Part shown: in pieces, positions 1-56,805 of the stretch | How positions within the stretch are numbered: position 1 is the first letter of the stretch | How the letters are laid out: every line of letters begins with the position of its first letter | From: a virus | Taxonomy: Duplodnaviria; Caudoviricetes | IMG/VR virus record: IMGVR_UViG_3300044615_000557 | Location: 1 to 56,805 of that record | Length of the DNA: 56,805 bases | Strand: one strand, 5' to 3' | Notes under the pieces: generated by a model | What the model was told of the DNA's origin: nothing | What the model saw: the letters and a program-made list of their open reading frames with translations, nothing else | Databases searched by the model: none | Made by a program: the position numbers and the translations under genes

Positions 1-1
1 C

Positions 2-1291
2 GTTGTAGGCTCCGTCAAGCAGGACAAGAGCAAAGGCATCCTGCGGGTCAACATCCGCGACGGCAAAAACAACGACATGCAGGTAGGAAAGTTCGCGACC
101 AAAGCCGAGGAGCCGTCCAAGATTGATAATTCCGACATGTCCAATTTGGGATATAAGAGAGTGACTCGCAAGGGCGGTCAGTTCCAGACGCTCAGTGCCA
201 ACGCATTCTTGGAGGGACAGACGGTGAAAATAGTGAGGCAGACTCCCCACTATGTGTTCACATCACTTGACTCTTTGAGGAATCGTATCATCTCCAACAT
301 GAAGAACAGCAAGTTCCCGATGCTTCGTCAGGAACCTCTCATCAAGGCTACCGAGAAGTTCTTGGATGAGGGTGCTATCAAGTTTGATTGGAGCATGGTT
401 GGGGAGTTGATGCCCATGGAAGACCGCCGTAAGTTCGGCATCTATCTGGTGTCAGAGTTGTGCTATCCCTTCTGGATCTGGTCGGGTAGGAACATCAATA
501 ACTTTCCCGGCTTCTCCCATGTCCGCTTCTTCTTGGTTCCCAAGGACAGCGACAATGCAGGTTATGACTCATACATCGTGGGTAACTTGGTTGGAGGTGG
601 TCTGGGCAAGGTCGTCGTGTCCTCTAAGGCACCATCAGGCGGCGGGAAGGGTGCCCGCTTCAGCATCCTACCCAAGTTGAACAGCATGGCGAACACGATG
701 CAGTCGTATGGGGAACTGAACAACAAGTTTCTACAACTCCTGTTGCCCTATTTCAAGTCCACAGCAACGGGAAGCAGAAGCATTTATCCGTTCATGGTTC
801 GCGATGTCCTCCGCATGTCCTCCATCAAGGATCCAGTGGATCTATGGAGAAGGGTATGCGTCCTTCATGGCAAGCGGTCGGGCAAGTTGAGTGATGCAGA
901 GATGAAACTCACCGAGGACGAGGTGCAGGCTATCCAGAAGAAGGTTCAGGGGGGTATAACTCTCCCTGCCATCGGCATCAAGGCACCCCTAAACCCCAAC
1001 GCATCAAGGTATCCGCTCCCCACCCAGTGGAAAGAGTTCTCCAAGTACCTTTCGGATGTGTTCTGTGAGGCCATCGCCGTCGGTCTGAACCACGATGGTG
1101 CGTCCGACCTGAGACCCACCGCCGTCTGGCAGATTGACCTGAAGAATGACATCTTCGTAAACGAGGGAACCGTCCACTTCGCCGTGAAGGAGGGTGGAAG
1201 CAATGTCAAGAAGGTCATCGTGGATACTGGTAAGCAATCGGCGGGAGACCCGAGCCGGAACATAACTTGGCTCGGCATGCGACCCCTCTGA
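2..1291 (+). CDS. Hypothetical protein, 5'-truncated by window edge
   Basis: The ORF 77..1291 frame stays open back to base 2 (VVGSVKQDKSKGILRVNIRDGKNND-M), so the true start is probably outside the window. Confidence 0.75.
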   Translation, partial: VVGSVKQDKSKGILRVNIRDGKNNDMQVGKFATKAEEPSKIDNSDMSNLGYKRVTRKGGQFQTLSANAFLEGQTVKIVRQTPHYVFTSLDSLRNRIISNMKNSKFPMLRQEPLIKATEKFLDEGAIKFDWSMVGELMPMEDRRKFGIYLVSELCYPFWIWSGRNINNFPGFSHVRFFLVPKDSDNAGYDSYIVGNLVGGGLGKVVVSSKAPSGGGKGARFSILPKLNSMANTMQSYGELNNKFLQLLLPYFKSTATGSRSIYPFMVRDVLRMSSIKDPVDLWRRVCVLHGKRSGKLSDAEMKLTEDEVQAIQKKVQGGITLPAIGIKAPLNPNASRYPLPTQWKEFSKYLSDVFCEAIAVGLNHDGASDLRPTAVWQIDLKNDIFVNEGTVHFAVKEGGSNVKKVIVDTGKQSAGDPSRNITWLGMRPL

Positions 1292-1315
1292 CCCATACAG
1301 CCGCCTTCCGGCATC

Positions 1316-1323
1316 CATAAATA
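1316..1323 (+). promoter_or_regulatory. T4-type late promoter (CATAAATA)
   Basis: Matches the T4 late TATAAATA box; intergenic, upstream of GGAGG RBS and ATG 1343. Confidence 0.65.
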
Positions 1324-1342
1324 ACGGATCGGAGGGCGACGA

Positions 1343-1759
1343 ATGTTTGACTACAAGAAAGTTGCAGAGCAGGTCAGGGTCATGATGGAGTCCCCCATCA
1401 TCGCCCCTGCGGTGTCATCAACCATCTTCGGCTACAGCAAGCAGCAGTTTGAGTTCAAGATGCGTGAACTCCTGAAGAAGATGGGCTTTGAGAAGGGCAT
1501 CACGAAGGTGGAGCATGACAACAAGAAGATGGTCCTCTACTTCGCCGTCGCAGGCAAGGCACGGGACTTCGTCACCACCTTCAACAACCTCATGCGTCAG
1601 CGGGCGGGCGGCAATGTCGCCTCCGTGACCACCTCCTTTGACAAGATCAAGGCACCGGCAGGGACTAACGCCGTGGTCCGTATAGACCTGACCAATGTCA
1701 AGGCGGAGAGTTTTGACGAGATTGAGGCTCTCTGCGAATCATCTTTTGTTGAGGAGTGA
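1343..1759 (+). CDS. Hypothetical late protein
   Basis: 138 aa ORF with GGAGG RBS and late promoter. Confidence 0.75.
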   Translation: MFDYKKVAEQVRVMMESPIIAPAVSSTIFGYSKQQFEFKMRELLKKMGFEKGITKVEHDNKKMVLYFAVAGKARDFVTTFNNLMRQRAGGNVASVTTSFDKIKAPAGTNAVVRIDLTNVKAESFDEIEALCESSFVEE

Positions 1760-1762
1760 ACC

Positions 1763-1906
1763 ATGGCGAACAAGAGCGGAAAGGGCAAGGGCAAGTTCGG
1801 CTTCGGCATGACAAGACGGCAGAAGTTGGACCGCCTCCACATTGACTACATCAATCGCAAGAGGAACAACGACCTCGTTGCGGCCAAGAGGAGCACAAGA
1901 GCATGA
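1763..1906 (+). CDS. Small basic hypothetical protein (MANKSGKGKGKFGFG..., 47 aa)
   Basis: Not in ORF track; GAGGAG RBS, ATG 1763, TGA overlaps next ATG (ATGA coupling). Confidence 0.6.
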   Translation: MANKSGKGKGKFGFGMTRRQKLDRLHIDYINRKRNNDLVAAKRSTRA

Positions 1907-2223
1907 GCGACATCATCAACCAAGCCATGGGCATTCTGGGCGGCAAGAAGGACAAGGACAAGAAGTCCCTCGCGGAGGCACGCACGCCCGCGCCCGCACG
2001 CACACCCACGCCCCCGCCCGTTCCCGTGCGCCCGCACGCGAGCCAGATCAACGAGATGATTGACACCGCAGAGCGACGGGTCAAGGCGGAACTCTCCCGC
2101 TACGGACTGCTCCATGCCCGCCTGCTTGAGGCACGCGAACTGCTCAAGGGCGGCAGCGACACCATTCTGGTGGAGAACACCATCCGCTTCGCCATGAACG
2201 AGGCGAAGGTCACGATCAAGTAA
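1903..2223 (+). CDS. Hypothetical protein
   Basis: 106 aa, ATGA-coupled to previous ORF. Confidence 0.7.
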   Translation: MSDIINQAMGILGGKKDKDKKSLAEARTPAPARTPTPPPVPVRPHASQINEMIDTAERRVKAELSRYGLLHARLLEARELLKGGSDTILVENTIRFAMNEAKVTIK

Positions 2224-2232
2224 GGAGCCGAC

Positions 2233-2943
2233 ATGGAAGACTTCAAGAGACGCATCATCAACGAGGCCATCAAGCACGGGGCGAAATCATCCCCGTTCCA
2301 TGACATCGGCATCAAGCGGGACAGCATCAACAGTTGGGACTGGGATGAGGCACGCGACGGGTGGGAAGGCAAGCAACCCATCACGGAGAAGAAGACCGTC
2401 GCCGAAGACGAGGACTATGATGGGGACATGGCGATGACTCTCCTCAAGAATGTCGTGGAGAAGGCCAACGAGTTGCTGGGCATGATGAATCCCGAGATGG
2501 AACTGGAGCCATGGGTGCAGAGCAAGATCACCATGGCCGAGGACTACATCACCGTGGTCAGGGACTACATCAAGCACAAGGACCATGCCGAGGGGGTTGT
2601 GGTAGACGGTGATGATATCACCGAGGCACAGGCGGTGTCGGGCAAGTATCGTTTCAACTCCTTCAAGGAAGGCAGCATCAGCGGCTGGAAGGTCAGCATC
2701 CAGAGCAAGGGTGAGGTCGGCTTCATTGAGGAACCCGCCAAGAAGAACACCCGCACATCAATCTCACCCCACAAGTTGTTCCTCTACGGCAAGAAGGAGG
2801 GCGAGCCGGACTTCGTCCTCAGCCTCTGGCCCAGCAAGGAGACCCGCATGGTGGGTGAGAGGGAGATGCGATACGCTCCCCGTCAACTCTTCAACGCGGT
2901 CGCCATGTGGATGGACAAGTACGGCAGCAAGATGGTGAAGTGA
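2233..2943 (+). CDS. Hypothetical modular protein, probable head-internal protein
   Basis: AGGAG RBS; modules separated by IxE linkers (IINE, ITE, ITEA); contains an LEPWVQSKITMAEDY module of a kind seen in T4-like phage proteins. Confidence 0.7.
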   Translation: MEDFKRRIINEAIKHGAKSSPFHDIGIKRDSINSWDWDEARDGWEGKQPITEKKTVAEDEDYDGDMAMTLLKNVVEKANELLGMMNPEMELEPWVQSKITMAEDYITVVRDYIKHKDHAEGVVVDGDDITEAQAVSGKYRFNSFKEGSISGWKVSIQSKGEVGFIEEPAKKNTRTSISPHKLFLYGKKEGEPDFVLSLWPSKETRMVGEREMRYAPRQLFNAVAMWMDKYGSKMVK

Positions 2944-2944
2944 C

Positions 2945-3235
2945 ATGCCCACCCCCAAGGACGCTCTCAACTTTGACCCCGATGACCCCTTCAACGAGGA
3001 CTTCGGGTTTGAGATCGTGGACTCCCCCGATGTGGTCATTGAGGAGAAGAAGGGCGAGATACGGGAGGTCTACTCCCAACGCATGCAGGCGGTTGAGAAG
3101 TTGATCCTGCCCCTGCTCCAGAACCTCCTCAAGAACCCCGAGAAGGAATACATCAAGTGGGGCAACCGGACGCAGGTCATCACGAAGCAGATTGACCGCA
3201 TCACCTCCATCACCCGTAAGCCGCTGGATGCGTAA
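2945..3235 (+). CDS. Conserved T4-like hypothetical protein
   Basis: 96 aa; ILPLLQNLLKNPEKEYIKWGNR motif. Confidence 0.7.
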   Translation: MPTPKDALNFDPDDPFNEDFGFEIVDSPDVVIEEKKGEIREVYSQRMQAVEKLILPLLQNLLKNPEKEYIKWGNRTQVITKQIDRITSITRKPLDA

Positions 3236-3238
3236 ACT

Positions 3239-3245
3239 CTAAATA
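3239..3245 (+). promoter_or_regulatory. Late promoter CTAAATA
   Basis: Intergenic, followed by AGGAG RBS and ATG 3264. Confidence 0.65.
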
Positions 3246-3263
3246 GGAATCAGGAGATAAGAC

Positions 3264-4880
3264 ATGAACAATGCCCAGAGAAGATTGCTTGAGGAAGCCG
3301 CGAAGTTCGGTGGAGCGAATGTGTCCAAGGCGGAAAAGATGGCTGAGTCCATCCCCCCGATTGAGTTGGTGAGCGAGGCATATGCTCCTGCTTCCTTTCC
3401 GCTGAAGGACATCATCGGCGGCTTCATTGAGAAGTCCAAGAAGAAACGCTTTGAGTATCGCAAGAGCACCGACGAGTGGGGCAAGAAGAATGGCTATCCG
3501 CATGAGGTGTTCGTCGGTCCCGATGAGTCAAAGGGACAGACCCGCCCCGCTCTCGTCAAGGGAACCGTCTGCTACATCGTGGTGGACGAGGGTGCAGACG
3601 GCAAGCCGGTGGTTGAGAAGTGGGCAATCACCAAGCACTGGACGAGAGCCGCAGAGGGCGTTGAGGAAGCGTTGAAGGCGAAGCCGAAACAGACCGCCGG
3701 TATCCCGCGGCTCGTCGTGGATGGCAAGGTCGTTGCGATGGGCAGCAAGCAGTCCCTCGTCAAGTTGGCCAAGGAAAAGCATGGTGGATTGAAGTCGGGA
3801 AAGGTTTTCCTTGCACACACGAACAAGACCGTCGGTCAGTCGTGGAAGGAGAGCGTGGACGAGGCCAAGACTGGTGACATTGGTCTACGAACCGACCTTC
3901 ATCATCCGAAGGGTAAGGCGGTCTTGGACAAGAGCGGCAAGGTAGTCGCCGTCTACAAGACCGAAAAGGCTGCTCGCCAGCACGCGATGACCGGCAAGCC
4001 CGTGAAGGAGGATGTTGAGGAGACAGGCGAGACCCTTAACGAGTTGCACTACCGCAAGGCGATTGACAAGCCCCTCATCGTCCCCCCGAAGTGGGCGTAC
4101 GACAGTTTTTTCAAGGTGCTGAAGAAGACACCCGAATCCCTCTTCAACCAACTCAAGGCAGAGGAAGCGTTGGAGAGCGTCTATTCTAAGGCTCTACTTG
4201 GCGGCAAGAATGACTTGGGCGGAAGAATCAGCGGCGACTGGGGCAAAATCTATGCGAACGCCGAAGTCAAGTACAAGACACTGATGGGAATGAAAGAAGA
4301 AGCGGAGGAGACCGACGAGACCCTTGAGGAGTTCTTCCGCGTCGGCGACCCACGCTTCTATGCTGCCGCGGAGAAGGCGTTGCCGCAGAAGCATAGAAAC
4401 CAACACAACATCATGCGCATGGCGGCGATAATGTGGAAGATATACTCTGATAGTAACGGCAGCGTCAAGATGTCGGAACTCGTCCGTCTCGCCCGCGTGA
4501 GCCTCGGACTGAACGAGGAGGCCGAGGAAGACACACAGAGCGTCTCCGAAGCCATGACACCCGATGATGCCATGCGTAAGGCGAAGGAAATCATGGCAAA
4601 GGCAAAGGAACTCGGGGTGACAGTGAGTGCGAATAAGACCGTCATCACTTGCGTCAAAGAGTTCCCCAAGGGTGACGCAGATGCCTTCTTCAAGGCGTAC
4701 TCGGACTGCGACAAGATCCGCAAGATGGTGCCGTTCAAGAGCCGCACGAACGAGTGGGGCTGCTCCACGGCTGGAGTGGGCATCGGTGGGCAGGAGTGCA
4801 TCAAGGCGGGACGGGCGGTCCTGAACAAGAGTGGCGACGGTGCCTTCGCGGTGCTTCGCATGCTCGGCAAGGCTCGCTGA
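3264..4880 (+). CDS. Modular late polyprotein, probable head-internal protein
   Basis: 538 aa; basic modules separated by acidic (L/V)xE linkers (VEEA, VDEA, TLNE, TLEE, VSEA). Confidence 0.75.
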   Translation: MNNAQRRLLEEAAKFGGANVSKAEKMAESIPPIELVSEAYAPASFPLKDIIGGFIEKSKKKRFEYRKSTDEWGKKNGYPHEVFVGPDESKGQTRPALVKGTVCYIVVDEGADGKPVVEKWAITKHWTRAAEGVEEALKAKPKQTAGIPRLVVDGKVVAMGSKQSLVKLAKEKHGGLKSGKVFLAHTNKTVGQSWKESVDEAKTGDIGLRTDLHHPKGKAVLDKSGKVVAVYKTEKAARQHAMTGKPVKEDVEETGETLNELHYRKAIDKPLIVPPKWAYDSFFKVLKKTPESLFNQLKAEEALESVYSKALLGGKNDLGGRISGDWGKIYANAEVKYKTLMGMKEEAEETDETLEEFFRVGDPRFYAAAEKALPQKHRNQHNIMRMAAIMWKIYSDSNGSVKMSELVRLARVSLGLNEEAEEDTQSVSEAMTPDDAMRKAKEIMAKAKELGVTVSANKTVITCVKEFPKGDADAFFKAYSDCDKIRKMVPFKSRTNEWGCSTAGVGIGGQECIKAGRAVLNKSGDGAFAVLRMLGKAR

Positions 4881-4900
4881 CCCAAGCATGGTTATAGGAC

Positions 4901-4932
4901 ACAACCCCCTCTTGCGGAGGGGGTTGTTCTTT
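4901..4932 (+). terminator. Hairpin terminator overlapping a sigma70 promoter
   Basis: Inverted repeat ACAACCCCCTC...GAGGGGGTTGT followed by TCTTT. Confidence 0.6.
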
Positions 4933-4940
4933 GGTACAAT
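4912..4940 (+). promoter_or_regulatory. sigma70-type early promoter
   Basis: TTGCGG-17-TACAAT with extended -10 TG; ATG 7 nt downstream. Confidence 0.55.
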
Positions 4941-4947
4941 GGACAAC

Positions 4948-5163
4948 ATGAACAACCGCTTGACCAACCTCGGCTACGCAGCCCTGACCGTCCTCATCCT
5001 CCTCGCGGGTGCGGGCTTCGCATCCCTCTTCCCTCTGTTGTGGTTCTGGGTGGCACACGGACTCGCGGGCGTGAGCGAGTACACCTCGGTGTGGGTCATC
5101 TCGTTCCTGTACTCCCTCGGGGCACTCCTGAAGGCGATTGAGCGACGGAAGAATTCGCGATAA
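4948..5163 (+). CDS. Small membrane protein
   Basis: Two hydrophobic segments; start chosen at the ATG just after the -10 box. Confidence 0.6.
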   Translation: MNNRLTNLGYAALTVLILLAGAGFASLFPLLWFWVAHGLAGVSEYTSVWVISFLYSLGALLKAIERRKNSR

Positions 5164-5228
5164 AATCGCGGTTCTCGTAGCGAAAAACGGGGACGCATAG
5201 ATAATCTATTCGGCTTCGCGAGTTTCGC

Positions 5229-5257
5229 TTGACTGCCGACCACCCGTCGGGTATACA
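5229..5257 (+). promoter_or_regulatory. sigma70-type promoter
   Basis: TTGACT-17-TATACA upstream of 5309. Confidence 0.5.
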
Positions 5258-5308
5258 TACCTCCACTTCCCTTGAGTCGGGAAGCAACATCCAACACAGG
5301 AGGTTTAC

Positions 5309-6049
5309 ATGATCAGACTCACAAGCACGGCAGCGTTCCTCTCGGCGGCAGTGGCATCGTCCGCTCTCGCACAGGGAACTCCTGCCCCCGCTCCGGTCAA
5401 CGACTTCAAGTTGACCCTAAGCGAGGACTTCGGTTACTACGGCTTTGATGGAAGCACCGAAAGTCTCGCTGCGTTTGATACGAGCCTGTCGCTCGATCTC
5501 TCGGATGCGTTCAGCGTCAGCGTGATGGTTCCCGTTTACAATCAGGGAAGCAACACGAACATCGGCGATGTTACGCTTTCGGCAAACGCAGATGCGATCT
5601 CCGGCAAGGGCTGGTCGCTCGCCGTCCATGGTGGGGTTGACATCCCCACCGAAACCGTGTTCTCATCCAACAATGTGAACCCGTTCTTCGGCGGGGTGTT
5701 CTCCGCCGAACTGACCGACTCGCTTGCGTTCTCGCAGGGCGTGGACTACAAGTTCGTCGGCACCAATGCGTTTGTCCCGCTGCTCGGAACTTTCACCGAC
5801 TCGGACATCCTCAACTTCGTGACGAACCTCTCATGGTCGTTCACGAAGGAACTCGCTGTCGCTGCGGACCTCGTCCAGCAGTACTATGTGGACAACAGCG
5901 AGTATCAGTTGCTCCTCGGTCCTTCGGCTGAGTGGCATGTCACCAAGGGCATCAGCGTCAACGCCGGTGTCCTGCTTCCGATCTCCCAGAGCGTGACCAC
6001 GAACGAGAATGACTATGTGGTCAACGCTGGCATCGGCATTGAATTCTGA
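5309..6049 (+). CDS. Secreted outer-membrane beta-barrel-like protein
   Basis: Sec signal peptide (…ASSALA|QG), alternating amphipathic strands, C-terminal Phe beta-signal (VNAGIGIEF). Confidence 0.65.
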   Translation: MIRLTSTAAFLSAAVASSALAQGTPAPAPVNDFKLTLSEDFGYYGFDGSTESLAAFDTSLSLDLSDAFSVSVMVPVYNQGSNTNIGDVTLSANADAISGKGWSLAVHGGVDIPTETVFSSNNVNPFFGGVFSAELTDSLAFSQGVDYKFVGTNAFVPLLGTFTDSDILNFVTNLSWSFTKELAVAADLVQQYYVDNSEYQLLLGPSAEWHVTKGISVNAGVLLPISQSVTTNENDYVVNAGIGIEF

Positions 6050-6093
6050 TTTCACAACTTCTCACAACTTCAACCAAGAAAGGTACTACACCA

Positions 6094-6249
6094 ATGAAGA
6101 ACAACAACTGCCCCGTCCCGACCCATGGCTTCTGCTGGAAGAACCCCGTCCATGTCGTGGTCTTCCTCGCCGTCCTCCCGTTTGCCCTCGCCGGTGCGAA
6201 GGTTCTCTGGAGTGCCGTGACCTCGGCGTTCGCCACGCTCCCGCTCTGA
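6094..6249 (+). CDS. Small membrane peptide (MKNNNCPVPTHGFCWKNPVHVVVFLAVLPFALAG..., 51 aa)
   Basis: Not in ORF track; AGAAAGG RBS, ATG 6094, hydrophobic helix. Confidence 0.55.
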   Translation: MKNNNCPVPTHGFCWKNPVHVVVFLAVLPFALAGAKVLWSAVTSAFATLPL

Positions 6250-6281
6250 TAACTAGATAACTCATAACTGAAGAGCAGGAA

Positions 6282-6319
6282 GGGAGGGGGGGGCCAATAA
6301 GGCTCCCCCTTCTCTTTTT
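6282..6319 (+). terminator. Rho-independent terminator
   Basis: G-rich/C-rich stem (GGGAGGGGGGGGCC-AATAA-GGCTCCCCCTTCTC) followed by TTTTT. Confidence 0.65.
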
Positions 6320-6322
6320 GCC

Positions 6323-6329
6323 CTAAATA
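6323..6329 (+). promoter_or_regulatory. Late promoter CTAAATA
   Basis: Directly after the terminator, 5 nt before ATG 6335. Confidence 0.65.
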
Positions 6330-6334
6330 CGGAC

Positions 6335-6610
6335 ATGAGATCGTTCCGGCAATTCGTGTGCGAGATGGACACCAGCATGCTGTCCTACGGCAAGGACTTC
6401 GCGGCAGATGTGGTGTCCAGCGATTTTGACATTGAGCATTGGGACGATCACAGCAAGATGAAGCCATGGGAAGTCACGAACGCCGAGAACGCGACCACCC
6501 GACGGACGCACCTTCTCCAGTGGCTCAAGGCAGCATCGGCGAACTCACCAAACGGGGTCGGCGATGACAGCATACCCCTCACGCCCAAGTGGCAGTCAAG
6601 GAAGCGATGA
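6335..6610 (+). CDS. Hypothetical late protein with capsid-targeting-like N-terminus
   Basis: MRSFRQFVCE N-terminus. Confidence 0.65.
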   Translation: MRSFRQFVCEMDTSMLSYGKDFAADVVSSDFDIEHWDDHSKMKPWEVTNAENATTRRTHLLQWLKAASANSPNGVGDDSIPLTPKWQSRKR

Positions 6611-7068
6611 GAACATTCAAGCAACACATGAACGAGGCCATCGTCACCACGCGCACGGGCACGGGCGTGCGCCCGCTCGGGGGCGTGTACGCGCCCGCGG
6701 GGACACCCATCGCATGGAACGATCTCAAGCGGCTGGAGAGCGTTCTTGACGCGATGTTCAAGCAGGCGGGACTGGACATCGCGTTCACCCGTCACTTCCA
6801 CGAACGCATCAACGGCTCCCGTGGCTACGGCGGCACGATCTCCCTCCCCGAGTTGCAGGATGCCTTCCGGAAGACCTACACCAAGTATGCAGCGAAGATC
6901 CGCAACCACGACACCGACTGGAAGGCCATCATCCACGATGTGAGCAAGACCCTCAACATGCCGTTCGTCCTGAAGTGGGATGACCGCGTCCGTGCCATGA
7001 GCCTCGTCATGGTCACCGCGATGAAGAAGCCGGACTTCAAGTCCCCCGACCCCAAGTTGCCCGTATGA
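6607..7068 (+). CDS. Conserved T4-like hypothetical protein with capsid-targeting-like N-terminus
   Basis: ATG 6607 coupled to previous stop; MRTFKQHMNE; FTRHFHERIN...LNMPFVLKW motif. Confidence 0.7.
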   Translation: MRTFKQHMNEAIVTTRTGTGVRPLGGVYAPAGTPIAWNDLKRLESVLDAMFKQAGLDIAFTRHFHERINGSRGYGGTISLPELQDAFRKTYTKYAAKIRNHDTDWKAIIHDVSKTLNMPFVLKWDDRVRAMSLVMVTAMKKPDFKSPDPKLPV

Positions 7069-7250
7069 AAGAGGACATCATGAACCGAGGGAAGGACTGG
7101 TGGGAGTTCCGCAAGGGCATGGGTGAGTTCATCGTCCAGACCCACAACATGAGAAAGCGGAAGGCCAAGACCAAGACCCGTGCCCTGCCCAATAACACCA
7201 TGCCTGCCCCGCACTCGGTGGGCAGGATTGGAATCATGACGAGGGTCTAA
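7065..7250 (+). CDS. Small hypothetical protein
   Basis: 61 aa, ATGA-coupled. Confidence 0.5.
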   Translation: MKEDIMNRGKDWWEFRKGMGEFIVQTHNMRKRKAKTKTRALPNNTMPAPHSVGRIGIMTRV

Positions 7251-7253
7251 ATA
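7247..7253 (+). promoter_or_regulatory. Late promoter CTAAATA
   Basis: Upstream of AGGAG RBS and ATG 7273. Confidence 0.65.
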
Positions 7254-7272
7254 GTTCAATACAGGAGAAGCC

Positions 7273-8343
7273 ATGAAGGGATTTGACACCATAAGAGACG
7301 AGGGTCGCAAGGCTCATGAGGACACGCTGAACGAGGAGATGTCCACCCTACTGAACGAGGCACTTGTCGTGCTCGGCAAGGGAAAGAAGTATGGACAGGC
7401 AGTCATCCTCGCTGGTGGTGCCGGTTCGGGCAAGGGCTTCGCTGTAACCCATCTGCTTCAGGGAGAGTTGTACAAGGTCATCAATCCCGATGACTTCAAG
7501 GATCTCCTGCTCAAGGTGCGTGACAAGAAGACGCAAGTCGGGAGCGAGCGTCTCGGTCAAGTCCTCAAGGATATCTCCGATCTTGACCTGAAGAATCCAA
7601 AGGACACATCCACGCTCCACATGCTCGTCAAGGGCATGAATCTCATGCAGAAGAAGATCACCTACCTGTTCGCAGGAAAGGGTGGTGCCATGCAAATGCC
7701 GAATGTCATGTTTGATGTGACCATGAAAGATCCCGAGACGCTGTTTGGTGACGCGAGCGAGGAGGGGATCCTCACCCAACTCAAGAACGCCGGATATAAA
7801 AGAGATGACATTCACATCGTCTGGATCCTCACCGACTACAAGATCGCGATGCAGCAGAATCTCAGCCGCGATCGTGTGGTGAACTCCCACATCGTTCTCC
7901 AGTCACATGCAGGTGCAGCCAAGACCATGCAAGAGGTGGTGTTTAAGAACTACGGCAAGATGGGCATCAACGGAGATGTGGTAGTCATCATCGGTGGCTC
8001 CAAGGGTGGCAGCATCACTTATACCAAGGGATCGGAAATTGAGGATAAGTATGGCAAGGTCCATACCCTTGACAGAGACCTCAAGGTTCCCGTGTTCGCG
8101 AAGATCAACTACTTCCGCATCAAGAACGCGGGTTCGCCACAGATGAGTCGCAATGGTCTTGCAGCCGTACAGAACTACATTGGCAAATTGGCACCCCCGC
8201 CCAAACTTGACTTTGAGAATGATCCGGAGGGGGCGAGCAAGTTCGTGAAGAGAAAAGAAAAGCAAGCGGTTATGGCACTAGCCAGATCGCCAAAGGGCAT
8301 TGATCCCAAGGTAGCCAGAAACTTGGGTTATCGTGGACTATAA
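7273..8343 (+). CDS. P-loop kinase (zeta-toxin/AAA_33-like)
   Basis: VILAGGAGSGKG Walker A, INPDD, and N-x-x-R-x-R-V lid (NLSRDRVV). Confidence 0.7.
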   Translation: MKGFDTIRDEGRKAHEDTLNEEMSTLLNEALVVLGKGKKYGQAVILAGGAGSGKGFAVTHLLQGELYKVINPDDFKDLLLKVRDKKTQVGSERLGQVLKDISDLDLKNPKDTSTLHMLVKGMNLMQKKITYLFAGKGGAMQMPNVMFDVTMKDPETLFGDASEEGILTQLKNAGYKRDDIHIVWILTDYKIAMQQNLSRDRVVNSHIVLQSHAGAAKTMQEVVFKNYGKMGINGDVVVIIGGSKGGSITYTKGSEIEDKYGKVHTLDRDLKVPVFAKINYFRIKNAGSPQMSRNGLAAVQNYIGKLAPPPKLDFENDPEGASKFVKRKEKQAVMALARSPKGIDPKVARNLGYRGL

Positions 8344-8346
8344 CAC

Positions 8347-8374
8347 TTGACTTACTCTGCCACCATGGTATGAT
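8347..8374 (+). promoter_or_regulatory. sigma70-type promoter
   Basis: TTGACT-16-TATGAT with extended TG; ATG 6 nt later. Confidence 0.6.
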
Positions 8375-8380
8375 GTCGCA

Positions 8381-8935
8381 ATGCGTAACCACGGATCCCA
8401 ACTCAACCGCTCGTTCATGATCCACAACATCCACCTTGTGAGGCGGATCCAGCAGTTGATGGACTACATGGTCATGGTGGCCATGGACTTGGAGAACATT
8501 GAGAAGGGTCTGGAGAGCGAGGCGGTCCGAGAACTCGCCACCAAGGAACTCTCCCGCGTCCGCAAGGACATTGAGACCCTCGTCCTAAGCACCCGTGGCG
8601 GTCCTCCGCCGAGCAAGGAGGAACTGACGGCCTATGCCACCGGTTTCATGCCCGTGCCTCCAAAGGCTCCCAAGCCCAAGCCAGCAAAGAAGCCCGTGGA
8701 GGAGATTGAGGAGGAGATCAAGGAAGTCCTGAACTCCATCTTCGGGGGCATGCTTGACAAGTTGGAGTCCGATAAGCAGGAGGAGCAAGAGCAGGGAGTC
8801 GGAGACGACCCCGACGCGGAGAAGCACCTCTGGCGTTCCCCCTACTGGTCGGGGAAGCGGGAGCAGTCCAATAACTCCTCCGACGAGGACATGCCGGATC
8901 CGGAAGATCTGGAAGATTACCTCAAGGGGCTTTGA
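8381..8935 (+). CDS. Hypothetical protein
   Basis: 184 aa, acidic C-terminus. Confidence 0.7.
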   Translation: MRNHGSQLNRSFMIHNIHLVRRIQQLMDYMVMVAMDLENIEKGLESEAVRELATKELSRVRKDIETLVLSTRGGPPPSKEELTAYATGFMPVPPKAPKPKPAKKPVEEIEEEIKEVLNSIFGGMLDKLESDKQEEQEQGVGDDPDAEKHLWRSPYWSGKREQSNNSSDEDMPDPEDLEDYLKGL

Positions 8936-8960
8936 CAAGAGGACGATGGTGTGGTATGCT
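8932..8960 (+). promoter_or_regulatory. sigma70-type promoter
   Basis: TTGACA-17-TATGCT with extended TG; ATG 7 nt later. Confidence 0.65.
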
Positions 8961-8967
8961 TACCGGT

Positions 8968-9309
8968 ATGAACACAGCAATCAACAGCCACCTCAACATC
9001 GCCGAGATCGAAGCCAAGCGTAGCCTCCTCCTGAAAGCCCTGCACCTCTCCATCTGCAAGGTGGTCTTCACCAAGACGGACGGGACGGAGCGTACCATGC
9101 TCTGCACGCTGGACGAGCAGTTCCTCCCCTCCCGCGAGGACTCCGTCGCCCTGACGGGCACGAAGACGGGCAAGCCCCGTCACTCGCCGGATGTCCTGTA
9201 TGTCTGGGATGTGGAGAAGAACGACTGGCGTGCCTTCCGCGTGGACAGGGTCAAGGAATGGAACATTGAACACCAGCGGAACGACGAGAACGACCTGCTG
9301 GGCGACTGA
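8968..9309 (+). CDS. WYL_2/SH3 beta-barrel fold protein
   Basis: VVFTKTDGTERTMLCTL ... VWDVEKNDWRAFRVD motif. Confidence 0.7.
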   Translation: MNTAINSHLNIAEIEAKRSLLLKALHLSICKVVFTKTDGTERTMLCTLDEQFLPSREDSVALTGTKTGKPRHSPDVLYVWDVEKNDWRAFRVDRVKEWNIEHQRNDENDLLGD

Positions 9310-9319
9310 CCCCCGCCAT

Positions 9320-9392
9320 ATCCCCGTAACTCAGAGGATAGAGTAGCGGTTTTCTAAACCGCCTGTCGCAGGTTCGAGTCCTGCCGGGGATG
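9320..9392 (+). tRNA. tRNA-Arg(UCU)
   Basis: Acceptor ATCCCCG/CGGGGAT; anticodon arm GCGGT-TT TCT AA-ACCGC; T-loop TTCGAGT. Confidence 0.92.
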
Positions 9393-9394
9393 CT

Positions 9395-9465
9395 GCCCCT
9401 ATAGTATAACGGCATTACACTTGATTTGTAATCATGAGAACTCAGTTCGATTCTGAGTAGGGGCT
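9395..9465 (+). tRNA. tRNA-Thr(UGU)
   Basis: Acceptor GCCCCTA/TAGGGGC; anticodon loop TT TGT AA; T arm CTCAG-TTCGATT-CTGAG. Confidence 0.85.
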
Positions 9466-9468
9466 TTC

Positions 9469-9722
9469 GCTCTCGTAACTCAGTTGGTAGAGTAGCGGAC
9501 TTTCAATGGAACTCTTGCACAGGAATGTGCAAGCGAATCTCCCCAAAATCGGCGAACCCTTCGCTGGCAACGCCGAGCCAAGCCCGTAAGGGAAGGTGTA
9601 GAGACTTGACGAGGAGCATCCAGACCGGATGAAGGCAAAGTCCAGACCACGAACCGAAAGGGCGGCGAAAGCCGAAGTGGTAGGTAATCCGTAAGTCGTG
9701 GGTTCAAGTCCCACCGAGAGCA
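9469..9722 (+). tRNA. tRNA-Lys(UUU), split by a group I intron (exons 9469-9503 and 9685-9722)
   Basis: Joining the exons gives GCGGA-CT TTT AA-TCCGT; acceptor GCTCTCG/CGAGAGC; A73. Confidence 0.85.
9504..9684 (+). ncRNA. Group I self-splicing intron (181 nt, no ORF)
   Basis: P1 with U.G at the 5' splice site, P2 hairpin CTTGCAC/GTGCAAG, P/Q (AAATCGGCGAA / CAACGCCGAG), R/S (GTAGAGACTT / AAGGCAAAGTCC), GAAA-capped P9, terminal G. Confidence 0.85.
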
Positions 9723-9726
9723 TTGC

Positions 9727-9799
9727 GGTCCCATCGTCTAGCAGGCTAGGACACCTCCCTTTCACGGAGACAACAGGGGTTCAAATCCCCTTGGGATCA
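9727..9799 (+). tRNA. tRNA-Glu(UUC)
   Basis: Acceptor GGTCCCA/TGGGATC; anticodon loop CT TTC AC; T arm AGGGG-TTCAAAT-CCCCT. Confidence 0.9.
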
Positions 9800-9806
9800 C
9801 TAAATA
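9800..9806 (+). promoter_or_regulatory. Late promoter CTAAATA
   Basis: 5 nt before ATG 9812. Confidence 0.6.
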
Positions 9807-9811
9807 AGAGC

Positions 9812-10363
9812 ATGAGATCGTTTGTACAACACCTGACCGAGACAAGTCACGGCAACCCGCCCAAGGGCATCATCTATTGCGACATGGATGGGGTGCTGGT
9901 TGACATCATCGGTGGCATCTGCAAGATGGACAAGATGACTCGTTGCACCGAGAAGTCTTTTGACCGGTACTTGGAGAACAACAAGGCCAAGTTTGACCGC
10001 GAGCATCCGAACCTCTTCCAGAAGTTGCCGTGGATGAAGGATGGCAAGCGTCTCTGGAAGTACATCAGCCAGTTCGGACCCCACATCCTCTCTGCCCACA
10101 CCAGCACATGGCAACCGACTTCAAAGGAAGACAAGATGGTGTGGATCAAGAAGAACCTGAACCCCTTGCCAACCCGCACGCACATTCTCCTGCGGGCACA
10201 GAAGCAGAACTACGCGGTACAGAAGGACGGCACTCCTAACATCCTGATTGATGATCTACCACAGAACATCAGTGAATGGAAGGCAAAGGGCGGAATCGGC
10301 ATCATTCATCGCAATGCCGAGACGACCATCGGAAGGCTGAAGCAACTCGGTTATATCATGTGA
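9812..10363 (+). CDS. HAD-family 5'(3')-deoxyribonucleotidase (NT5C-like)
   Basis: IYCDMDGVLVD motif I and ILIDD motif IV; N-terminus MRSFVQHLTE. Confidence 0.85.
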   Translation: MRSFVQHLTETSHGNPPKGIIYCDMDGVLVDIIGGICKMDKMTRCTEKSFDRYLENNKAKFDREHPNLFQKLPWMKDGKRLWKYISQFGPHILSAHTSTWQPTSKEDKMVWIKKNLNPLPTRTHILLRAQKQNYAVQKDGTPNILIDDLPQNISEWKAKGGIGIIHRNAETTIGRLKQLGYIM

Positions 10364-10364
10364 A

Positions 10365-10445
10365 GCCGTAGTGGTGGAATGGCATACACGGGGGTTTCAA
10401 AAACCCCTGCCGCAAGGCATGCAGGTTCGAGTCCTGTCTACGGTA
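10365..10445 (+). tRNA. tRNA-Leu(CAA)
   Basis: Acceptor GCCGTAG/CTACGGT; anticodon arm GGGGT-TT CAA AA-ACCCC; variable arm TGCC-GCAA-GGCA. Confidence 0.9.
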
Positions 10446-10462
10446 CTTGTGAAAGGCAAAGA

Positions 10463-10609
10463 ATGAACGAAGGACATCACGGAGCAGGCAAGGGGGACAC
10501 CTATCGCAAGGTGGACTTGGAGCAATATGGCAAGAACTACGATGCCATCTTCCACAAGAAACCCAAGAGGAAGCCTGTCAGGACGAAGAAGAAAGCGAGT
10601 AAACCATGA
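10463..10609 (+). CDS. Small conserved phage protein
   Basis: GKGDTYRKVD..YGKNYDAIF motif; GAAAGG RBS. Confidence 0.6.
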   Translation: MNEGHHGAGKGDTYRKVDLEQYGKNYDAIFHKKPKRKPVRTKKKASKP

Positions 10610-10848
10610 GTCACCCCTACACGCCCGGACGGGCATACGAACTAGGATACGGAGACCGCATGCAAGGCAAGTGCATGGACGGAAAGGTCATGCAGTCGGA
10701 AGACAAGGACATCTTCAAGGAAGAGTATGTGCGTGGGTGGAACGATGCCAACGCACGGGTCTTTGATGAGTCCCGAAAGAAGATGGAAAGCAAGCCGATG
10801 CCCGACGGCTGGTCCAACGGGTCCGGCAAGTTCACCCTCAAGGGCTAA
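10606..10848 (+). CDS. Hypothetical protein
   Basis: 80 aa, ATGA-coupled. Confidence 0.6.
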   Translation: MSHPYTPGRAYELGYGDRMQGKCMDGKVMQSEDKDIFKEEYVRGWNDANARVFDESRKKMESKPMPDGWSNGSGKFTLKG

Positions 10849-10851
10849 ATA
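10845..10851 (+). promoter_or_regulatory. Late promoter CTAAATA
   Basis: Overlaps upstream stop; GGAGG RBS and ATG 10869 follow. Confidence 0.6.
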
Positions 10852-10868
10852 TGAATCCGGAGGCACAC

Positions 10869-11234
10869 ATGACACTGATCACCACCCTACTCACGCTTCA
10901 ATCGCAACTTCGCATCTTCCACTGGCAGACGAAGTCATACGCAGAGCATCAGGCTCTCGGCGGTCTTTACGGCGACCTTGACCCTCTCGTTGACGAGTTC
11001 GTGGAGGTGTTCTCCGGTCGTTACGGGGTTCCTGTCGCCAAGAACCAGTACTCCCTGACCTTCGGCAACTACAAGGACAATGCCGCATGCGTGGAGTTCA
11101 TTGACAAGACCATCCAGTACATGATGAAAGATGTTCCGGCGATGCTGAAGCCGGAGGACACCGACCTCCTCAACCTTCGGGACGAGATAGTCGGGGCATT
11201 GAACAAGACGAAGTACCTGCTCCGTCTCAAGTGA
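10869..11234 (+). CDS. Ferritin/Dps-like four-helix protein (DUF5856-like)
   Basis: HWQTKSYAEHQALG.LY..LD.LVDEFVE motif resembling the Dps ferroxidase helix. Confidence 0.75.
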   Translation: MTLITTLLTLQSQLRIFHWQTKSYAEHQALGGLYGDLDPLVDEFVEVFSGRYGVPVAKNQYSLTFGNYKDNAACVEFIDKTIQYMMKDVPAMLKPEDTDLLNLRDEIVGALNKTKYLLRLK

Positions 11235-11238
11235 ACAA

Positions 11239-11580
11239 GGGGTCGTATAGGTATCGAATGCATGCAAACTGATGAGTGATGCGCTACGGGGAACCATGTT
11301 CGCCCCGCAACAAGACATGGAAACTAGAACTGCCAACAAGCAGCCCTACCGTCTCGCTCTCGCAGCCTGACCTCCGACTACCTGACTCCTCTAGGGTAGA
11401 AAGAGCAAACAGAGGATTGGACCTCGCGGAACGGAACGCCAACGAGGTCCGAGAACCAAAGACTCCGAACATGACCCGCTCAGTTGCCGTCGGCGGCGGG
11501 TCTTGACAAGCGACGGATATTAGCGTAGAATGCACCACAGTAAACATGACATCACGGGGGTTCGATTCCCCCCGACTCCA
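11239..11580 (+). ncRNA. ssrA: tmRNA; tag peptide (A)ANKQPYRLALAA at 11332-11370
   Basis: Acceptor GGGGTCG/CGACTCC-A with G3.U70, T arm GGGGG-TTCGATT-CCCCC, pk1-like pairing CCATGT/ACATGG, tag ORF ending ALAA-stop. Confidence 0.9.
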
Positions 11581-11596
11581 TTAGAAAGATCTCGCC

Positions 11597-12217
11597 ATGA
11601 ACACCCCCAAGGGAACCAAGCCACCTCCGAACAAGGATGTATTCGTGGTGTCCGACACTCACTTCGGACATGCGAATATCTGCAAGTTCAATTCCAAGGG
11701 GGTGAAACTCCGTCCATGGGACCGGATAGAGGATCATGACGAGGCTCTGGTCGCCAACTGGAACGCCGTGGTCAAGCCCACCGACAAGGTGTATCACCTC
11801 GGCGATGTCGCCATCGCGAAGAAGTCTCTTGACATCCTCTCGCGGCTGAACGGCGACAAGATCCTCATCCGTGGGAACCATGACATCTTTGACCTGAAGG
11901 ACTACGCCAAGCACTTCCGCGACATCCGTGCGTTCCATGTGCTGAACGGGTGCGTCTTCTCGCACGCGCCCATCCATGCATCATGTCTGGAGAAGTTCGG
12001 ATGTAATGTCCACGGGCACACGCACGCGAAGCATATCCAACGGGTCGCCGATATCGGTGGTCTGGAGAACGACCCGTCGTACCTGAATGTCTGCGTGGAG
12101 CACACCGGCTTCGCTCCCATCCCTCTTGACGAGGTGTTCGCTCGGGTGCTGAAGCAGGGAGGTAGGGTGGGGTTCCTTGACAAGCGACGGGAAGAGGTGT
12201 ATGATTGGGCTGGTTGA
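11597..12217 (+). CDS. Calcineurin-like metallophosphoesterase
   Basis: SDTHFGH, HLGD, GNHD, HGHTH motifs. Confidence 0.9.
   Translation: MNTPKGTKPPPNKDVFVVSDTHFGHANICKFNSKGVKLRPWDRIEDHDEALVANWNAVVKPTDKVYHLGDVAIAKKSLDILSRLNGDKILIRGNHDIFDLKDYAKHFRDIRAFHVLNGCVFSHAPIHASCLEKFGCNVHGHTHAKHIQRVADIGGLENDPSYLNVCVEHTGFAPIPLDEVFARVLKQGGRVGFLDKRREEVYDWAG
12177..12205 (+). promoter_or_regulatory. sigma70-type promoter for tRNA-Gly/Asn
   Basis: TTGACA-17-TATGAT. Confidence 0.65.
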
Positions 12218-12223
12218 AACCAT

Positions 12224-12295
12224 GCGGGTGTAACTCAGCGGTAGAGTTCTTGCCTTCCAAGCAAGGTGTCGAGGGTTCGAATCCCTTCGCCCGCT
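12224..12295 (+). tRNA. tRNA-Gly(UCC)
   Basis: Acceptor GCGGGTG/CGCCCGC; anticodon arm CTTGC-CT TCC AA-GCAAG. Confidence 0.92.
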
Positions 12296-12300
12296 TTCGG

Positions 12301-12372
12301 TGGTCTGTAGCACAACGGTAGTGCGTCGTCCTGTTAAGACGGTGGTTACAGGTTCAAATCCTGTCAGACCAG
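12301..12372 (+). tRNA. tRNA-Asn(GUU)
   Basis: Acceptor TGGTCTG/CAGACCA; anticodon arm TCGTC-CT GTT AA-GACGG; G73. Confidence 0.9.
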
Positions 12373-12384
12373 TTGGTTCAAACT

Positions 12385-12759
12385 ATGGAGAAAAAGCAAT
12401 GGGCAATCAAGGTGATGGACGGCAAGACACAGGTGGGCTGGCTGGTGGTGAAGCACGCCACGGTGGCAACCTACAAGACGCGGACGGAGGCGGAGAAGGA
12501 AGCGGAGTGGCTGAACGACTTCTCCAAGAAGATCAAGGGCAAGACCAACTATCTGGCGGCGAAGTGGGTTCCGGAGGAGGGGCTGGAGACCGAAGAGCAG
12601 ACCCCCGAGAAGCCTACCGCGAAACTTACGAGGACATGGTCCGTGCCCGAGAGAAGGACCGAAACGAGATTGAACTCCGATGCCCCCGTGTCTTCGGTCG
12701 GCACAAGAAGCACCCTAGAAGAGTTGATTGGGAGCATGGGTACGGGTGGGACGGACTAG
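12385..12759 (+). CDS. Hypothetical protein
   Basis: ATG 12385 after tRNA-Asn; phage-like codon usage in the first ~80 codons. Confidence 0.55.
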   Translation: MEKKQWAIKVMDGKTQVGWLVVKHATVATYKTRTEAEKEAEWLNDFSKKIKGKTNYLAAKWVPEEGLETEEQTPEKPTAKLTRTWSVPERRTETRLNSDAPVSSVGTRSTLEELIGSMGTGGTD

Positions 12760-13166
12760 TCACCCGTGTCGCCGAGGTCATTGAGGAGGAACTCAAGGAC
12801 ATCCCCATCCAGTGGTGGCCCGAGGTTGAGAGCGAGGAGAACCCTCCCCTGTTCCATCTCTACAAGACCAAGGAGAAGTTCGGAGTCCTCCGGTTCGCCT
12901 TTCGCATCCACCAGCATGTCCCGATTCCGCAGGATAGGTTGAACCGCATCTACGCACTCGTTGGGTTCACCGAGGAGTTTTCGGGCACCGTGTGCGAGGT
13001 CTGCGGGGACATCGGCTACCTCTGCCTCAAGAAGAACAAGGGATGGTACAAGACCCTATGCCTCAACTGCGCCCAGACCATGGGCTACGAGCCGGTGGAC
13101 ATTGACGAGAACCTTCCCAGTGAGTTCCAGCGTCCCGTGGAAGAGGAACCTAAATACTCTTCATGA
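12636..13166 (+). CDS. Conserved phage protein with C-terminal Zn ribbon
   Basis: GAGGA RBS; GYGW..LV, KEKFGVLRF, CEVCG...GWYKTLC..C motifs. Confidence 0.7.
   Translation: MVRAREKDRNEIELRCPRVFGRHKKHPRRVDWEHGYGWDGLVTRVAEVIEEELKDIPIQWWPEVESEENPPLFHLYKTKEKFGVLRFAFRIHQHVPIPQDRLNRIYALVGFTEEFSGTVCEVCGDIGYLCLKKNKGWYKTLCLNCAQTMGYEPVDIDENLPSEFQRPVEEEPKYSS
13150..13156 (+). promoter_or_regulatory. Late promoter CTAAATA
   Basis: 6 nt before ATG 13163. Confidence 0.6.
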
Positions 13167-13579
13167 ACACCAAAGACCCATTCAACGACCCTCTGGTCAA
13201 ATCCGTTCGCGAAGTGATCAGCGAGCAGGAGGGAGTATCCACTACCCTCACCCCGCAGGGAGGAAGTATTGCCCTCAACTATGTGGACATCTCCAACCCC
13301 GACAATCCCGTCGTGGTCTTCCGTGGTGCGGGTTCCATGCCTTATGAGATGCGGCATAAGGACATCGGCAGGCGGTTGAAGGACTTGGGAGAGAATGTTG
13401 CGGGAAATCGCTTGAGCATCGCGAGCGTCCTCAATGTTTTCGCCGACAAGAAGCACGGAACCGGCAACTTGACCATGTACTACATGATCGGTTATGCTGA
13501 AGCCGAAGCCCTGATGGCCACAGCACAGGCCAAGGCAAAGATCACGAAGGCAAAGAAGGCCAAGCAGCAGGGGAAGTGA
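13163..13579 (+). CDS. Hypothetical late protein
   Basis: 138 aa ORF behind a late promoter. Confidence 0.7.
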   Translation: MNTKDPFNDPLVKSVREVISEQEGVSTTLTPQGGSIALNYVDISNPDNPVVVFRGAGSMPYEMRHKDIGRRLKDLGENVAGNRLSIASVLNVFADKKHGTGNLTMYYMIGYAEAEALMATAQAKAKITKAKKAKQQGK

Positions 13580-13580
13580 C

Positions 13581-14189
13581 ATGTCATACCTATACGAGCG
13601 AGTACAACTTGACGAGGCATCGCTACAGCGGATCAAGGCGAATGTTGAGAACCGCCCCGTTGCGATGCTCACGGCTTTCCGTGGGCGTGATGCCGACGGC
13701 AATCCCATGGACCGCAAGACTAATCGCGGCAACAACGCTCGTCTGGAGTCGGACATCCGCGCGGCTGGTTTCGGCTTCAACAAGTTGATCGGAACCTACG
13801 ACGAGGACGATGGCAAGGGCGGAAAGAGACGGGTGGAAGAGGAGTCCTTCCTCATCATCGGTCGCGATGACGCAGCCGCCACCGTCGGAGCCATCAAGGG
13901 CTTCGCCAAGAAGATGGGACAGAAGTATGGACAGGACTGCGTGCTCTTCAAAGATCCGAAGAACAAGAACGCGGTCCTCATCGGGACCAAGCCTGACGCA
14001 TGGCCGGGTCTCGGCAAGGAAGAGTCCGTGGGTGAGTTCAAGCCCATGGCCATGAGCGGCATCTATTCCAAGATGGTGCGAGGCAAGGAAGCCGCCCCGC
14101 GAGGCTTCAAGTTTGAGGCGATTGAGTATCCACTCACGCCCACGGAAATCATGTCACGAAAACTGCGAGACCGACTCGCCCAGCAGTAA
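13581..14189 (+). CDS. Conserved T4-like hypothetical protein
   Basis: LTAFRG...N...N..L...IR..GFGF.KL.G.Y.E...EESF...KYGQDCVL pattern. Confidence 0.75.
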   Translation: MSYLYERVQLDEASLQRIKANVENRPVAMLTAFRGRDADGNPMDRKTNRGNNARLESDIRAAGFGFNKLIGTYDEDDGKGGKRRVEEESFLIIGRDDAAATVGAIKGFAKKMGQKYGQDCVLFKDPKNKNAVLIGTKPDAWPGLGKEESVGEFKPMAMSGIYSKMVRGKEAAPRGFKFEAIEYPLTPTEIMSRKLRDRLAQQ

Positions 14190-14192
14190 CAG

Positions 14193-14603
14193 ATGGCATC
14201 CACCTTACGCAACACAGCACGGACCAAGAACTGCCGTAGCGAGGGTTGCTCCCCGAGCGACGAGGTGAAGGCAATCCTCTCGTCCAAGATGGGGCGTGGT
14301 GGCAAGTCCAAGGACAAGGGGTTCAACGACCTCATGACTCTCATCGGTGCGATGAAGGAGTCCAACATCTGGGAAGGCAGCATAGAGGGCTACTTCTTCA
14401 AGGGCAACATCCCGACCAGCATGAAGAGCAGCATCATGTCCTTCGCCCTGAACAGCGGATGGAAGATGACCAGCGGAAAGCGAATCGTGAAGTACGGCAA
14501 GATATACACCGGCGGGACCAAGCGTTCCCGCAAGCACCTCCTGATCTTTGGCTATTACAAAGGCGGTCGGGGCATGGCATATTGCTCCCTGACCATCATC
14601 TGA
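14193..14603 (+). CDS. Hypothetical protein
   Basis: 136 aa, tightly packed. Confidence 0.65.
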   Translation: MASTLRNTARTKNCRSEGCSPSDEVKAILSSKMGRGGKSKDKGFNDLMTLIGAMKESNIWEGSIEGYFFKGNIPTSMKSSIMSFALNSGWKMTSGKRIVKYGKIYTGGTKRSRKHLLIFGYYKGGRGMAYCSLTII

Positions 14604-14607
14604 CCAC

Positions 14608-14635
14608 TTGACTTCCACGGGAGAGATGGTATACT
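14608..14635 (+). promoter_or_regulatory. sigma70-type promoter
   Basis: TTGACT-16-TATACT with extended TG. Confidence 0.65.
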
Positions 14636-14670
14636 CCCACACTTCAACCCTCTTTACAGGAGATTTCGGA

Positions 14671-15150
14671 ATGAGTCGCAAGATGTTTACATTGTTCGTG
14701 AACCGACCCACGGTCAACAAGGGAATGTTCATCGTCAGCAGACTGACGGGATGGACCGGACTGCTCACCACCTTCTACGGCATGAACTACTACCTTAACG
14801 AGTCCAACCCCGCAGGTGTGCCGTGGTTCCTTGTCGGTGCCCTTTTGCTGGCATCCTCGCTCTGGACGGAACTGGACAGCAAGATCAAGTCAGGGAAGGA
14901 TTTCTATGACTGGATTGAGGAAGAACACTCGCAGATTCGCGAGGCACAGAGCATCAATGCGGACACCTTCCATCAGGATCTCAACGATCGCGTCAACGAA
15001 CTTCAGGATTCGTTCAACGACAGCATTGACCGTCTTGACAGTCATCTTGAAAATACCGAGCGTCACCTTGACATGCGAGTTGATGAGATTGATCGTGCCC
15101 TCGGCAACCTCATGCGTAACTGCGAAGAGCGTTGCTCGGTCAAGAAGTAA
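14671..15150 (+). CDS. Membrane-anchored coiled-coil protein
   Basis: AGGAG RBS; two hydrophobic segments followed by a heptad-rich acidic tail. Confidence 0.65.
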   Translation: MSRKMFTLFVNRPTVNKGMFIVSRLTGWTGLLTTFYGMNYYLNESNPAGVPWFLVGALLLASSLWTELDSKIKSGKDFYDWIEEEHSQIREAQSINADTFHQDLNDRVNELQDSFNDSIDRLDSHLENTERHLDMRVDEIDRALGNLMRNCEERCSVKK

Positions 15151-15168
15151 ACCCAACCCGTCCGTGCC

Positions 15169-15204
15169 ACCGAGCGGGGGGCGAAAGCCCCTCGTCCTCG
15201 GTTT
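15169..15204 (+). terminator. Stem-loop, possible terminator
   Basis: GGGGC-GAAA-GCCCC core within a longer CCGAG...CTCGG stem, then TTT. Confidence 0.45.
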
Positions 15205-15501
15205 ATGATTCATGAGTTCCGCAACCCGATTCCCGTCATCGTTGAGGGAGACAAAGAGGGCTATGCCATCTATGTCCGCGACAGCGGGACATTTGAGAAC
15301 GACATCTGGTGTGTGACTTTGTGTGATGGCGGCATCGTTCGTCACTACAGGTCCGACCAGATATCCATATACCAGAACAAGACCTTTGACATCCAGAAAC
15401 CAGAGACCAAATCAGAAGAAGAGGACGAGCCGTTCGTACCCTTCAAGCCATACAAGAACACCAGTGACCAGAAAGGTCCAACAGGAGACACTACACAATG
15501 A
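15205..15501 (+). CDS. Hypothetical protein
   Basis: IHEFRNPIPV...GYAIYV..SGTFENDIWCV.L motif. Confidence 0.65.
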   Translation: MIHEFRNPIPVIVEGDKEGYAIYVRDSGTFENDIWCVTLCDGGIVRHYRSDQISIYQNKTFDIQKPETKSEEEDEPFVPFKPYKNTSDQKGPTGDTTQ

Positions 15502-16196
15502 GCAGCACAGCGACCAAGATCAAGATTTCGCAGGAGACCCTGAACATCCTCAAGAACTTCGCGGGGATCAACAGCAATCTCCATGTGAAGCAGGGCAACA
15601 CCATCAGCACCATCTCGCCGTCCTCCACCATCCTTGCGGAGGCCACGGTAGCGGAGACCTTTGACACGGAGTTCGGCATCTGGGACATGTCCCAGTTCCT
15701 CTCCACCATCAGCCTCTTCAAGAACCCCGAGTTTGAGTTTGACGAGAACGGCAAGTTCGTGAACATCGGCTCGGAGGGATCCAAGGCATCGGTCAAGTAC
15801 TTCTTCTCCGAGCCTTCGCTCCTGTCCGCCCCGCCCGACAAGAAGATCAGCATGCCCAAGGTCGCGGTCCAGTTCCGCCTGACCGAGGACAAGATCGCGT
15901 CGGTCCTCAAGGCGGCTTCTGTCCTACAGGCTCCCGACTTCTGCGTTGAGTCGTGCGACGAGGGCATCTGCATCCGCGTGTGCGACAAGAAGAACGCATC
16001 GGGTCACAGTTGGAGTCTCGTCGTTGACGAGGAGCAGCCGGACATGTCGTTCCGGTTCTGGCTCAAGGTGGAGAACATCAAGTTGTTCCCCGGTGACTAC
16101 GATGTGTCGTTCGCCGAGAAGAAGGTCGTGAAGTTCGTCGGTCCCGTCACCTACTGGATCGCCCTTGAGTCCGACAGCACCATCAGCAAGGACTGA
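15498..16196 (+). CDS. gp45: DNA polymerase sliding clamp
   Basis: TLNILKNFAGIN, FGIWD..QFLS, LFPGDYDV, YWIALE motifs; synteny with gp44. Confidence 0.92.
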   Translation: MSSTATKIKISQETLNILKNFAGINSNLHVKQGNTISTISPSSTILAEATVAETFDTEFGIWDMSQFLSTISLFKNPEFEFDENGKFVNIGSEGSKASVKYFFSEPSLLSAPPDKKISMPKVAVQFRLTEDKIASVLKAASVLQAPDFCVESCDEGICIRVCDKKNASGHSWSLVVDEEQPDMSFRFWLKVENIKLFPGDYDVSFAEKKVVKFVGPVTYWIALESDSTISKD

Positions 16197-16198
16197 AC

Positions 16199-17134
16199 AT
16201 GGAAGAGACACTTCTGGTAGAGAAGTATCGTCCGAAGACGATTGATGAGTGTATCCTTCCGACCAACCTGAAGGAGACATTCACCGACATCGTCAAGTCG
16301 GGGGACATCCCCAACATGATCCTGACGGGGGGTGCGGGCTGCGGCAAGACCACCGTGGCTCGCGCCCTCTGCTCGGAGTTGGGCAGGGACATGATGTTCA
16401 TCAACGCATCAGAGGACGGCGGGATTGACACGCTGCGCATGCGCATCCGGCAGTTCGCCTCCTCCATGTCCCTGAACGGTGGACACAAGGTGGTCATCCT
16501 TGACGAGGCTGACTACCTGAACCCCCTATCCACACAGCCCGCGTTGCGTGGGTTCATTGAGGAGTTCTCGTCCAACTGCCGCTTCATCCTCACATGCAAC
16601 TTCAAGTATCGCATCATTGAACCTCTTCATTCAAGGTGTACCACCATTGACTTCAAGATCCCGTCCAAGGAGAAGTCAAAGATGGCGAAGCAGTTCCATG
16701 ATCGTCTCGTCAGCATCCTCAACACGGAGGAGATCAATCATGAGCCAGCGGTCCTCGCACAACTCATCGTCAGGTACTTCCCCGACTTCCGCCGCATCCT
16801 CAACGAGGTACAGCGGTACTCCGTCTCGGGAACCATTGACGCAGGCATCCTTGTCTCCCCTGATGTGGGCATGGAGCAACTGGTCAATGCTCTCAAGTCA
16901 AAGAACTTCGGAGACATCAGGAAGTGGGTGGTTGAGAACACTGACCGCGATACGGCTCATGTGTTCCGCAGCATCTACGACGCTCTCCTTGAGTCTCTCA
17001 CGCCTTCATCAATTCCTCAAGCAATCCTTACTCTGGCTGAATATCAACACAGGGCTGCGTTCGCCGCCGACCCCGAGATCAACCTTGCCGCCTGTTGTGT
17101 CACGCTGGCATCGGAGTGTACCTTCAAGACCTAA
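16199..17134 (+). CDS. gp44: Clamp loader large subunit (RFC-like AAA+)
   Basis: VEKYRP, GGAGCGKTT, ILDEADYL, SRC motifs. Confidence 0.95.
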   Translation: MEETLLVEKYRPKTIDECILPTNLKETFTDIVKSGDIPNMILTGGAGCGKTTVARALCSELGRDMMFINASEDGGIDTLRMRIRQFASSMSLNGGHKVVILDEADYLNPLSTQPALRGFIEEFSSNCRFILTCNFKYRIIEPLHSRCTTIDFKIPSKEKSKMAKQFHDRLVSILNTEEINHEPAVLAQLIVRYFPDFRRILNEVQRYSVSGTIDAGILVSPDVGMEQLVNALKSKNFGDIRKWVVENTDRDTAHVFRSIYDALLESLTPSSIPQAILTLAEYQHRAAFAADPEINLAACCVTLASECTFKT

Positions 17135-17137
17135 ATA
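17131..17137 (+). promoter_or_regulatory. Late promoter CTAAATA
   Basis: Overlaps the gp44 stop; GGAGG RBS and ATG 17163 follow. Confidence 0.6.
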
Positions 17138-17162
17138 CTCCCTGAAAAGAAGGGAGGCTGTT

Positions 17163-17894
17163 ATGGTCGTAAAGAGCCTCGGAGACCTTTCAATTGCCAT
17201 CCATGAGATCGGCAAGAAGTACGACATAGATGGTTATGTGAAGGAGTTCCGCTCCTCACTGACCACGGAAATCAACCCCAAATTCTGGGACAGTCTGGAT
17301 GGTATCCGCAAGGGGTCGGATGCCGAGGATGCCAGTCCGGTTGAGAAGATCATGCTCCTGTCCAGCCTCATCACCGAGGACGAACTGGACAAGGTCACGC
17401 AGATCAACAAGAAACTGGAGGGCAAGTACAAGTACGAGCAGTTCGTACGCGAGTGCGAGCACGCCCGCCAGTCATTCCTCCATGAGAGGAAGTCATACTT
17501 CTCCATGCGTGTCGCCAAGAAGCATTCGGATGACAGCGGTAACGGGGGCTTCGGCTCCTACTTTGAAGTGACGGGTATGACCGACATTATGCTCTCCGAG
17601 TGGATTGATGCCCTGCTCAAGAACATCTATCCCAACCACCTTGACATTGAGTACGAGGACATCAATGGCAAGCGGGTCAAGACCAAGATCTCCCACCGCA
17701 TCTGCGTGGTCACCCCCGAGTATGTTGAAGCCCCGCTGATTGATCGCTATCATGGCTCAAGCGGATACGACCAGTTCTACCTCCACAGCGTCTACGACAT
17801 CAAGAAGAGGAAGTGGATCTACATCCCCATGCGGCTAATCGTGGATGTGAGCATGGAGGACGGGACACCCCTCGCCGACTTGGACATACCATGA
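17163..17894 (+). CDS. Hypothetical protein between gp44 and gp62
   Basis: GGAGG RBS, ATG 17163; the upstream part of the listed ORF is only overlap with gp44. Confidence 0.7.
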   Translation: MVVKSLGDLSIAIHEIGKKYDIDGYVKEFRSSLTTEINPKFWDSLDGIRKGSDAEDASPVEKIMLLSSLITEDELDKVTQINKKLEGKYKYEQFVRECEHARQSFLHERKSYFSMRVAKKHSDDSGNGGFGSYFEVTGMTDIMLSEWIDALLKNIYPNHLDIEYEDINGKRVKTKISHRICVVTPEYVEAPLIDRYHGSSGYDQFYLHSVYDIKKRKWIYIPMRLIVDVSMEDGTPLADLDIP

Positions 17895-18220
17895 AACTTA
17901 CCCTGACCGACCTGCTCAAAGCGATCAACGAGAAGACCGACAGCCCGATGGACTCATACCCCGACGCGGAGAAACACTACCTCCCGTTCATGGTCAACCG
18001 TGCCCTCTCGTTCAGCCCCGACACCCTCCTGTACGCCAACGAGATGAACTGCCAGTACATGTTGGACAACCGCATGCAGTTTGACTACCTCTATCACTCC
18101 GTCCGCCGTCGCAAGCGATGGGACAAGTGGATCAAGAAGAACGAGGTGGAGCAGGAACGGCTCAAGGTCATCATGGAGCACTATAAGGTCAGCAGCCGCC
18201 AAAGGTGGAAGGAACGCTAA
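17891..18220 (+). CDS. gp62: Clamp loader small subunit (C-terminus appears shortened)
   Basis: YLPFMVNRALS..PDTLLYANEMN...MQFDYL..SVRRRKRW.KW motif; upstream of regA. Confidence 0.85.
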   Translation: MKLTLTDLLKAINEKTDSPMDSYPDAEKHYLPFMVNRALSFSPDTLLYANEMNCQYMLDNRMQFDYLYHSVRRRKRWDKWIKKNEVEQERLKVIMEHYKVSSRQRWKER

Positions 18221-18223
18221 ATA
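18217..18223 (+). promoter_or_regulatory. Late promoter CTAAATA
   Basis: Upstream of regA. Confidence 0.5.
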
Positions 18224-18269
18224 ATGACGATTCGTGAAGCGAAATCATCATTAGTAGAAGGCGTATCCC

Positions 18270-18695
18270 GTGAATCAAATAGTAGACACCCTTGTGGAGG
18301 TCACCTTACCTTCACCCGACAACTTTTTGAAGGTGAAGGAGACGCTGACCCGCATCGGGATCTCCTCCAAGACCGAACGCAAGTTGTACCAGTCCTGCCA
18401 CATCCTCCACAAGAAGGGCAAGTACTACATTGTCCACTTCAAGGAACTCTTCATGCTGGATGGATTGGAATCCGACTTCGCGGAGTCGGACAAGGCACGA
18501 CGGAACACCATCGCCAACCTGCTTGAGCAGTGGGGGCTGGTCAAGATCGTCAACCCTGCCATGACCAAGGAACCGGCATGTCCGATAAGTCACTTCAAGA
18601 TTCTTCCCTTTAGCCAAAAGAATGACTGGGAACTGATTCCGAAGTACCGCATCGGAGTTCGCAAGAGACCCCTTGACGGCAGCGACGAAACCTGA
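18270..18695 (+). CDS. regA: Translational repressor RegA
   Basis: FLKVKETLTRIGI, LYQSCHILHKKGKYYIVHFKELF.LDG motifs; GTG start. Confidence 0.95.
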   Translation: MNQIVDTLVEVTLPSPDNFLKVKETLTRIGISSKTERKLYQSCHILHKKGKYYIVHFKELFMLDGLESDFAESDKARRNTIANLLEQWGLVKIVNPAMTKEPACPISHFKILPFSQKNDWELIPKYRIGVRKRPLDGSDET

Positions 18696-18701
18696 TACCA
18701 T
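18673..18701 (+). promoter_or_regulatory. sigma70-type promoter
   Basis: TTGACG-17-TACCAT with extended TG, upstream of dUTPase. Confidence 0.5.
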
Positions 18702-18729
18702 AGCCGTTTCCACAAGTGAGATTTACACC

Positions 18730-19263
18730 ATGAACACGAACATCGTGCTCGGCTATCACAAGTTGCACCCAGAGGCGTTCCCGCCGGTCTATGCGACCAG
18801 CCAGTCCGCCTGCTTTGACCTGCGGGTATGCCTGCCTGCCGGTAAGCGGGAGGTGGACGCATGGACGATCAACTCAGAACCAACCAAGTACCTCGCCCAT
18901 GTCCATGACAAGATGGACCCGTTCATCCTCCTGCAACCCGGCGACAGGGTTCTCCTGCCCACCCAACTCGTTCTGGACATCCCCGAGGGCTACTCCGTCC
19001 GCCTGCACGCGAGGTCAGGGCTGGCTCTCAAGGGCGGTCTGGTGCTTGCCAACGCGGAGGGGGTCATTGACTCCGACTACACCGACCAACTCATGGTGGC
19101 GGTCATGAACATGAGCAAGATCAATGTCAGGGTGAACCATGGCGACCGCATCTGCCAAGGAGAGATCGTCCACCGACTCTCATGTGATTTCAAGGAACTC
19201 GCCGACCCCATCCCGCCCAAGGGCGACCGCAAGGGTGGTTTCGGCTCAACCGGAAAGGCTTGA
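18730..19263 (+). CDS. dut: Trimeric dUTPase
   Basis: SACFDL, RSGLA, GVIDSDY, RICQ, RKGGFGSTG motifs. Confidence 0.93.
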   Translation: MNTNIVLGYHKLHPEAFPPVYATSQSACFDLRVCLPAGKREVDAWTINSEPTKYLAHVHDKMDPFILLQPGDRVLLPTQLVLDIPEGYSVRLHARSGLALKGGLVLANAEGVIDSDYTDQLMVAVMNMSKINVRVNHGDRICQGEIVHRLSCDFKELADPIPPKGDRKGGFGSTGKA

Positions 19264-19265
19264 CA

Positions 19266-19676
19266 ATGAACCGAGAAGAACTGCTGAAGCACCACCAGAC
19301 CCTCTGCTCCAAGGCGTTCGCCCTGATGCAGAAGAAGAACGCCGACTATGCCGGACGCAGCGGCGAGGAACCATTCGCCAACTTCACCCGTTGCGAGGCG
19401 ATGGGCATCTGCAAGACCGAGGCGGGGATGCTTGTCCGGATGACCGACAAGATGTCCCGCCTGTCCTCCTTCGTGGAGTCCGGCACGCTCCAAGTCAAGG
19501 ACGAGAGCGTTGAGGACACCTGCCTTGACCTCATCAACTACTCCGTGCTGTTTTACTCTTACCTTCAAGGAAAGAAGAATGAGAATGCTTCGGCTGCTTC
19601 CGGTTCTGGTGTGTCTATCTCTAACCTCCCCCACGCTGCCAGCGTCCAATACGAAAGTTTCGGACCGATTCCTTGA
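19266..19676 (+). CDS. DUF1599-like nucleotide-modification-associated protein
   Basis: KKNADYAG, VRMTDKMSRL, ESVEDT.LDLINY motifs. Confidence 0.75.
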   Translation: MNREELLKHHQTLCSKAFALMQKKNADYAGRSGEEPFANFTRCEAMGICKTEAGMLVRMTDKMSRLSSFVESGTLQVKDESVEDTCLDLINYSVLFYSYLQGKKNENASAASGSGVSISNLPHAASVQYESFGPIP

Positions 19677-20004
19677 TGCCATCATGATGGTTGAGTCCGG
19701 TGGTGACCCCAACGCCGTGGGCGACGGGGGCAAGGCCATCGGTGCCTTCCAGATCCACCGTGGCTACTGGAAGGATGCCGTCGCGTTTGACAAGACGCTC
19801 GGCGGAACCTACAATGACTGCTTTGACCCTGCGTACGCGCGCAGGGTCGTGGTCGCGTACATGCGCAGGTACGCGCCCGCGGGGGCGACCATGGAGGACA
19901 TGGCCCGTCTTCACAACGGGGGCTGTAACATCCTCAAGCGTAAGGGCAGCAAGGCGTGGGACGCGACCACCGCCTACTGGAACAAGGTAAGGAAGCATCT
20001 ATGA
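19579..20004 (+). CDS. Secreted lysozyme-like/transglycosylase protein (destabilase-like)
   Basis: Signal peptide; AIMMVESGG, AIGAFQIHRGYWKDA, ARLHNGG, YWNKV motifs. Confidence 0.75.
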   Translation: MRMLRLLPVLVCLSLTSPTLPASNTKVSDRFLDAIMMVESGGDPNAVGDGGKAIGAFQIHRGYWKDAVAFDKTLGGTYNDCFDPAYARRVVVAYMRRYAPAGATMEDMARLHNGGCNILKRKGSKAWDATTAYWNKVRKHL

Positions 20005-20972
20005 ATGACCGATACACCATCCTACAGGGAGACAGCCGTGAGGTTCTCAAGACCCTGCCGGACCGCTCCGTCCACACCTGCATCACCTCGCCGCCCTACT
20101 TCGGCTTGCGTGACTATGGAGTTGACGGGCAGATCGGTCTTGAGGAGACCCCTGATGGGTATGTAAGTGAGATGGTTGAGTTGTTCCGTGAGGTCCGTCG
20201 CGTCCTGCGTGATGATGGGACGCTCTGGCTGAACCTCGGCGATTCCTACGCAGGAAGCGGCAGGGGTCGTAACGCGGACGGGACGGCATGGGTGAAGCAG
20301 GGGGACGGGTCCAAGCAGGCGAGCAACAGGGGAGCCATCGCTGGCACTCTGGTTGATGTTGACTGCGGAGACCTGAAGCCCAAAGACCTCATCGGCATCC
20401 CGTGGCGGGTTGCGTTTGCTCTACAGGCTGATGGTTGGTATCTCCGTCAGGACATCATCTGGCACAAGCCGAACCCGATGCCTGAGAGCGTGACCGACCG
20501 ATGCACCAAGGCGCACGAATACATCTTCCTCTTCTCCAAGTCGCCACGATACTTCTTTGACCATGAGGCGATCAAGGAAATGGCTACTACTGCACCGGCA
20601 CTTCGGGACAAGCATGGAGAAAAGTATCAAGCAGATTATCCTACAGGAGACAGGTTTTCCTCGGGAGAGAGGGTGTGGGGTTCTGATGGCAAGCGTAACA
20701 AGCGTTCGGTCTGGACCGTGACCACCAAGCCGTTCAAGGGTGCCCACTTCGCCACTTTCCCCGAAGACCTTATCGTTCCCTGTGTCCTTGCGGGGTGTCC
20801 TAAAGATGGAACGGTCCTTGACCCTTTCAACGGAGCGGCAACGACGGGCGTGGTTGCACTGAAGAACCAAAGACGCTATATTGGGATTGAGTTGAACCCC
20901 GAATACATCAAGTTGTCCGAGGAACGCATCAGACAGCAAGTGCCGGAAACCCTGACCGAACTATTCACATGA
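20001..20972 (+). CDS. Site-specific DNA methyltransferase (N4-C/N6-A, beta class)
   Basis: TSPPY catalytic motif precedes the DPFNGAATT SAM motif; HFATFP. Confidence 0.92.
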   Translation: MNDRYTILQGDSREVLKTLPDRSVHTCITSPPYFGLRDYGVDGQIGLEETPDGYVSEMVELFREVRRVLRDDGTLWLNLGDSYAGSGRGRNADGTAWVKQGDGSKQASNRGAIAGTLVDVDCGDLKPKDLIGIPWRVAFALQADGWYLRQDIIWHKPNPMPESVTDRCTKAHEYIFLFSKSPRYFFDHEAIKEMATTAPALRDKHGEKYQADYPTGDRFSSGERVWGSDGKRNKRSVWTVTTKPFKGAHFATFPEDLIVPCVLAGCPKDGTVLDPFNGAATTGVVALKNQRRYIGIELNPEYIKLSEERIRQQVPETLTELFT

Positions 20973-23506
20973 AACCATTCTACACCGATGTAACGATGAA
21001 GGGGAGTCGTATCCTCCATCGTGGCTACGACGCAAGCGGACGGCGTGTCCATGAATCGGTGAACTTCCGACCGACGCTCTATGTCCCGACGAAGAAGCCG
21101 AAGCCCGATTGCTGGACCACTATTGACGGCATCAAGGTTGAGCCGGTGGACTTTGAGAACTCCTATGAAGCCCATCTCTTCGCGGAGAAGTACAAGGGCG
21201 TGGAGGGGTTCCGCATCTACGGGCAGATTGATCCGCAGTACCAGTTCATCGCACAGACCTACGGCAGCGAGGGCGAACTGGAGTACGACCCGTCGCTCAT
21301 TCGTGTCGCATACATTGACATTGAGTGCGAGAGCGAGGACGGGTTCCCGAGCATGGATGACCCCGAGGAACGCATCAACGCCATCACCGTCCACATGAAG
21401 GGCAAGACCCATGTGCTGGCGTTGGGGCAGTTCCATTCGGACGAGGTGAAGTATGAGTGCTTCACCGACGAGGCGAAGTTGCTCTCCGCGTTCTTGGACC
21501 TGTGGGAGGAACTGGACCCCGACATCCTAACCGGATGGAATGTGGTGTTCTTTGATGTCCCGTACCTCTACCGCCGGATGGAGCGCGTTCTGGGTCGCAA
21601 GGTGGCACAGAGGATGTCCCCATGGCAGGATGTCCGAGAACGCAAGGGAGCGGTCAACTCGCTAGGACAGGCGAGCATCGCCTACTACATCAACGGCATC
21701 GCCATCCTTGACTACATTGACCTCTACAAGAAGTTCACCTTCACGAACCAAGAGTCATACAAGTTGGAGTTCATCGCCTCGCAGGAACTGGGCGAGGGCA
21801 AGATGTCCTACGATGACTACTCCAGCATCACCGAGTTCTACCGCAAGGACTTCCAGCGGTTCGTGGAGTACAACATCCGCGATGTCCTGCTGGTGGTGAA
21901 GTTGGAGGACAAGTTGCGGCTGCTGGAACTGGCTCACGGGTTGGCCTACTCCGCACGGGGGAACTTCGGCGATGTGTTCACGCAGGTCCGCATGTGGGAC
22001 AGCATCATCTACAACTACCTGCGGACTAAGCATGTAACCATCCCGCCCAAGGAGTCGGCGGACAAGGATGACAAGTTTGAGGGTGCGTATGTAAAGGAGC
22101 CGCAGGTCGGGAGCCACGACTGGGTCGCATCGTTTGACCTTGACAGCCTCTACCCCCACCTCATCATGCAGTACAACCTCAGCCCCGAGACGCTGGTCAA
22201 GGAGAGGGTCAAGGGCATCTCCGTTGATGACCTAATCTCCTGCAAGAACGAGACCCTTGAGGGGGAACTGCGAAAGGCAAAGGAACGGAACCTGTCGGTC
22301 GCCGCCAACGGCACCATGTATCGCAGGGACATCCGCGGCTTCCTGCCCGAACTCATGGACACCATGTACGACCAGCGAAAGGTGTTCAAGAAGAAGATGC
22401 TTGAGGTCAAGGGCTGGCTCAAGAACAACCCCAATGCCACGCCTGAGCAGGTGGAGCAGGCGAAGAAGGACATTGCCAAATACAACAACTTCCAGATGGT
22501 CCGCAAGGTCCAACTGAACTCCGCGTTCGGTGCGTTGGGCAACCAGTATTGCCGCTACTACAACCTTGACATGGCGGAAGCCATCACGGTGTCGGGTCAG
22601 TTCAGCATCCGGTGGGTGGAAGACAGATTGAACGCTCTCCTGAGTAAAGTGTGCGGGGTCACTGAGGATTTTGTAATCGCCTCCGACACCGACTCCGTGT
22701 ATCTCAAGATGGGATGCCTTGTGGACAAGATGTTGGGAACCAAGCCCACCAAGGAGACCATCCTGTTCCTTGACAAGTGCTGCACGGATGTTATACTCCC
22801 CAAAATCAACCGGTGGTATGCCGACCTCGCCGAGAGGATGAACGCATACGACAACAAGATGTCCATGAAGCGGGAGTGCATCTCGGCCAAGGGCATCTGG
22901 ACAGCGAAGAAGAGATACATGCTCGCGGTGCATCTCGGCGAGGACAATGTCTATGTCAAGGAACCTGACCTGAAGATCATGGGCATTGAGACGGCACGAT
23001 CGTCCACCCCGCTCATCGTAAGGAAGAAGTTGAAGGAAGCAATTCGCATCATCATGACGCAGGACGAGCCGACCCTCCGTGGCTTCGTGGCGACCTTCCG
23101 CGAGGAGTTCTCCCACCTGCCCGTGGAGAGCGTGGCTTTCCCCCGCGGCTGCTCCTACATGGACAAGTATCACGACTCCGCGAGCATCTACAAGAAGGCG
23201 ACACCCATCGCCATCAAGGGTGCTCTCATCTACAACCATTGGATCAAGGCGAAGTCCCTGCTCAAGTCGTTCCAGCCCGTGCGTGACGGCGAGAAGGTGA
23301 AGTTCGTCTACCTGAAGGAGCCGAACCCCGTCCGTCAGAGGGTCATCTCTTTCCCCTACAAGTTGCCGGAGGAGTTCGGCTTGCTTCCGCACATTGACTA
23401 CGACACCCAGTTTGAGAAGGCGTTCATTGACCCTCTCAAGAACATTCTGGACACCATCGGATGGAAGGTTGAGGAGACCAGCAGCCTTGACGGATTGTTC
23501 GCCTGA
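20969..23506 (+). CDS. gp43: Family B DNA polymerase
   Basis: DIE ExoI, SFDLDSLYPH, KVQLNSAFG, SDTDS, KKRY motifs. Confidence 0.97.
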   Translation: MKPFYTDVTMKGSRILHRGYDASGRRVHESVNFRPTLYVPTKKPKPDCWTTIDGIKVEPVDFENSYEAHLFAEKYKGVEGFRIYGQIDPQYQFIAQTYGSEGELEYDPSLIRVAYIDIECESEDGFPSMDDPEERINAITVHMKGKTHVLALGQFHSDEVKYECFTDEAKLLSAFLDLWEELDPDILTGWNVVFFDVPYLYRRMERVLGRKVAQRMSPWQDVRERKGAVNSLGQASIAYYINGIAILDYIDLYKKFTFTNQESYKLEFIASQELGEGKMSYDDYSSITEFYRKDFQRFVEYNIRDVLLVVKLEDKLRLLELAHGLAYSARGNFGDVFTQVRMWDSIIYNYLRTKHVTIPPKESADKDDKFEGAYVKEPQVGSHDWVASFDLDSLYPHLIMQYNLSPETLVKERVKGISVDDLISCKNETLEGELRKAKERNLSVAANGTMYRRDIRGFLPELMDTMYDQRKVFKKKMLEVKGWLKNNPNATPEQVEQAKKDIAKYNNFQMVRKVQLNSAFGALGNQYCRYYNLDMAEAITVSGQFSIRWVEDRLNALLSKVCGVTEDFVIASDTDSVYLKMGCLVDKMLGTKPTKETILFLDKCCTDVILPKINRWYADLAERMNAYDNKMSMKRECISAKGIWTAKKRYMLAVHLGEDNVYVKEPDLKIMGIETARSSTPLIVRKKLKEAIRIIMTQDEPTLRGFVATFREEFSHLPVESVAFPRGCSYMDKYHDSASIYKKATPIAIKGALIYNHWIKAKSLLKSFQPVRDGEKVKFVYLKEPNPVRQRVISFPYKLPEEFGLLPHIDYDTQFEKAFIDPLKNILDTIGWKVEETSSLDGLFA

Positions 23507-23508
23507 CC

Positions 23509-23515
23509 CTAAATA
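23509..23515 (+). promoter_or_regulatory. Late promoter CTAAATA
   Basis: Immediately after the gp43 stop. Confidence 0.6.
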
Positions 23516-23532
23516 CCCATGAAGGCAAGACC

Positions 23533-24315
23533 ATGACAGCACAAAAGTTCGTCTCGTTCCTCGCAGAGGAGAAGAAGGTTCAGTACCCGCATGTACACCT
23601 CTGCTTTGATGACCACTCGGTCTCCAACTGGCATGCCGCGAGAGACCTGTTCGTGGAACACAAGGCCAAAGCCGTGTTCTATGTGGACTCGTTCCACCTG
23701 CTCACCGACAAGGACTTGGACATGCTCTCTGACCTTCGTTCGGACGGGCATGTGATCGGATGCCACGGCAAGACCCATCGCGATGCCCTGTCGTATGCCC
23801 GCATGTACGATGTGGACCGCTACATTGAGGACGAGGTTCTCCCTGCGATGGAGGACATGGCGGGGGCTGGCTTCAAGCCGACCCACTTTGCCTTCCCACT
23901 CTCACGATTTGACGAGGAACTCTATCGTCGGGTCTGCCCGATGTTCTGCTATGTCCGACCCGGCAACGAGAGCCACTACTACCAAGGCGACCGCATGTAC
24001 TTCAAGCCGGATCGGCTCAAGGGTTCGGAAGACACCCGTGAGCACCGCATCCGCAGGGGCAAGTTGCAGAGAGTGCTTGCGGGTCTTGCGGACACCGCCA
24101 AGGCCATGAAGGGCATCAGCCTCGTCATGCACGACATCCGCCCGCACGCGGACGCGCCCGCGCACGCGGGTACGCACGCACGCCTGTATGTGGTGCGTGA
24201 GGAGTTGAGCGAGATCCTAAAGACAATCAAATCAACGGGCTTCCAGTACCAGACCTTTGAGGATGTCTGCGAATATGGAGTGGATCCGTTTGACAAGCCC
24301 GAAGCATTGCCCTGA
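23533..24315 (+). CDS. Polysaccharide deacetylase (CE4/NodB-like)
   Basis: LCFDD, IGCHGKTH, FAFP, LVMHD motifs. Confidence 0.8.
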   Translation: MTAQKFVSFLAEEKKVQYPHVHLCFDDHSVSNWHAARDLFVEHKAKAVFYVDSFHLLTDKDLDMLSDLRSDGHVIGCHGKTHRDALSYARMYDVDRYIEDEVLPAMEDMAGAGFKPTHFAFPLSRFDEELYRRVCPMFCYVRPGNESHYYQGDRMYFKPDRLKGSEDTREHRIRRGKLQRVLAGLADTAKAMKGISLVMHDIRPHADAPAHAGTHARLYVVREELSEILKTIKSTGFQYQTFEDVCEYGVDPFDKPEALP

Positions 24316-24348
24316 GTCCACCTACATAACACCAGTGAGGTTTACACC

Positions 24349-25410
24349 ATGAGTCTGATCCAGAAACTGAAGAAGAACTCCACCATCAAGGACACGGAGA
24401 TCCTCTTCTCATCCAAGTTCTTCAACAAGAAGGACATGATCTCAACATCGGTTCCTGCCATCAATGTCGCCCTCTCTGGGCGGCTTGACGGAGGCTTCGT
24501 CCCCGGCATCACCATGTGGGCGGGACCGAGCAAGCACTTCAAGAGCCTGTTCTCCCTGCTCATGGCGAAGGCGTACCTTGACAAGTACGAGGATGCCGTG
24601 ATGCTGTTCTACGACTCGGAGTTTGGCACGCCCATCAACTACTTTGAGACCTTCGGCATTGACATGAAGCGGGTCATCCATACCCCCGTCAAGGATGTGG
24701 AGGAACTCAAGTTTGACATCATGAACCAGTTGAAGGACATTGAGCGTGGCGAGCGGGTCATGATCATCATTGACTCCATCGGCAACCTCGCCTCCAAGAA
24801 GGAAGTGGAGGACGCACTTGACCAGAAGGCGGTCGCCGACATGACCCGTGCGAAGCAGATCAAGTCGCTGTTCCGCATGGTCACGCCGCACCTGACCCTC
24901 AAGGACATCCCGATGGTCGTGGTGAACCACACCTACAAGACCATGGAGTTGTACGCCAAGGATGTGGTCGGCGGCGGCACCGGCTCGTACTACTCTGCCG
25001 ACACCATCTTCATCCTCGGTCGCCAGCAGGAGAAGGACGGCACGGAGGTCACGGGCTACAACTTCATCATCAATGTGGAGAAGTCCCGCTATGTGAAGGA
25101 GCGTTCCAAGATCCCGATCTCGGTCTCGTTTGACGATGGCTTGAGCCGGTGGAGCGGTCTGCTTGACATGGCGATTGAGTCGGGCCATGTGGTGAAGCCG
25201 TCCAACGGATGGTACTCCCGCGTGGACTCCAAGACCGGCGAGGTGGAGGACAAGAAGTTCCGCATGAATGACACCGATAGCAAGGACTTCTGGATGCCCA
25301 TCCTGACCGATGCCTCGTTCGGCGAGTTCGTCAAGAGCAAGTACTCGGTGGGCAACATGGAGATTCTGGGAGCAGACGAGGATCCAGACGAGGAGGACAC
25401 CAATGCCTGA
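24349..25410 (+). CDS. uvsX: RecA-like recombinase UvsX
   Basis: AGPSKHFKS, FYDSEFG, DSIGNLASKKE, VGGGTG motifs. Confidence 0.95.
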   Translation: MSLIQKLKKNSTIKDTEILFSSKFFNKKDMISTSVPAINVALSGRLDGGFVPGITMWAGPSKHFKSLFSLLMAKAYLDKYEDAVMLFYDSEFGTPINYFETFGIDMKRVIHTPVKDVEELKFDIMNQLKDIERGERVMIIIDSIGNLASKKEVEDALDQKAVADMTRAKQIKSLFRMVTPHLTLKDIPMVVVNHTYKTMELYAKDVVGGGTGSYYSADTIFILGRQQEKDGTEVTGYNFIINVEKSRYVKERSKIPISVSFDDGLSRWSGLLDMAIESGHVVKPSNGWYSRVDSKTGEVEDKKFRMNDTDSKDFWMPILTDASFGEFVKSKYSVGNMEILGADEDPDEEDTNA

Positions 25411-25948
25411 AGAAGGAACCATACTCATGAACGGGTTTGAGGACGCTTTCGTCGGCGGGCTACGCAAGGTGGGTCAGAAGTATCCCATCGCGGTCTACGA
25501 CTATCAGGGATGCATTGACATCCTGATGACCCGCGACCAGATGAGTCAGGACGAGGCGGTTGAGTTCATTGAGAGCAACTCCCTCAACGCCTACTTCGGC
25601 AAGGGAACCCCCTGCATGGTCTACGGCTGCACTCTGGACGAGTTCAAGCAGGACTGCGCCGATGACATCGTGGAGACAACCAGCGAGCCACGCGACCCTG
25701 ACGAGGACGAGGAGGATGCCGACCGAGACCCCGGTGACGAGGATCCCAACGCCATCAAGAAGGAAGACGAGGAGGAGGTCGCCGAAGCCCTCTGGAACCT
25801 CTTCATGAACTTCAGTGAGTATGTCAAGCAGATTGATCCCGACCTATTTGCCCGTGCCAAGAACTACGCGATGGATTACTCACAGAGCGACCGCGTCAAG
25901 TTCGTGGACGAGTGGCACAAGGAAGGCGACGAGGAGAGCAAGCCATGA
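25403..25948 (+). CDS. Hypothetical protein
   Basis: GGAGG RBS; GFEDAFVG...AVYD...CI.IL...M..DEA.EF..N...AY.G..TP motif common in phages. Confidence 0.7.
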   Translation: MPEEGTILMNGFEDAFVGGLRKVGQKYPIAVYDYQGCIDILMTRDQMSQDEAVEFIESNSLNAYFGKGTPCMVYGCTLDEFKQDCADDIVETTSEPRDPDEDEEDADRDPGDEDPNAIKKEDEEEVAEALWNLFMNFSEYVKQIDPDLFARAKNYAMDYSQSDRVKFVDEWHKEGDEESKP

Positions 25949-26721
25949 AGATGGTGGTCAAGTTCCCGACCAGAAACAGACCGGACAAGTTCATGTCCGT
26001 CCTTGATCGGTATCTCGGCTACCTCTCGGGGACCAACGAGGTCCACTTCGTGATCTCCTACGACCACGATGACCGGTCAATGAACAACCAGAACATGTGG
26101 TCTTACTTTGACCGGCTGTGTGCCCAGCACATGGGTCGCATCCATCCCATCTGCGGCAAGTCAACCAGCAAGATCTCCGCAGTCAACGCCGACCTGAATG
26201 TCGTGCGTGCCATCAACCCGCATGTGATCCTGCTCGCATCCGATGACATGATCCCCGTGGAGGGTGGCTACGATGACATCATCAAGCACTACATGTTCAA
26301 GCACTTCCCCGACACCGATGGGGTGCTGCACTTCAACGACGGGTATTCGGGAGTGGACCGACTCATCACCCTGTCCATCCTCGGCATGAAGTACTTCAAC
26401 CGCTTCGGCTACCTGTACCACCCTGCATACAAGTCGGTGTTCTGCGACAACGAGTTCACCAATGTCGCCCGCATGCTCGGGAAGGTGGTCTACATTGACA
26501 AGGTAATCATCCAACACCAGTGGACCGGCCAGTTCACCAACGACGAGTTGCACAAGAGGAATGAGTCGCAGGACATGTACAACCAAGATGGACCCGTCTA
26601 TGCCCAGCGGACTCTCAACAACTACGACCTGAAACCAGAGGAAATCGCCCATGCCTTGGAAACCCTCCCACAAACTGTCAGTATTGATTCCATCGTTGCA
26701 CGAACGCAAGCAGTCGCTTGA
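25945..26721 (+). CDS. Glycosyltransferase (GT-A fold, GT2-like)
   Basis: KFPTRNRP, LASDDM, FCDNE motifs. Confidence 0.8.
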   Translation: MKMVVKFPTRNRPDKFMSVLDRYLGYLSGTNEVHFVISYDHDDRSMNNQNMWSYFDRLCAQHMGRIHPICGKSTSKISAVNADLNVVRAINPHVILLASDDMIPVEGGYDDIIKHYMFKHFPDTDGVLHFNDGYSGVDRLITLSILGMKYFNRFGYLYHPAYKSVFCDNEFTNVARMLGKVVYIDKVIIQHQWTGQFTNDELHKRNESQDMYNQDGPVYAQRTLNNYDLKPEEIAHALETLPQTVSIDSIVARTQAVA

Positions 26722-27247
26722 TGCCCTGAGAGCCTCTATTGACCGGCAGATCGGAACGAGGACGGTTCAGGTGCTGCACCTCGCCGACAATCGCGAGTTG
26801 ACCATCGGACAGAAGAGGAACATGCTCCTCACCCAGTCGGGCGGGGAGTATGTCGCCTTCGTGGACGATGACGATGCCGTCAGCGTGGACTACATTGAGA
26901 AGGTGATGAACGGTCTCACCAAGAACCCTGACTGCACCTCTCTCACCGGCTCCATCACCTTCTCGGACGGCTACAGCCGCCCCTTCATCCACTCGCTTCG
27001 CTACGACCACTGGATTGACGACCATGAGGGCAAGGTCTACTACCGACCCCCGAATCACCTGAACGCCATCAGGCGGTCTCTGGCGGTTCAGGTGGGCTTC
27101 CCGTCCATCAACAGCGGCGAGGACCGCGTGTTCTCCATGGGCGTGCGCCCGCTCCTGCGGCGAGAGGAGTGGATTGAGGGCATCATCTACATGTACCAGT
27201 GCAAGAAGACCTTTGAAGAGACCCACAACCATCAGGTGGCGAGATGA
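26651..27247 (+). CDS. Glycosyltransferase family 2
   Basis: LSVLIPS, IGQKRN.L, YVAFVDDDD, GED motifs. Confidence 0.85.
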   Translation: MPWKPSHKLSVLIPSLHERKQSLDALRASIDRQIGTRTVQVLHLADNRELTIGQKRNMLLTQSGGEYVAFVDDDDAVSVDYIEKVMNGLTKNPDCTSLTGSITFSDGYSRPFIHSLRYDHWIDDHEGKVYYRPPNHLNAIRRSLAVQVGFPSINSGEDRVFSMGVRPLLRREEWIEGIIYMYQCKKTFEETHNHQVAR

Positions 27248-27990
27248 AACTCCACATCAACTATGCCGACGGAGGATTCTATGAGGCTCAAAAAGAGAAC
27301 TCAAGATCCGCTCTGACTGTTGGTGGAGCAGACAAGTCATTGCAATGCAGACGAGCCGATCTTGATGATCAGTTCGTGTTGAGAAACGCTCACATCCTAA
27401 ACCAGAAGAGAGGAGCAGGATACTGGTTGTGGAAGCCGTACATCATCAACAAACACCTTCGGACTCTGGACAAGGATGACTATCTGATCTACACCGATTC
27501 GGGGATGCTCTTCGTTAATTCAATTGACAGCCTCATAGAGATAGAAAAAGTTCATCTTGACAGAGACGGCATGATCATGACGGAAACCACCCAGTGGATT
27601 CCCGAGGGTCCGCCATGGAAGGCACCCCCAGAGTACATGTGGACGAAGAGGGATACATTCGTACTCACCGACACCGACAGGACGGAGATCACCCACACGA
27701 CTCAAGCGAACGCCGCTTTCATCTTGATGCAGCCCAGAGACAAAGCGTTTGCTTTTCTGGAGGAGTGGCTAAGATGGGGTTCGGATGTTCGTGCAATCAC
27801 GGACATAGGCAACTGCATGGGGAAGCCAAACTACGAGGGTTTCAGCGACCATCGGCACGACCAGAGCCTATTCAGCGTTTTGGGCAAGAAGCATGAATTC
27901 CGGATGATCGGGGACATCACTCACTGGGGAGAGCCGAGAAGGGATCCCAAATACAAGACACTCATCCAGCACAACAGGAACAGAAATTGA
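27244..27990 (+). CDS. Putative glycosyltransferase-like protein
   Basis: RGAGYWLWKP, YTDSG, HRHDQS motifs; paralog of 32968. Confidence 0.65.
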   Translation: MKLHINYADGGFYEAQKENSRSALTVGGADKSLQCRRADLDDQFVLRNAHILNQKRGAGYWLWKPYIINKHLRTLDKDDYLIYTDSGMLFVNSIDSLIEIEKVHLDRDGMIMTETTQWIPEGPPWKAPPEYMWTKRDTFVLTDTDRTEITHTTQANAAFILMQPRDKAFAFLEEWLRWGSDVRAITDIGNCMGKPNYEGFSDHRHDQSLFSVLGKKHEFRMIGDITHWGEPRRDPKYKTLIQHNRNRN

Positions 27991-28009
27991 ACTACTTTGA
28001 GTTGGGGGT

Positions 28010-28720
28010 ATGTATTTTATGGGAGAATCAGTTACTTTCATCTATCAACACCTTGGAATGGGTGATCATATCATATGCAATGGTTTGATTCGTGAATTGA
28101 TCAACCAAACCACACCCTACATTATGTTTGTTCAACCACAACACAGGGAAAGTGTAGTTCAGATGTATCGTGATCTGAATAACATGAACTATGTCTCGGA
28201 TGATCATAGACTTTTTCCTTTCTATCTTTCCCGTGCTGGAATAAGAATGGACGGAAATGATCCCAGACTTCTAATGATTGGATGGAAAGACTGGATTGTT
28301 GACAATTCAATGTCTTTTGAGTGGAACTTTTACAGGAGTAAAGGTGTTCCTTTTGAGAAGAAGTGGTCAGCATTTAAAACGAACAGAAATACAAAAGCCG
28401 AAAGCGAGATTTGGAATAAGGCGAATGTAAAATCTGATTATGTCTTCGTTCATGACGATGAAAGATTTCCAATTGATTCTAATAAACTGCCTCAAAATGT
28501 GAGGATAATTAAACCCAATCTGGGAGACCCAAGCATTTTCAACTATTCACATATTATAGAAAACGCCCAATCGGTCCATTGCATAGAAAGTTCATTTGCA
28601 TTCATGATAGATGCTATGAATTTGAACAAAAACTTTGTGATTCACAGATATGCTAGGAAACACAAACAACCCAGTTTTGATCTTCCGATGTACAAGAGTG
28701 TCTCTCAAATTCTTACTTGA
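28010..28720 (+). CDS. Glycan-cluster protein (GT-B-like)
   Basis: HLGMGDHII.NGLIR, FVHDD, HCIESSF; paralog of 34386. Confidence 0.6.
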   Translation: MYFMGESVTFIYQHLGMGDHIICNGLIRELINQTTPYIMFVQPQHRESVVQMYRDLNNMNYVSDDHRLFPFYLSRAGIRMDGNDPRLLMIGWKDWIVDNSMSFEWNFYRSKGVPFEKKWSAFKTNRNTKAESEIWNKANVKSDYVFVHDDERFPIDSNKLPQNVRIIKPNLGDPSIFNYSHIIENAQSVHCIESSFAFMIDAMNLNKNFVIHRYARKHKQPSFDLPMYKSVSQILT

Positions 28721-28750
28721 GATTTCATTCAAATATCAAGGACTACCTAA

Positions 28751-29764
28751 ATGAAAGCAGCAGTTCTAACTAAAATTGACTCCCCCCTTGAAATTCTTGA
28801 TGTTGAAATGACGAACTTAAAGATTGGTCAGGTCATGGTCAAGATCATTGTCAGCGGACTATGTGGAGCACAACTCCAAGAGATAGCCGGACTCAAGGGT
28901 AATGCCAAATTCCTGCCTCACTTGATGGGTCATGAGGGATGTGGTATTGTGGAACAAATTGGACCTGGTGTCACTAGAGTCAAGCCAGGCGACAAAGTCG
29001 TAATGCACTGGAGGGTGGGTGTCGGAATCGAGTCCCCTTTCCCAAATTACATACTTGACGGAAAGGTTATCAGCAGCGGTAAGGTGACTACACTCAGCGA
29101 ATACTCCATCGTCTCCGAAAACCGATTGACTGTCGTTCCTGCGGATACATCCGAATACCTATGCGCCCTTCTTGGATGCGGATTGTCTACTGCTCTCGGA
29201 ACCATCAACAATGAAGCGGAATTGAAATTTGGCGAGAGTATCATGGTTGTCGGTTGTGGAGGAGTGGGGTTGAACCTTATACAAGGTGCTAAAATGGCAT
29301 CCGCATATCCAATCATAGGCGTGGACAATAGCGAGGAGAAAAGGAATATGGCTCTCTCTTTGGGTGCCACAAGATTCATCAATCCAACAACAGAATCAAT
29401 GTCGGATGTTAGGGTAGATGTGGTGGTGGACACCACAGGAAATCTTGATGCGATACAGAGCACCGTCTGTCTTCTTTCGGACAAGGGAAGATACATTCTT
29501 GTTGGTCAACCAAAACCCGGAGAATCGGTATCCATCCCAAATGCGTATACGATGTTCGGAGGAAATGGGAAGACAATAAAAGCGACTCAAGGAGGAAATA
29601 CCGTTCCAAACGATGACATCCCGAGATATGCCAAACTACATAAGGCAGGACTACTCGACATCGACAGGATCATCACTCATGTTTTTCCTCTGGATCAAAT
29701 CAATGATGCTTTAGATACATTGAGGGCGGGTAAGGCCGGAAGAATCATGATAAAAATGGATTGA
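28751..29764 (+). CDS. Zn-dependent medium-chain alcohol dehydrogenase
   Basis: GLCG, MGHEGCG, LLGCG, VGCGGVG motifs. Confidence 0.9.
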   Translation: MKAAVLTKIDSPLEILDVEMTNLKIGQVMVKIIVSGLCGAQLQEIAGLKGNAKFLPHLMGHEGCGIVEQIGPGVTRVKPGDKVVMHWRVGVGIESPFPNYILDGKVISSGKVTTLSEYSIVSENRLTVVPADTSEYLCALLGCGLSTALGTINNEAELKFGESIMVVGCGGVGLNLIQGAKMASAYPIIGVDNSEEKRNMALSLGATRFINPTTESMSDVRVDVVVDTTGNLDAIQSTVCLLSDKGRYILVGQPKPGESVSIPNAYTMFGGNGKTIKATQGGNTVPNDDIPRYAKLHKAGLLDIDRIITHVFPLDQINDALDTLRAGKAGRIMIKMD

Positions 29765-29781
29765 ACCAAACGGACATCACA

Positions 29782-30753
29782 ATGGAAAAGAATCAAGTTT
29801 TGAATGCATACAGAAAAATGTTTCTCCTTCGTCGCATGGAGGAGGACTTGGTAAAGTATTACTTCGACAACAAAGTGATGAGTTTTGTTCATTTCTATAT
29901 TGGACAAGAGGCAGTCGCAGTCGGAGTGTGTGAGAATCTTCTTCCCGAAGATAACGCATTCGGAAATCACCGTTCCCATGGACACTACCTAGCCAAAGGA
30001 GGAAGTCCCGAGAAGATGGTATCAGAACTTCTCGGAAAGATAACTGGATGTTGTAGGGGTAAGGGAGGGTCAATGCATATGATTGACCGATCCGTGAACT
30101 TCGTAGGTTCAACTCCCATTCTGGGAAGTGTCGGACCCATTTCTGCCGGATCAGCCCTGACACAAAAGTTGACTGGCTCCAAAAACATTACCGTATCGTT
30201 TATCGGAGATGGCGCATCCGAGGAGGGGGTGTCATACGAGACCATAAACTTCGCAGCACTTTTTAAGTTGCCTCTCCTACTTGTAATTGAGAACAACCTC
30301 TATTCAGTACAAAGTCGCTTGAAAGACAGAAGGGGAGAAAGACACGACACGGAAAGGATAGTGGAGGGAATTGGGGTGAGGTATTTCCGTGCGGATGGAA
30401 ATGATTTCTTTGATGTCTATGAGAAAGCAAAAGAAGCAATCCGTAATATCAAAGAGAATGGAGAGCCGTCCGTTCTGGAGTGCGTAGTCTATCGTCACAT
30501 GGCTCACAGTGCTCCTATTTGTGATGACAAGGCGGGCTACAGAGAACAAGATGACAATCCAGAAAATAGAGTCAAGCATGATTCTGTTCTGAAGTTGAGA
30601 TCAGAACTCATCACAACTTATGAAGTACCCGAAAAAGATATTATGCGATTGGAGGATGAAGTCAATATCGTCTCATCCAATGCAATTCAGTTTGCTGTTC
30701 AATCAGATTATCCAGAGCAATCAGAGTTGATTAAGGATGTTTATCATGAGTAA
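29782..30753 (+). CDS. TPP-dependent dehydrogenase E1 alpha-like subunit
   Basis: GQEA, HRSHGH, GKGGSMH, GDGA...ENN TPP motif, YRHMAHS. Confidence 0.9.
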   Translation: MEKNQVLNAYRKMFLLRRMEEDLVKYYFDNKVMSFVHFYIGQEAVAVGVCENLLPEDNAFGNHRSHGHYLAKGGSPEKMVSELLGKITGCCRGKGGSMHMIDRSVNFVGSTPILGSVGPISAGSALTQKLTGSKNITVSFIGDGASEEGVSYETINFAALFKLPLLLVIENNLYSVQSRLKDRRGERHDTERIVEGIGVRYFRADGNDFFDVYEKAKEAIRNIKENGEPSVLECVVYRHMAHSAPICDDKAGYREQDDNPENRVKHDSVLKLRSELITTYEVPEKDIMRLEDEVNIVSSNAIQFAVQSDYPEQSELIKDVYHE

Positions 30754-31792
30754 ACTAATCTCTTTCACCGAAGCCATTAGGCAAGCCACCGAAGAATCTA
30801 TGGCGAGAGACCCATCCGTTATCGTCATGGGGTTGGGCGTTTCTTACAAGAATGGTGCGGATGGCACGATGGGCATCCTCAAAGAGCAGTATCCGAATAG
30901 AGTTTGGGATACTCCCGTATCAGAATTTTGCAACACCGGAGTTGGGGTTGGTGCCGCTGTGACAGGAATGAGGCCCATCATTCATCACGCAAGAGTGGAA
31001 TTTGGTCTATTTGCAATCGACCAGATTGTAACTCAAGCCGCCAAATGGAACTACATGTTCGGGGGCGGAAATCCGGTTCCGATTGTCTTCAGGCTTGCTG
31101 TGGGAAGACAGTGGGGTAATGGACCGCAACATACACAAGCACTTTACTCTCTATTCGGTAATGTACCCGGTCTGAAAGTCGTTATTCCTTCATCTCCCAA
31201 GACCGCTAAGGGATTGCTGAACTCGGCGGTCAGGGACAACAATCCCGTGGTTTACATGGAACCACGATGGCTGTATGGACTGAAAGAGGAGGTATCCAAT
31301 TTCTACTACGAAACTCCTCTTGACAAGGCCAGATACATCAGACGAGGCAATGACATCACAGTTGTAACTTACGGCGATGGCGTGGTGGATTCAATCAAAG
31401 CATATGATTTTCTTCTGACTAAAGGAATTCAATGTGAAATTATAGATTTAGTCAGTATCAATCCGATTGATTATGATACTGTCTATGAGTCTGTTAAAAA
31501 GACAGGTAGGCTTCTCTGTTTTGATACCACGAACGGTGTCTTTAATGTAGGAAGCGAAATCATTGCAAAGGTTTGTACTAACAGATTCTCTTCCCTGACG
31601 CAAAGACCTGAACAACTCAGTACTCCAAATACACCATGCCCAACATCAACATCACTGACTGAGATATACTACCCCACCCGAGTTGACATAATCAATCGAG
31701 TTCTCTCAATGCTCGGGAAGGATGGATATGACGAAAAGATGACCTTTGATGAGTTGCATTTATCCCCGAAGATCACCGTTGTGACCGAATAA
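30746..31792 (+). CDS. TPP-dependent dehydrogenase E1 beta-like subunit
   Basis: DTPVSE, GMRPI, GPQHTQ, PGLKVV.PS, SVKKTGRL motifs. Confidence 0.9.
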   Translation: MSKLISFTEAIRQATEESMARDPSVIVMGLGVSYKNGADGTMGILKEQYPNRVWDTPVSEFCNTGVGVGAAVTGMRPIIHHARVEFGLFAIDQIVTQAAKWNYMFGGGNPVPIVFRLAVGRQWGNGPQHTQALYSLFGNVPGLKVVIPSSPKTAKGLLNSAVRDNNPVVYMEPRWLYGLKEEVSNFYYETPLDKARYIRRGNDITVVTYGDGVVDSIKAYDFLLTKGIQCEIIDLVSINPIDYDTVYESVKKTGRLLCFDTTNGVFNVGSEIIAKVCTNRFSSLTQRPEQLSTPNTPCPTSTSLTEIYYPTRVDIINRVLSMLGKDGYDEKMTFDELHLSPKITVVTE

Positions 31793-31808
31793 AATTGGAG
31801 ATTGTGGC

Positions 31809-32537
31809 ATGAATAGCATTTTGGTAATTGGTGAAAGTTGTCGTGATGTGTTTGTCTATTGTGACGCAATTCGTCTTGCTCCAGACTATCCAGTTCCAAT
31901 CTTGAATATAGTGAACCAAGCGGAAAACCCCGGCATGGCTGCAAATGTTCATAGGAACATAGTGAAATACAAAGGTTGTGACCTATTCACCAACAACAAC
32001 TGGAAAGATATCACTAAGACACGATATGTGCATCAAAACACAAACCATATGTTCATAAGAGTCGATAGTCCGTCCAAGATTGCGGAGATATTGCTTGAGG
32101 ACTTGAATTTGGACTACGAACTGATCGTTATTTCGGATTACAACAAGGGATTTCTGTCCCAAAGGGATGTTGAATACATTTGTGATCATCATCCCTGTGT
32201 TTTTCTGGACACCAAGAAAGTTCTCGGTAAATGGGCTTCAAACGCCCGATACATTAAGATCAATGACTACGAATACAACAATTCAAAGTCATTTCTCACC
32301 CCAGAAATATCAAACAAAATAATCCACACCATGGGCGGAGATGGGTGTGAGTTTCAAGGAAAGATGTATCCCGTAGTCAACAAGGCGGAAGTGAAAGATA
32401 CCTCCGGTGCAGGAGATAGTTTTATGGCAGCACTCTGCATCAAGTTTCTGGAGACCAAGGACATTTATGAGTCAATCAAGTTTGCGAACTCCTGTGCCTC
32501 CGAGGTTGTAAGACACAGAGGAGTTACGACCATATGA
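31809..32537 (+). CDS. PfkB-family sugar kinase (HldE/RfaE kinase-like)
   Basis: PGMAANV, ISDYNKG, DTSGAGDSF motifs. Confidence 0.85.
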   Translation: MNSILVIGESCRDVFVYCDAIRLAPDYPVPILNIVNQAENPGMAANVHRNIVKYKGCDLFTNNNWKDITKTRYVHQNTNHMFIRVDSPSKIAEILLEDLNLDYELIVISDYNKGFLSQRDVEYICDHHPCVFLDTKKVLGKWASNARYIKINDYEYNNSKSFLTPEISNKIIHTMGGDGCEFQGKMYPVVNKAEVKDTSGAGDSFMAALCIKFLETKDIYESIKFANSCASEVVRHRGVTTI

Positions 32538-32971
32538 AAACAGTTCTCGCCAATGGTGTATTTGACATTCTCCATATTGGTCATGCCAACTTACTGATGT
32601 TCTCAAAGTCGCTGGGAGATCGTCTTGTCGTGGCAATTGATACCGACAGAAGAGTCAAAGAACTGAAGGGAAATGATAGACCGATAAACTCCCAAGAAGA
32701 TAGGAAGTTCATTCTGGAGTGTATTAGGTATGTTGATGAGGTAGTGGTATTTGACAGCAAAGACGAGTTGAAGTCTCTTTATGATACTATAAATCCGTTC
32801 GTGGTGGTGAAGGGTTATGAACAAAAAACTCCGGAGGAGATACGATCACATGACGAAATACCTTCCCACATAAAGGTTATTCTATGTCCATTTCAGGAAG
32901 GATACTCCACCACAGGCACGATGCGGAAGATAAAATCTCTATCTTCGTGGGAAAAAAGGAATACAGTATGA
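32534..32971 (+). CDS. Sugar-phosphate nucleotidyltransferase (HldE/RfaE II-like)
   Basis: NGVFDILHIGH, LKG.DRPIN, GYSTT motifs. Confidence 0.88.
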   Translation: MKTVLANGVFDILHIGHANLLMFSKSLGDRLVVAIDTDRRVKELKGNDRPINSQEDRKFILECIRYVDEVVVFDSKDELKSLYDTINPFVVVKGYEQKTPEEIRSHDEIPSHIKVILCPFQEGYSTTGTMRKIKSLSSWEKRNTV

Positions 32972-33663
32972 AAATACACATCAACTACGCCCACGGCAGG
33001 TATCTCAACTCGCAGAAAAACTGCTGTTCGTCGGCGTTGGCGTTGGGCGGTTTCGACAGGAGCATCGCGTACAGATATGAGAACATAGACCCCGAGTTTG
33101 TCAGGCAGAACTCATACATCTTCTCTCAACCGAGAGGAGCAGGGTGCTGGATATGGAAGCCATACTTGCTATCCAAAACCTTGGAGTCAGTTCAAGAGGG
33201 CGACTGGATCATGTACACAGACTCGGGCATGCACTTCGTTCGCAATCCATGGGAATGGATCATGTCCAACGAACACCTCATCGGAGAGAAGGGAATAGCC
33301 ACCTTCGGGACTTGCAACAAGAATAAGGTCTACTGCAAGAGAGATGCATTCGTCCTGATGGGCTTGGATGAACCCGAATACACCGACTCGGAACAAAGAA
33401 CAGCAAGCATCTTCCTCTGCAAGAAGACACCTTTCTCGGTGGATTTCGTCGCAAGGTGGTTGCGTTGGTGCTGCGATCCCCGTATACTGACCGACCTTCC
33501 AAACACCCAAGGCAAGCCTAACTACCCTGAGTTCTTGGATCACAGGCATGACCAGAGCGTCATGAGCCTCATGTGCATCAAGGACGATGTTTGTCTGCTG
33601 GAAGACATGACGCAGTTCATGAACCCGAATCCATTCGTCCTACATACCAGAAACCCCGCATAA
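32968..33663 (+). CDS. Putative glycosyltransferase-like protein
   Basis: RGAGCWIWKP, YTDSG, HRHDQS; ATG coupled to previous stop. Confidence 0.65.
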   Translation: MKIHINYAHGRYLNSQKNCCSSALALGGFDRSIAYRYENIDPEFVRQNSYIFSQPRGAGCWIWKPYLLSKTLESVQEGDWIMYTDSGMHFVRNPWEWIMSNEHLIGEKGIATFGTCNKNKVYCKRDAFVLMGLDEPEYTDSEQRTASIFLCKKTPFSVDFVARWLRWCCDPRILTDLPNTQGKPNYPEFLDHRHDQSVMSLMCIKDDVCLLEDMTQFMNPNPFVLHTRNPA

Positions 33664-33693
33664 CAATGCACCATCAACAATGAGGTTTACACC

Positions 33694-34389
33694 ATGAGCG
33701 AGACTCTTCAGGAAATTGGCAAGAAGCACGGGACAGACAAGCACAACGATGTTCACTCCTACGGGGGAGAAACTTACCTGAACATCTACCATCGGTACAT
33801 GAATGAACTCCGAGACAAGCCCCTCAAGGTTCTTGAGATCGGAGTCAAGGATGGGAACTCGCACCGCATGTGGCGGGAGTACTTCCCCAAGGCAACCATC
33901 TACGGGATAGACATTGATCCTCGTTGCAAGCAATATGAGTCGGACAGGATTCGTGTGTTCATCGGAAGCCAATCCGACCCCAGCACCATTGATGCGGCTG
34001 TAAAGCATGCCGGTGGGCAATTTGACATCATTCTGGATGACGGGTCGCATGTAAATGAGTTGACCCTCAAGTCCTTTCACCTCCTCTTCCCCGCACTTAG
34101 AGCAGGTGGTCTTTACATCATTGAGGATCTAGGTTGTTCCTATCTGGGGGAGAAACTCATTCGCCACATCCGAGAGGGGGGCTGGCCCGGCATGCAATAC
34201 AATCAGGGGGTCAGTTTCAACAACGACCGATCGGTCATGGACAAGTTCTTCAACTCCCTCATTCATGACATTGATCAGGTCATTCAGCATCTGGAATGGG
34301 ATCCTGTTCCGGGAGGAAAGTCCGGTGTGGAATGGGTTCACTTCTACTCACAGATCGCGGTGATCAAGAAGTTGGGAGTCTCTCAATGA
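33694..34389 (+). CDS. Class I SAM-dependent (sugar O-) methyltransferase
   Basis: GTDK, VLEIGV, GIDID, DDGSH, YIIED motifs. Confidence 0.85.
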   Translation: MSETLQEIGKKHGTDKHNDVHSYGGETYLNIYHRYMNELRDKPLKVLEIGVKDGNSHRMWREYFPKATIYGIDIDPRCKQYESDRIRVFIGSQSDPSTIDAAVKHAGGQFDIILDDGSHVNELTLKSFHLLFPALRAGGLYIIEDLGCSYLGEKLIRHIREGGWPGMQYNQGVSFNNDRSVMDKFFNSLIHDIDQVIQHLEWDPVPGGKSGVEWVHFYSQIAVIKKLGVSQ

Positions 34390-35108
34390 AATCAATCATA
34401 ATCCATCACCATCTCGGAATTGGAGATCATTTCATTTTCAATGGTCTTGTGAGAGAATTGGTAGCAAGAGATTCCCCCAACATTGCTTATCTTGTCTGTA
34501 AGCGAAAGTACGCACCAACAATTTCCATGATGTTTGCGGACGATGAGCGTATAGTTCCTCTTCCTTTGACCGGTCAGGGTGCGAAGGTGGAAGATGCGCA
34601 AGTGAACCTGTTTCGTGAGAACTTTGCATATGGGTGCGAGCAATACTACAGAGCGGGATTTGAGAAGTGCCGTAAAGACTGGGATGTGTCTTCCTATGAT
34701 TCAGTAGATGTGCCGTTTGAGAAAAGATGGTCATCTTTCAAGTGCAACAGAGATATGGGGCGAGAAGCCATTCTTGAGTCATTGGTGAATCCGAACAATG
34801 AACCCTTCATTCTCGTCCACGATGAATGCCAGTGGGGAAGAATGCCGTTTCGTCATAGGACGGACATGAAAGTGATCCGAGTGGAACCGATCAGGACTCA
34901 AACTTGGTCTGACTCGCTTGTGGATTGGTGTGGTCTCATTGAAAAAGCAACGGAGATTCACTGTGTAGACAGTTCGTTCATACATCTATGTACTTCCATG
35001 GGAGCCACCGGCTGGTTTCACGATTTCGGAAGAGATGATTCGTGGGGGGGTCATTTCGCGTTGCCTTCCTCTTGGGAAAAGATTAGGGAGGTCAGATATG
35101 CTGGTTGA
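34386..35108 (+). CDS. Glycan-cluster protein (GT-B-like)
   Basis: HLGIGDHFI.NGLVR, LVHDE, HCVDSSF; paralog of 28010. Confidence 0.6.
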   Translation: MKSIIIHHHLGIGDHFIFNGLVRELVARDSPNIAYLVCKRKYAPTISMMFADDERIVPLPLTGQGAKVEDAQVNLFRENFAYGCEQYYRAGFEKCRKDWDVSSYDSVDVPFEKRWSSFKCNRDMGREAILESLVNPNNEPFILVHDECQWGRMPFRHRTDMKVIRVEPIRTQTWSDSLVDWCGLIEKATEIHCVDSSFIHLCTSMGATGWFHDFGRDDSWGGHFALPSSWEKIREVRYAG

Positions 35109-35481
35109 AGTATCCGTTGGAGAGGTCATTGACAAGTGGACCATCCTCCACATCAAGTGCGAGATGATTCAAGACGAATCCAAACTGTTCAATGTTCGCA
35201 AGGAGCATGATTACCTGTCCAATAGCATCCGTGATTACCTTGAGATGCCCGAGATGATTCCTCTCGTCTCTGAGTTGACGGACACCAATCGGTCCTTGTG
35301 GGAGATAGAGGACCGCATCCGGCTAAAGGAGATAGCCAAGGAGTTTGACTCCGAGTTCATAGAACTAGCACGCAGCGTCTACTACACCAACGACCGACGA
35401 GCAGAGATCAAGAAGAAAATCAACACGGCATCCAAGTCTTCTTTCGTGGAGGAAAAGCAGTATGCGAAGTATTCCAATTGA
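35098..35481 (+). CDS. DUF6165-like protein
   Basis: VSVGEVIDK.TIL.IK...LWEIEDRIR...ELARSVY..ND.R..IKKKIN...EEKQY. Confidence 0.75.
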   Translation: MLVEVSVGEVIDKWTILHIKCEMIQDESKLFNVRKEHDYLSNSIRDYLEMPEMIPLVSELTDTNRSLWEIEDRIRLKEIAKEFDSEFIELARSVYYTNDRRAEIKKKINTASKSSFVEEKQYAKYSN

Positions 35482-36307
35482 CTTTGACGATTCCATCTAC
35501 GAAGACACGGTGTCGGGAGACAACTTCCGAAAGCAATGCAACAAGAAATTCTTTCCATCCAATGTTGATTCTTCGTATGACACAAGCATTGAAGAGAACG
35601 ATGTGTGGTTCATCAAGAGGGACTATGTTCCGAAGTTCTTCAGCATTCTGCCCAACGACTGTCCTAGAATCAACATCGTCACTCAGTACAGCGATTACGA
35701 GACTGATGACACCCTCGCCAGAATGAAGCCTCGCTGTGTCCGGAAAATCTTCGGTCCCAACTGCACAACTGAGGCGAGCAACATCATTCCCATCCCACTT
35801 GGAATAGGTCCACATTTCTGTCCCATCACCCCCAAGGCAAAGGATTTGGCGAAGATCAATACCAAAAAGGATCGCAAGAAACTGCTGTATGTAAACTTTC
35901 GCCCCGCGACATTTCAACAAGAACGGGGTCCACTCATGGACAGATTCGTTGACTTGTTCATGTCCGGTCAGAAATGGATAACTATTGGTAATCAGCCATG
36001 TGATCCCAGAATAGTTGGGAACTATCTGGAGGAACTTACCGATCATAAGTTCTGTGTGTGTCCAAGAGGTAATGGGATTGACACTCACCGAATGTGGGAA
36101 TCTCTTTATTGCAAAACGATACCTATCGTCCGATACACAAACGCACATCGTAACTTCCGAGACCTTCCTATACTTTTCGTGAATGATTGGTCCGAAGTGA
36201 CAGAGGAACTGCTACATACCAAGTACGAGCAGTTCCTAACCACCGAGTGGAACTATTCCAAGTTGCGTGCCTCTTGGTGGGGCAATCGGTTTAAATTATT
36301 TGAATAG
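35462..36307 (+). CDS. Exostosin (GT47)-like glycosyltransferase
   Basis: KFCVCPRGNGIDTHRMWESLY...PIV motif. Confidence 0.75.
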   Translation: MRSIPIDFDDSIYEDTVSGDNFRKQCNKKFFPSNVDSSYDTSIEENDVWFIKRDYVPKFFSILPNDCPRINIVTQYSDYETDDTLARMKPRCVRKIFGPNCTTEASNIIPIPLGIGPHFCPITPKAKDLAKINTKKDRKKLLYVNFRPATFQQERGPLMDRFVDLFMSGQKWITIGNQPCDPRIVGNYLEELTDHKFCVCPRGNGIDTHRMWESLYCKTIPIVRYTNAHRNFRDLPILFVNDWSEVTEELLHTKYEQFLTTEWNYSKLRASWWGNRFKLFE

Positions 36308-36317
36308 GGTATTCATT

Positions 36318-36917
36318 ATGGGTCAACTAACAACTGATACATGGCTAGGTTCTTATTTAATGGAAACTTGCGAGAAAGATTCTGAAGTAAGAACCGTTGT
36401 TGAAATAGGTACATGGGATGGCATGGGAAGTACGAACGCCATCATTAGTGGATTGCAAAAATCCAGAAAAACTGACATCAGATTCGTTTCTCTGGAAACC
36501 AATTCGTCTTTCTATGCATCAGCCTGTCGTTCATGGCAAGGAAAACTTCCTCCGTGGGCATCTCTAGTGCATGGGAGAATAATTGAACAAGAGGATATGG
36601 ACTCTTCAGACCTCAATGGAGATGAACCCAAATGGTTCAAGGAAGACATGGACGCGATGTCAACTTGCCCAAATGTGTTAGATTTAATCCCAAACAGTAT
36701 AGATTTGCTTCTTCTTGACGGTGGGGAATTTGGAACCAAGAGCGAGTTTCTAAAACTAGAATCTCGTTCCAAACTCATCGTTCTTGATGATACACTCGCA
36801 AAAAAGTGCCGATGGATCAGAGAACATGTATTGTCATCGCCAAACAAGTATTCTGTAGTGTTTGATATCCCGAAAATTAGAAACGGGGTAATGGCTTTTA
36901 GAAGGAGCAATAAATGA
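36318..36917 (+). CDS. Putative SAM-dependent methyltransferase
   Basis: VVEIGTWDG.GST, LLLLDGGEF, IVLDD motifs. Confidence 0.7.
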   Translation: MGQLTTDTWLGSYLMETCEKDSEVRTVVEIGTWDGMGSTNAIISGLQKSRKTDIRFVSLETNSSFYASACRSWQGKLPPWASLVHGRIIEQEDMDSSDLNGDEPKWFKEDMDAMSTCPNVLDLIPNSIDLLLLDGGEFGTKSEFLKLESRSKLIVLDDTLAKKCRWIREHVLSSPNKYSVVFDIPKIRNGVMAFRRSNK

Positions 36918-37510
36918 ATCACATATACAATCAACCTCAATTCGGCGTGTCTGATGATTGGTTTGGGTACAAGACAGTCTACGACATGTTTATGAAGGTA
37001 CTCCCGCAAAACGGCACGATAGTAGAGGTCGGTGTTTGGAAGGGCAAGAGTCTTGCTTATCTGGGAGTGGAGGCAGTCAACTCAGGTAAAAACCTGCGAG
37101 TCTTTGGCGTAGACACATGGCTCGGTTCTCCTGAGCATCAGAACGATCCCCTCATCAAGACAGATACACTCTACAATCTGTTCATGACCAACATCTTTCC
37201 GTTGCTGGGAGCCGTCACTCCAATCAGAATGGCATCGGTCAATGCAGCCAAACTTTTCCCAGACAACTCGATTGACATCGTCTTTATTGATGCTTGTCAC
37301 GAATATGAGTGCGTCAAAGAGGACATCAACGCTTGGCTCCCAAAGATCAAGAAGGGGGGAATAATCTCCGGTCATGATTACCAGTGGGGCGACGACAAGA
37401 GACCGGAAGGTGCTCCCGTAAAAAAGGCTGTTGACGAGATCTTTGGGGTGACCAATGTCACATTCATACATGGCAATTGGGAGAATGTCTGGATGGTAAA
37501 TCTGCTCTGA
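36914..37510 (+). CDS. Class I SAM methyltransferase (Methyltransf_24-like)
   Basis: VEVGVWKGKS, VFIDACHEY, GGIISGHDY motifs. Confidence 0.85.
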   Translation: MNHIYNQPQFGVSDDWFGYKTVYDMFMKVLPQNGTIVEVGVWKGKSLAYLGVEAVNSGKNLRVFGVDTWLGSPEHQNDPLIKTDTLYNLFMTNIFPLLGAVTPIRMASVNAAKLFPDNSIDIVFIDACHEYECVKEDINAWLPKIKKGGIISGHDYQWGDDKRPEGAPVKKAVDEIFGVTNVTFIHGNWENVWMVNLL

Positions 37511-37526
37511 AACTTGGCTCACGACC

Positions 37527-37555
37527 TTGCTTTCCATGTGGGGCTGTGGTATAGT
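37527..37555 (+). promoter_or_regulatory. sigma70-type promoter of helicase
   Basis: TTGCTT-17-TATAGT with extended TG. Confidence 0.65.
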
Positions 37556-37566
37556 CCCTCCAAACC

Positions 37567-39009
37567 ATGACCGACAAGATTGAACTCGTCATCCTGCGCA
37601 GCCTGCTGCATCGGCAAGGCTACACCCGTCGCGTACTCCCGTTCCTCAAGGACGAGTACTTCCACGACAACTGCGAGAAGCGTCTCTTCAAGACCATCTC
37701 GGAGTTCATCGTCAAGTACGCGAACGCTCCCACCCGCGAGGCTCTGAACATCATCCTGAGCCAGCAGGAGGGTCTGTCGCAGGGGGAGTTTGACGAGTGC
37801 CTGCGTCTGGTGGACGGGCTGAACCCCGAGGAGGAGCCGGACGAGCAATGGCTGGTTGACCAGACCGAGAAGTTCTGCAAGGACAAGGCGGTCTACAACG
37901 CCCTGATGGAGTCCATTGAGTTGCTGGACGAGAAGCGGGCGAAGGGTCGGTCCAAGAACGCCATCCCCGAGATCCTCACCTCCGCCCTCAGCGTGTCCTT
38001 TGACCAGCACATCGGTCACGACTTCATTGAGGATGCCGAGCAGCGGTACGAGTTCTACCACCGCATTGAGAAGAAGACCTCGTTTGACCTTGACTACTTC
38101 AACCGCATCACCAACGGCGGTGTCCCCGACAAGACCCTGAATGTGGTCCTCGCGGGCACGGGAGTGGGCAAGTCCCTGTTCATGTGCCACCATGCCGCCA
38201 ACTGCCTGACCCAGAACAAGAATGTCCTCTACATCACCTGCGAGATGGCGGAGGAACGGATCGCGGAACGCATTGATGCCAATCTGATGGATGTCACCCT
38301 TGATGACCTGAAGCAGTTGCCTATCGACATCTACGGCAAGAAACTCGCCAAGTTGACCAAGAACATCACCGGCAAGTTGATCATCAAGGAGTACCCGACC
38401 GCCTCCGCCAGCGTGAACCACTTCCGCCACCTGATGGACGAGTTGCGGCTCAAGAAGAACTTCAAGCCCGATGTGGTGTTCATTGACTACCTGAACATCT
38501 GTGCCTCGTCCCGTTTCAAGCCGGGAGCCAATGTGAACTCGTACACCTACATCAAGGCGATTGCGGAGGAGTTGCGAGGCATGGCGGTGGAGATGGGGGT
38601 TCCCATCTTCACGGCGACCCAGACGAACCGCTCCGGCTTCGGGAACAGCGATGTGGAACTGACCGACACCTCCGAATCCTTCGGGTTGCCAGCCACAGCG
38701 GACTTCATGTTCGCCATCATCGCCACCGAGCAACTGGACGAGTTGGGGCAGGTCATGGTCAAGCAACTCAAGAACCGCTACAACGACACCGCCACCCACC
38801 GCAAGTTCGTCATCGGCATTGACCGGTCCAAGATGAAACTCTTTGATGTGGAGGAGAACATGCAGCAACTGGTGGCGGCACACAACCCGCTGGCAGAGGA
38901 CGAGGACGAGGAGAACCCCCCCGCACGCAGGGGCGCGTACGCACGCCCGCGGGCAGGCGGGCACGCGCGGGCGCACGAAGCCGACCGAAAATTCACCGAC
39001 TGGACTTGA
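37567..39009 (+). CDS. gp41: Replicative DnaB-like helicase
   Basis: AGTGVGKS, EMAEERIAERIDAN, IDYLNI, TSESFGLPATAD, KQLKNRY motifs. Confidence 0.96.
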   Translation: MTDKIELVILRSLLHRQGYTRRVLPFLKDEYFHDNCEKRLFKTISEFIVKYANAPTREALNIILSQQEGLSQGEFDECLRLVDGLNPEEEPDEQWLVDQTEKFCKDKAVYNALMESIELLDEKRAKGRSKNAIPEILTSALSVSFDQHIGHDFIEDAEQRYEFYHRIEKKTSFDLDYFNRITNGGVPDKTLNVVLAGTGVGKSLFMCHHAANCLTQNKNVLYITCEMAEERIAERIDANLMDVTLDDLKQLPIDIYGKKLAKLTKNITGKLIIKEYPTASASVNHFRHLMDELRLKKNFKPDVVFIDYLNICASSRFKPGANVNSYTYIKAIAEELRGMAVEMGVPIFTATQTNRSGFGNSDVELTDTSESFGLPATADFMFAIIATEQLDELGQVMVKQLKNRYNDTATHRKFVIGIDRSKMKLFDVEENMQQLVAAHNPLAEDEDEENPPARRGAYARPRAGGHARAHEADRKFTDWT

Positions 39010-39023
39010 GGAGAAATATCATT

Positions 39024-39932
39024 ATGAAATGCATGGTTACCGGCGGGGCAGGATTCATCGGTTCGCATCTGGTTCGTAAGTTGCTTGACGAGGGCAATCA
39101 TGTCGTGTGTGTGGACAACGAGAGTTCCGAGGGACACGAAACCTTCCGCTGGGATGATCGTGCCGACAACATAAAGTCAGACATCTGCGATTTGACGAGG
39201 GAAAACTTTCAGGATGTGGATGTCGTGTTCCACCTCGCTGCCGAGGTCAGCATCCAGCGGGCGATTGAGAACCCAGACAAGACATTTCGGACCAATGTCT
39301 TGGGAACCTATACCGTCCTCAAGAACGCTTCGGATGCGGGTGTCAAGAGGCTGGTATTCTCATCAACATCGGCCATCTATGGAAGCGGCGGAATGCACTA
39401 TGGCTCCCCGTTCAGAGAGGATACTCCCCCGAACTGCATGAACATCTACGCCACCACGAAACTCATGGGCGAGCAACTCTGCGACCACTTTGAGAAGTTC
39501 ACGAAGATGGGGGTGGTTACCCTCCGCTACTTCAATGTGTTCGGGGAAGGGCAGGCCAACAAGGGAACCTATTCGCCGGTGGTGGCGGTTTTTCAAAGAC
39601 AATTGTCAGAGGGACAACCCCTGACGGTAGTAGGTGATGGCTCACAGGTCAGGGACTACATCCATGTATCGGATGTCGTGATGGCGAACATGATGGTGTC
39701 AGACCTAAACCGAGGGTTCATAAAGGGGAGCAGGTACAACATCGGTTCCGGAAAGACATTCTCGGTGCTTGAAATCGCCCGTCGGGTCGGGGGAACCAAG
39801 GCGACCTTCCGGTTCCTTCCCGCCCGTATCGGAGAAGCCACCTTCACCTGTGCGGATTGCAGCAAGGCAACCAGAGACTTCGGGTGGAGACCCTCGGGGG
39901 GTCTGGAAAGGTGGATTCCTCGGGCAGACTGA
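39024..39932 (+). CDS. NAD-dependent nucleotide-sugar epimerase/dehydratase
   Basis: TGGAGFIGSH, YATTK, LRYFNVFG, RDYIHV motifs. Confidence 0.92.
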   Translation: MKCMVTGGAGFIGSHLVRKLLDEGNHVVCVDNESSEGHETFRWDDRADNIKSDICDLTRENFQDVDVVFHLAAEVSIQRAIENPDKTFRTNVLGTYTVLKNASDAGVKRLVFSSTSAIYGSGGMHYGSPFREDTPPNCMNIYATTKLMGEQLCDHFEKFTKMGVVTLRYFNVFGEGQANKGTYSPVVAVFQRQLSEGQPLTVVGDGSQVRDYIHVSDVVMANMMVSDLNRGFIKGSRYNIGSGKTFSVLEIARRVGGTKATFRFLPARIGEATFTCADCSKATRDFGWRPSGGLERWIPRAD

Positions 39933-39939
39933 TATAAAC

Positions 39940-40030
39940 GCACGCCTAGCATCTGGGTATGCAAACCGACTTATAAACGGTCTTAGCGGCAGATTACCGC
40001 GAGAGGTGGGTTCGATTCCCACGGCGTGTA
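39940..40030 (+). tRNA. tRNA-Ile(UAU) with long variable arm
   Basis: Acceptor GCACGCC/GGCGTGT-A; D stem GCAT/ATGC; anticodon loop CT TAT AA; V-arm GCGG...CCGC; T arm GTGGG-TTCGATT-CCCAC. Confidence 0.75.
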
Positions 40031-40033
40031 TTC

Positions 40034-40040
40034 CTAAATA
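40034..40040 (+). promoter_or_regulatory. Late promoter CTAAATA
   Basis: 6 nt before ATG 40047. Confidence 0.65.
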
Positions 40041-40046
40041 CGAGGC

Positions 40047-41252
40047 ATGCTATCCTTCAACCAATACAATGCCTCCGACCTCAATGAAGAGGTGGTCCGA
40101 AACAAGCACCTAGACCACCTTGAGGACATGATGCTGCTCTACGGGGAGCAGGGGCTGAAGGACAGCATTGCCTTCCTGAAGGACATCGCAGTCAGCCTGA
40201 AGTTGGGCAAGTCCCCCGAACTGAAGTTCTCGACCAAGTGGGACGGCAAGCCCGCCGTGGTCTGCGGCATCAATCCCGACAACAAGAAGTTTTTCGTGGC
40301 GACCAAGAGTGCCTTCAGCAAGGTGGTCAAGGCGTACCACACCCCCAAGGAGGTCAAGGATGCCATCCCCATCGCCGACCTCGCCGACAAGTTGATCCAG
40401 TGCCTCAAGCACCTCCCCAAGATCGGCATCAAGGGTGTCCTACAGGGCGACCTCATGTTCGGGGAGGGGGCCAAGAAGATGGTCACCCTGAACGGGGTGG
40501 AACACATCGCCTTCCAGCCCAATACCATCATGTATGCCATCCCCGCCAAGAGCGAGATGGGGCAGCGGATCGCCAACGCCAAGTTGGGCATCGCGTTCCA
40601 CACCGAGTACGGCGGGAACAGCATGGAGAGCCTCTCCGCCAAGACCTTCAACTTTGACTCCACCAAGTTGAAGAAGAGTCCGGATGTCTGGTTCACCGAC
40701 CCCAACATCTACGACATCACCCCCGCCCTGCTCCAGCCGGGCGAGTACGACAACCTGTCCAAGATGATCGCGGAGTGCGAAGCCCTGTCCAAGAAGGTGC
40801 TGCCGTTCCTCAAGACCCTCAAGGCGAACGCCGACCTGATGGAGATCCTGATGCCCTACATCAACTCCACCATCGGAGGGGGCATGACCAACTACACCTC
40901 CAACGGTCTGAATCTCTATGTGACCACCCGCATGGACAAGGAAATAGAGAAACTGAAGAGCGAGAAGGGCAAGCAGAGCAGGGAGGCACAGAAGCAGAAA
41001 CTTCTGGACTTCGTCAAGACCTACTCCTCCCAGTTCGGGGACATGTTCACCCTCCACAACCGGCTGGCGAACTGCAAGGAGATCCTCCTCGGCAAGTTCA
41101 ACGCCATCGGGGCGTTCGGTCACTTCTTCGTTGATGACGAGGGTATCCGTCCGACCGACCCCGAGGGCATCGTGGTTTCCCGCAGCGGCAGGGTCGTGAA
41201 GTTGGTCAATCGCCTGCGTTTCAGCCGCCAGAACAGGAAGGTAAACCAATGA
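40047..41252 (+). CDS. Conserved T4-like protein (DUF6267-like) with ATP-dependent ligase-type motifs
   Basis: HLDHLED, TKWDG (KxDG motif I), QGDLMF, EGIVV, VKLV motifs. Confidence 0.75.
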   Translation: MLSFNQYNASDLNEEVVRNKHLDHLEDMMLLYGEQGLKDSIAFLKDIAVSLKLGKSPELKFSTKWDGKPAVVCGINPDNKKFFVATKSAFSKVVKAYHTPKEVKDAIPIADLADKLIQCLKHLPKIGIKGVLQGDLMFGEGAKKMVTLNGVEHIAFQPNTIMYAIPAKSEMGQRIANAKLGIAFHTEYGGNSMESLSAKTFNFDSTKLKKSPDVWFTDPNIYDITPALLQPGEYDNLSKMIAECEALSKKVLPFLKTLKANADLMEILMPYINSTIGGGMTNYTSNGLNLYVTTRMDKEIEKLKSEKGKQSREAQKQKLLDFVKTYSSQFGDMFTLHNRLANCKEILLGKFNAIGAFGHFFVDDEGIRPTDPEGIVVSRSGRVVKLVNRLRFSRQNRKVNQ

Positions 41253-44200
41253 TTGAAGGTTTCGCACGCCATCAGGAAACGCTCTCCGAGGCCAAGAAGG
41301 AGAATGTGGTCTTTGCTTTCGGACGCTTGAACCCCCCGACCACCGGACACGGCGTGCTGATAGACAAGATCATGTCCGAGGCCAGCAAGAGGAACGCGGA
41401 CCACTATGTCTTCGTCAGCAAGTCGCAGGATGCCAAGAAGAACCCCCTGACGCACGCCCAGAAGGTGATGTACCTCAAGCAGTTCTTTCCCAAGGGCAAG
41501 TTCCCCCTGAACCAAGCCAGAGACCCCTATGATGCCGTCCTGTGGCTCTGTGCCAAGGGCTACAAGAACATCACCATGGTCTGCGGCAGCGACCGAGTTG
41601 ACCAATTCAAGGGCATCGCGGGATACAAGGGCAAGGTCGCCCAGAAGGATCCCAAGCAGCGGACCTACTCGTTTGAGACCTTCAATGTGGTCGTGGCGGG
41701 CGAGGCACGCGACGACGAGGCACAGGGGGTGGCTGGCATGTCCGCCTCCAAGATGCGTGCTGCGGCGTTTGAGAGCGACTACAATGCGTTCAAGAAGGGC
41801 GTTCCCGGCGGCAACGAGGCTCTCAAGAAGGCACTCTACAAGGATGTCCGGAAGGGTATGGGTCTCTCCGAGCAATACATTCCCGAGGCCAACGGCAAGG
41901 ACAGCCAGAAGGTCACCATCCTCGCACTCACCTCGTCCGAAAAGGACTTGAGCGACAGCGTGGAGAAGATGGAGAATATCTGCAAGAAGCGTGGCATTGA
42001 GTTCTATGCGGTCAAGACCAGCAAGGCTCAGGTTCAGATTGATAATGTCGTATCTAAGAAGATCGTCATCAAGAACTACGACGGCGAGGGCAAGGACGCG
42101 ACCATCGTCCCCAGCGACACCGTCTGCATCGTGCGCGGGGGCGTGATGAACACCCAGACCGGCGTGGCGGTGCTGGACATCCTACAGAACAACGGCGTGT
42201 TCATGGTCAACGAGAAGGGTGGCATGGAACTCTGTGCCAACAAGTTGCAGACCGCCATCGCCCTGAAGAAGCACGGGTTGCCCCACCCCCGCACCGCGTT
42301 CGTGGTGAACGAGGCGAACATTGAGACAGCGGTCAAGGAGATTGGCGGGAAGTTCCCCGTCATCGCCAAGACTCTCACCGGTGCCGAGGGCATCGGCGTA
42401 TCCAAGATTGAGAGCATGGAGAGCCTGAAGTCCGTCCTCCAGACCCTGTGGAAGTTTGGGGCTGAGGTCATCATTCAGGAGTTCCTGCCCGACTTCAAGA
42501 ACGATGTCCGGAGCATCGTCCTCAACGGCAAGATCTTCGCCTGCGCGAAGCGAGACAAGGCACCCAAGGACTTCCGCACGAACATCGCACGCGGATCCAA
42601 GGGCGGCTCGCACCAGTTGAGCGAAGAGGAAGTGAAACTGGTTGAGCAGGCGGCAAGGGTCAGCAAGTGCTACTATGTCGGCATTGACCATGTCATCAAC
42701 GACGGAAAGCCTTACATCATTGAGATGAACGCCAGCCCCGGCAGCGGCAACATCTACTACCGCTACTACGACGAGGGCAAAGGCAAGGACAATGTGAAGG
42801 GCGAGGAGTTGATTGAGGACTTCCTTGACTACATCCTCAACAAGGCGCACTGGAAACTCTTCTCCAACCTTGCCGTCCGCGAGCCGGTCAAGATTGACGG
42901 CGTTGAATACACCGCCAAGGTGGACACCGGCAACAGCGGCTACAACATGATCCATGGCGACAAGATCAAGGACAACGGCGACCACACCGTGTCCTTCACG
43001 CTGCCGAACGGCAAGCGTATCACGAAGAAGATCGTCAGCCGCATCACGGTCAAGAGCGGCATCGGCGAGAAGACCCGCATGGTCGTGCTGATGGACATTG
43101 AGTTCCACGGAAAGAAGTTCACCAACATCAAGTTCAGCATCGGCGACCGCAGCCACATGAGCACGAAGGTTCTGCTCGGTCTACAGTTCCTCAGCAAGAC
43201 GGGGTTCACCGTGGACCCCGCCGAAGCCATCTATCCGCAGCCCGACAGCAACGCCAAGAGGCGCGGTGACGAGGAGGAGGAAGAGGAACTCAACGAGGAC
43301 ATGCCCATCGGGACGGCGGTCAAGGCACTCAAGGATGTGGCGATCAGCCCATTTGCGGTCACCAAGATCGCGACCCTAGCCAAGAAGCGAAAGGGCATGT
43401 CGGAAACGGAGTTCAAGCGTGAGGCGGATAAGGTCAAGAACGAGATCCTCATGAATGTCTACAAGACATCCGGATCCGCATTGACGCTCGGTCTGTTCAT
43501 GACACAGAGCAAGGTCGGAAAGTTGCTGGCGAAACTGCTTGACAAGTTGATCCTCAAGGTCATGGTTCATGATACCTCCATTGACCCCAGCGTCATCCTG
43601 AAGACCATCACCAGCACCCTGCTGTCCGCGGGAAGCGTTCTCGGGATGGGTGATGAGTTGGAAGGCGACCCCCTGATTGAGGCGGACCTTGAGTACAAGG
43701 GCAAAGAGATGAAGGGTCACCTCGACGGATTGCTGGCCAAAATCAAGAGCAAGCATGGAACCACGAATGTCACCTATAGCCAAGCGATGAAGACCGTCGG
43801 CTCAACTGGCGCAGCCAGACTCGCGGCAAGAGGCAAGATAAAGAGAGACGATGGGGAGAAGGAGAAAGGCGAACTGGGGAAGAGCGAGTCCATTGAAGAA
43901 GCAGATGTGACCAAGGGCAAGAAGTTCAAGACCAAGACCGGCAAGACCAAGGAGTCGCCGAAGCACAAGGCGACTGGACTGCCCAAGAAATATGTGTCCG
44001 GTCTCACCGGCAAGGATGCGGGTCTTCGTAAGAAGCGTCTCGCCGCCCGTGCCAAACTGCCGGACAGCGACCCCAAGGCATGGGAGTTCGTGAACCCCAA
44101 AGAGAAGGGCATCAAGACCAAGCCGTCCAAGTACAACAGCCTGTATGCGAAGTTGCAGAAACAAGGCAAGTTGAAGGCCATCAAGAGCCACTACGAGCAT

Positions 44201-45109
44201 GACGCGGCACTCCAACGACTGGTCAACATAGACGAGTCCGACCGGTCGGTTCAGCAGAAACTTTCCATCGCCGTATCGTATGCCGAGTCATGCAAGGAGA
44301 AGGGCATGAGCGAGGCGTGCGAACTGGTGCGTGCGTATGTGGACATGCTGAAGGACGAGCGTCAGTGGAGCGTGGAGGAGGATGTCAAGCCGACCGACAT
44401 CAACGAGGACTTCCAGTATCTCATGCTGGAGGTCAGCCCGCCATCCGGTCCTGCCCGTCGTTTCTCCAAGAAAGAGAAGATCAAGCGGCAGTTCCGAGAT
44501 CGCTACGGCAAGAGGTGGAAGGATGTCTTCTATGCCACGGCATGGAAGATGCACGGCAAGGAGTCCTACGAGCCGACCGAGGAGTGGCTGGAGGAGTCGC
44601 GGAAGATCAACACCATCCACAAGTGGACTGCTCTGGGCAAGAGAGGACCGCTGCTCATCGGCACGGACAAGATCGCCAACACCTACAAGTTTGACACGCC
44701 CGGTGAGCGGGAGCGTCTGAAGGAAGCAGAGGCGACCGCCGAGATTGATGACGAGAAGCGTTCCCTCTACAAGGAGTGGGAGAAGTTGGTGAACATGTCC
44801 GCCAAGGAACTCTCCGACTTCATTGACTCCGAGGAGGGCGAAGAAGCCGGTCTGTCCCGCAAGGAGGCAGGCAAGGCGGGAGCGGGCGGGAAGAAGATCA
44901 AGAGCGGTCGTGACTCTGCCAGAGCCATCGTCCGCATGCTGGAGCGTCCCATGGCCAAGTGGACCGATAACGACTGGGAGTGGGCTGGACGGCAGGTGAA
45001 CTTCATCAATCGCATGAAGGGAGCCGAGGGACCGACCAAGGACGAGAAGGGAAGACCCACCCGCAAGACCTTGGCCCTGAAGATATGGGGTCATGATCCG
45101 GAGAAATGA
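41249..45109 (+). CDS. Multidomain polyprotein: HxGH nucleotidyltransferase + RimK-like ATP-grasp ligase + RimB-like aspartic protease + DUF3140-like C-terminus
   Basis: FGRLNPPTTGH/GSDR/SASKMR; NKL..LPHPRT, G.EG.GV, IIQEF, FRTNIARG, IEMNASPG; AKVDTGN..DRSHM; LVNMSAKEL...WGHDP. Confidence 0.85.
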   Translation: MIEGFARHQETLSEAKKENVVFAFGRLNPPTTGHGVLIDKIMSEASKRNADHYVFVSKSQDAKKNPLTHAQKVMYLKQFFPKGKFPLNQARDPYDAVLWLCAKGYKNITMVCGSDRVDQFKGIAGYKGKVAQKDPKQRTYSFETFNVVVAGEARDDEAQGVAGMSASKMRAAAFESDYNAFKKGVPGGNEALKKALYKDVRKGMGLSEQYIPEANGKDSQKVTILALTSSEKDLSDSVEKMENICKKRGIEFYAVKTSKAQVQIDNVVSKKIVIKNYDGEGKDATIVPSDTVCIVRGGVMNTQTGVAVLDILQNNGVFMVNEKGGMELCANKLQTAIALKKHGLPHPRTAFVVNEANIETAVKEIGGKFPVIAKTLTGAEGIGVSKIESMESLKSVLQTLWKFGAEVIIQEFLPDFKNDVRSIVLNGKIFACAKRDKAPKDFRTNIARGSKGGSHQLSEEEVKLVEQAARVSKCYYVGIDHVINDGKPYIIEMNASPGSGNIYYRYYDEGKGKDNVKGEELIEDFLDYILNKAHWKLFSNLAVREPVKIDGVEYTAKVDTGNSGYNMIHGDKIKDNGDHTVSFTLPNGKRITKKIVSRITVKSGIGEKTRMVVLMDIEFHGKKFTNIKFSIGDRSHMSTKVLLGLQFLSKTGFTVDPAEAIYPQPDSNAKRRGDEEEEEELNEDMPIGTAVKALKDVAISPFAVTKIATLAKKRKGMSETEFKREADKVKNEILMNVYKTSGSALTLGLFMTQSKVGKLLAKLLDKLILKVMVHDTSIDPSVILKTITSTLLSAGSVLGMGDELEGDPLIEADLEYKGKEMKGHLDGLLAKIKSKHGTTNVTYSQAMKTVGSTGAARLAARGKIKRDDGEKEKGELGKSESIEEADVTKGKKFKTKTGKTKESPKHKATGLPKKYVSGLTGKDAGLRKKRLAARAKLPDSDPKAWEFVNPKEKGIKTKPSKYNSLYAKLQKQGKLKAIKSHYEHDAALQRLVNIDESDRSVQQKLSIAVSYAESCKEKGMSEACELVRAYVDMLKDERQWSVEEDVKPTDINEDFQYLMLEVSPPSGPARRFSKKEKIKRQFRDRYGKRWKDVFYATAWKMHGKESYEPTEEWLEESRKINTIHKWTALGKRGPLLIGTDKIANTYKFDTPGERERLKEAEATAEIDDEKRSLYKEWEKLVNMSAKELSDFIDSEEGEEAGLSRKEAGKAGAGGKKIKSGRDSARAIVRMLERPMAKWTDNDWEWAGRQVNFINRMKGAEGPTKDEKGRPTRKTLALKIWGHDPEK

Positions 45110-45110
45110 C

Positions 45111-45371
45111 ATGAAGAGATTCAGTTCCCTGACGAAAGACATCACGGAGGCAAGGATCGCGGCTCTCGCCAAGAAGTCCAAGGAGAGCGGCATCCCCTAC
45201 GGCATTCTCAAGCAGGTGTATAACAGAGGCATGGCAGCATGGAAGGGCGGACACCGACCGGGTGCGAGCAGCCATGCATGGGCGTTCGCCCGCGTGAACT
45301 CCTTCATCGTCGGAGGCAAGACCAGAAAGACGGCGGATGCCGACTTGTGGAAGAAGGCGAAGGGCGGCTGA
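45111..45371 (+). CDS. DUF5824-like small protein
   Basis: SGIPYGILKQVYNRGMAAWKGGHRPGA...WAFARVNSF motif. Confidence 0.75.
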   Translation: MKRFSSLTKDITEARIAALAKKSKESGIPYGILKQVYNRGMAAWKGGHRPGASSHAWAFARVNSFIVGGKTRKTADADLWKKAKGG

Positions 45372-45379
45372 CCTGCCGC

Positions 45380-45387
45380 TATAAATA
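45380..45387 (+). promoter_or_regulatory. Late promoter, exact T4 consensus TATAAATA
   Basis: Intergenic; GGAG RBS and ATG 45410 follow. Confidence 0.75.
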
Positions 45388-45409
45388 CCTCATAACCACT
45401 GGAGAGACC

Positions 45410-45850
45410 ATGTTTCACAATCCATTCAATAACAAGTTCGTCAAGGACATCCAGAACTTCCTGAACGAGCATCGCAACGATGTCACGATTGACCCCTGCC
45501 TCAACGACCACGCCAAGAAGGCGGCTCTATGGGTCGCCGAGGAGCCGCTTCTGGAAGAGCGTCGGACCATCCTGACTGCCCTGTTCAACGAGGCGGTCGC
45601 CGACTGCGGTTGTCGCGGAAACTCCAAGGACATCGCCGACTTCACGAAGGCGGTTGACCGCTATGTGGAAGAAGCCCATGCGGCTGTCGTTCCCGGCAAT
45701 AAGGTCAGCAACCCACCCCACGATAAGAACGAACTCGCCACTCCTGCTGCCGTAGCGGGAAAGACAGCGAAGCCCGTGTCAAAGGCGAACCTCGGCAAGA
45801 ACAGCGGCATCGCAAGTACAGGCAAGAATCCCCCGAAAATCGGTGGCTAA
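45410..45850 (+). CDS. Hypothetical late protein
   Basis: ATG 45410 with RBS; stop overlaps the next late promoter. Confidence 0.7.
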   Translation: MFHNPFNNKFVKDIQNFLNEHRNDVTIDPCLNDHAKKAALWVAEEPLLEERRTILTALFNEAVADCGCRGNSKDIADFTKAVDRYVEEAHAAVVPGNKVSNPPHDKNELATPAAVAGKTAKPVSKANLGKNSGIASTGKNPPKIGG

Positions 45851-45853
45851 ATA
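45847..45853 (+). promoter_or_regulatory. Late promoter CTAAATA
   Basis: Upstream of GAGGAG RBS and ATG 45879. Confidence 0.65.
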
Positions 45854-45878
45854 GGAAGAACAAGAGGAGAACTCCACG

Positions 45879-46787
45879 ATGGCACTCTGGAACAACAACA
45901 ATAGAGAAGAATCCAAGCCGACATGGTTGAACAAGATTGACAAGCGGCTTTGCACACGCACATTCCGCGGATGGGAAATGCCGAAGATGGGATCTCTCTT
46001 CGCTTATGGTGCCACGGGGTTCACTGCCACGAATGGAGTTCCTCGTACAGGAGCGATTTTCACCGAACTTCTTGTCGCTCTTCCCAACGATCCAAGTATT
46101 ACTGGGGTCACAAGTTCTTCGTTTGCCGAAAGAGGCAGCGGAGGTCTCGCTCATGCTCAGGGCGGTCAAGGACTCACTGTTGGTAGCGATACCCCCAACT
46201 ATGCTCCTTACTTCACCTGCCCATTCTCGGGAGACGGTCCTACCGCGGGCGGGATTGGCGGAAGCGGTGTTTCGCACGGCTTGTTCACCTATGTTCTCGG
46301 TGCGGGCATCACTCCGGCTTCTCAGCAAGGATATCAGTACGGCGTTGATAAGTTGGGTGTCTCGTCTCTCGGTGGATTGACCGGCGTTACCGCTTACATC
46401 AAGGTTGTCGCCAACGATGCCAACTTCACCAACACCCTGACCATTGGTCTGTCTGGAACCTACAGCGGTTTCAACATCTACACTGGGTCCACCGATCTGA
46501 ACGATAATACCAAGGTTCCCCCGAGAGTGTTTAATGCATTCTTTGGACCCACCGCAACTGACGATAGAAACAACCCATATCGTTACGACAACATCGCGGT
46601 TCTCGTCGCCCACGGCAACACCGCCCACGGACACAAGAACATCAGCCTAAGAGTTGTTGATGGTAGTCTTACCGGATTTACCACATTCAAACTGTCCTTT
46701 GATCGTCCGGCGGGTGCGACCACCAGCGGTCTCGCATCGTTCGGAATCAATGACTACACCTACTACAACTACGACAAGTCCCGCTGA
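45879..46787 (+). CDS. Probable virion structural protein
   Basis: MALW N-terminus, Gly/Thr/Ser-rich beta-type composition, late promoter. Confidence 0.6.
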   Translation: MALWNNNNREESKPTWLNKIDKRLCTRTFRGWEMPKMGSLFAYGATGFTATNGVPRTGAIFTELLVALPNDPSITGVTSSSFAERGSGGLAHAQGGQGLTVGSDTPNYAPYFTCPFSGDGPTAGGIGGSGVSHGLFTYVLGAGITPASQQGYQYGVDKLGVSSLGGLTGVTAYIKVVANDANFTNTLTIGLSGTYSGFNIYTGSTDLNDNTKVPPRVFNAFFGPTATDDRNNPYRYDNIAVLVAHGNTAHGHKNISLRVVDGSLTGFTTFKLSFDRPAGATTSGLASFGINDYTYYNYDKSR

Positions 46788-46801
46788 CCAAAGGGAACCA
46801 C

Positions 46802-47278
46802 ATGAAGAAGTTCAAGGAACTCAGACAACTCGTCAATGAAGCGACCGTGACCATCGGCTCGGGTGTTCGTGTCCAGCCCCTCGCGGGCGACAGCAACGCC
46901 CTTGACGGCGACATCAACCTTTCTTCCTTGACTCCTGCCGCGATCTCCCGCATCAACACCTACCTCGGTGCCATGGCGGCAAAGCCATACATCCATCCGA
47001 TGGAGGCACTCAAGAACGCAAAGGGTCGCCTCCAGATGATCGGTCTGGACTTCCAGATGGGCAAAGACTGCGAGATGCGTCTCAAGGAAGAGGAGGGTCA
47101 CTCCTTCCCTCTCGTCCGCTTCGGTGGGGTGTTTGGTTCGGATGGCACCGAGTATGGGACATCCTATGATGATGGCATCACTCCCAAGTTGGGACACGGA
47201 CTCGCCCTACATGTCCAGACCGCTGTGTTGCCCAACGGGATGACACAGGTTCAGGCACAGATCATACCGACCTCCTGA
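46802..47278 (+). CDS. Hypothetical protein with capsid-targeting-like N-terminus
   Basis: MKKFKELRQLVNE. Confidence 0.7.
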   Translation: MKKFKELRQLVNEATVTIGSGVRVQPLAGDSNALDGDINLSSLTPAAISRINTYLGAMAAKPYIHPMEALKNAKGRLQMIGLDFQMGKDCEMRLKEEEGHSFPLVRFGGVFGSDGTEYGTSYDDGITPKLGHGLALHVQTAVLPNGMTQVQAQIIPTS

Positions 47279-47294
47279 CCCAAACCTCTTCGTC

Positions 47295-47660
47295 ATGACA
47301 GGCGAAAGCCTAACAGAAGAGAACTACATCAGGTATGCCATGAGGCACTACGACAACCCCCATTGCTTGGGGGTTTCGGAGTTTGAGGAAGACTTGTCCC
47401 GCACGATCTACCTCAAGAGGCTCTTTCGGAGATACCAGAAGGAGCGGGTTCTCCGTGACCGTCTCATCCTGAATCACATCATCACCTTCAACAATGTGTT
47501 CGGCGTGGAGGCAGCGAGGAAACTCTTGTTCTTCCGCATAGAATCCGACCTCCACTACATACTCAAGACCTTCTTGGTGTTCTTGGGATACCTGAAGGAC
47601 AGCGACATGACCGACATCGTAATGGACCAGCACATCATAGACCGGCTCAGGAGGATCTAA
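47295..47660 (+). CDS. Conserved T4-like hypothetical protein
   Basis: HYDNP.C...EF.EDL.R..YLKRL..RY...RLILNHII motif. Confidence 0.8.
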   Translation: MTGESLTEENYIRYAMRHYDNPHCLGVSEFEEDLSRTIYLKRLFRRYQKERVLRDRLILNHIITFNNVFGVEAARKLLFFRIESDLHYILKTFLVFLGYLKDSDMTDIVMDQHIIDRLRRI

Positions 47661-48727
47661 TGGCTGTACTCAAGAAATACGATCGTCAGTATCACGACCT
47701 GTACAAGTACAATCCGATGGTTTCTGCCGAACCGAAGTACGACGGCATTCCATTCGCAATCAACCCCGACTGCGAAGCCATCAAGGCAGGTCTGGACTTC
47801 AGCGGCTGTGTCGTTCGCAACCAGCGGTTCAACAACCGCTCATCTCCCAACAACTTTCCGGGCGTTGACTGGTACGACATCAACATGTGGAACAACGGCT
47901 ACTTCGCCGCTGTCCTCATCACCCCAAGACACGCACTGGTTTGTGAACATTACTACAAGACGGTGCCGTCACAGATTCATACGATGAAATGGCTCGGTCG
48001 CAGCGGAATTTTCCACTCGCGTGCCGTTGATAAGACCAAGCCGATGGGCAGCGACCTGCGACTGGTTGAGTTCAAGGAAGATTTCCCCTCGGATGTCAAG
48101 GTCTACAACAGGATCGCCGACATCCGATACATCCCCATCAACAGGGAGTTGTGGATACAGGACGCACAAAATCGCATCTACCGAGTTCTTCATGCGAGAA
48201 CCACCACCAACACGGGCAAACTTGACGGCGACCCGACGGGATGGTCTTCCAAGACATACCTTGATGGTCCGGAGGGATACAACCAAGGGTTCTACCAGTA
48301 CGGAAACTCCGCTGTAAATCCAAGCGTATTTCCAGGAGACAGCGGTTCTCCCACATTTGTGCTTGACGAAGGTGAGACAATTCTGGTCGGTCTCGCTTTC
48401 GGCGGATCGTTCATCAGCCCCAAGATGCTTGACTCCCTAAAATACGAAACCGGCAACAGATATCCGCTGGAACTCGTAAAGGTGTCCGCGAAGAAGTCCG
48501 ATGTCAATCAGGACGGCAGCGTTGATGCAGCCGATCTCGGTGAACTGTCTGGAGCATGGGGAACATCCAACCCCAAGTATGATCTCAACGGCGATGGCGT
48601 GGTTGACGCGATGGACATGACCATTCTACAGGCGGATTGGGGCTACTACGGATTGACGCACTCGGTCTACACACCGCCAGTCGCACCGCCTTTGCCGATC
48701 ACCCCACCGAAGGATGTCAAGCGATGA
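47660..48727 (+). CDS. Trypsin-like serine protease with C-terminal dockerin/EF-hand repeats
   Basis: AVLITPRHALVCEH, GDSGSP; DVNQDGSVDAADLG..GAWG and DLNGDGVVDAMD..ADWG. Confidence 0.75.
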   Translation: MAVLKKYDRQYHDLYKYNPMVSAEPKYDGIPFAINPDCEAIKAGLDFSGCVVRNQRFNNRSSPNNFPGVDWYDINMWNNGYFAAVLITPRHALVCEHYYKTVPSQIHTMKWLGRSGIFHSRAVDKTKPMGSDLRLVEFKEDFPSDVKVYNRIADIRYIPINRELWIQDAQNRIYRVLHARTTTNTGKLDGDPTGWSSKTYLDGPEGYNQGFYQYGNSAVNPSVFPGDSGSPTFVLDEGETILVGLAFGGSFISPKMLDSLKYETGNRYPLELVKVSAKKSDVNQDGSVDAADLGELSGAWGTSNPKYDLNGDGVVDAMDMTILQADWGYYGLTHSVYTPPVAPPLPITPPKDVKR

Positions 48728-49368
48728 TAAGAGAGTACTTCAAGTGGAAGTTCAATGAACTCATGACCACCGATTGGGTGGAGATGCCCGCTTACAAGTT
48801 GGGCATCATCAGCGAGCAAGGCAAGATCCTGCGCACGCGAGACACCCTCCAGACCGAGGAGGAGATCCGTGCGTATCCAAGCATGTTCTACACCCTCTGC
48901 TGGAACATAAGAAATCTGATGGAGCAGGGAGAGAAGAAGTCGGTTATCGGACCATTGGTCAACACGATCTTTGCCATGCACCAGTTCTGTCATGAGGTGG
49001 GCAGAGAGGACATTGACGAACTGGTCACCGAGGAGGTTGAGCGTCGTGGGCTTTCCTCCCGATTCGTCTGCGAGGAGCCGGAGTACAAGTCCATTGAGCC
49101 GGGCGACTACATCATCCGAGGTCGCAAGGTTCGCATAGAGACCCCGCTGTTCCCCTGTGAGGAGTACTTCGGGCATCCCGTCTACCGCATTGACCGGATG
49201 GTCTTTGTGCTTGAGGATGTCAAGGAGGACGCTCCAGTCAACGCCGTCGGTCACGGGAACATCGCAGGTGTGTCGCCGGGACAGGAGCCGCCGGGCAAGC
49301 GTGGTCTGTATTTCTACCGAAACAAGAAGAAGACCAAGGAACTCAAGCGGCGCACGGGCAACCTGTGA
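48724..49368 (+). CDS. Conserved T4-like hypothetical protein
   Basis: W..MPAYKLGII...G.IL and EDAPVNAVG.GNIAG motifs; ATGA-coupled. Confidence 0.7.
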   Translation: MIREYFKWKFNELMTTDWVEMPAYKLGIISEQGKILRTRDTLQTEEEIRAYPSMFYTLCWNIRNLMEQGEKKSVIGPLVNTIFAMHQFCHEVGREDIDELVTEEVERRGLSSRFVCEEPEYKSIEPGDYIIRGRKVRIETPLFPCEEYFGHPVYRIDRMVFVLEDVKEDAPVNAVGHGNIAGVSPGQEPPGKRGLYFYRNKKKTKELKRRTGNL

Positions 49369-49487
49369 TGGTCGCTATGTATACGCGAATCGTCGCCGTT
49401 TTCAGGGAAATTCCGAGAATTTTAAAGTCGTGTTTGTGGATGTGATCCGAACTTATAAAACATGACTCGGTTTCATAACTTGAACGC

Positions 49488-49516
49488 TTGACTCGGCTCC
49501 GAACCGGCTGTATACT
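49488..49516 (+). promoter_or_regulatory. sigma70-type promoter of primase
   Basis: TTGACT-17-TATACT. Confidence 0.7.
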
Positions 49517-49527
49517 CCCTCCAAACC

Positions 49528-50583
49528 ATGTCCGGATACATTGACACCAAGTTCATCAACATGCTGTCTCCACGCCTTGAGAGGTTCAAGTGGAAGAAGC
49601 AGGGTCTTGCCGTCTGCCGTTGTCCCGTCTGCGGCGACAGCGAGAAGGTCAAGAGCAAGACTCGGTTTTACATCTACGAGCGGGGTGGCAATCACTTCTG
49701 CAAGTGCCACAACTGCGGGTTCAGTTCCTTGTTCGGGACGCTACTGCGGAAGATGGACGAGGCACTCTACCGCCAGTATCGGATGGAGACCCTCAAGGAA
49801 GGCTCCTCCGTCCTCACGCCCACGCACGCGCGTACGCACGCACCCGCCCCCGCACGCACGCGGGAGAAGCCCAAGGACGAACTCCTGACACTGCTGCCAT
49901 CGCTGGACACGCTGCCGAAGGACCACCCTGCCGTCCGTTGGGCGGAGTCCAGAAGGTTGCCTGTCGCAGCCATGTCGCTGCTCTACTACTCGGACAACTA
50001 CGGCGAGTGGGCAACGAGAGTTGACCCCGATGTGAAGGCGGGAGATGATCCACGAATCGTCATACCCATCATCAACAAGGACGGCAAACTGACCGGCTCA
50101 CAAGGACGGATTCTGCCGAAACTGGCCGTCTCAGAAGGACAGAAGCCGAACCGGTCTGTCATCCGCTACCTGACCATCAAGGCAGATAAGGACGGACCGA
50201 AGCAGTGGTATGGCATGGACCGATGTGACCCCAAGCAGCCGGTGTTTGTGGTGGAAGGCCCGCTGGACAGCCTGTTCCTTCCCAACTGCGTTGCGATGGT
50301 TGGCCTGTCGGATGCCTTGAGCATCCCACCCGAACTGAAGGACTCCAAACTCATCTATGCCCTTGACAATGAGCCTCGCAACGCCGAGGTGGTGGAGTCA
50401 ATGGAGGAACTCCTTGACGCGGGACATCATGTGTGCGTGTGGTCGGACAAGATGCGTGGCATGAAGGACATCAACGACATGGTGCTGTCCGGCATGTCTG
50501 CCGCGACCATCGCAAGGGAGATAGAAAGAAACTCGCATGTCGGACTTTCCGGCATGGTCGCTCTCAAGAGATGGTCTAAATAG
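49528..50583 (+). CDS. gp61: DNA primase
   Basis: RCPVCGDS..K.R, CHNCG Zn finger; VEGPLDS, DNEPRN, KDIND Toprim motifs. Confidence 0.95.
   Translation: MSGYIDTKFINMLSPRLERFKWKKQGLAVCRCPVCGDSEKVKSKTRFYIYERGGNHFCKCHNCGFSSLFGTLLRKMDEALYRQYRMETLKEGSSVLTPTHARTHAPAPARTREKPKDELLTLLPSLDTLPKDHPAVRWAESRRLPVAAMSLLYYSDNYGEWATRVDPDVKAGDDPRIVIPIINKDGKLTGSQGRILPKLAVSEGQKPNRSVIRYLTIKADKDGPKQWYGMDRCDPKQPVFVVEGPLDSLFLPNCVAMVGLSDALSIPPELKDSKLIYALDNEPRNAEVVESMEELLDAGHHVCVWSDKMRGMKDINDMVLSGMSAATIAREIERNSHVGLSGMVALKRWSK
50576..50582 (+). promoter_or_regulatory. Late promoter CTAAATA
   Basis: Upstream of GGAGG RBS and ATG 50599. Confidence 0.6.
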
Positions 50584-50598
50584 GTTCGGAGGTTCATC

Positions 50599-50850
50599 AT
50601 GGACAACGAAGAAGATAATGTAGAAGTGGAAGTTGAGACACCCGAGCAAGAGACGCAAGAGCAGCCGTCACTCGCATCGGAAGTGATTGACATGGTCATG
50701 GACGGCAACGCGAGCGATGCGAAGGATGCCATCTACGGCTTGCTGTACCAGAAGGTCGGCGAGCGGATTGACTCGCTGAAGGCGGATGCCCGCGTCAACA
50801 AGTGGTCAGCCGAAGAGACACCGAGCGAGTCGGAACCAGAGCAGAACTGA
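50599..50850 (+). CDS. Small acidic late protein (possible prohead-core-like)
   Basis: 83 aa, Glu-rich, late promoter. Confidence 0.6.
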   Translation: MDNEEDNVEVEVETPEQETQEQPSLASEVIDMVMDGNASDAKDAIYGLLYQKVGERIDSLKADARVNKWSAEETPSESEPEQN

Positions 50851-50874
50851 CATTCAGAAAGTGAAGTCTTCATC

Positions 50875-51768
50875 ATGATCAGTATTGAGACGCATCGCAA
50901 TCTCTATCGGGCAGAGACCAACGAGGACATCAAGGCTTCCCTTGATTATGCCAAGTCCATTCCTGTTCCCGAAAGCAAAGAACCCGTAACCTTCCATTTC
51001 TACTGGAGGGTTCCGAAAGAATTCGGCAGGAAACAAGTTCTCCCGATCAAGTCGGCAATCGTCACTCAAGACTTGTCTAGAACCAAGATCATCCTGTGGT
51101 CAAACATTGACTTGAGCAGGAACAAGTTTGTTCAGCCCCTGCTGCCATACATCCAGACCAAAATCTGGAACCCTGTCAATGAATCCGTCGGGACTCCACT
51201 GGAAGGGTCAAGCATCTTCAGGGGAACGATTGATGACCCGAGGTGTTACTTAGGCGGAGACCTTTTCCGTCTCCTATGCCTCTACAAGTATGGGGGAGTC
51301 TACATTGACATGGACATGGTCGTGCTGCGGGACTTCTCTCCCATCCTGTCTCACGAATTCATGTATCAATGGGGAACCTCCGGCTGGAGCCAATCCGAAC
51401 CGTTCATTTTTGCGAACGGAGCGGCGATGAGACTGAAGAGCCAAAGCAAGTTGGCTCGCGATTTGCTGGAGGAAGTTCAGAGAACCAGCCCACAGCCGAA
51501 CAGCACATCATGGGGCAAGGATCTTTACATGAAAGTACGCGAGAGGAACAAGGACTACCTGATTCTTCCTTGTACATGGTTCAACACGGAGTGGTGCTCT
51601 GCGGTAGGTGATTGGCATCCCTTCATCAAATCAGATCAGAGCAATCACCTGTATGATGGTGCCTTCACATGGCACTGGCACAACCGATGGGATCATCCGA
51701 TTGAGGATGGGTGTAAGTTTCAAATACTGGAGAAGATGGTAGAGGACAAGTTCCTCGCCATGAAGTGA
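50875..51768 (+). CDS. DXD glycosyltransferase (GT32-like)
   Basis: FHFYW, DLFRLL.LYKYGGVYIDMD, WHWHN motifs. Confidence 0.85.
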   Translation: MISIETHRNLYRAETNEDIKASLDYAKSIPVPESKEPVTFHFYWRVPKEFGRKQVLPIKSAIVTQDLSRTKIILWSNIDLSRNKFVQPLLPYIQTKIWNPVNESVGTPLEGSSIFRGTIDDPRCYLGGDLFRLLCLYKYGGVYIDMDMVVLRDFSPILSHEFMYQWGTSGWSQSEPFIFANGAAMRLKSQSKLARDLLEEVQRTSPQPNSTSWGKDLYMKVRERNKDYLILPCTWFNTEWCSAVGDWHPFIKSDQSNHLYDGAFTWHWHNRWDHPIEDGCKFQILEKMVEDKFLAMK

Positions 51769-51775
51769 GGTCATC

Positions 51776-52573
51776 ATGATTACACAAGTCAAGGATGTCC
51801 CCGTGCTTGACGCGGGGCATGTTCAGTATGTCACACACATGGGCGATGACCTGATGGTGGTCAACGCAGCCCGTGTGTCTTTCGCCAAGGAATCGGAATT
51901 TGACTACGACATCAAGGAAGAGATTGATGTTGATGGGCGATCCGTAACCGAGCACAAACACAATTTCAGGTTGAAGGAAAGGGACAAGAAACTCATTTCT
52001 TATCTCGCGAAGCACAACCACTGGACTCCGTTCGCCCATCCCCAGATCACGCTTCGCATCAAGGCACCGATCTCCATCCGCACGCAACTCTTCAAGCACA
52101 AGGTCGGCTTCGTGGAGAACGAGGTGAGCCGTCGTTATGTGAAGGACGAGCCGGAGTATTACATGCCGAACTGGAGATCGGCACCGACCGACGGGGCGAA
52201 GCAGGGCAGTTCGGGCTTCATGGACAAGACCGACCATCCCGTGAACAGGATGCTGAGGGATGCCGACTATCGGCAGGTCTGTAACATGGCCATCATCCGA
52301 TACAACACCATGATTGATGAGGGTGTCGCCCCCGAGCAGGCACGCTTCATCCTGCCGCAGGGAATGTATACCGAGTGGTGGTGGACGGGAAGCCTCTCCG
52401 CCTACGCCCGCGTCTACAGGCAGCGTTCGGACCCGCATGCCCAGTGGGAAGTGCGTCAGTATGCCGATGCGATTTCCGCCATCATTGAGCCGCTTTTTCC
52501 GGTGTCGTGGAAAGTTCTCTGTGGTTCCGAGATTGAGGTCAGCACTCCTGAGCCTGCCCTAAATAAGTCGTAA
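51776..52573 (+). CDS. thyX: FAD-dependent thymidylate synthase
   Basis: VNAARVSF, HWTPF.H, KHK.GF.ENEVSRRY, PEQAR.ILP, HAQWE motifs. Confidence 0.95.
   Translation: MITQVKDVPVLDAGHVQYVTHMGDDLMVVNAARVSFAKESEFDYDIKEEIDVDGRSVTEHKHNFRLKERDKKLISYLAKHNHWTPFAHPQITLRIKAPISIRTQLFKHKVGFVENEVSRRYVKDEPEYYMPNWRSAPTDGAKQGSSGFMDKTDHPVNRMLRDADYRQVCNMAIIRYNTMIDEGVAPEQARFILPQGMYTEWWWTGSLSAYARVYRQRSDPHAQWEVRQYADAISAIIEPLFPVSWKVLCGSEIEVSTPEPALNKS
52559..52565 (+). promoter_or_regulatory. Late promoter CTAAATA
   Basis: Upstream of the collagen-like gene. Confidence 0.55.
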
Positions 52574-52597
52574 TCCACCCTCCCCCGTGGCTATACG

Positions 52598-55500
52598 ATG
52601 GCACATAGGTTTAACGAGTTCATCAATGCCCCCGATCCCAATGTTGAGTTCGCCCGCCTGAGCGAGGGTGTTCCCCATGGGACAAATATCATTCTTGTCC
52701 GACCCCTCATGGGACATGAGCCGGGCGATGTCTTCACATGCGCTCCCGCGAGCGCGTGCGCGGGCGCGAAGTGCTACACCTACAGGGGCATCGGGGAAGC
52801 ATACCTTCTTGACCCGAACGGCGAGCCGATCGTACTCAAGGGCGGACCGAACATCCTTGACGAGTCGTTCGTTCTTGAGAGCGATAGACCGAAACCCGAA
52901 CCCGTGGTTCAACGCAACGAGGTCATGCGACAGCCGGAACCCAAGCCCATCGTGGAAGCCCGTGTGACTCAGGGTCCAAGGGGAGAGAGGGGCGAGGACG
53001 GCATCCCCGGCATCCGTGGTCCCAAGGGTCCGAAGGGTGACAAGGGAGACGCAGGAGAGCGTGGACTACAGGGACCGCAGGGTGAACGGGGAGAGCAGGG
53101 ACCGCAGGGAGAGAAGGGTGATCGTGGACTCCAAGGACCGCCGGGAATACGCGGGGAAAGGGGCGAGCGTGGAGAGAAAGGCGAAGCCGGAGAGAAGGGG
53201 GAAAAGGGAGAGGCGGGACCACAGGGCATCCAAGGCGAGCGGGGACTTCAAGGACTCGCAGGGGAAAAGGGAGAGAAGGGTGAGAAAGGAGATTCCGGTC
53301 CACAGGGATCGCGGGGTGAAGCGGGTGCCCGAGGAGAAAGAGGAGAGAAGGGCGACAAGGGAGATGCCGGTGAAAGGGGAGAAGCCGGTCCCGCGGGACC
53401 ACAAGGGTCCGTTGGACCTGCGGGCAATGTGGGTCCGCAGGGCAAGGCAGGTCCGCGAGGAGCAAAGGGCGAGAAGGGCGAAAGAGGATCAGCGGGTCCG
53501 CAAGGAGAGCAGGGATCGGTAGGACCGGCTGGACCCGAAGGACCGCAGGGACCGAAGGGTGAGACCGGCGACAGCGGCATCGTCTCCGCCCAGTATCCCC
53601 TGAAGTATGACAAGGACAAAAAGCGTCTTTCCATTGACCTATCAAAGATAAAGCCGACAGGTGCGGCTGGCGGTCCCATTCTCTATGACGGCGGCGGCGG
53701 TCTCGGCGAGGCGTTCAAGTTCGTCTCGGTGTCGGGTCAATCGGGACTGACGGCGGTCCAGTATGACAAGGAGACGCTGACCTTCGTCGCGGGTTCCAAT
53801 GTCACTCTCACGACAAATCCCGACGCAAACTCAATCACCATCGCGAGTTCCGGTGGTGGTGGAGGAGGAGGACCGGGGTATTGGGGTTCATTCTGGTCAA
53901 CCGAGGACCAGATTGCCGCGACCGCCAACTACGAATACCTGATCACATACAACAACACGGATCCGGACTCGTCCGGTGTCGGCATCACCAACGGAAGCCA
54001 AGTCAAGTTCACGAACGCGGGCGTATACAGCATCATCTACTCCGTCCAGTTTGTCAATACCAGCAATCAGATTACAGATGCTAACATTTGGCTGAAGAAA
54101 AACGGAACCAATTTTCCAGACAGTGACAGCAAATGGAGCGTCGTATCAAGACATGGTAGTATTAATGGACATGCCATCGGAAGCGTCAACTATGTCCTGA
54201 AACTGAACGCAGGTGACTACCTTGAGTTGGCATGGCAAACTACAGACCCAAGCCTTTCGATTGAAGCACTTCCGGCAGAAGGTGTGGCACCGGCAATCCC
54301 CTCAATCATCCTGACGGCAACGCAGGTCGCAAACACTCTTGTGGGTGCGACGGGCAACACGGGACCGACAGGTGCTGCCGGTCCCACGGGCGCAAGAGGA
54401 ACGACCGGCAACGGAGTGACTGGATTTGCCGTCGTTGACAACTACCTCCGATACTGGTACATGGGTCCGACCGGAGCGACACTCGGCGAGTACCAGAACG
54501 CGGGGTATGTTGGTGGTGGTGGAGGCGGTGGAGGGATTGGACCCACAGGACCGACAGGACCGCAAGGCAACACGGGACCGACGGGACCACAAGGTCCGCA
54601 GGGAGACCCCGGTGTCGGCATTCAAGGAAACACGGGCAACACAGGACCAACAGGACCGCAGGGACCGATTGGTCCTACGGGTAACACCGGAGATACGGGA
54701 CCGCAAGGCAACACAGGATCAACTGGTAACACCGGAGATACGGGACCACAAGGACCGACAGGTAACACGGGACCGACAGGACCGCAGGGCAACACCGGAC
54801 CGACGGGACCGATGGGTTCCTTCACCGGCGACTATGTCTCGTCCATCAACGGCTTGACGGGAGCGATAACAGGAGTCGTTCGCTTCACCTCGTCCCTGAC
54901 GGCACCGACAGGGGTGAGCGTAGGACACAAGTGGTTTGACGAGGCATCCGGCACCGAGTTCACCTACATCTATGATGGCGACACATATCAGTGGGTGGAC
55001 ATCTCAGGTGGTGGAGGGAACGGAGGAACACAATCCACGGATCCGCTCTATCTGCTTGACCCCACGAAAGTCCAGTGGATTCATAGCATCTTCCCCGCAG
55101 GCACCGCAAACGGAATTCTTCCCTTCGCAGTAAGCACCAGCGGAACATATGTTGGCGGGAACATCGGAAACAACTTCTATAACACCGATGCCGCGAGTAT
55201 CAAGAGATACGGACAGGCGAGAATAACACAAACAGCAGCAAACTCCGTGACTGGAGCATCATATTTTCTGGGAACTCCGATGGCGAACATAAATCTGATG
55301 CTCGGAGTGACAGGAACTACATGTTCATTCCTCACGGGAACAAGAATGTCACACCAATCCACCGGATCGGCTCCATACCTTCTCAGAGCCGGTTTCATGG
55401 ACAATACATCCGGAGGAGGAGTGGTAGATGGTGCTTGGTTTGAATATACCCACACGGTCAACGGAGGAAGATGGTACTGCTATGCCAACAGAGGCAATGA

Positions 55501-55774
55501 GGTGACCGGCGGATTTGATACTGGTATCACTTTCGTCGGCAACACATGGTATGACCTCAAGGTCGTGGTGGGAAGAGATGCCAACAGCACTCCCATCGCA
55601 AGATACTACATCAACGGGACGAGTGTCGGTTCTTTGACCGATGGTTCTATTCCGGTAGGACTTCAACGAGACACTAGTGCGGGATGGATGAAGTATCGGA
55701 CAGGAACAGGTGCGGGATTGACAGCCGACCTTGACTACATGACCGTGATAATAGAAGGAGACATTTTGACATGA
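52598..55774 (+). CDS. Collagen-like fibre/virion appendage protein
   Basis: Long Gly-X-Y runs, a beta-sandwich middle domain and a lectin-like C-terminal domain. Confidence 0.85.
52972..53577 (+). repeat. Collagen (Gly-X-Y)n coding repeat, charged type
   Basis: GPQ/GER/GEK triplets. Confidence 0.85.
54531..54816 (+). repeat. Collagen (GPT/GNT/GPQ)n coding repeat
   Basis: Degenerate GGACCGACA/GGCAACACG 9-nt units. Confidence 0.85.
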
Positions 55775-56148
55775 ACATCAGATACGCCAGATTGAGTCCA
55801 GAAAGAGTGGTAGAGCAGATATTCAACGAAAGACCACAGGAGGGAGATTGCATCAAGATTCCCGATGGTCTCGCATGTCATGTCGGTTGGGTTCACGATG
55901 GCATGGCTTACATTCCTCCTCGCTGGACCTCCTATCAGTTCCTACTTCGTCTGACCGCACAAGAAAGAATGACCATCCGGCAACTCGCCGCCACAGACCC
56001 CAATGTCGCCGACTTCCTGATGCTCGCCCAGTCAGCACAGGAGGTTGTCTCCACGGACCCCATGACGCTCGCGGGCATGAACTACATGGTCTCGGTAGGG
56101 GTCTTCACCGAACAACGCAAGAACGAGGTACTCGGACTTCCTGAGTAA
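55771..56148 (+). CDS. Fibre-associated small protein (possible assembly chaperone)
   Basis: ATGA-coupled to the fibre gene; QFLLRLT..ER..I motif. Confidence 0.6.
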
Positions 56149-56156
56149 ATACAGAT

Positions 56157-56805
56157 ATGCCACTAGATTTCCCCGCAAACCCCTCAGCGAACGAGCCATA
56201 CACCTACAACGGCACCACATGGGTGTTCAATGGAGCCGCATGGGCAAAGGTACAAGTCGGTGTTACGGGTCCGACAGGTGCTGCCGGAACAACTGGCTCT
56301 ACTGGTCCGACAGGTCCGACGGGTCCGACGGGGCCAACGGGTTCCACGGGGCCAACTGGTGCTACGGGTCCGACAGGGCCACAAGGAACAACCGGCAACG
56401 GAGTCACCGGATTCGTAGTTGATACTGGGGGACTGTACTATTGGTACATGGGTCCGACAGGTGCGACATTCGGTGCGAGGCAATATGCGGGTGCCGTAGG
56501 GGCGGCGGGTATTGACTCGCTTCAGGAACTGACCGATGTCAACATCACTACGCTGACCCTTACAAACAATCAGGTTTTGGCGTACAACCAGAGCAGCGGA
56601 AGATGGGTCAATGCCGATCCTTCTGCGGGAAGCAAAGGACCGACAGGATCTACGGGACCAACTGGGCCAACTGGACCGCAGGGACCGATTGGACCGACAG
56701 GGAACACGGGAGACACAGGACCAATCGGACCAATCGGACCGACAGGGAACACGGGAGACACCGGACCAATCGGACCAATCGGACCGACAGGGAACACTGG
56801 ACCAA
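56157..56805 (+). CDS. Second collagen-like fibre protein, 3'-truncated by window edge
   Basis: Not in ORF track (no stop); MPLDFPANP...[16 protein letters not shown]-terminus; GPT repeats; TAAATA at 56146; ~45-nt tandem units near the end. Confidence 0.8.

Follow-up and report, generated by a model that had tools for sequence, protein, structure and literature searches.

GC-rich alternating tracts in a lake T4-like phage fragment are a mixture of conserved protein motifs and repeat-built linkers

Why do short tracts of phased GC-type dinucleotides recur in unrelated genes of one phage fragment, and does the DNA or the encoded protein account for them? The window analysed here is a whole IMG/VR record, a 56.8-kb fragment of a T4-like phage from a lake, whose genes lie almost all on the + strand. 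A first-pass annotation had described seven strong and three weak tracts in it as a dispersed signal selected at the DNA level. The seven strong tracts (T1-T7) read as described, lie in seven + strand genes of different kinds, and encode the odd peptides that had been quoted. C at every second base near 1978, claimed for about 20 dinucleotides, extends over 21 from 1979, and over 25 with one mismatch from 49813. In an unbiased scan T1-T7 emerged as the CpG-densest 48-nt windows of the fragment: with a minimum of 10 CpG per 48 nt, it returned exactly these seven in addition to 53686-53736. The tracts are as follows.

T1, 1978..2040, + strand: Ala/Arg/Thr/Pro linker, aa 26-46 of a 106-aa protein of no assigned family.
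T2, 6648..6702, + strand: variable N-terminal segment, aa 20-38 of a 159-aa protein (phrog_23027).
T3, 19830..19887, + strand: aa 107-126 of a 164-aa lysozyme, within its SLT/destabilase-like domain.
T4, 24138..24192, + strand: His-rich motif HD(I/V)RP..H.GTHA, conserved in orthologues, at aa 200-220 of a 260-aa polysaccharide-deacetylase-like protein.
T5, 38921..38977, + strand: Arg/Ala/Gly/His stretch in the C-terminal tail of a gp41/DnaB-like helicase, aa 452-470 of 480.
T6, 49815..49864, + strand: linker that joins the zinc-binding part of a gp61-like primase to its catalytic part, aa 96-112 of 351.
T7, 52735..52768, + strand: conserved N-terminal segment, aa 46-57, of a collagen-like tail fibre.
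Weak tract, 12011..12028, + strand: His-Gly-His-Thr-His-Ala in a calcineurin-like phosphoesterase.
Weak tract, 27120..27160, + strand: conserved residues of a family-2 glycosyltransferase.
Weak tract, 42110..42150, + strand: conserved residues of a 1286-aa multidomain protein.

Comparison with orthologues revealed that the strong and weak tracts form a heterogeneous set with no single family or element. Some are conserved protein motifs and others are flexible linkers made of repeats; the finding is mostly ordinary. The alignments show orthologue-conserved residues at T4, at T7, over most of T3 and at the weak tracts near 27140 and 42130. T4 lies in a protein with a Pfam PF01522 match; among 10 aligned orthologues, H200, D201, G213, T214 and A216 of its motif are invariant and H215 is nearly so. 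The relatives L082 and L083 encode this motif by AT-rich codons (GC3 of 0.17 and 2 CpG, compared to 0.89 and 14 in the window), the very pattern of conserved peptide and different codons that the first-pass annotation had set against its own reading. The lysozyme of T3 matches Pfam PF05497 and PF01464 across aa 47-160. The first two-thirds of T3, which carries four GCGC sites, consists of conserved residues (G001, the closest large relative, reads DPDYARRVVCAYLHRYGSNNSD and the window DPAYARRVVVAYMRRYAPAGAT), and its final part (YAPAGA) is a variable loop. T7, also with four GCGC sites, aligns to like residues in L001-L003, which read FTYAPATACVGGKTYTYKGIGEAF; the Pfam Collagen match lies further along the protein.

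The weak tracts had been taken for fainter examples of the same phenomenon, yet all three are ordinary coding sequence. The peptide at 12011 (NVHGHTHAKH) falls inside a Pfam Metallophos match (aa 15-153) and PHROG 547, and its His motif is presumably the metal-binding His motif of the phosphoesterase family; an orthologue of this protein was not found in G001. At 27140 the window reads SMGVRPLLRREEW and G001 SMGIRPFLKTEEW, in proteins 73% identical overall. At 42130, in the protein with cytidylyltransferase-like, RimK ATP-grasp and other domains, the corresponding segments are SDTVCIVRGGVMNT and SDTVAVVRGGVMNS.

The remaining tracts, T1, T2, T5 and T6, encode linkers or tails of Ala, Pro, Arg, Thr and His that evolve fast and are built of imperfect tandem units of period 4-18; even in the closest relatives, whose proteins are 58-83% identical, the linker peptides are not conserved. 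TRF flagged imperfect tandem repeats in six of the seven strong tracts, T3 being the exception. T1, with the peptide ARTPAPARTPTPPPVPVRPHA, contains two copies of an 18-nt unit (TRF 1978-2013, period 18, 2.0 copies, 88% match) in addition to the 6-nt unit CGCCCG. A Pfam or PHROG family was not found for its protein; in the G001 orthologue a longer and unrelated linker of Thr/Pro/Gln/His, TPQTHTAAPTHRQT, stands between conserved ends. T2, likewise between conserved flanks, combines a CACGGG repeat (TRF period 6, 3.2 copies) with three GCGC sites, and its G001 counterpart is 5 aa longer and similar only in part. T5 (TRF period 8) is flanked by an acidic run and the conserved terminal Trp motif, where the helicase tails of relatives are Gly/Lys/Asn-rich, unrelated and of similar length; the G001 tail, GGGGYGYKKGKK, is basic and Gly-rich as well. 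T6 is a (CACG)n-like repeat (TRF period 4, 10.2 copies, 75% match; also period 16) that occupies variable linker columns in a 12-sequence primase alignment, the closest relatives being 4 aa shorter there.

The idea that the tracts are lineage-specific insertions in the gp41 and gp61 orthologues did not hold. Since orthologues have linkers of similar length at these places, T1, T2, T5 and T6 are not insertions, and the alignments rule out a clean insertion for each of them. The length of T5 nevertheless varies in nature: contigs from two of four metagenome runs (X3 and X14) have 17 other letters after 38971 and resume at 38953, which we read as 36 extra bases. Compared to G002, which is 95-98% identical, T2, T4 and T5 are unchanged, T3 has two substitutions and none of the tracts has indels, so that instability was not seen at this time scale; the conservation is not significant, as 27% of random window sets have at most two changes. 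The relatives have 30-51% GC and, as far as the closest ones checked show, carry tracts of this kind only where the T4 motif is conserved. Absence from the low-GC glycan island of the window, although correctly observed, is accounted for by the 39-51% GC of that island.

Whether the tracts exceed chance depends on the measure used. There is no excess of 40-nt windows with at least 80% GC (6 windows, against shuffle means of 7.07 and 10.47), nor do we count one for 30-nt windows of purine/pyrimidine alternation (7; means 3.85 and 5.20). Windows with at least 10 CpG number 8, compared to 8.24 under codon permutation, and 209 of 300 within-gene synonymous shuffles reach this value; context-preserving shuffles yield about 3, an excess close to the number of linker tracts. 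At a threshold of 12 CpG, the observed 4 windows are reached by 3/300 within-gene and 0/300 context-preserving shuffles. Synonymous shuffling, which the first-pass annotation had proposed as a check, reproduces most of the C periodicity, but the extreme tails exceed the nulls. Within genes the shuffles give 3.72 C-periodic runs of at least 8 (4 observed) and a longest run of 14.0 on average and 21 at most (21 observed), whereas none of 200 codon permutations reaches 21 (maximum 11). Alternating runs of at least 14 nt number 7 compared to about 2 expected, a value reached by 1, 1 and 0 of 200 shuffles under three nulls; five of the seven lie inside tracts, the longest, of 23 nt, within T6. The claimed recurrence every few kb does not amount to regular spacing: gaps are 2.9-14.8 kb (CV 0.55), with 14% of random placements equally even. 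No common RNA fold was found over eight stretches (z from -2.45 to +1.26; T3, -2.39).

Five amino acids (Ala, Pro, Arg, Thr, His) account for 71% of the residues in the tracts compared to 25% of the background. The tracts break local codon usage, as had been claimed, with GCG for 22 of 32 Ala codons (background 0.29) and ACG for 10 of 13 Thr codons (0.21); the tracts were chosen by their DNA pattern, so this departure is partly circular and per-tract codon statistics are circular. Their codon choice also runs contrary to the genome's own context rules: GCG before C accounts for 0.03 of 182 background Ala codons and, counted by hand, about 9 of 18 in tracts. Words of at least 10 nt are common to 13 of the 21 tract pairs, which none of 500 dinucleotide shuffles and none of 500 within-tract codon permutations matched. 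Among the 13 long shared words, eight keep the codon phase and five, all involving T5, change it; sharing across reading frames, among T1, T2, T5 and T6, extends over 10-14 nt, and the longest overall is 16 nt. Less conserved 12-aa segments have slightly more GC at codon positions 1 and 2 (0.51 compared to 0.45; Spearman -0.10, p 0.005, n=784). The lowest identity bin averages 0.574 GC; poorly conserved segments are for the most part not GC-rich, and GC pressure alone thus makes no tract.

The fragment avoids several short palindromes (observed/expected: ACGT 0/150, AGCT 0/121, TCGA 23/271, GCGC 43/207, GGCC 53/228), which is achieved via synonymous codon choice, and its relatives avoid different sets. 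GCGC stands at 0.21 of expectation genome-wide, yet 19 of its 43 sites fall in the tracts, which are 0.7% of the sequence. Twenty sites have a neighbour within 50 nt, compared to a mean of 5.0 under random thinning (0/300 reach 20). Within tracts, GCGC occurs 19 times against 9.3 expected without avoidance and CGCG 25 times against 8.1, both inflated by ascertainment; GGCC (3.8 expected) and CCGG (8.0) are absent. The sole wholly absent GCGC class is RGCGCY (0 of about 37 expected), which is lacking in the tracts too. All 12 GCGC sites of T2-T5 are common to G002, and elsewhere 3 + 3 single sites turned over.

We propose, as a reading that is probable though far from secure, simple-sequence duplication or slippage under GC pressure, joined by look-alike conserved motifs. 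Two different things resemble each other, because Ala/Arg/Pro/Thr/His/Gly codons consist of G and C with little A. In the conserved group (T4, T7, the larger part of T3, the weak tracts), GC-rich codon choice in ordinary protein segments happens to give GCxC units. T1, T2, T5 and T6 are lineage-specific, probably disordered linkers or tails. With GC mutation pressure in the background, replication slippage or local duplication probably gave rise to their units of period 4, 6, 8, 16 or 18; they would be tolerated since they are T-poor, with no stop in any frame, and the protein is unconstrained there. Strong avoidance of other short palindromes narrows the remaining GC-rich words and adds to the resemblance. 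The GC-pressure and slippage parts of this explanation are weak. The CpG-rich codons of the conserved T3, T4 and T7 are beyond the reach of slippage and are attributed to a chance tail. Moreover, a DNA-level residue is real, comprising the alternating runs, extreme CpG windows, cross-frame words and GCGC clustering, and it is not fully accounted for.

A reading by chance alone, in which the eye singled out post hoc the extreme tail that any GC-rich coding sequence should have, fits the unexceptional high-GC, alternation and threshold-10 CpG windows and the circularity of per-tract codon statistics; the tail statistics weaken it (the C-periodic run of 21, the threshold-12 windows, the alternating runs matched by at most 1/200 shuffles, the word sharing and the TRF repeats), and we regard it as quite unlikely. 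Somewhat less unlikely, if still doubtful, is selection on the protein, in which basic Arg/His/Ala/Pro-rich flexible linkers or tails, such as helicase and primase tails in contact with DNA, would be needed and the DNA pattern would be their shadow under GC-rich codon usage. The C periodicity that survives synonymous shuffling and the shared words that keep their phase would be expected from it, as would the helicase tail, where the window swaps Lys-type for Arg-type residues as a GC-richer relative of G001 should, and the Thr/Pro/His/Ala also present in the G001 counterpart of the T1 linker. Against it, the out-of-phase words encode different peptides, tract codons depart from background for the same amino acids, periods of 4, 8 and 16 are not multiples of three, and the linker peptides are unconserved.

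The slimmest chance is given to the original claim that the tracts are selected DNA elements, i.e. Z-DNA-forming or protein-binding CpG/CpA alternation kept despite the purge of GCGC, for instance to divert a GCGC-recognising enzyme as a sink or decoy, or to signal recombination or replication. For T1, T2, T5 and T6, a pattern best described at the DNA level is partly supported by the tandem repeats, cross-frame words and codon departure. The surplus of alternating runs, the clustered GCGC sites and their persistence in G002 would also fit such elements, and the absence of GGCC and CCGG indicates that the tracts are not exempt from all avoidance. Nevertheless, the spacing is irregular (p 0.14), RNA structure is not common to the tracts, and the persistence in G002 is not significant. 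Alternating runs are scarcer than expected in G001 (2 compared to 9.2), and L082 and L084 have none. Conserved peptides or domains explain six of the ten listed tracts, which occur only where the protein tolerates them or requires those residues, and without RGCGCY the surviving GCGC sites may be poorer targets. A DNA-level function is probably lacking.

The duplication reading finds its closest parallel in prokaryotic simple sequence proteins, whose low-complexity regions arise via duplication or slippage and are shaped by base composition (PMC1524752), and in low-complexity regions at protein ends (PMC11285758). The tracts resemble them in the dominance of five residues, the imperfect short tandem units, the location in linkers and a terminal tail, the GC-rich codon composition and the one length variant. 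They differ in periods (4, 8, 16) that are not multiples of three, in DNA words recurring across genes and frames, and in concentrating GCGC, avoided elsewhere in the genome. Pro/Ala/Thr-rich interdomain linkers occur in bacterial and phage proteins, and T1 (ARTPAPARTPTPPPVPVRP) and T6 (TPTHARTHAPAPART), with x-Pro and Ala-Pro alternation, join conserved domains in the same way; judged from their sequences, T1 and T6 differ in their abundance of Arg and His, uncommon in linkers of this kind. Alternating (CG)n and (CA)n tracts are Z-DNA-prone, and five tracts do have such a composition, with alternating runs of 14-23 nt, mostly of CG and CA steps, above shuffles; the runs here, putative Z-DNA formers at most, are short, interrupted, within coding sequence and unconserved in relatives. 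Rickettsia palindromic elements and yeast mitochondrial GC clusters are short GC-rich mobile insertions inside genes. The tracts are similarly GC-rich, in frame, dispersed over unrelated genes and productive of odd peptides, but they have no clean insertion or consistent hairpin, share words of at most 16 nt, and in three strong cases are conserved protein sequence. Avoidance of short palindromes, i.e. restriction sites, in phage genomes has been described (PMC6286503), and the depletion of ACGT, AGCT, TCGA, GCGC and GGCC in this fragment agrees with it; avoidance is the genomic background, however, and the tracts are where avoidance of GCGC fails.

The GC-dinucleotide tracts reported by the first-pass annotation were compared with the window sequence, and the seven strong ones match their description at every site; the peptides quoted for them are correct on translation. 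C occupies alternate bases over 21 dinucleotides from 1979, as described, and a run of 25 with one mismatch starts at 49813. The tracts and the genes that harbor them are as follows.

T1, 1978-2040, + strand, variable segment of a 106-aa protein
T2, 6648-6702, + strand, variable segment of a 159-aa protein
T3, 19830-19887, + strand, lysozyme
T4, 24138-24192, + strand, polysaccharide deacetylase
T5, 38921-38977, + strand, tail of the gp41/DnaB-like helicase
T6, 49815-49864, + strand, linker of the gp61-like primase
T7, 52735-52768, + strand, collagen-like fibre
Weak tract, 12011-12028, + strand, phosphoesterase
Weak tract, ~27140, + strand, family-2 glycosyltransferase
Weak tract, ~42130, + strand, 1286-aa multidomain protein

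A blind scan for at least 10 CpG per 48 nt recovered precisely the seven strong tracts and one other window, 53686-53736, which belongs to the fibre gene. The annotation had thus found the CpG-densest places of the genome, the strong tracts being seven of the eight CpG-densest windows. The eighth window, absent from the annotation, is a Gly-rich fibre stretch of GGC GGC GGC GGT type.

The window is a T4-like phage fragment with nearly all genes on the + strand, as called by a simple longest-ORF procedure on that strand; they include a family-B DNA polymerase, a UvsX-like recombinase, a gp41/DnaB-like helicase, a gp61-like primase and a collagen-like fibre. The GC content is 50-62%, except for an island of 39-51% GC at about 28-37.5 kb. 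Search of the phage collection with the window DNA gave no near-identical match; polymerases up to 67% identical to that of the window were found in lake-metagenome contigs. The viral contig G001 (147.6 kb, 42.5% GC) is syntenic with window 1.3-56.8 kb, sharing 27-83% protein identity over matched genes and about 45-83% for most core genes. A second contig, G002 (43 kb), is 95-98% identical in DNA to window 4429-27247 and 37567-47360, a comparison that takes in T2-T5, with T1, T6 and T7 outside its coverage. G002 lacks the low-GC glycan island (window 27247-37567) and has at its position, between glycosyltransferase and helicase, about 8.8 kb without blastn match to the island; about 1.6 kb extra is found at window 10453-10456. 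The 1286-aa protein (window 41249-45109) combines a cytidylyltransferase-like part, a RimK-type ATP-grasp, a putative zinc protease and a terminal DUF3140/DUF6321, with residues 1-664 being 78% identical in G001.

Whether the tracts exceed chance varies with the measure used. No excess was found for windows of at least 80% GC (6 observed, compared to 7.07 under codon permutation and 10.47 under within-gene synonymous shuffling), nor for the 30-nt alternation windows (7 observed versus 3.85 and 5.20 under the same two shuffles), so both were dropped as tract evidence. CpG windows at threshold 10 show no excess either, with 8 observed versus 8.24 by codon permutation, a count reached in 209 of 300 within-gene synonymous shuffles. 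By contrast, an NC run of 21 was reached in none of 200 codon permutations (largest 11), and the four CpG windows at threshold 12 were reached in 3 of 300 within-gene synonymous and 0 of 300 context-preserving shuffles, in which third bases are swapped only between codons sharing the residue, the first two bases and the next two bases. Seven alternating purine/pyrimidine runs reach 14 nt or more, against about two expected; 1, 1 and 0 of 200 shuffles attain seven under three nulls. Codon-preserving shuffles had been named as a control; the within-gene synonymous ones retained much of the C periodicity, the longest run averaging 14.0 with a maximum of 21, and left the threshold-12 CpG and alternation excess in place. 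The peptides thus account for most, but not all, of the C periodicity.

At the level of sequence, the orthologue comparison is decisive and divides the tract list in two: on the position criterion of low-complexity regions, T4, T7 and most of T3 are conserved, whereas T1, T2, T5 and T6 are poorly conserved. T4 encodes the motif HD(I/V)RP..H.GTHA of a polysaccharide-deacetylase-like protein, in which H200, D201, G213, T214 and A216 are invariant and H215 nearly invariant among 10 sequences. In the relative loci L082 and L083, this motif is written in AT-rich codons, with a GC3 of 0.17 and 2 CpG compared to 0.89 and 14 in the window. T7 aligns with FTYAPATACVGGKTYTYKGIGEAF in the loci L001-L003. 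T3 sits inside the lysozyme domain, its initial two-thirds agreeing with G001 (DPDYARRVVCAYLHRY) and only the YAPAGA end differing. The weak tracts at 27140 and 42130 correspond to conserved residues, and that at 12011 to an HGHTHA stretch within the phosphoesterase domain match, which we take to be the metal-binding motif of this family. The first-pass annotation had proposed that the selected unit is DNA rather than peptide; because T4, T7, most of T3 and the weak tracts keep the peptide with other codons, the very outcome it had set against its own proposal, that claim fails for them. Separately, in relatives of intermediate GC the T4 motif has a GC3 of 0.61-0.89 versus 0.39-0.58 in its own gene (a small sample of 18 codons each, several loci being close kin), the loci with raised GC3 being L084 (13247), L085 (8447), L087 (13186) and L098 (2588).

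For the remaining four tracts, the segment concerned is different in each relative. T6 lies in the primase linker joining the zinc-binding and catalytic parts, T5 lies in the C-terminal tail of the helicase, and T1 and T2 are variable segments within two small proteins. The idea that such tracts could be lineage-specific insertions was not borne out, as none is a clean insertion and the orthologous segments are about as long or longer. G001 differs from the window by +15 residues at T1, +5 at T2, -4 at T5 and -4 at T6, and the tract pattern is absent from its orthologous linkers. The viral contigs searched hold no relatives of the T1 protein, so the comparison at T1 is with G001 only.

T2, T4 and T5 are identical in G002 and T3 has two substitutions, with no indel in T2-T5; the tracts shared with G002 therefore predate the divergence of the two and have been stable since. 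No inference is drawn from the 2 changes in 225 nt, as 27% of random window sets are equally conserved. At least 24 lake-metagenome runs contain this phage. In contigs assembled from four metagenome runs over 38000-53500, which lose rare variants and have little power on polymorphism, T6 and T7 show no differences among the contigs listed. At T5, contigs of two of the four runs carry 17 other letters after 38971 and then resume the sequence at 38953, the unchanged form also being present. We read this variant as T5 lengthened by 36 bases, which is a multiple of three, and as one supporting case rather than proof; joints of metagenome contigs may mislead.

The annotation had also suggested that the tracts could be Z-DNA-prone. 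Alternating runs of 14 nt occur in T3 (two), T4 and T5 and one of 23 nt in T6, so that T3-T6 carry the CG/CA-rich alternation of about 12 nt or more that marks Z-prone DNA and may adopt the left-handed form. The relatives are without such composition: alternating runs of 14 nt or more number 2 in G001 versus 9.2 expected, L082 and L084 have none, and L087 has 3 versus 1.6 expected, including one in the conserved T4 motif. Two further alternating runs, of GTGC/GT and TG type, lie off the annotated list at 44327-44341 (15 nt) and 50428-50441 (14 nt).

The recurrence every few kb that had been noted is not regular spacing, as the gaps range from 2.9 to 14.8 kb (CV 0.55) and 14% of random placements are equally even (p 0.14). 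Neither non-random placement nor presence in related genomes, the two marks of a dispersed signal, was found for the tracts. RNA folding of eight 101-nt stretches revealed no common structure, with z from -2.45 to +1.26 (T1-T7: -0.46, -0.63, -2.39, -2.45, +1.26, -0.27 and +0.48, only T3 and T4 being at about -2.4). Since the relatives and the G001 linkers are without the pattern, the suggested packaging or nucleoid role is unlikely as a function conserved in the clade; the tracts may have a lineage-specific role. They fail the tests for a conserved dispersed DNA signal, and they differ from mobile GC-rich insertions of the RPE or GC-cluster type in being no clean insertions and sharing no hairpin.

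The genomic background bears on the tracts as well. Classical restriction-site avoidance (PMC6286503) forms this background, and short palindromes are avoided in the window to an unusual degree.

Observed counts of tetranucleotide palindromes in the window and their Markov expectations
ACGT: observed 0, expected 150
AGCT: observed 0, expected 121
TCGA: observed 23, expected 271
GCGC: observed 43, expected 207
GGCC: observed 53, expected 228

RGCGCY is likewise at 0 compared to about 37 expected, and many 6-mers are absent, including CTCGAG, GTCGAC, ATCGAT, CCCGGG, GCCGGC, CTGCAG, GTGCAC and ACGCGT. The avoidance is effected by synonymous codon choice. Before GA, ATT is used 93 times and ATC twice, compared to an ATC fraction of 0.88 elsewhere; for background Ala before C, GCG makes up only 0.03 of 182 codons. 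This avoidance also explains the 8-mers that are most over-represented in the window, the TTGA words being the cost of avoiding TCGA. The 8-mer AGGAACTC occurs 13 times versus 1.4 expected (4606, 5847, 8544, 12787, 18442, 19193, 23915, 24701, 43284, 44805, 46815, 49337 and 50405), 12 times in one codon phase reading (K/E)-E-L. Its GAA before CTC is forced, because GAGCTC would contain AGCT, and it was rejected as a regulatory motif in favor of a by-product of AGCT avoidance.

Every relative avoids its own palindrome set (G001, which is L162-L169, and L082, L084, L087, L089, L092, L119 and L138). Most of the relatives compared have neither ACGT nor AGCT; in addition, G001 has no CCGG (250 expected), L084 no CGCG (40), L119 no GATC (85) and L092 no GGCC (32). 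The depletion of GCGC and TCGA is specific to the lineage of the window among these relatives. The tracts contain 19 of the 43 GCGC sites, and 20 of the 43 have a neighbour within 50 nt, compared to a mean of 5.0 under random thinning of unavoided sites (0 of 300 reach 20). Inside the tracts, GGCC and CCGG are both at 0, versus 3.8 and 8.0 expected. Avoidance therefore still acts within the tracts to some extent, which rules them out as young DNA free of all avoidance. A further idea, that removal of GCGC would create another avoided word, was dropped, since inspection of T2 by eye showed that changing GCG to GCC or GCA creates none.

A real DNA-level residue is left in the tracts. Five amino acids (Ala, Pro, Arg, Thr and His) account for 71% of the residues in the tracts versus 25% in the background. 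The reported break in local codon usage is seen in Ala GCG (22 of 32 versus 0.29), Thr ACG (10 of 13 versus 0.21) and Arg CGC (12 of 19 versus 0.26), but is partly circular because the tracts were picked by their DNA pattern. Words of at least 10 nt are common to 13 of the 21 tract pairs (longest 16, 14 and 13 nt), a number reached in 0 of 500 dinucleotide shuffles per tract and 0 of 500 within-tract codon permutations. Five of these 13 shared words, all involving T5, differ in codon phase between tracts, so the likeness lies in the DNA and not in the peptides alone. TRF at score 30, in raw calls, flagged six of the seven strong tracts as imperfect tandem repeats with periods of 4, 6, 8, 16 and 18, leaving T3 unflagged.

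We propose that the list probably combines conserved look-alike motifs with four slippage-built, lineage-specific linkers or tails. Conserved His/Ala/Thr/Arg/Gly/Pro motifs would merely resemble the pattern, and their number is close to that of the CpG-dense windows which chance should yield (3.26 at threshold 10 in the context null, versus 8 seen). The four linkers or tails would have arisen under GC pressure as short GC-rich units were duplicated locally or slipped; being T-poor and sited in unconstrained protein parts, they would be tolerated. In an almost pure G/C stretch without GGCC and CCGG, mostly alternating words would remain; barred palindromes together with repetition would partly explain both the GCGC/CGCG excess and why the tracts resemble each other. 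Among known kinds, simple-sequence or low-complexity coding regions of slippage type come nearest, and the tracts share with them biased residue and base composition and internal short tandem repetition; the abundance and composition of such regions track genomic base bias and duplication (PMC1524752). The proposal does not account for the persistence of GCG-before-C codons in the tracts, nor for the fact that most other poorly conserved segments are not GC-rich, the lowest identity bin averaging 0.574 GC. A full explanation by GC pressure acting on unconstrained residues was rejected, the genome-wide trend being real but weak and most variable segments not being GC-rich.

Other readings are weighed against the same evidence. 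A protein-level need for basic flexible linkers agrees with the retention of most of the C periodicity in synonymous shuffles, but seems unlikely given words shared in different codon phases. Pure ascertainment is quite unlikely: the CpG windows at threshold 10 are what codon permutation yields, and the threshold-12 windows, the NC run and the alternating runs are not. A selected DNA signal, to which the shared words and the clustered GCGC sites could be credited, appears very improbable beside the irregular spacing and the absence of the pattern from relatives. Least probable, in our view, is its more specific form, in which alternating CpG/CpA tracts are kept on purpose in a palindrome-purged genome as Z-prone or protein-binding DNA concentrating the remaining GCGC/CGCG, whether to absorb or mislead a host enzyme that reads GCGC (a sink or decoy) or to serve as local recombination or replication signals, and are sited where Ala, Arg, His, Thr and Pro are tolerated.

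The look-alike and slippage reading serves mainly as a caution, as His/Ala/Thr/Arg/Pro motifs and repeat-built linkers in a GC-rich phage can mimic a dispersed DNA element, and comparison with low-GC orthologues quickly tells the two apart. The unusually complete avoidance of several 4-bp palindromes in this lake phage lineage, with its imprint on codon choice and a set differing per relative, usefully documents the pressure exerted by host restriction. The concentration of GCGC survivors in a few simple-sequence tracts raises the question of mutation supply versus selection against restriction sites in repeats. If proven functional, the tracts would represent one of few instances in which a DNA signal overlies linkers of replication proteins.

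Clustering is seen for the remaining TCGA sites too, 8 of the 14 outside the island lying at 9.0-12.3 kb (window 9008-12277) and nine more in the low-GC island, and CTAG sites cluster at 9.7-12.8 kb. These clusters suggest that the 9.0-12.3 kb segment and the low-GC island were acquired later than the rest of the window.

Follow-up and report, generated by a model that had tools for sequence, protein, structure and literature searches.

The window, by which we mean the whole stretch of DNA analysed here (56,805 nt), is a 56.8-kb IMG/VR virus record with a completeness rating of about one-third, and its PHROGs gene set (Table 1) points to a T4-like phage. Default ARAGORN and Rfam place a tRNA cluster at 9320–12372, with genes for tRNA-Arg(UCU), Thr(UGU), Glu(UUC), Leu(CAA), Gly(UCC) and Asn(GUU) together with a tmRNA, and neither default ARAGORN nor Rfam at its cut-off makes a call at 9466–9726. 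Within this interval lie the two halves of a tRNA, the first (9469–9503) ending in ...GCGGACTTT and the second (9685–9722) starting with TAATCCGT, and the spacing of 181 nt between them (9504–9684) that had been reported in a first-pass annotation was confirmed in the sequence. ARAGORN with introns allowed returned a single tRNA spanning exactly 9469–9722; the SeC identity and the intron placement assigned in that mode were wrong. The spliced form, for which the same annotation had proposed an ARAGORN check, was read by ARAGORN as a tRNA-Lys(ttt) of 73 nt when 9503 was joined to 9685, in agreement with the proposed insertion between nucleotides 35 and 36 of tRNA-Lys(UUU). This product aligned gap-free with the uninterrupted annotated tRNA-Lys of Synechococcus phage S-H9-2 with 56 of 73 positions identical, as against only 34–50 identical positions with seven other tRNAs. 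Judged by its cloverleaf, its UUU anticodon and its likeness to known tRNA-Lys, the predicted product is a tRNA-Lys(UUU). Phage S-H9-2 is a cultured cyanomyovirus, and its tRNA-Lys likewise precedes a tRNA-Glu.

The insert had been described as minimal and ORF-less. At 181 nt this description holds, the antisense ORFs 9442–9765 and 9480–9734 having no Pfam family, and no endonuclease gene was found among the ORFs neighbouring the intron. A scan of 59 ORFs of the window found no nuclease and no tRNA-repair gene.

Table 1. The interrupted tRNA-Lys gene, the elements of its intron and the surrounding genes, in window positions
Feature	Positions	Strand	Evidence or detail
tRNA-Thr(UGU), upstream neighbour	9395–9465	+	ARAGORN/Rfam
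5' exon, tRNA-Lys(UUU)	9469–9503	+	acceptor 5' strand, D arm, anticodon stem 5' strand, loop nt 32–35 (U34 and U35 last); cloverleaf stems covary, n = 18
Group I intron, 181 nt, no ORF	9504–9684	+	RF00028 match and structure counts
P1, loop AAU	9500–9504 with 9508–9512	+	U9503·G9509 wobble at 5' splice site
P2 hairpin, 8 bp, GGAA tetraloop	9514–9533	+	two-sided changes at 8/8 pairs
P3 5' strand	9539–9544	+	partner 9611–9616
P4-P5-P6 domain	9549–9596	+	pair counts and Rfam alignment
P4	9549–9554/9571–9576	+	1/6 pairs compensatory
P5, minimal (2 bp)	9557–9558/9566–9567	+	
P6	9578–9579/9595–9596	+	
P6a, GUAA loop	9583–9585/9590–9592	+	3/3 pairs compensatory
P7 5' strand	9601–9607	+	G9601, bulged A9602, 9603–9607; pseudoknot with P3
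P3 3' strand	9611–9616	+	partner 9539–9544
P8 hairpin, 4 bp, 5-nt loop	9618–9630	+	2/4 pairs compensatory, 100% paired
P7 3' strand	9638–9643	+	pairs with G9601 and 9603–9607
P9 three-way element	9646–9681	+	closing stem 9646–9650/9677–9681
Two GAAA-capped hairpins inside P9	9654–9661 and 9663–9674	+	
Terminal (omega) G, last intron nucleotide	9684	+	read in window sequence
3' exon	9685–9722	+	U36, A37, A38, anticodon stem 3' strand, variable loop, T arm, acceptor 3' strand, discriminator A
tRNA-Glu(UUC), downstream neighbour	9727–9800	+	Lys-Glu order common to Synechococcus phage S-H9-2
DNA polymerase processivity factor	15498–16193		PHROGs
Translation repressor	18270–18692		PHROGs
DNA polymerase	20969–23503		PHROGs
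UvsX-like recombinase	24349–25407		PHROGs
Primase	49528–50580		PHROGs
Thymidylate synthase	51776–52570		PHROGs
Tail fibre protein	52598–55771		PHROGs

Intron structure, covariation and the splice junction

The Rfam model RF00028 (Intron_gpI) matches 9492–9666 over model positions 1–253 with 37.9 bits (E = 2.2e-8 on a 321-nt stretch and 9.2e-10 on the whole record). The covariance-model check that had been suggested therefore came out in two parts, in that the curated threshold was not reached and a clear full-length match was found below it; because the gathering score of 50 bits lies above 37.9 bits, a run at that cut-off is blank at this position and does not list the window intron. When ten relatives' loci (described below) were searched in the same way, five gave an Intron_gpI match at E ≤ 0.001 (31.7–47.2 bits) and the other five none at that E-value, with 0/10 reaching 50 bits.

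The structural hallmarks listed by the first-pass annotation were recovered in the sequence: the U·G pair at the 5' splice site, the two P7 six-mers, which are correct if A9602 is treated as bulged, a GAAA-capped P9, in which we found two such hairpins, and the terminal G, which is read in the window sequence itself. In P1 the exon end pairs with an internal guide, and across 18 distinct sequences its wobble pair is U·G in 18/18, its other inner pairs being U–A in 18/18, U–A in 16 with U·G in 2, and C–G in 16 with U·G in 2; the outermost pair is C–G in 13/18 and unpaired in 5/18, the window copy having a C9500/C9512 mismatch there. The outer two pairs of P2 hold in few sequences only. P3 has one C/A mismatch in the window copy, with 98.1% of cells paired and compensatory changes at 3/6 pairs, and P7, with the same number of compensatory pairs, is paired in 100% of cells; by analogy with the family, P7 would be the guanosine-binding helix. 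The helices P3, P4, P6a, P7 and P8 are each paired in 97–100% of cells, and a P10 with the 3' exon, as read from the 18-sequence alignment, would have no more than 2 bp and lacks conservation. The minimum free energy fold of the precursor is mildly better than that of shuffled sequences (z = -2.39), as is expected of a pseudoknotted ribozyme. The site in the anticodon loop, the absence of P5abc and a core sequence like that of known tRNA introns make this, by location and core likeness, an IC3-like intron of the Azoarcus or tRNA-Leu type as far as sequence comparison can place it; IC3 introns are described as being without P5(a-d) (PMC11835236).

To collect relatives we used short words from the window. 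An 18-nt core word was found in 40 viral stretches, and a 3' junction word (9668–9689, from the last part of P9 through the terminal G to the fifth base of the 3' exon) in 6 viral and 22 metagenome stretches. With the window, these 28 stretches gave 29 rows, 26 of them complete precursors and three cut by a contig end, and the spliced form was tRNA-Lys(UUU) in 22 of the 29 under ARAGORN with a strict stem rule. One further row (L020) was tRNA-Lys(UUU) under a looser stem rule and L240 is identical to it, and L244 and L254 were included on the stem rule alone. The set comprises 18 distinct sequences, window included, with introns of 181–205 nt at the same site in diverged tRNA-Lys genes, and at least five clearly different exon backgrounds, in which both acceptor and anticodon stems differ. 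The shortest introns are those of the window and of a near-twin, L039, which differs from the window by one exon base that turns a C–G pair into U·G. Several copies belong to tRNA arrays of phage style, of which three include a tmRNA, and no second tRNA-Lys was found beside the interrupted gene in the arrays seen; the 31 ORFs on six relatives' contigs mostly have no PHROGs family.

We counted pairs for the P1–P9 and cloverleaf structure on a plain MAFFT alignment (A1) of the 18 sequences. Standard pairs occupy 96.7% of 1324 cells, compared with 29.7–45.3% when partners were slid by 1–3 columns, a comparison that favours the structure because it was drawn from the window's own sequence. Two-sided changes occur at 34/74 pairs (5–11 in the slid versions), and the observed value was reached by 0/500 shuffles for four of five measures and by 105/500 for the fifth (further pair types). 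Compensatory changes affect 6/7 pairs of the acceptor stem, the anticodon stem (27–31 with 39–43) is 96.7% paired, and no variation is seen in the joining segments of the core. The search and extraction rules themselves fixed the 18 bases at the 3' end of the intron, the CTTT ahead of the 5' cut and the first five bases of the 3' exon, and the lack of variation in P9b, in the 3' strand of P9, at U35 and at the terminal G among relatives is therefore no evidence; the partner of the splice-site wobble was free to vary under these rules and is G in 18/18. From the covariation of the exon stems it follows that selection acts on the tRNA, which must therefore be spliced. The split tRNA and the group I core are both under selection, and with the full-length RF00028 match the covarying core bears out the earlier assignment to group I.

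Eighty candidate junctions were spliced in silico, the criteria being a U as the last base of the 5' exon, a G as the last intron base, a 73-nt tRNA and a 7-nt loop, and only 9503|9685, which gives Lys(UUU), and 9502|9684, which gives Thr(UGU), passed them all. The latter, with both cuts one base to the left, had been named as the outcome that would overturn the tRNA-Lys reading. However, U9502 (U34) pairs with A9510 and not with a G, this pair being U–A in 16/18, and the position of 9683 is an A in 13/18 relatives, whose introns would be cut one base earlier without a terminal G. A Thr(UGU) gene moreover already adjoins the locus, and the S-H9-2 tRNA-Lys alignment (56/73) and the intron-less DNA forms described below both fit the 9503|9685 join. 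We give the tRNA-Thr reading almost no credence.

Related introns in other tRNAs and an intron-less allele

Introns were mapped among the 40 viral stretches with the core word. Lys(UUU) introns follow nucleotide 35 in L019, L020 and L039 and nucleotide 34 in L021; Ile(UAU) introns follow nucleotide 34 in L007 and L024; and on other viral contigs Leu(UAA) introns follow nucleotide 34 or 33 and CAU-tRNA introns nucleotide 36. One stretch, L010, has an intron in tRNA-Asn(GUU) after nucleotide 35, read by eye, with a guide that complements CUGU as against CUUU for Lys. In every mapped intron the guide matches the loop bases before the cut. Some core-word stretches have the intron inside a protein gene or carry an ORF, and in three (L025, L034 and L037) we saw no other intron features by eye. 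A tree was built from the 31 introns whose boundaries could be set, leaving out ORF-bearing and boundary-less loci. The Asn intron nests inside the CAU-type introns (100/100), and the Lys introns share one cluster, without branch resolution, with Leu(UAA) introns and with CAU introns after U33. The Lys.4 introns require three changes on the tree, of which the starred branches force only one, so that their monophyly is neither supported nor excluded. The tree, though weak, suggests that such introns change their tRNA host.

Wider searches used a loose pattern of 6 and 11 fixed bases with a gap of 55–85. In a genome collection it gave at least 120 stretches; among the matches listed almost all were chance on inspection, only L146 and L149 (Opitutia MAGs) were tRNA introns, each in a CAU tRNA after U33, and none was a tRNA-Lys intron, a result with no bearing on occurrence in bacteria. 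The same pattern gave 78 stretches on viral contigs, of which 6 were true. The 3' junction word, with one mismatch allowed, was also sought in two samples of 401 bacterial genomes each, both narrow for a narrow pattern. It was not found in the sample from the phylum to which a Pleurocapsa MAG belongs, and its one match in the sample from a Patescibacteria MAG's phylum was by chance and had no tRNA. Among GenBank phages the intron alone weakly matches four records, none of them a tRNA-Lys and none a close relative. In GenBank, an unannotated 595-kb 'uncultured phage' record has an intron containing an HNH-like ORF, followed by the 3' exon of a tRNA-Leu(UAA).

The 24 listed runs with window DNA are all lake-water DNA metagenomes, with no RNA run among them. 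We compared contigs from four of these lake DNA runs with the window at 85% likeness, and in two of the four, contigs track the window to 9503 and then resume in the 3' exon. A 223-nt contig consists of 9352–9503 with three differences (some of the tRNA-Arg, the whole tRNA-Thr, the spacer and the 5' exon), nine other letters in place of 9685–9693, and 62 nt from 9694 onwards that reach the tRNA-Glu. The nine replaced letters alter both ends of the anticodon stem 3' strand, and we suspect that the three upstream differences include matching changes in this stem. We read this contig as a close relative with the order Thr-Lys-Glu and a putatively uninterrupted tRNA-Lys, on which account the intron appears dispensable. 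Two further contigs join 9503 straight to 9685, with flanks of 29–30 nt, short enough that they may stem from unrelated tRNA-Lys genes.

Relation to known introns

The closest known counterpart in architecture is the tRNA-Ile(CAU) intron of Azoarcus, which like that of the window is small, ORF-less and inserted in the anticodon loop, and shares with it the P1-P2, P3-P8 and P4-P6 domains, a P9, GNRA-capped P2 and P9 and the absence of P5abc. The two differ in the site (Lys(UUU) after nucleotide 35 as against Ile(CAU) after nucleotide 36) and in compactness, the window intron being 24 nt shorter at 181 nt, with a 2-bp P5 and a 4-bp P8. Unlike the Azoarcus intron, that of the window is phage-encoded and has a three-way P9 with two GAAA hairpins, and its 3' end is of a 'GUGGUARG' type, not that of the CAU-tRNA introns. 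At 205 nt the Azoarcus intron is called compact, and it self-splices in the full pre-tRNA (PMC13168695). The tRNA-Leu(UAA) intron is likewise an IC3 intron of the anticodon loop, and the Leu(UAA) introns on two viral contigs (L036 and L026) have the P9 and the 3'-end sequence type of the Lys intron and fall in the same tree cluster; it differs in its position after nucleotide 34 (or 33), in its guide and in its cell and plastid hosts, in which it has long been studied. The plastid trnK(UUU) gene is interrupted by a large group II intron that encodes a maturase; this intron is also in a tRNA-Lys(UUU), but it belongs to another class of ribozyme with another mechanism.

The list of classical tRNA hosts in the first-pass annotation corresponds to the four classical types of the Williams preprint (10.1101/2020.01.27.920355), which raises the bacterial tRNA and site classes from 4 to 21 and states that the Rfam model underperforms on them. 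Like our analysis, that survey has a U at -1, a G at omega and regular tRNA exons and accepts Rfam matches well below the cut-off; it covers bacterial and archaeal assemblies, not phages, and its main text names only the Leu, Arg, fMet and Ile2 classes, with no Lys and no phage. In its naming the window intron would be Lys.4Ug, and it may be among the 17 new classes there. Introns of T4 and other phages share with this one the setting of a T4-like phage genome, but they lie in protein genes, often with homing endonuclease ORFs, whereas this one lies in a tRNA gene and has no ORF. A 2014 review by Hausner and colleagues states, in its treatment of phages, that all phage introns to date were in protein-coding genes despite the many phage tRNA genes (PMC3984707), and the relevant passages of PMC7431792, PMC6293099, PMC8557907 and 10.1101/2021.08.26.457843 concern endonuclease ORFs or protein-gene introns. 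We found no report of phage tRNA introns or of tRNA-Lys group I introns in the passages of the literature searched.

Proposed splicing and role of the intron

On the pattern of the family, loop nucleotides 32–35 would pair with the guide just inside the intron to form P1, with U35 in the U·G wobble, and a free guanosine bound at P7 would attack after U35. The terminal G9684 would then move into that site, and the 3' OH freed on U35 would attack after it, releasing the intron and ligating the exons to a normal tRNA-Lys of 73 nt. Pairing of the anticodon stem is possible across the intron and would keep both exons together, and the GGAA tetraloop of P2 and the two GAAA loops in P9 would dock into helical receptors, as such loops do in the Azoarcus intron. 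Judged from its sequence and that of its relatives, the intron is real and almost certainly functional as a group I intron. Given a matching guide, an intron of this kind could follow any U in an anticodon loop, and it would persist by splicing well. Our reading, which we hold with high confidence, is that 9469–9722 is a phage tRNA-Lys(UUU) gene split at 35/36 by a 181-nt ORF-less IC3-like group I intron that would be self-splicing and is most likely a neutral passenger. The intron-less relative and analogy suggest that it is phenotypically neutral, selfish or inherited, and most likely has no job. With no ORF and no neighbouring endonuclease gene, any mobility would, speculatively, come about through recombination in co-infected cells or reverse splicing.

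Two other readings have to be weighed against this. If the insert were a decayed relic that no longer splices and the gene a tRNA pseudogene, one would look to the Rfam score below the threshold, to the mismatches of the window copy in P1 (C/C) and P3 (C/A) and to the very short P5 and P8. A dead gene, however, would not keep the covariation of its exon stems, the nucleotides of the core junctions are invariant and the helices of the core covary, and the only change in the near-twin L039 is a single exon base that exchanges C–G for U·G; we therefore regard decay as highly unlikely. A benefit to the phage, for which the intron would be retained because it meters tRNA-Lys, couples its supply to guanosine nucleotides or holds a nuclease-safe precursor with its loop buried in P1, is in our view quite unlikely. 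Consistent with such a role, the intron is retained at this one site in tRNA-Lys genes of at least five clearly different backgrounds among the 18 sequences, and the interrupted gene is the only tRNA-Lys found in the arrays seen; in the literature tRNA-Lys is also described as a target of phage defence, and phage tRNAs as able to rescue infection. The first-pass annotation had offered a related idea, that splicing times the supply of the tRNA or shields it from anticodon nucleases, and we found no support for it. The anticodon loop of the spliced tRNA is ordinary, so that nothing is gained once it is mature; the near-identical relative has the gene without the intron, which speaks mildly against a function; and related introns in Leu(UAA), CAU, Ile(UAU) and Asn(GUU) tRNAs fit the use of any U in the loop better than a role specific to Lys. 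Nor was a nuclease or tRNA-repair gene found among the 59 window ORFs.

A bolder combination of these ideas would have a single lineage of small group I introns living unrecognised in phage tRNA arrays, moving from one anticodon loop to another (Lys, Asn, Ile, Leu and CAU) by re-tuning a few bases of its guide, and kept in tRNA-Lys(UUU) as a nuclease-proof, P1-locked reserve of precursor, supplying tRNA-Lys while host defences cut the mature pool; we consider it very unlikely.

The generalization that phage introns lie only in protein genes, as the 2014 review worded it for its time (PMC3984707), is corrected by the intron of a T4-like phage and by those of at least 17 further distinct sequences from the environment, and the tRNA group I introns known from bacteria are extended to phages. 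The locus also marks a blind spot of standard annotation, default ARAGORN and Rfam at its cut-off having both missed the gene, and where interrupted tRNAs are missed in this way phage tRNA repertoires, and the readings of codon usage and counter-defence based on them, are undercounted. Provided that it splices well, the intron is a candidate for a minimal natural group I ribozyme that could serve structural studies and the engineering of circular RNA. The related introns, with their varied positions in the loop and matching guides, amount to a natural experiment on how such an intron changes its target.

The tRNA cluster of the window and its surroundings

Upstream of the tRNA cluster lie directly two ORFs (7273-8340 and 8932-9306), one of which matches the Pfam Zeta_toxin P-loop family only at borderline level (22.3 bits, exactly the cut-off value) and is assigned to PHROG 5268; the other carries a WYL_2 domain (52.7 bits). 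Within the cluster, the tag peptide of the tmRNA is given by ARAGORN as ANKQPYRLALAA. A tmRNA is also found close to the interrupted tRNA-Lys gene in three related stretches (L019, L039 and L096).

In each of two lake-water metagenome runs, a contig has 8 other letters in place of window positions 9393-9473, a replacement that includes the entire tRNA-Thr gene. Because the flanking sides at 9392-9474 are only 20 nt, the replacement may be a cross-match between tRNAs rather than a true variant. Elsewhere in the window, the tRNA-Ile(UAU) call is doubtful; the predicted molecule has a long extra arm and a D stem of 3 bp, its anticodon stem contains a mismatch, and the Rfam tRNA model at its gathering threshold made no call at this position.

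Features of the window and of compared stretches
Feature	Location	Remarks
tmRNA	window 11239-11583	phage-encoded, within tRNA cluster; Rfam 86.3 bits; ARAGORN
tRNA-Ile(UAU), 91 nt	window 39940-40030	ARAGORN call
Group I intron in tRNA-Asn(GUU)	L010 (viral contig), ~7.6-7.9 kb, minus strand
L259	LR756511.1 408623-409873	unannotated GenBank record of an 'uncultured phage', 595 kb
L260	Pelagibacter phage HTVC120P 19054-20371	capsid gene region
L261	Rhizobium phage RHph_N3_13 36990-38230	ribonucleotide reductase gene region

Group I-like stretches in GenBank phages

In LR756511.1, a tRNA-Leu(UAA) 3' exon follows a group I intron, inside which an HNH-like ORF is encoded. The capsid gene of Pelagibacter phage HTVC120P is annotated as two CDSs (locus positions 380-562 and 754 onward); between them, at 601-718, we found a group I core-like stretch, and the gene probably holds an unannotated intron. 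A ribonucleotide reductase gene of Rhizobium phage RHph_N3_13 carries separate annotations for an N-terminal and a C-terminal partial; between the two lie a group I core-like stretch and an inserted ORF, which the record names an Srd-like protein.

Splice sites and tRNA hosts of the introns

The interrupted tRNA-Lys genes of two compared stretches, L244 and L254, are otherwise near-identical, but the T-run at the 5' splice site is one T longer in one of them than in the other. Since the length of this run differs and P1 (the helix of the 5' exon end and the intron guide sequence) offers several candidates for the U.G pair, the precise position of the 5' cut is ambiguous in both.

Among the viral contigs, L021 has a second type of intron in tRNA-Lys(UUU), inserted after nucleotide 34 instead of 35, and two others (L007 and L024) carry an intron after nucleotide 34 of tRNA-Ile(UAU), an unusual host. 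The tRNA-Asn(GUU) intron of L010 follows nucleotide 35, the same loop position as that of the tRNA-Lys intron of the window, and its guide sequence matches CUGU. At the 3' end the L010 intron resembles the type found in CAU-tRNA introns, and in the tree of 31 group I introns it is nested among these (100/100), which suggests that it changed its tRNA host.

Follow-up and report, generated by a model that had tools for sequence, protein, structure and literature searches.

A T4-like phage polyprotein joining a nucleotidyltransferase, a RimK-RimB unit and DUF3140 behind a leader that resembles a capsid-targeting sequence

In phage T4, residues 4 and 7 of the capsid-targeting sequence (CTS) target proteins to the head, with residues 8 and 10 steering their processing, the prohead protease gp21 cleaves after L/I-X-E, and a CTS is reported to bring cargo as big as beta-galactosidase into T4 heads (PMC9026906). 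The T4 internal proteins IPII and IPIII begin MKTYQEFIAE/A, and IPI begins MKTFKEF...ITE/A (here and below a slash follows the motif Glu). RimB is described as cutting Glu runs of 6 or more, internal runs included (PMC11957791), and Monier et al. already described in 2008, from ocean metagenomes, a putative phage RimK that ends in a DUF785/PF05618 domain (PMC2530865). A RimK-RimB homologue in phage YerA41, annotated 'structural protein', bears an asterisk in that phage's gene table (PMC7354516). Among cyanophages, the 'cytidyltransferase' T4-GC190 is marked as detected in Table S8 of PMC3037559, where the first proteome column, which we take to be S-SM1, gives it 25 peptide counts; the row has zero peptides in the other two cyanophage proteomes. 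ORF154, a cytidylyltransferase, was detected in S-CREM2 virions (PMC10665884). The preliminary description of the locus studied here treated its form as not known from any described system; with the RimK-DUF785 fusion (PMC2530865) and the virion-associated 'cytidyltransferase' (PMC3037559, PMC10665884) in print, part of the architecture is already published.

We analyzed a window of 56,805 nucleotides (positions 1 to 56,805 of the IMG/VR virus record IMGVR_UViG_3300044615_000557), in which a single + strand ORF of 1286 aa has the layout first described. That description read it as a fusion of a nucleotidyltransferase (NTase), a RimK-like ligase, a RimB-like protease and DUF3140, with a DEEEEEELNE poly-Glu tract and several short modules; profile matches and motifs confirm the fusion, and the tract (E6, aa 675-680) and the modules (A-E) are present. 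The gene is real and conserved. Its features and those of its neighbours are:

40034..40040, + strand, CTAAATA late-promoter-like motif, 5' of the DUF6267-polyprotein gene pair
40047..41252, + strand, DUF6267 gene, 401 aa (PF19782, 310 bits), CTS-like leader MLSFNQYNASDLNE/E
41249..45109, + strand, polyprotein ORF, 1286 aa, with database and IMG/VR relatives
41249..41290, + strand, N-terminal leader, aa 1-14 (MIEGFARHQETLSE/A), resembling the T4 CTS
41291..41887, + strand, HxGH-type nucleotidyltransferase, aa 15-213 (phrog_3041, 2e-54), ending at LSE208 / IPE213
41888..42883, + strand, RimK-family ATP-grasp alpha-L-glutamate ligase, aa 214-545 (TIGR00768, 152.6 bits)
42884..43228, + strand, RimB-type retropepsin PF05618, aa 546-660 (DTG 559-561; 31.5 bits)
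43271..43297, + strand, E6 tract, aa 675-680, then the LNE683/D junction (motif script)
43298..43681, + strand, module A, aa 684-811, helical, partly hydrophobic, ending LIE811/A; 18 of 38 representatives
43682..43900, + strand, module B, aa 812-884, basic, 7.8 kDa, ending IEE884/A
43901..44407, + strand, module C, aa 885-1053, Lys-rich, pI 9.6, ending INE1053/D
44408..44596, + strand, module D, aa 1054-1116, ending LEE1116/S
44597..44725, + strand, module E, aa 1117-1159, ending LKE1159/A
44726..45106, + strand, module F, aa 1160-1286, DUF3140 (PF11338, 35 vs 25 bits); 35 of 38 representatives
45111..45371, + strand, small downstream gene, leader MKRFSSLTKDITE/A, 'RGMAAWKGGHRPG' domain
46802..47278, + strand, further cluster gene, leader MKKFKELRQLVNE/A, syntenic in related loci

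Profiles placed the phrog_3041 and phrog_395 'cytidyltransferase' matches at aa 14-224 (E = 2e-54 and 2e-36), the TIGR00768 RimK family at aa 237-498 (152.6 bits, cut-off 143.4), PF08443 RimK at aa 331-501 (4e-29), the RimB-type retropepsin family PF05618 at aa 551-660 (31.5 bits, cut-off 27) and PF11338 DUF3140 at aa 1176-1273 (35 bits, cut-off 25). Scripted motif searches located TTGH (31-34), GMSASKMR (163-170), TGAEGIGV (377-384), FRTN (442-445), EMNASPG (492-498), DTG (559-561), EEEEEE (675-680) and WGHDP (1280-1284). Homologues at E <= 0.001 comprise 135 database proteins (8000 candidates scored), at least 120 protein clusters being listed among these matches; the polyprotein gene was also confirmed in 172 of 210 candidate IMG/VR stretches, and the 80 loci that were retained yielded 58 complete ORFs longer than 900 aa. 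The relatives that carry it are T4-like phages. Our survey of 38 polyprotein representatives demonstrated a conserved core, with NTase, RimK and RimB each present in all 38 and DUF3140 in 35, and variable middle modules that are mosaic between relatives (18 representatives carry module A and 3 carry module B).

The transferase, which carries TTGH at 31-34 and SASKMR at 165-170, is modelled at pLDDT 80-92, and its best fold matches are PPAT 4nah (VIA Z 12.8), NadM 2qjt (12.4) and NaMNAT 5llt (12.2). The claimed nucleotide-transfer enzyme thus stands as an HxGH transferase, with the correction that it looks like an adenylyltransferase (PPAT/NMNAT-like); the cytidylyltransferase identity given by the phrog label is disfavoured by these closest folds.

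For the ligase, we observe matches to Pseudomonas RimK 7qyr by phmmer (1.6e-25) and to 7qyr/7qys (about 1e-10), 5zct, 5zk6 and 4iwx by Foldseek. Its ATP-grasp motif residues are invariant in alignments of 20 and 22 sequences. D559, T560 and G561 are likewise invariant across the aligned polyprotein sequences, and the retropepsin fold matches 2pma (DUF785) at VIA Z 8.1. Equivalog scores lie far under their cut-offs (NF052261 RimB, 23.7 vs 200 bits; RimK, 74.4 vs 331). The window tract has exactly six Glu, 15 residues past the end of the retropepsin domain; runs of at least 6 Glu occur in 17 of the 38 representatives and of at least 5 in 20, these always 19-22 residues past the retropepsin and the sole such run in each protein, and the LNE683 column reads [LIVM]xE in 20 of the 22 sequences that occupy it. 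Both halves of the writer/eraser 'pair' proposed earlier are present as domains, but their release as separate units is not favoured: since A, G or S never stands at P1' of the VRE545 junction, and the Glu there may be part of the protease domain's own fold, the two domains are probably not cut apart and form a hybrid more than a released pair. The ATP-grasp part of the model is poor, so pLDDT is uninformative on this junction.

Relatives of the polyprotein begin, for example, MKNFAQHITE/A, VKRFTEIVAE/A or MKSFNQILSE/A. Within the first 18 residues, [LIVMF]xE occurs in 71 of 76 distinct family leaders, with Ala at P1' in 58 and exact T4 spacing in 17; any such site is missing from the remaining 5, and the window leader is a 14-residue variant whose residue 7 is non-aromatic, unlike T4, both of which count against the targeting reading. 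Across every + strand frame of the window the exact-spacing pattern occurs only three times, in each case at an ORF start, and the leader pattern is kept while flanking sequence varies between relatives; residues 1-15 have pLDDT < 50 in the polyprotein model. These patterns suggest a leader of the T4 capsid-targeting kind and, together with homologues of the transferase and of RimK-RimB detected in virions purified from cultured phages, lend indirect support to the claimed capsid packaging.

All eight linker tripeptides named in the preliminary description were located: LSE at 12-14 and 206-208, IPE at 211-213, LNE at 681-683, LIE at 809-811, IEE at 882-884, INE at 1051-1053, LEE at 1114-1116 and LKE at 1157-1159. 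Because (L/I/V/M)xE is short and equally conserved inside folded domains (reference positions 44, 322, 364, 411, 466, 492 and 523), its bare presence says little without context tests. All conserved sites outside folded domains fall in low-confidence linkers: the 7 of 7 in the C-terminal half lie in segments with pLDDT < 50, which make up 191 of 626 residues, and sites 14, 208 and 213 lie in low-confidence stretches bordering the confident transferase domain (linker 207-219, pLDDT < 50), with E208 kept in 38 and E213 in 36 of the 38 representatives. Over nine linkers, motif-bearing sequence-linker cases numbered 229 vs 124.9 expected from shuffles, with no clear enrichment at linkers L4 and L5 (3 vs 7.6 and 8 vs 4.9 expected). 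A gp21 Peptidase_S77 gene is present in two of three relatives' records, namely the two that are 93-98% complete, so that by sequence the near-complete relatives encode a gp21-type protease; in one of these (G002) gp22, gp23 and gp55 accompany it, and the gp23 N-terminus of a relative reads ...YLKE/AAPTN. There is no head module in the window, and gp21 is thus known from relatives only.

Several modules also exist on their own. Module A is predicted by AF2 to form helices (pLDDT 67-84) with a hydrophobic stretch at 780-800. A stand-alone module B homologue of 81 aa (P0204), present on 54 contigs, starts with MRTLRDYLTLIE/K followed by the module, and column 884, which ends module B in the polyprotein, reads [LIVM]xE in 16 of 18 occupied sequences, with Ala at P1' in 16 of 16. 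The module C sub-module GLPKKYVSGL...DPKAW recurs in HTVC008M gp130 and in P0212, and both P0212 and gp130, a transferase fusion, end in the 'RGMAAWKGGHRPG' domain of the small downstream gene. Column 1159, preceding DUF3140, reads [LIVM]xE in 31 of 35 occupied sequences; stand-alone DUF3140 proteins have CTS-like leaders (P0161 MKTYTQLIVE/L, P0175 MKFFELINE/D, P0195 MKLHELFE/A), and in P0178, an NT5C-DUF3140 protein, the own leader also matches an internal junction. The stand-alone RimK-RimB of Pelagibacter phage Mosig has its own leader, MQVQPFKNYLEE/A. RimK-RimB, module B and DUF3140 thus exist as separate proteins whose CTS-like leaders each match an internal junction, and the predicted fragments are basic, as are the T4 internal proteins. 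The conserved linker sites, the excess over shuffles, the mosaic modules, the stand-alone leaders and the gp21 homologue indirectly support the cutting at (L/I)xE proposed at the outset.

CTAAATA occurs 13 times in the window, all on the + strand (1.0 expected) and mostly 5-40 nt 5' of ORF starts, including those of the DUF6267 gene and a tail-fibre gene; in G002 it sits 5' of the sheath, gp23 (major capsid) and tube genes, and 32 of the 39 distinct locus contexts carry TAAATA in the 60 nt that precede the DUF6267 gene. The motif suggests that the polyprotein operon is late-expressed, in indirect support of the 'late-made' protein first described. The DUF6267 stop overlaps the polyprotein start (ATGA). 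Of the 80 listed loci, 78 extend beyond the 5' end of the polyprotein gene, and in each of these the DUF6267 gene comes immediately before it; the remaining pair, L055 and L073, start inside the polyprotein gene. In phrog_455, DUF6267 and the transferase domain are joined in one protein, and the DUF6267 protein is homologous to Syn9 gp183, whose gene precedes that of the transferase gp184. The polyprotein gene is located outside the head module, between gp41 helicase and gp61 primase, and this position among replication genes counts against packaging.

We favour, at a probability of about 60%, a late, packaged, gp21-cut polyprotein of injected enzymes, a reading with substantial indirect support; we infer packaging, cleavage and injection from observed domain content, conservation, synteny, leader and site patterns and the relatives' gp21. 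The full-length precursor would be expressed late and taken by its T4-type leader into the prohead core, where a gp21-family protease would cut after the Glu of (L/I/V/M)xE sites in flexible linkers. The predicted products are the 14-residue leader, a 22-kDa PPAT/NMNAT-like nucleotidyltransferase, a RimK-RimB hybrid of ~52 kDa (alpha-L-glutamate ligase and poly-Glu-specific retropepsin) ending ...DEEEEEELNE, five small helical, mostly basic proteins (5-19 kDa, pI 9.2-10.1) and a 14-kDa DUF3140 protein, which would remain associated with the packaged genome and be delivered into the host together with it, as happens with T4 IPI-III and Alt. More weakly inferred are the steps in the host, where RimK-RimB might add and trim C-terminal oligo-glutamate on a host protein, e.g., ribosomal protein S6, or else synthesize poly-alpha-glutamate, and the transferase might adenylylate a small phosphorylated substrate, e.g., NMN.

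In an unlikely alternative, the protein stays out of the capsid and acts intact as a multi-domain enzyme in the cytoplasm, for example in late-infection modification of host or phage ribosomal or other proteins, its leader and sites being coincidental or serving another purpose. This would suit the replication-gene location, a motif that is short and also found inside folded domains, and the stand-alone RimK of cyanophage S-RIM8, which is leaderless and lies amid auxiliary metabolic genes. It would also suit the virion data, in that the transferase went undetected in two of three cyanophage virion proteomes (PMC3037559) and the S-CREM2 authors themselves warn that such virion enzymes may be contaminants (PMC10665884). 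Counting against the favoured reading, the YerA41 particle list also includes polymerases, helicases and RNR (PMC7354516). The alternative does not explain a leader pattern that is N-terminus-specific and conserved amid variable sequence, sites that match predicted linkers and exceed shuffles, or modules that recur as small independent proteins bearing leaders of their own, and it is not evident why a stable enzyme would need basic, exchangeable helical modules totalling more than 500 residues.

Capsid-independent self-processing, in which the RimB-type retropepsin itself cuts the E6 tract (in cis or as a dimer), appears improbable as the whole account: it accounts for a single junction and leaves the leader, the remaining sites and the stand-alone modules unexplained, 18 of the 38 representatives lack a run of at least 5 Glu while most still carry (L/I/V/M)xE there, and the domain is divergent by its RimB equivalog score. 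The invariant DTG, the reported ability of RimB to cut inside a chain at 6 or more consecutive Glu (PMC11957791), the exactly six Glu close behind the domain and the sole run of at least 5, which 20 of the 38 representatives keep at this position, all argue for it. Such a cut would separate the enzymes from the basic C-terminal part of the precursor, and could add to gp21. Very doubtful is a biosynthetic role in nucleotide-sugar, cofactor or DNA/cell-surface modification, with the transferase activating a phosphorylated small molecule and the ligase adding an amino acid to that or to DNA, together with a neighbouring epimerase and glycosyltransferases. An NAD-dependent epimerase gene does lie 1.1 kb upstream (39006-39932), but a tRNA gene and the promoter motif separate it from the operon, and it is missing or elsewhere in many syntenic loci; the window also holds a glycosyltransferase, dehydrogenases and methyltransferases. 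Glycerol-3-phosphate and heptose nucleotidyltransferases are HxGH transferases too, yet they are lower-scoring fold matches, the top folds being PPAT/NMNAT and not sugar-phosphate transferases. YerA41, with its RimK-RimB homologue, has heavily modified thymidine, but the modification is described as of oligosaccharide character (PMC9023294), and a ligase that scores above the RimK-family cut-off and is joined to a protease of the poly-Glu type suggests that the substrate is a protein or peptide.

Compared with described systems, the polyprotein shares its transferase (about 40% identity) with cyanophage T4-GC190, Syn9 gp184 and HTVC008M gp130; Syn9 also has the DUF6267-like upstream partner gp183 and a gp184 that starts MKKFSAFLSE/A, HTVC008M gp130 has C-terminal modules common to the polyprotein and its downstream neighbour, and the cyanophage enzyme was detected in virions of two cyanophages (PMC3037559, PMC10665884), although it lacks RimK-RimB and DUF3140 and is annotated by similarity only. 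The same ligase-protease fusion is found in the sequences of Monier et al., on T4-like phage contigs near regA/replication genes (PMC2530865), in Mosig gp5, with a CTS-like leader at its start, and in YerA41 gp066, found in particles; these proteins are ~460-475 aa, without transferase, basic modules or DUF3140, and the 2008 report, in the part drawn on here, proposes no packaging or processing model (PMC2530865). Pseudomonas RimK/RimB and the bacterial RimBK likewise join a RimK-family ligase to a PF05618 DTG retropepsin, and the oligo-Glu tract here equals the minimal length cleaved by RimB, but the bacterial hybrid has the protease first (PMC11957791), whereas the phage unit has ligase then protease, lacks RimA, scores far below the equivalog cut-offs and lies inside a precursor with a leader. 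In the giant phages phiKZ, 201phi2-1 and SPN3US, many head proteins, ejection/inner-body proteins among them, are processed by a relative of gp21 that cuts behind the Glu of a three-residue motif, some precursors at several sites, with products ejected (PMC9026906); there the motif is S/A-X-E (PMC9026906), and phages, cargo and genome context differ. T4 itself offers IPI-III leaders bearing a hydrophobic or aromatic residue 4, L/I 8, Glu 10 and Ala 11, the L/I-X-E motif of gp21 (PMC9026906), of which the relatives encode a homologue, small basic products (here predicted), and in Alt an injected enzyme cargo with processing at each of its two ends. T4 uses one gene per internal protein and unrelated cargo, whereas here up to nine units, among them RimK-RimB, a PPAT/NMNAT-like transferase and DUF3140, lie in one 1286-aa ORF with internal sites at which the packaged precursor would be cut; if the reading is true, this would be a case of T4-type internal proteins made as one precursor that delivers enzymes with the phage DNA.

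Using PHROG and Pfam scans, we identified the 56.8-kb window (GC 54%, with nearly all genes on the + strand) as belonging to a T4-like phage, with genes for the gp45 clamp, RegA, gp43 polymerase, UvsX, gp41 helicase, gp61 primase, thymidylate synthase and a collagen-like tail fibre. The polyprotein ORF is intact, and a script located every motif and linker tripeptide named in the preliminary description at its position, confirming the polyprotein observation. The features discussed are the following (a slash in sequences marks a predicted cut):

41249-45109, + strand: polyprotein (precursor) gene, 1286 aa, in the order leader, transferase, RimK ligase, RimB-type retropepsin, E6 tract, modules A-E, DUF3140
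40047-41252, + strand: DUF6267 gene
9812-10363: NT5C/HAD-type 5'(3')-deoxyribonucleotidase, phrog_2643, leader MRSFVQHLTE/T with exact T4 spacing
11239-11580; 9320-9465, 9727-9800, 10365-10446, 12224-12372, 39940-40030: tmRNA and tRNA regions
25912-32537 and 39006-39932: cluster of glycosyltransferase, Zn-dependent dehydrogenase, two phrog_34187, phrog_8133 and NAD-dependent epimerase genes
47660-48727: ORF of 355 aa with a dockerin/EF-hand-like Ca-binding repeat (PF00404, 4e-8)
52598-55774: collagen-repeat tail-fibre gene, 1058 aa, with CTAAATA upstream

Besides a tmRNA gene (tag ANKQPYRLALAA), the contig encodes seven tRNAs, of which a tRNA-Ile(TAT) of 91 nt is located directly 5' of the DUF6267-polyprotein operon; several crude-call ORFs overlapping the tmRNA and tRNA genes are probably spurious. 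The glycosyltransferase-epimerase cluster may serve sugar or surface modification, and we saw no tie to the polyprotein other than proximity.

Our word-index search, in which 8000 candidates were scored, gave 135 matches to the polyprotein at E <= 0.001, and the 120 matches listed all have the polyprotein architecture, with lengths of 710-1329 aa and on contigs of up to 182 kb. In IMG/VR, 172 of 210 candidate stretches were confirmed as polyprotein loci, i.e., the family is abundant in environmental viromes; 80 loci were kept, and 110 full-length polyproteins were reduced to 38 representatives at <85% identity. No megablast match to the gene was found among cultured phages. Gene order is conserved (gp41 helicase, sometimes an epimerase, DUF6267, polyprotein, three small genes, DUF7207, primase), with DUF6267 immediately 5' of the polyprotein in all 78 loci that have an upstream flank. 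The transferase, ligase and protease are present in 38 of 38 representatives and DUF3140 in 35, and the middle modules vary (module A is found in 18, module B in 3 and partially in 3 more, and C1, D and E come and go as well).

The T4 record shows that internal proteins IPII and IPIII start MKTYQEFIAE/A and that IPI starts MKTFKEF...ITE/A, and relatives of the polyprotein start MKNFAQHITE/A, VKRFTEIVAE/A and MKSFNQILSE/A. The leader of the window polyprotein, MIEGFARHQETLSE/A, is a 14-residue variant of the T4 capsid-targeting sequence (CTS) form, with F5, L12, E14 and A15, i.e., L/I-X-E followed by a small residue. In T4, according to PMC9026906, the CTS consists of the ten N-terminal IPIII residues, of which 4 and 7 are needed for targeting and 8 and 10 for processing; the prohead protease gp21 cuts after L/I-X-E; the CTS brings foreign proteins, including beta-galactosidase, into heads; and Alt is an injected enzyme trimmed at both ends. 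Among 76 distinct leaders, 71 contain [LIVMF]xE within 18 residues, 58 have Ala next and 17 show the exact 10-residue T4 spacing. Across all + strand frames of the window, this exact-spacing pattern is seen three times, always at an ORF start and in one case that of the deoxyribonucleotidase, and none of nine replication/nucleotide-metabolism proteins has [LIV]xE[AGS] in its first 25 residues. The deoxyribonucleotidase, whose gene starts directly after CTAAATA, is by its leader a second candidate packaged enzyme. CTS-like N-termini also occur in many small or unknown ORFs (6335-6610, 6607-7068, 2233, 3264, 7273, 23533, 45111-45371, 45410-45850 and 46802-47278), for example MRSFRQFVCE, MRTFKQHMNE/A, MKRFSSLTKDITE/A and MKKFKELRQLVNE/A, with TAAATA preceding most of them, and the lineage may encode a large internal-protein set.

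The strongest argument for processing comes from comparing sequences, where the leaders of separate homologues correspond to internal junctions of the precursor:

RimK-RimB, stand-alone in Pelagibacter phage Mosig: start MQVQPFKNYLEE/A; precursor junction QYIPE/A
Module B, stand-alone in metagenomic protein P0204 (81 aa, 54 contigs): MRTLRDYLTLIE/K, then the module; precursor junction PLIE/A
DUF3140, stand-alone in metagenomic proteins P0161 (MKTYTQLIVE/L), P0175 (MKFFELINE/D) and P0195 (MKLHELFE/A); precursor junction RLKE/A

A further metagenomic protein, P0178, is an NT5C-DUF3140 fusion with a leader and an LTE/A junction, and the transferase of Syn9, gp184, starts MKKFSAFLSE/A and follows gp183, a DUF6267 homologue (E 4e-21). 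DUF6267 is paired with the transferase from the window lineage to Syn9 (gp183-gp184), and the two are fused in phrog_455.

Conserved [LIVM]xE columns outside folded domains are located at 14, 208, 213, 545, 683, 811, 884, 1053, 1061, 1116 and 1159. All seven sites in the C-terminal half fall in segments with pLDDT < 50 (191 of 626 residues), for which chance would be ~2e-4 ignoring relatedness, and sites 14, 208 and 213 lie in low-confidence stretches flanking the confident transferase domain. The motif is over-represented in 7 of 9 linkers vs composition-preserving shuffles (229 vs 124.9 in total, with 32 vs 10.0 in the leader and 30 vs 10.5 in the linker between modules E and F, figures that are descriptive only, the sequences being related), and no clear excess over shuffles is seen in the two linkers that align poorly. 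From the linker sites, the module mosaic and the stand-alone homologues we infer that one translation product would be cut into several. No head module was found within the window, which is the whole contig; the gp21-type protease family PF03420, which would make these cuts, is present in two of three relatives' records (93% and 98% complete) and was not found in the third, 65%-complete record. In G002, a near-complete relative, the PF03420 gene lies inside a T4-type head module, and the capsid protein reads ...YLKE/AAPTN where propeptide removal is expected.

The motif CTAAATA occurs 13 times in the window, always on the + strand, vs 1.0 expected, and most copies lie 5-40 nt 5' of ORF starts, including those of the tail-fibre gene and DUF6267 (40034), the stop of which overlaps the polyprotein start. 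In G002, genes for the sheath, the major capsid protein and a tube protein have the same motif on their 5' side, TATAAATA and GATAAATA lie ahead of gp22 and of the tube gene, and a gp55-type late sigma factor is encoded; of 39 distinct contexts, 32 have TAAATA no more than 60 nt ahead of DUF6267, and several of the seven exceptions are start-codon miscalls. Based on these positions and on the T4 late box TATAAAT cited in PMC3037559, we read CTAAATA as a putative late promoter. Only a single copy of the exact T4 late box TATAAATA is present in the window, and CTAAATA was taken as the working motif instead. At 6323, 9800, 13150 and 40034 the ATG is only 5-12 nt downstream of CTAAATA, so that a transcript would have hardly any leader and too little space for a Shine-Dalgarno sequence, and because the motif is so close to these start codons, the late mRNAs may be near-leaderless.

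The "cytidyltransferase" domain (aa 14-224; phrog_3041, 2e-54) has the (H/T)xGH and ISxxxxR-type motifs and the Rossmann-like fold of the HxGH nucleotidyltransferase superfamily (CTP_transf_like clan), with TTGH at 31-34 and SASKMR at 165-170, at least 90% conservation of G33, H34, S165, S167 and R170, and a confident AlphaFold model (pLDDT 80-92). There was no Pfam PF01467 match in the polyprotein at E <= 1, and a PDB sequence search with the transferase gave nothing meaningful; its Atlas neighbours carry PF01467. Over 148-163 residues, the model aligned to PPAT 4nah (Z 12.8), NadM 2qjt (12.4) and NaMNAT 5llt (12.2), and also to NMNAT 1f9a (11.7), vs 8.9-9.8 for cytidylyltransferases. The predicted structure thus aligns best with adenylyltransferases, the top rows of which are tied (<1 Z unit apart) and fix neither subfamily nor substrate. 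NMNAT-like activity would be consistent with the phage pathways of NAD reconstitution (10.1101/2024.02.11.579819 and PMC13464706), and is only a lead.

The ligase scores 152.6 bits against the RimK-family model TIGR00768 (cut-off 143.4) and 101.9 bits against PF08443 (cut-off 21). Its ATP-grasp motifs are intact (K374, the TGAEGIGV loop, D419-R421, FRTN 442-445, D480 and E492-x-N494), with these residues either invariant or conserved at 90% or more in sets of 20 and 22 aligned sequences and the motifs aligning to FRSN and EVNSSPG of 7qyr; presumably they have the nucleotide- and Mg-binding roles general to ATP-grasp enzymes. The closest solved structures are RimK from Pseudomonas and E. coli (phmmer, 7qyr 1.6e-25 and 4iwx 6.8e-20; Foldseek ~1e-10), and Foldseek ranks 1-22 are all RimK, using a low-confidence domain model. 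Since it scores 74.4 bits against the S6-ligase equivalog NF007764 (cut-off 331), we class the enzyme by sequence as a RimK-family member far below the S6-ligase cut-off, and not as a demonstrated S6 ligase.

The retropepsin belongs to PF05618, the RimB family (31.5 bits vs 27), with D559-T560-G561 invariant and Z 8.1 to the DUF785 structure 2pma, and scores 23.7 bits against the RimB equivalog NF052261 (cut-off 200). Exactly six Glu residues are located 15 residues past the protease domain, followed by LNE/D, and a Glu run of at least 6 is present in 17 of 38 representatives and of at least 5 in 20, always at the same post-protease place. RimB trims Glu from polyglutamylated S6, cleaves internal Glu stretches at least six residues long and stimulates RimK poly-alpha-glutamate synthesis, and RimB-RimK hybrids are known in marine bacteria (PMC11957791). 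The E6 tract, in cis, fits this published minimal substrate of what is here a putative poly-Glu protease. The preliminary description had RimK and RimB released as separate pieces, a claim that probably does not hold: VRE545, although conserved in 33 of 38 representatives, never has A/G/S at P1' (0 vs 2.8 expected), and a Glu close to the N-terminus is conserved in PF05618 domains, so we set this site aside as a ligase/protease cut. With no small P1' residue there, we therefore expect RimK-RimB to be one fused fragment of ~52 kDa with an oligo-Glu tail. Its candidate targets would be host S6, itself or other Glu-ended fragments. The only RimK-related gene mentioned in the PaBG paper is one of lysine biosynthesis.

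The C-terminal 626 residues model as helical modules between low-confidence stretches. For the model of this half, Foldseek found nothing in the PDB at E <= 0.001, which says little about the folds because the modules are helical with pLDDT 60-88; PDB sequence searches with the C-terminal 599 residues and with DUF6267 returned only antibody, designer PPR repeats, cavin coiled coils or none, and the hits in Atlas were limited to the families of each query itself. DUF3140 (PF11338; 35 bits vs 25, aa 1176-1273) is a highly conserved block ending in WGHDP, on which a literature search found no papers. The same domain ends unrelated phage proteins (metagenomic P0176-P0200), among them NT5C nucleotidase, lipocalin and PF19141-containing proteins, and is also found alone with a leader. 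Judged by these contexts, it behaves as a portable module and is perhaps a DNA- or core-binding domain. The predicted polyprotein fragments other than RimK-RimB are basic (pI 9.2-10.1), as would be expected for DNA-associated internal proteins. In DUF6267, K64-x-D66-G67, E373-G374 and K385 are invariant in 17 sequences and by eye resemble motifs I, IV and V of ATP-dependent ligases/capping enzymes; since a profile of the 17 sequences gave no PDB match, this ligase-like reading stays a by-eye lead. T4 NrdC.11, a "nucleotidyltransferase" considered as a relative of DUF6267, is unrelated.

Several independent, indirect lines partly support the earlier interpretation of a packaged, processed precursor, and we put the probability of packaging and gp21 processing at roughly 0.6. 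Counted against this are the siting of the gene among replication genes, the 5 of 76 leaders in which the site is missing, the stand-alone cyanophage RimK genes such as that of S-RIM8, which lack a leader, and the (L/I/V/M)xE motif itself, which is short and is conserved inside folded domains too. Virion reports concern only single-domain homologues in other phages. In Table S8 of Sullivan et al. 2010 (PMC3037559), the first proteome column, which we take from the text to be S-SM1, marks the T4-GC190 "cytidyltransferase" as detected, at 25 peptide counts; the other two proteomes mark it as not detected. A cytidylyltransferase was found in S-CREM2 virions (PMC10665884), whose authors mention "frequent detection" of enzymes of this kind in virions of cyanophages and warn of possible contamination. 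A literature search for "cytitidyltransferase" in cyanophages gave no paper. The YerA41 RimK-RimB homologue is annotated "structural protein", and the gene table of PMC7354516 puts a star on a "ribosomal protein modification protein", with polymerases and RNR also on the particle list.

A more elaborate version, which we consider improbable, is that the capsid holds a CTS-loaded enzyme kit (a ligase-like DUF6267 protein, a PPAT/NMNAT-like transferase, the NT5C nucleotidase and the RimK-RimB unit) in which a self-primed, polyglutamylating RimK-RimB makes an injected polyanion or tunable tail. A gp21 cut after LNE683 and/or a RimB cut within E675-680 would leave an S6-like oligo-Glu C-terminus, and all other gp21 products would likewise be Glu-ended; with such ends, the ligase could polyglutamylate itself or co-packaged proteins, or it might make free poly-alpha-glutamate. 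Within seconds of the start of infection, the polyanion or tail would then act on host ribosomes or on defence proteins that bind DNA.

If the packaged, gp21-processed precursor is real, T4 capsid targeting and gp21 processing would be a natural general delivery route for large, exchangeable enzyme sets, with enzymes concatenated in one precursor and reshuffled by evolution module by module, and a polyglutamylation writer/eraser would be among the first phage proteins entering the cell. To our knowledge, such a protein-polyglutamylation writer/eraser has so far been known only as a bacterial ribosome regulator. Three widespread unknowns, i.e., the cyanophage "cytidyltransferase", DUF6267 and DUF3140, would gain a concrete function, and the cultured relatives Mosig, Syn9 and S-SM1 make the prediction accessible to ordinary virion proteomics. 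Putative phage RimK genes beside regA, some with a C-terminal DUF785, were described from ocean metagenomes by Monier et al. 2008 (PMC2530865), who proposed host-translation modification by phage RimK. Our search of the open-access literature on phage and cyanophage RimK and on cyanophage capsid targeting found no account of the full precursor, its leader or the processing model. Set beside these systems, the precursor would be a variation on the T4 internal-protein/Alt theme, differing in its cargo and in being laid out as a polyprotein.
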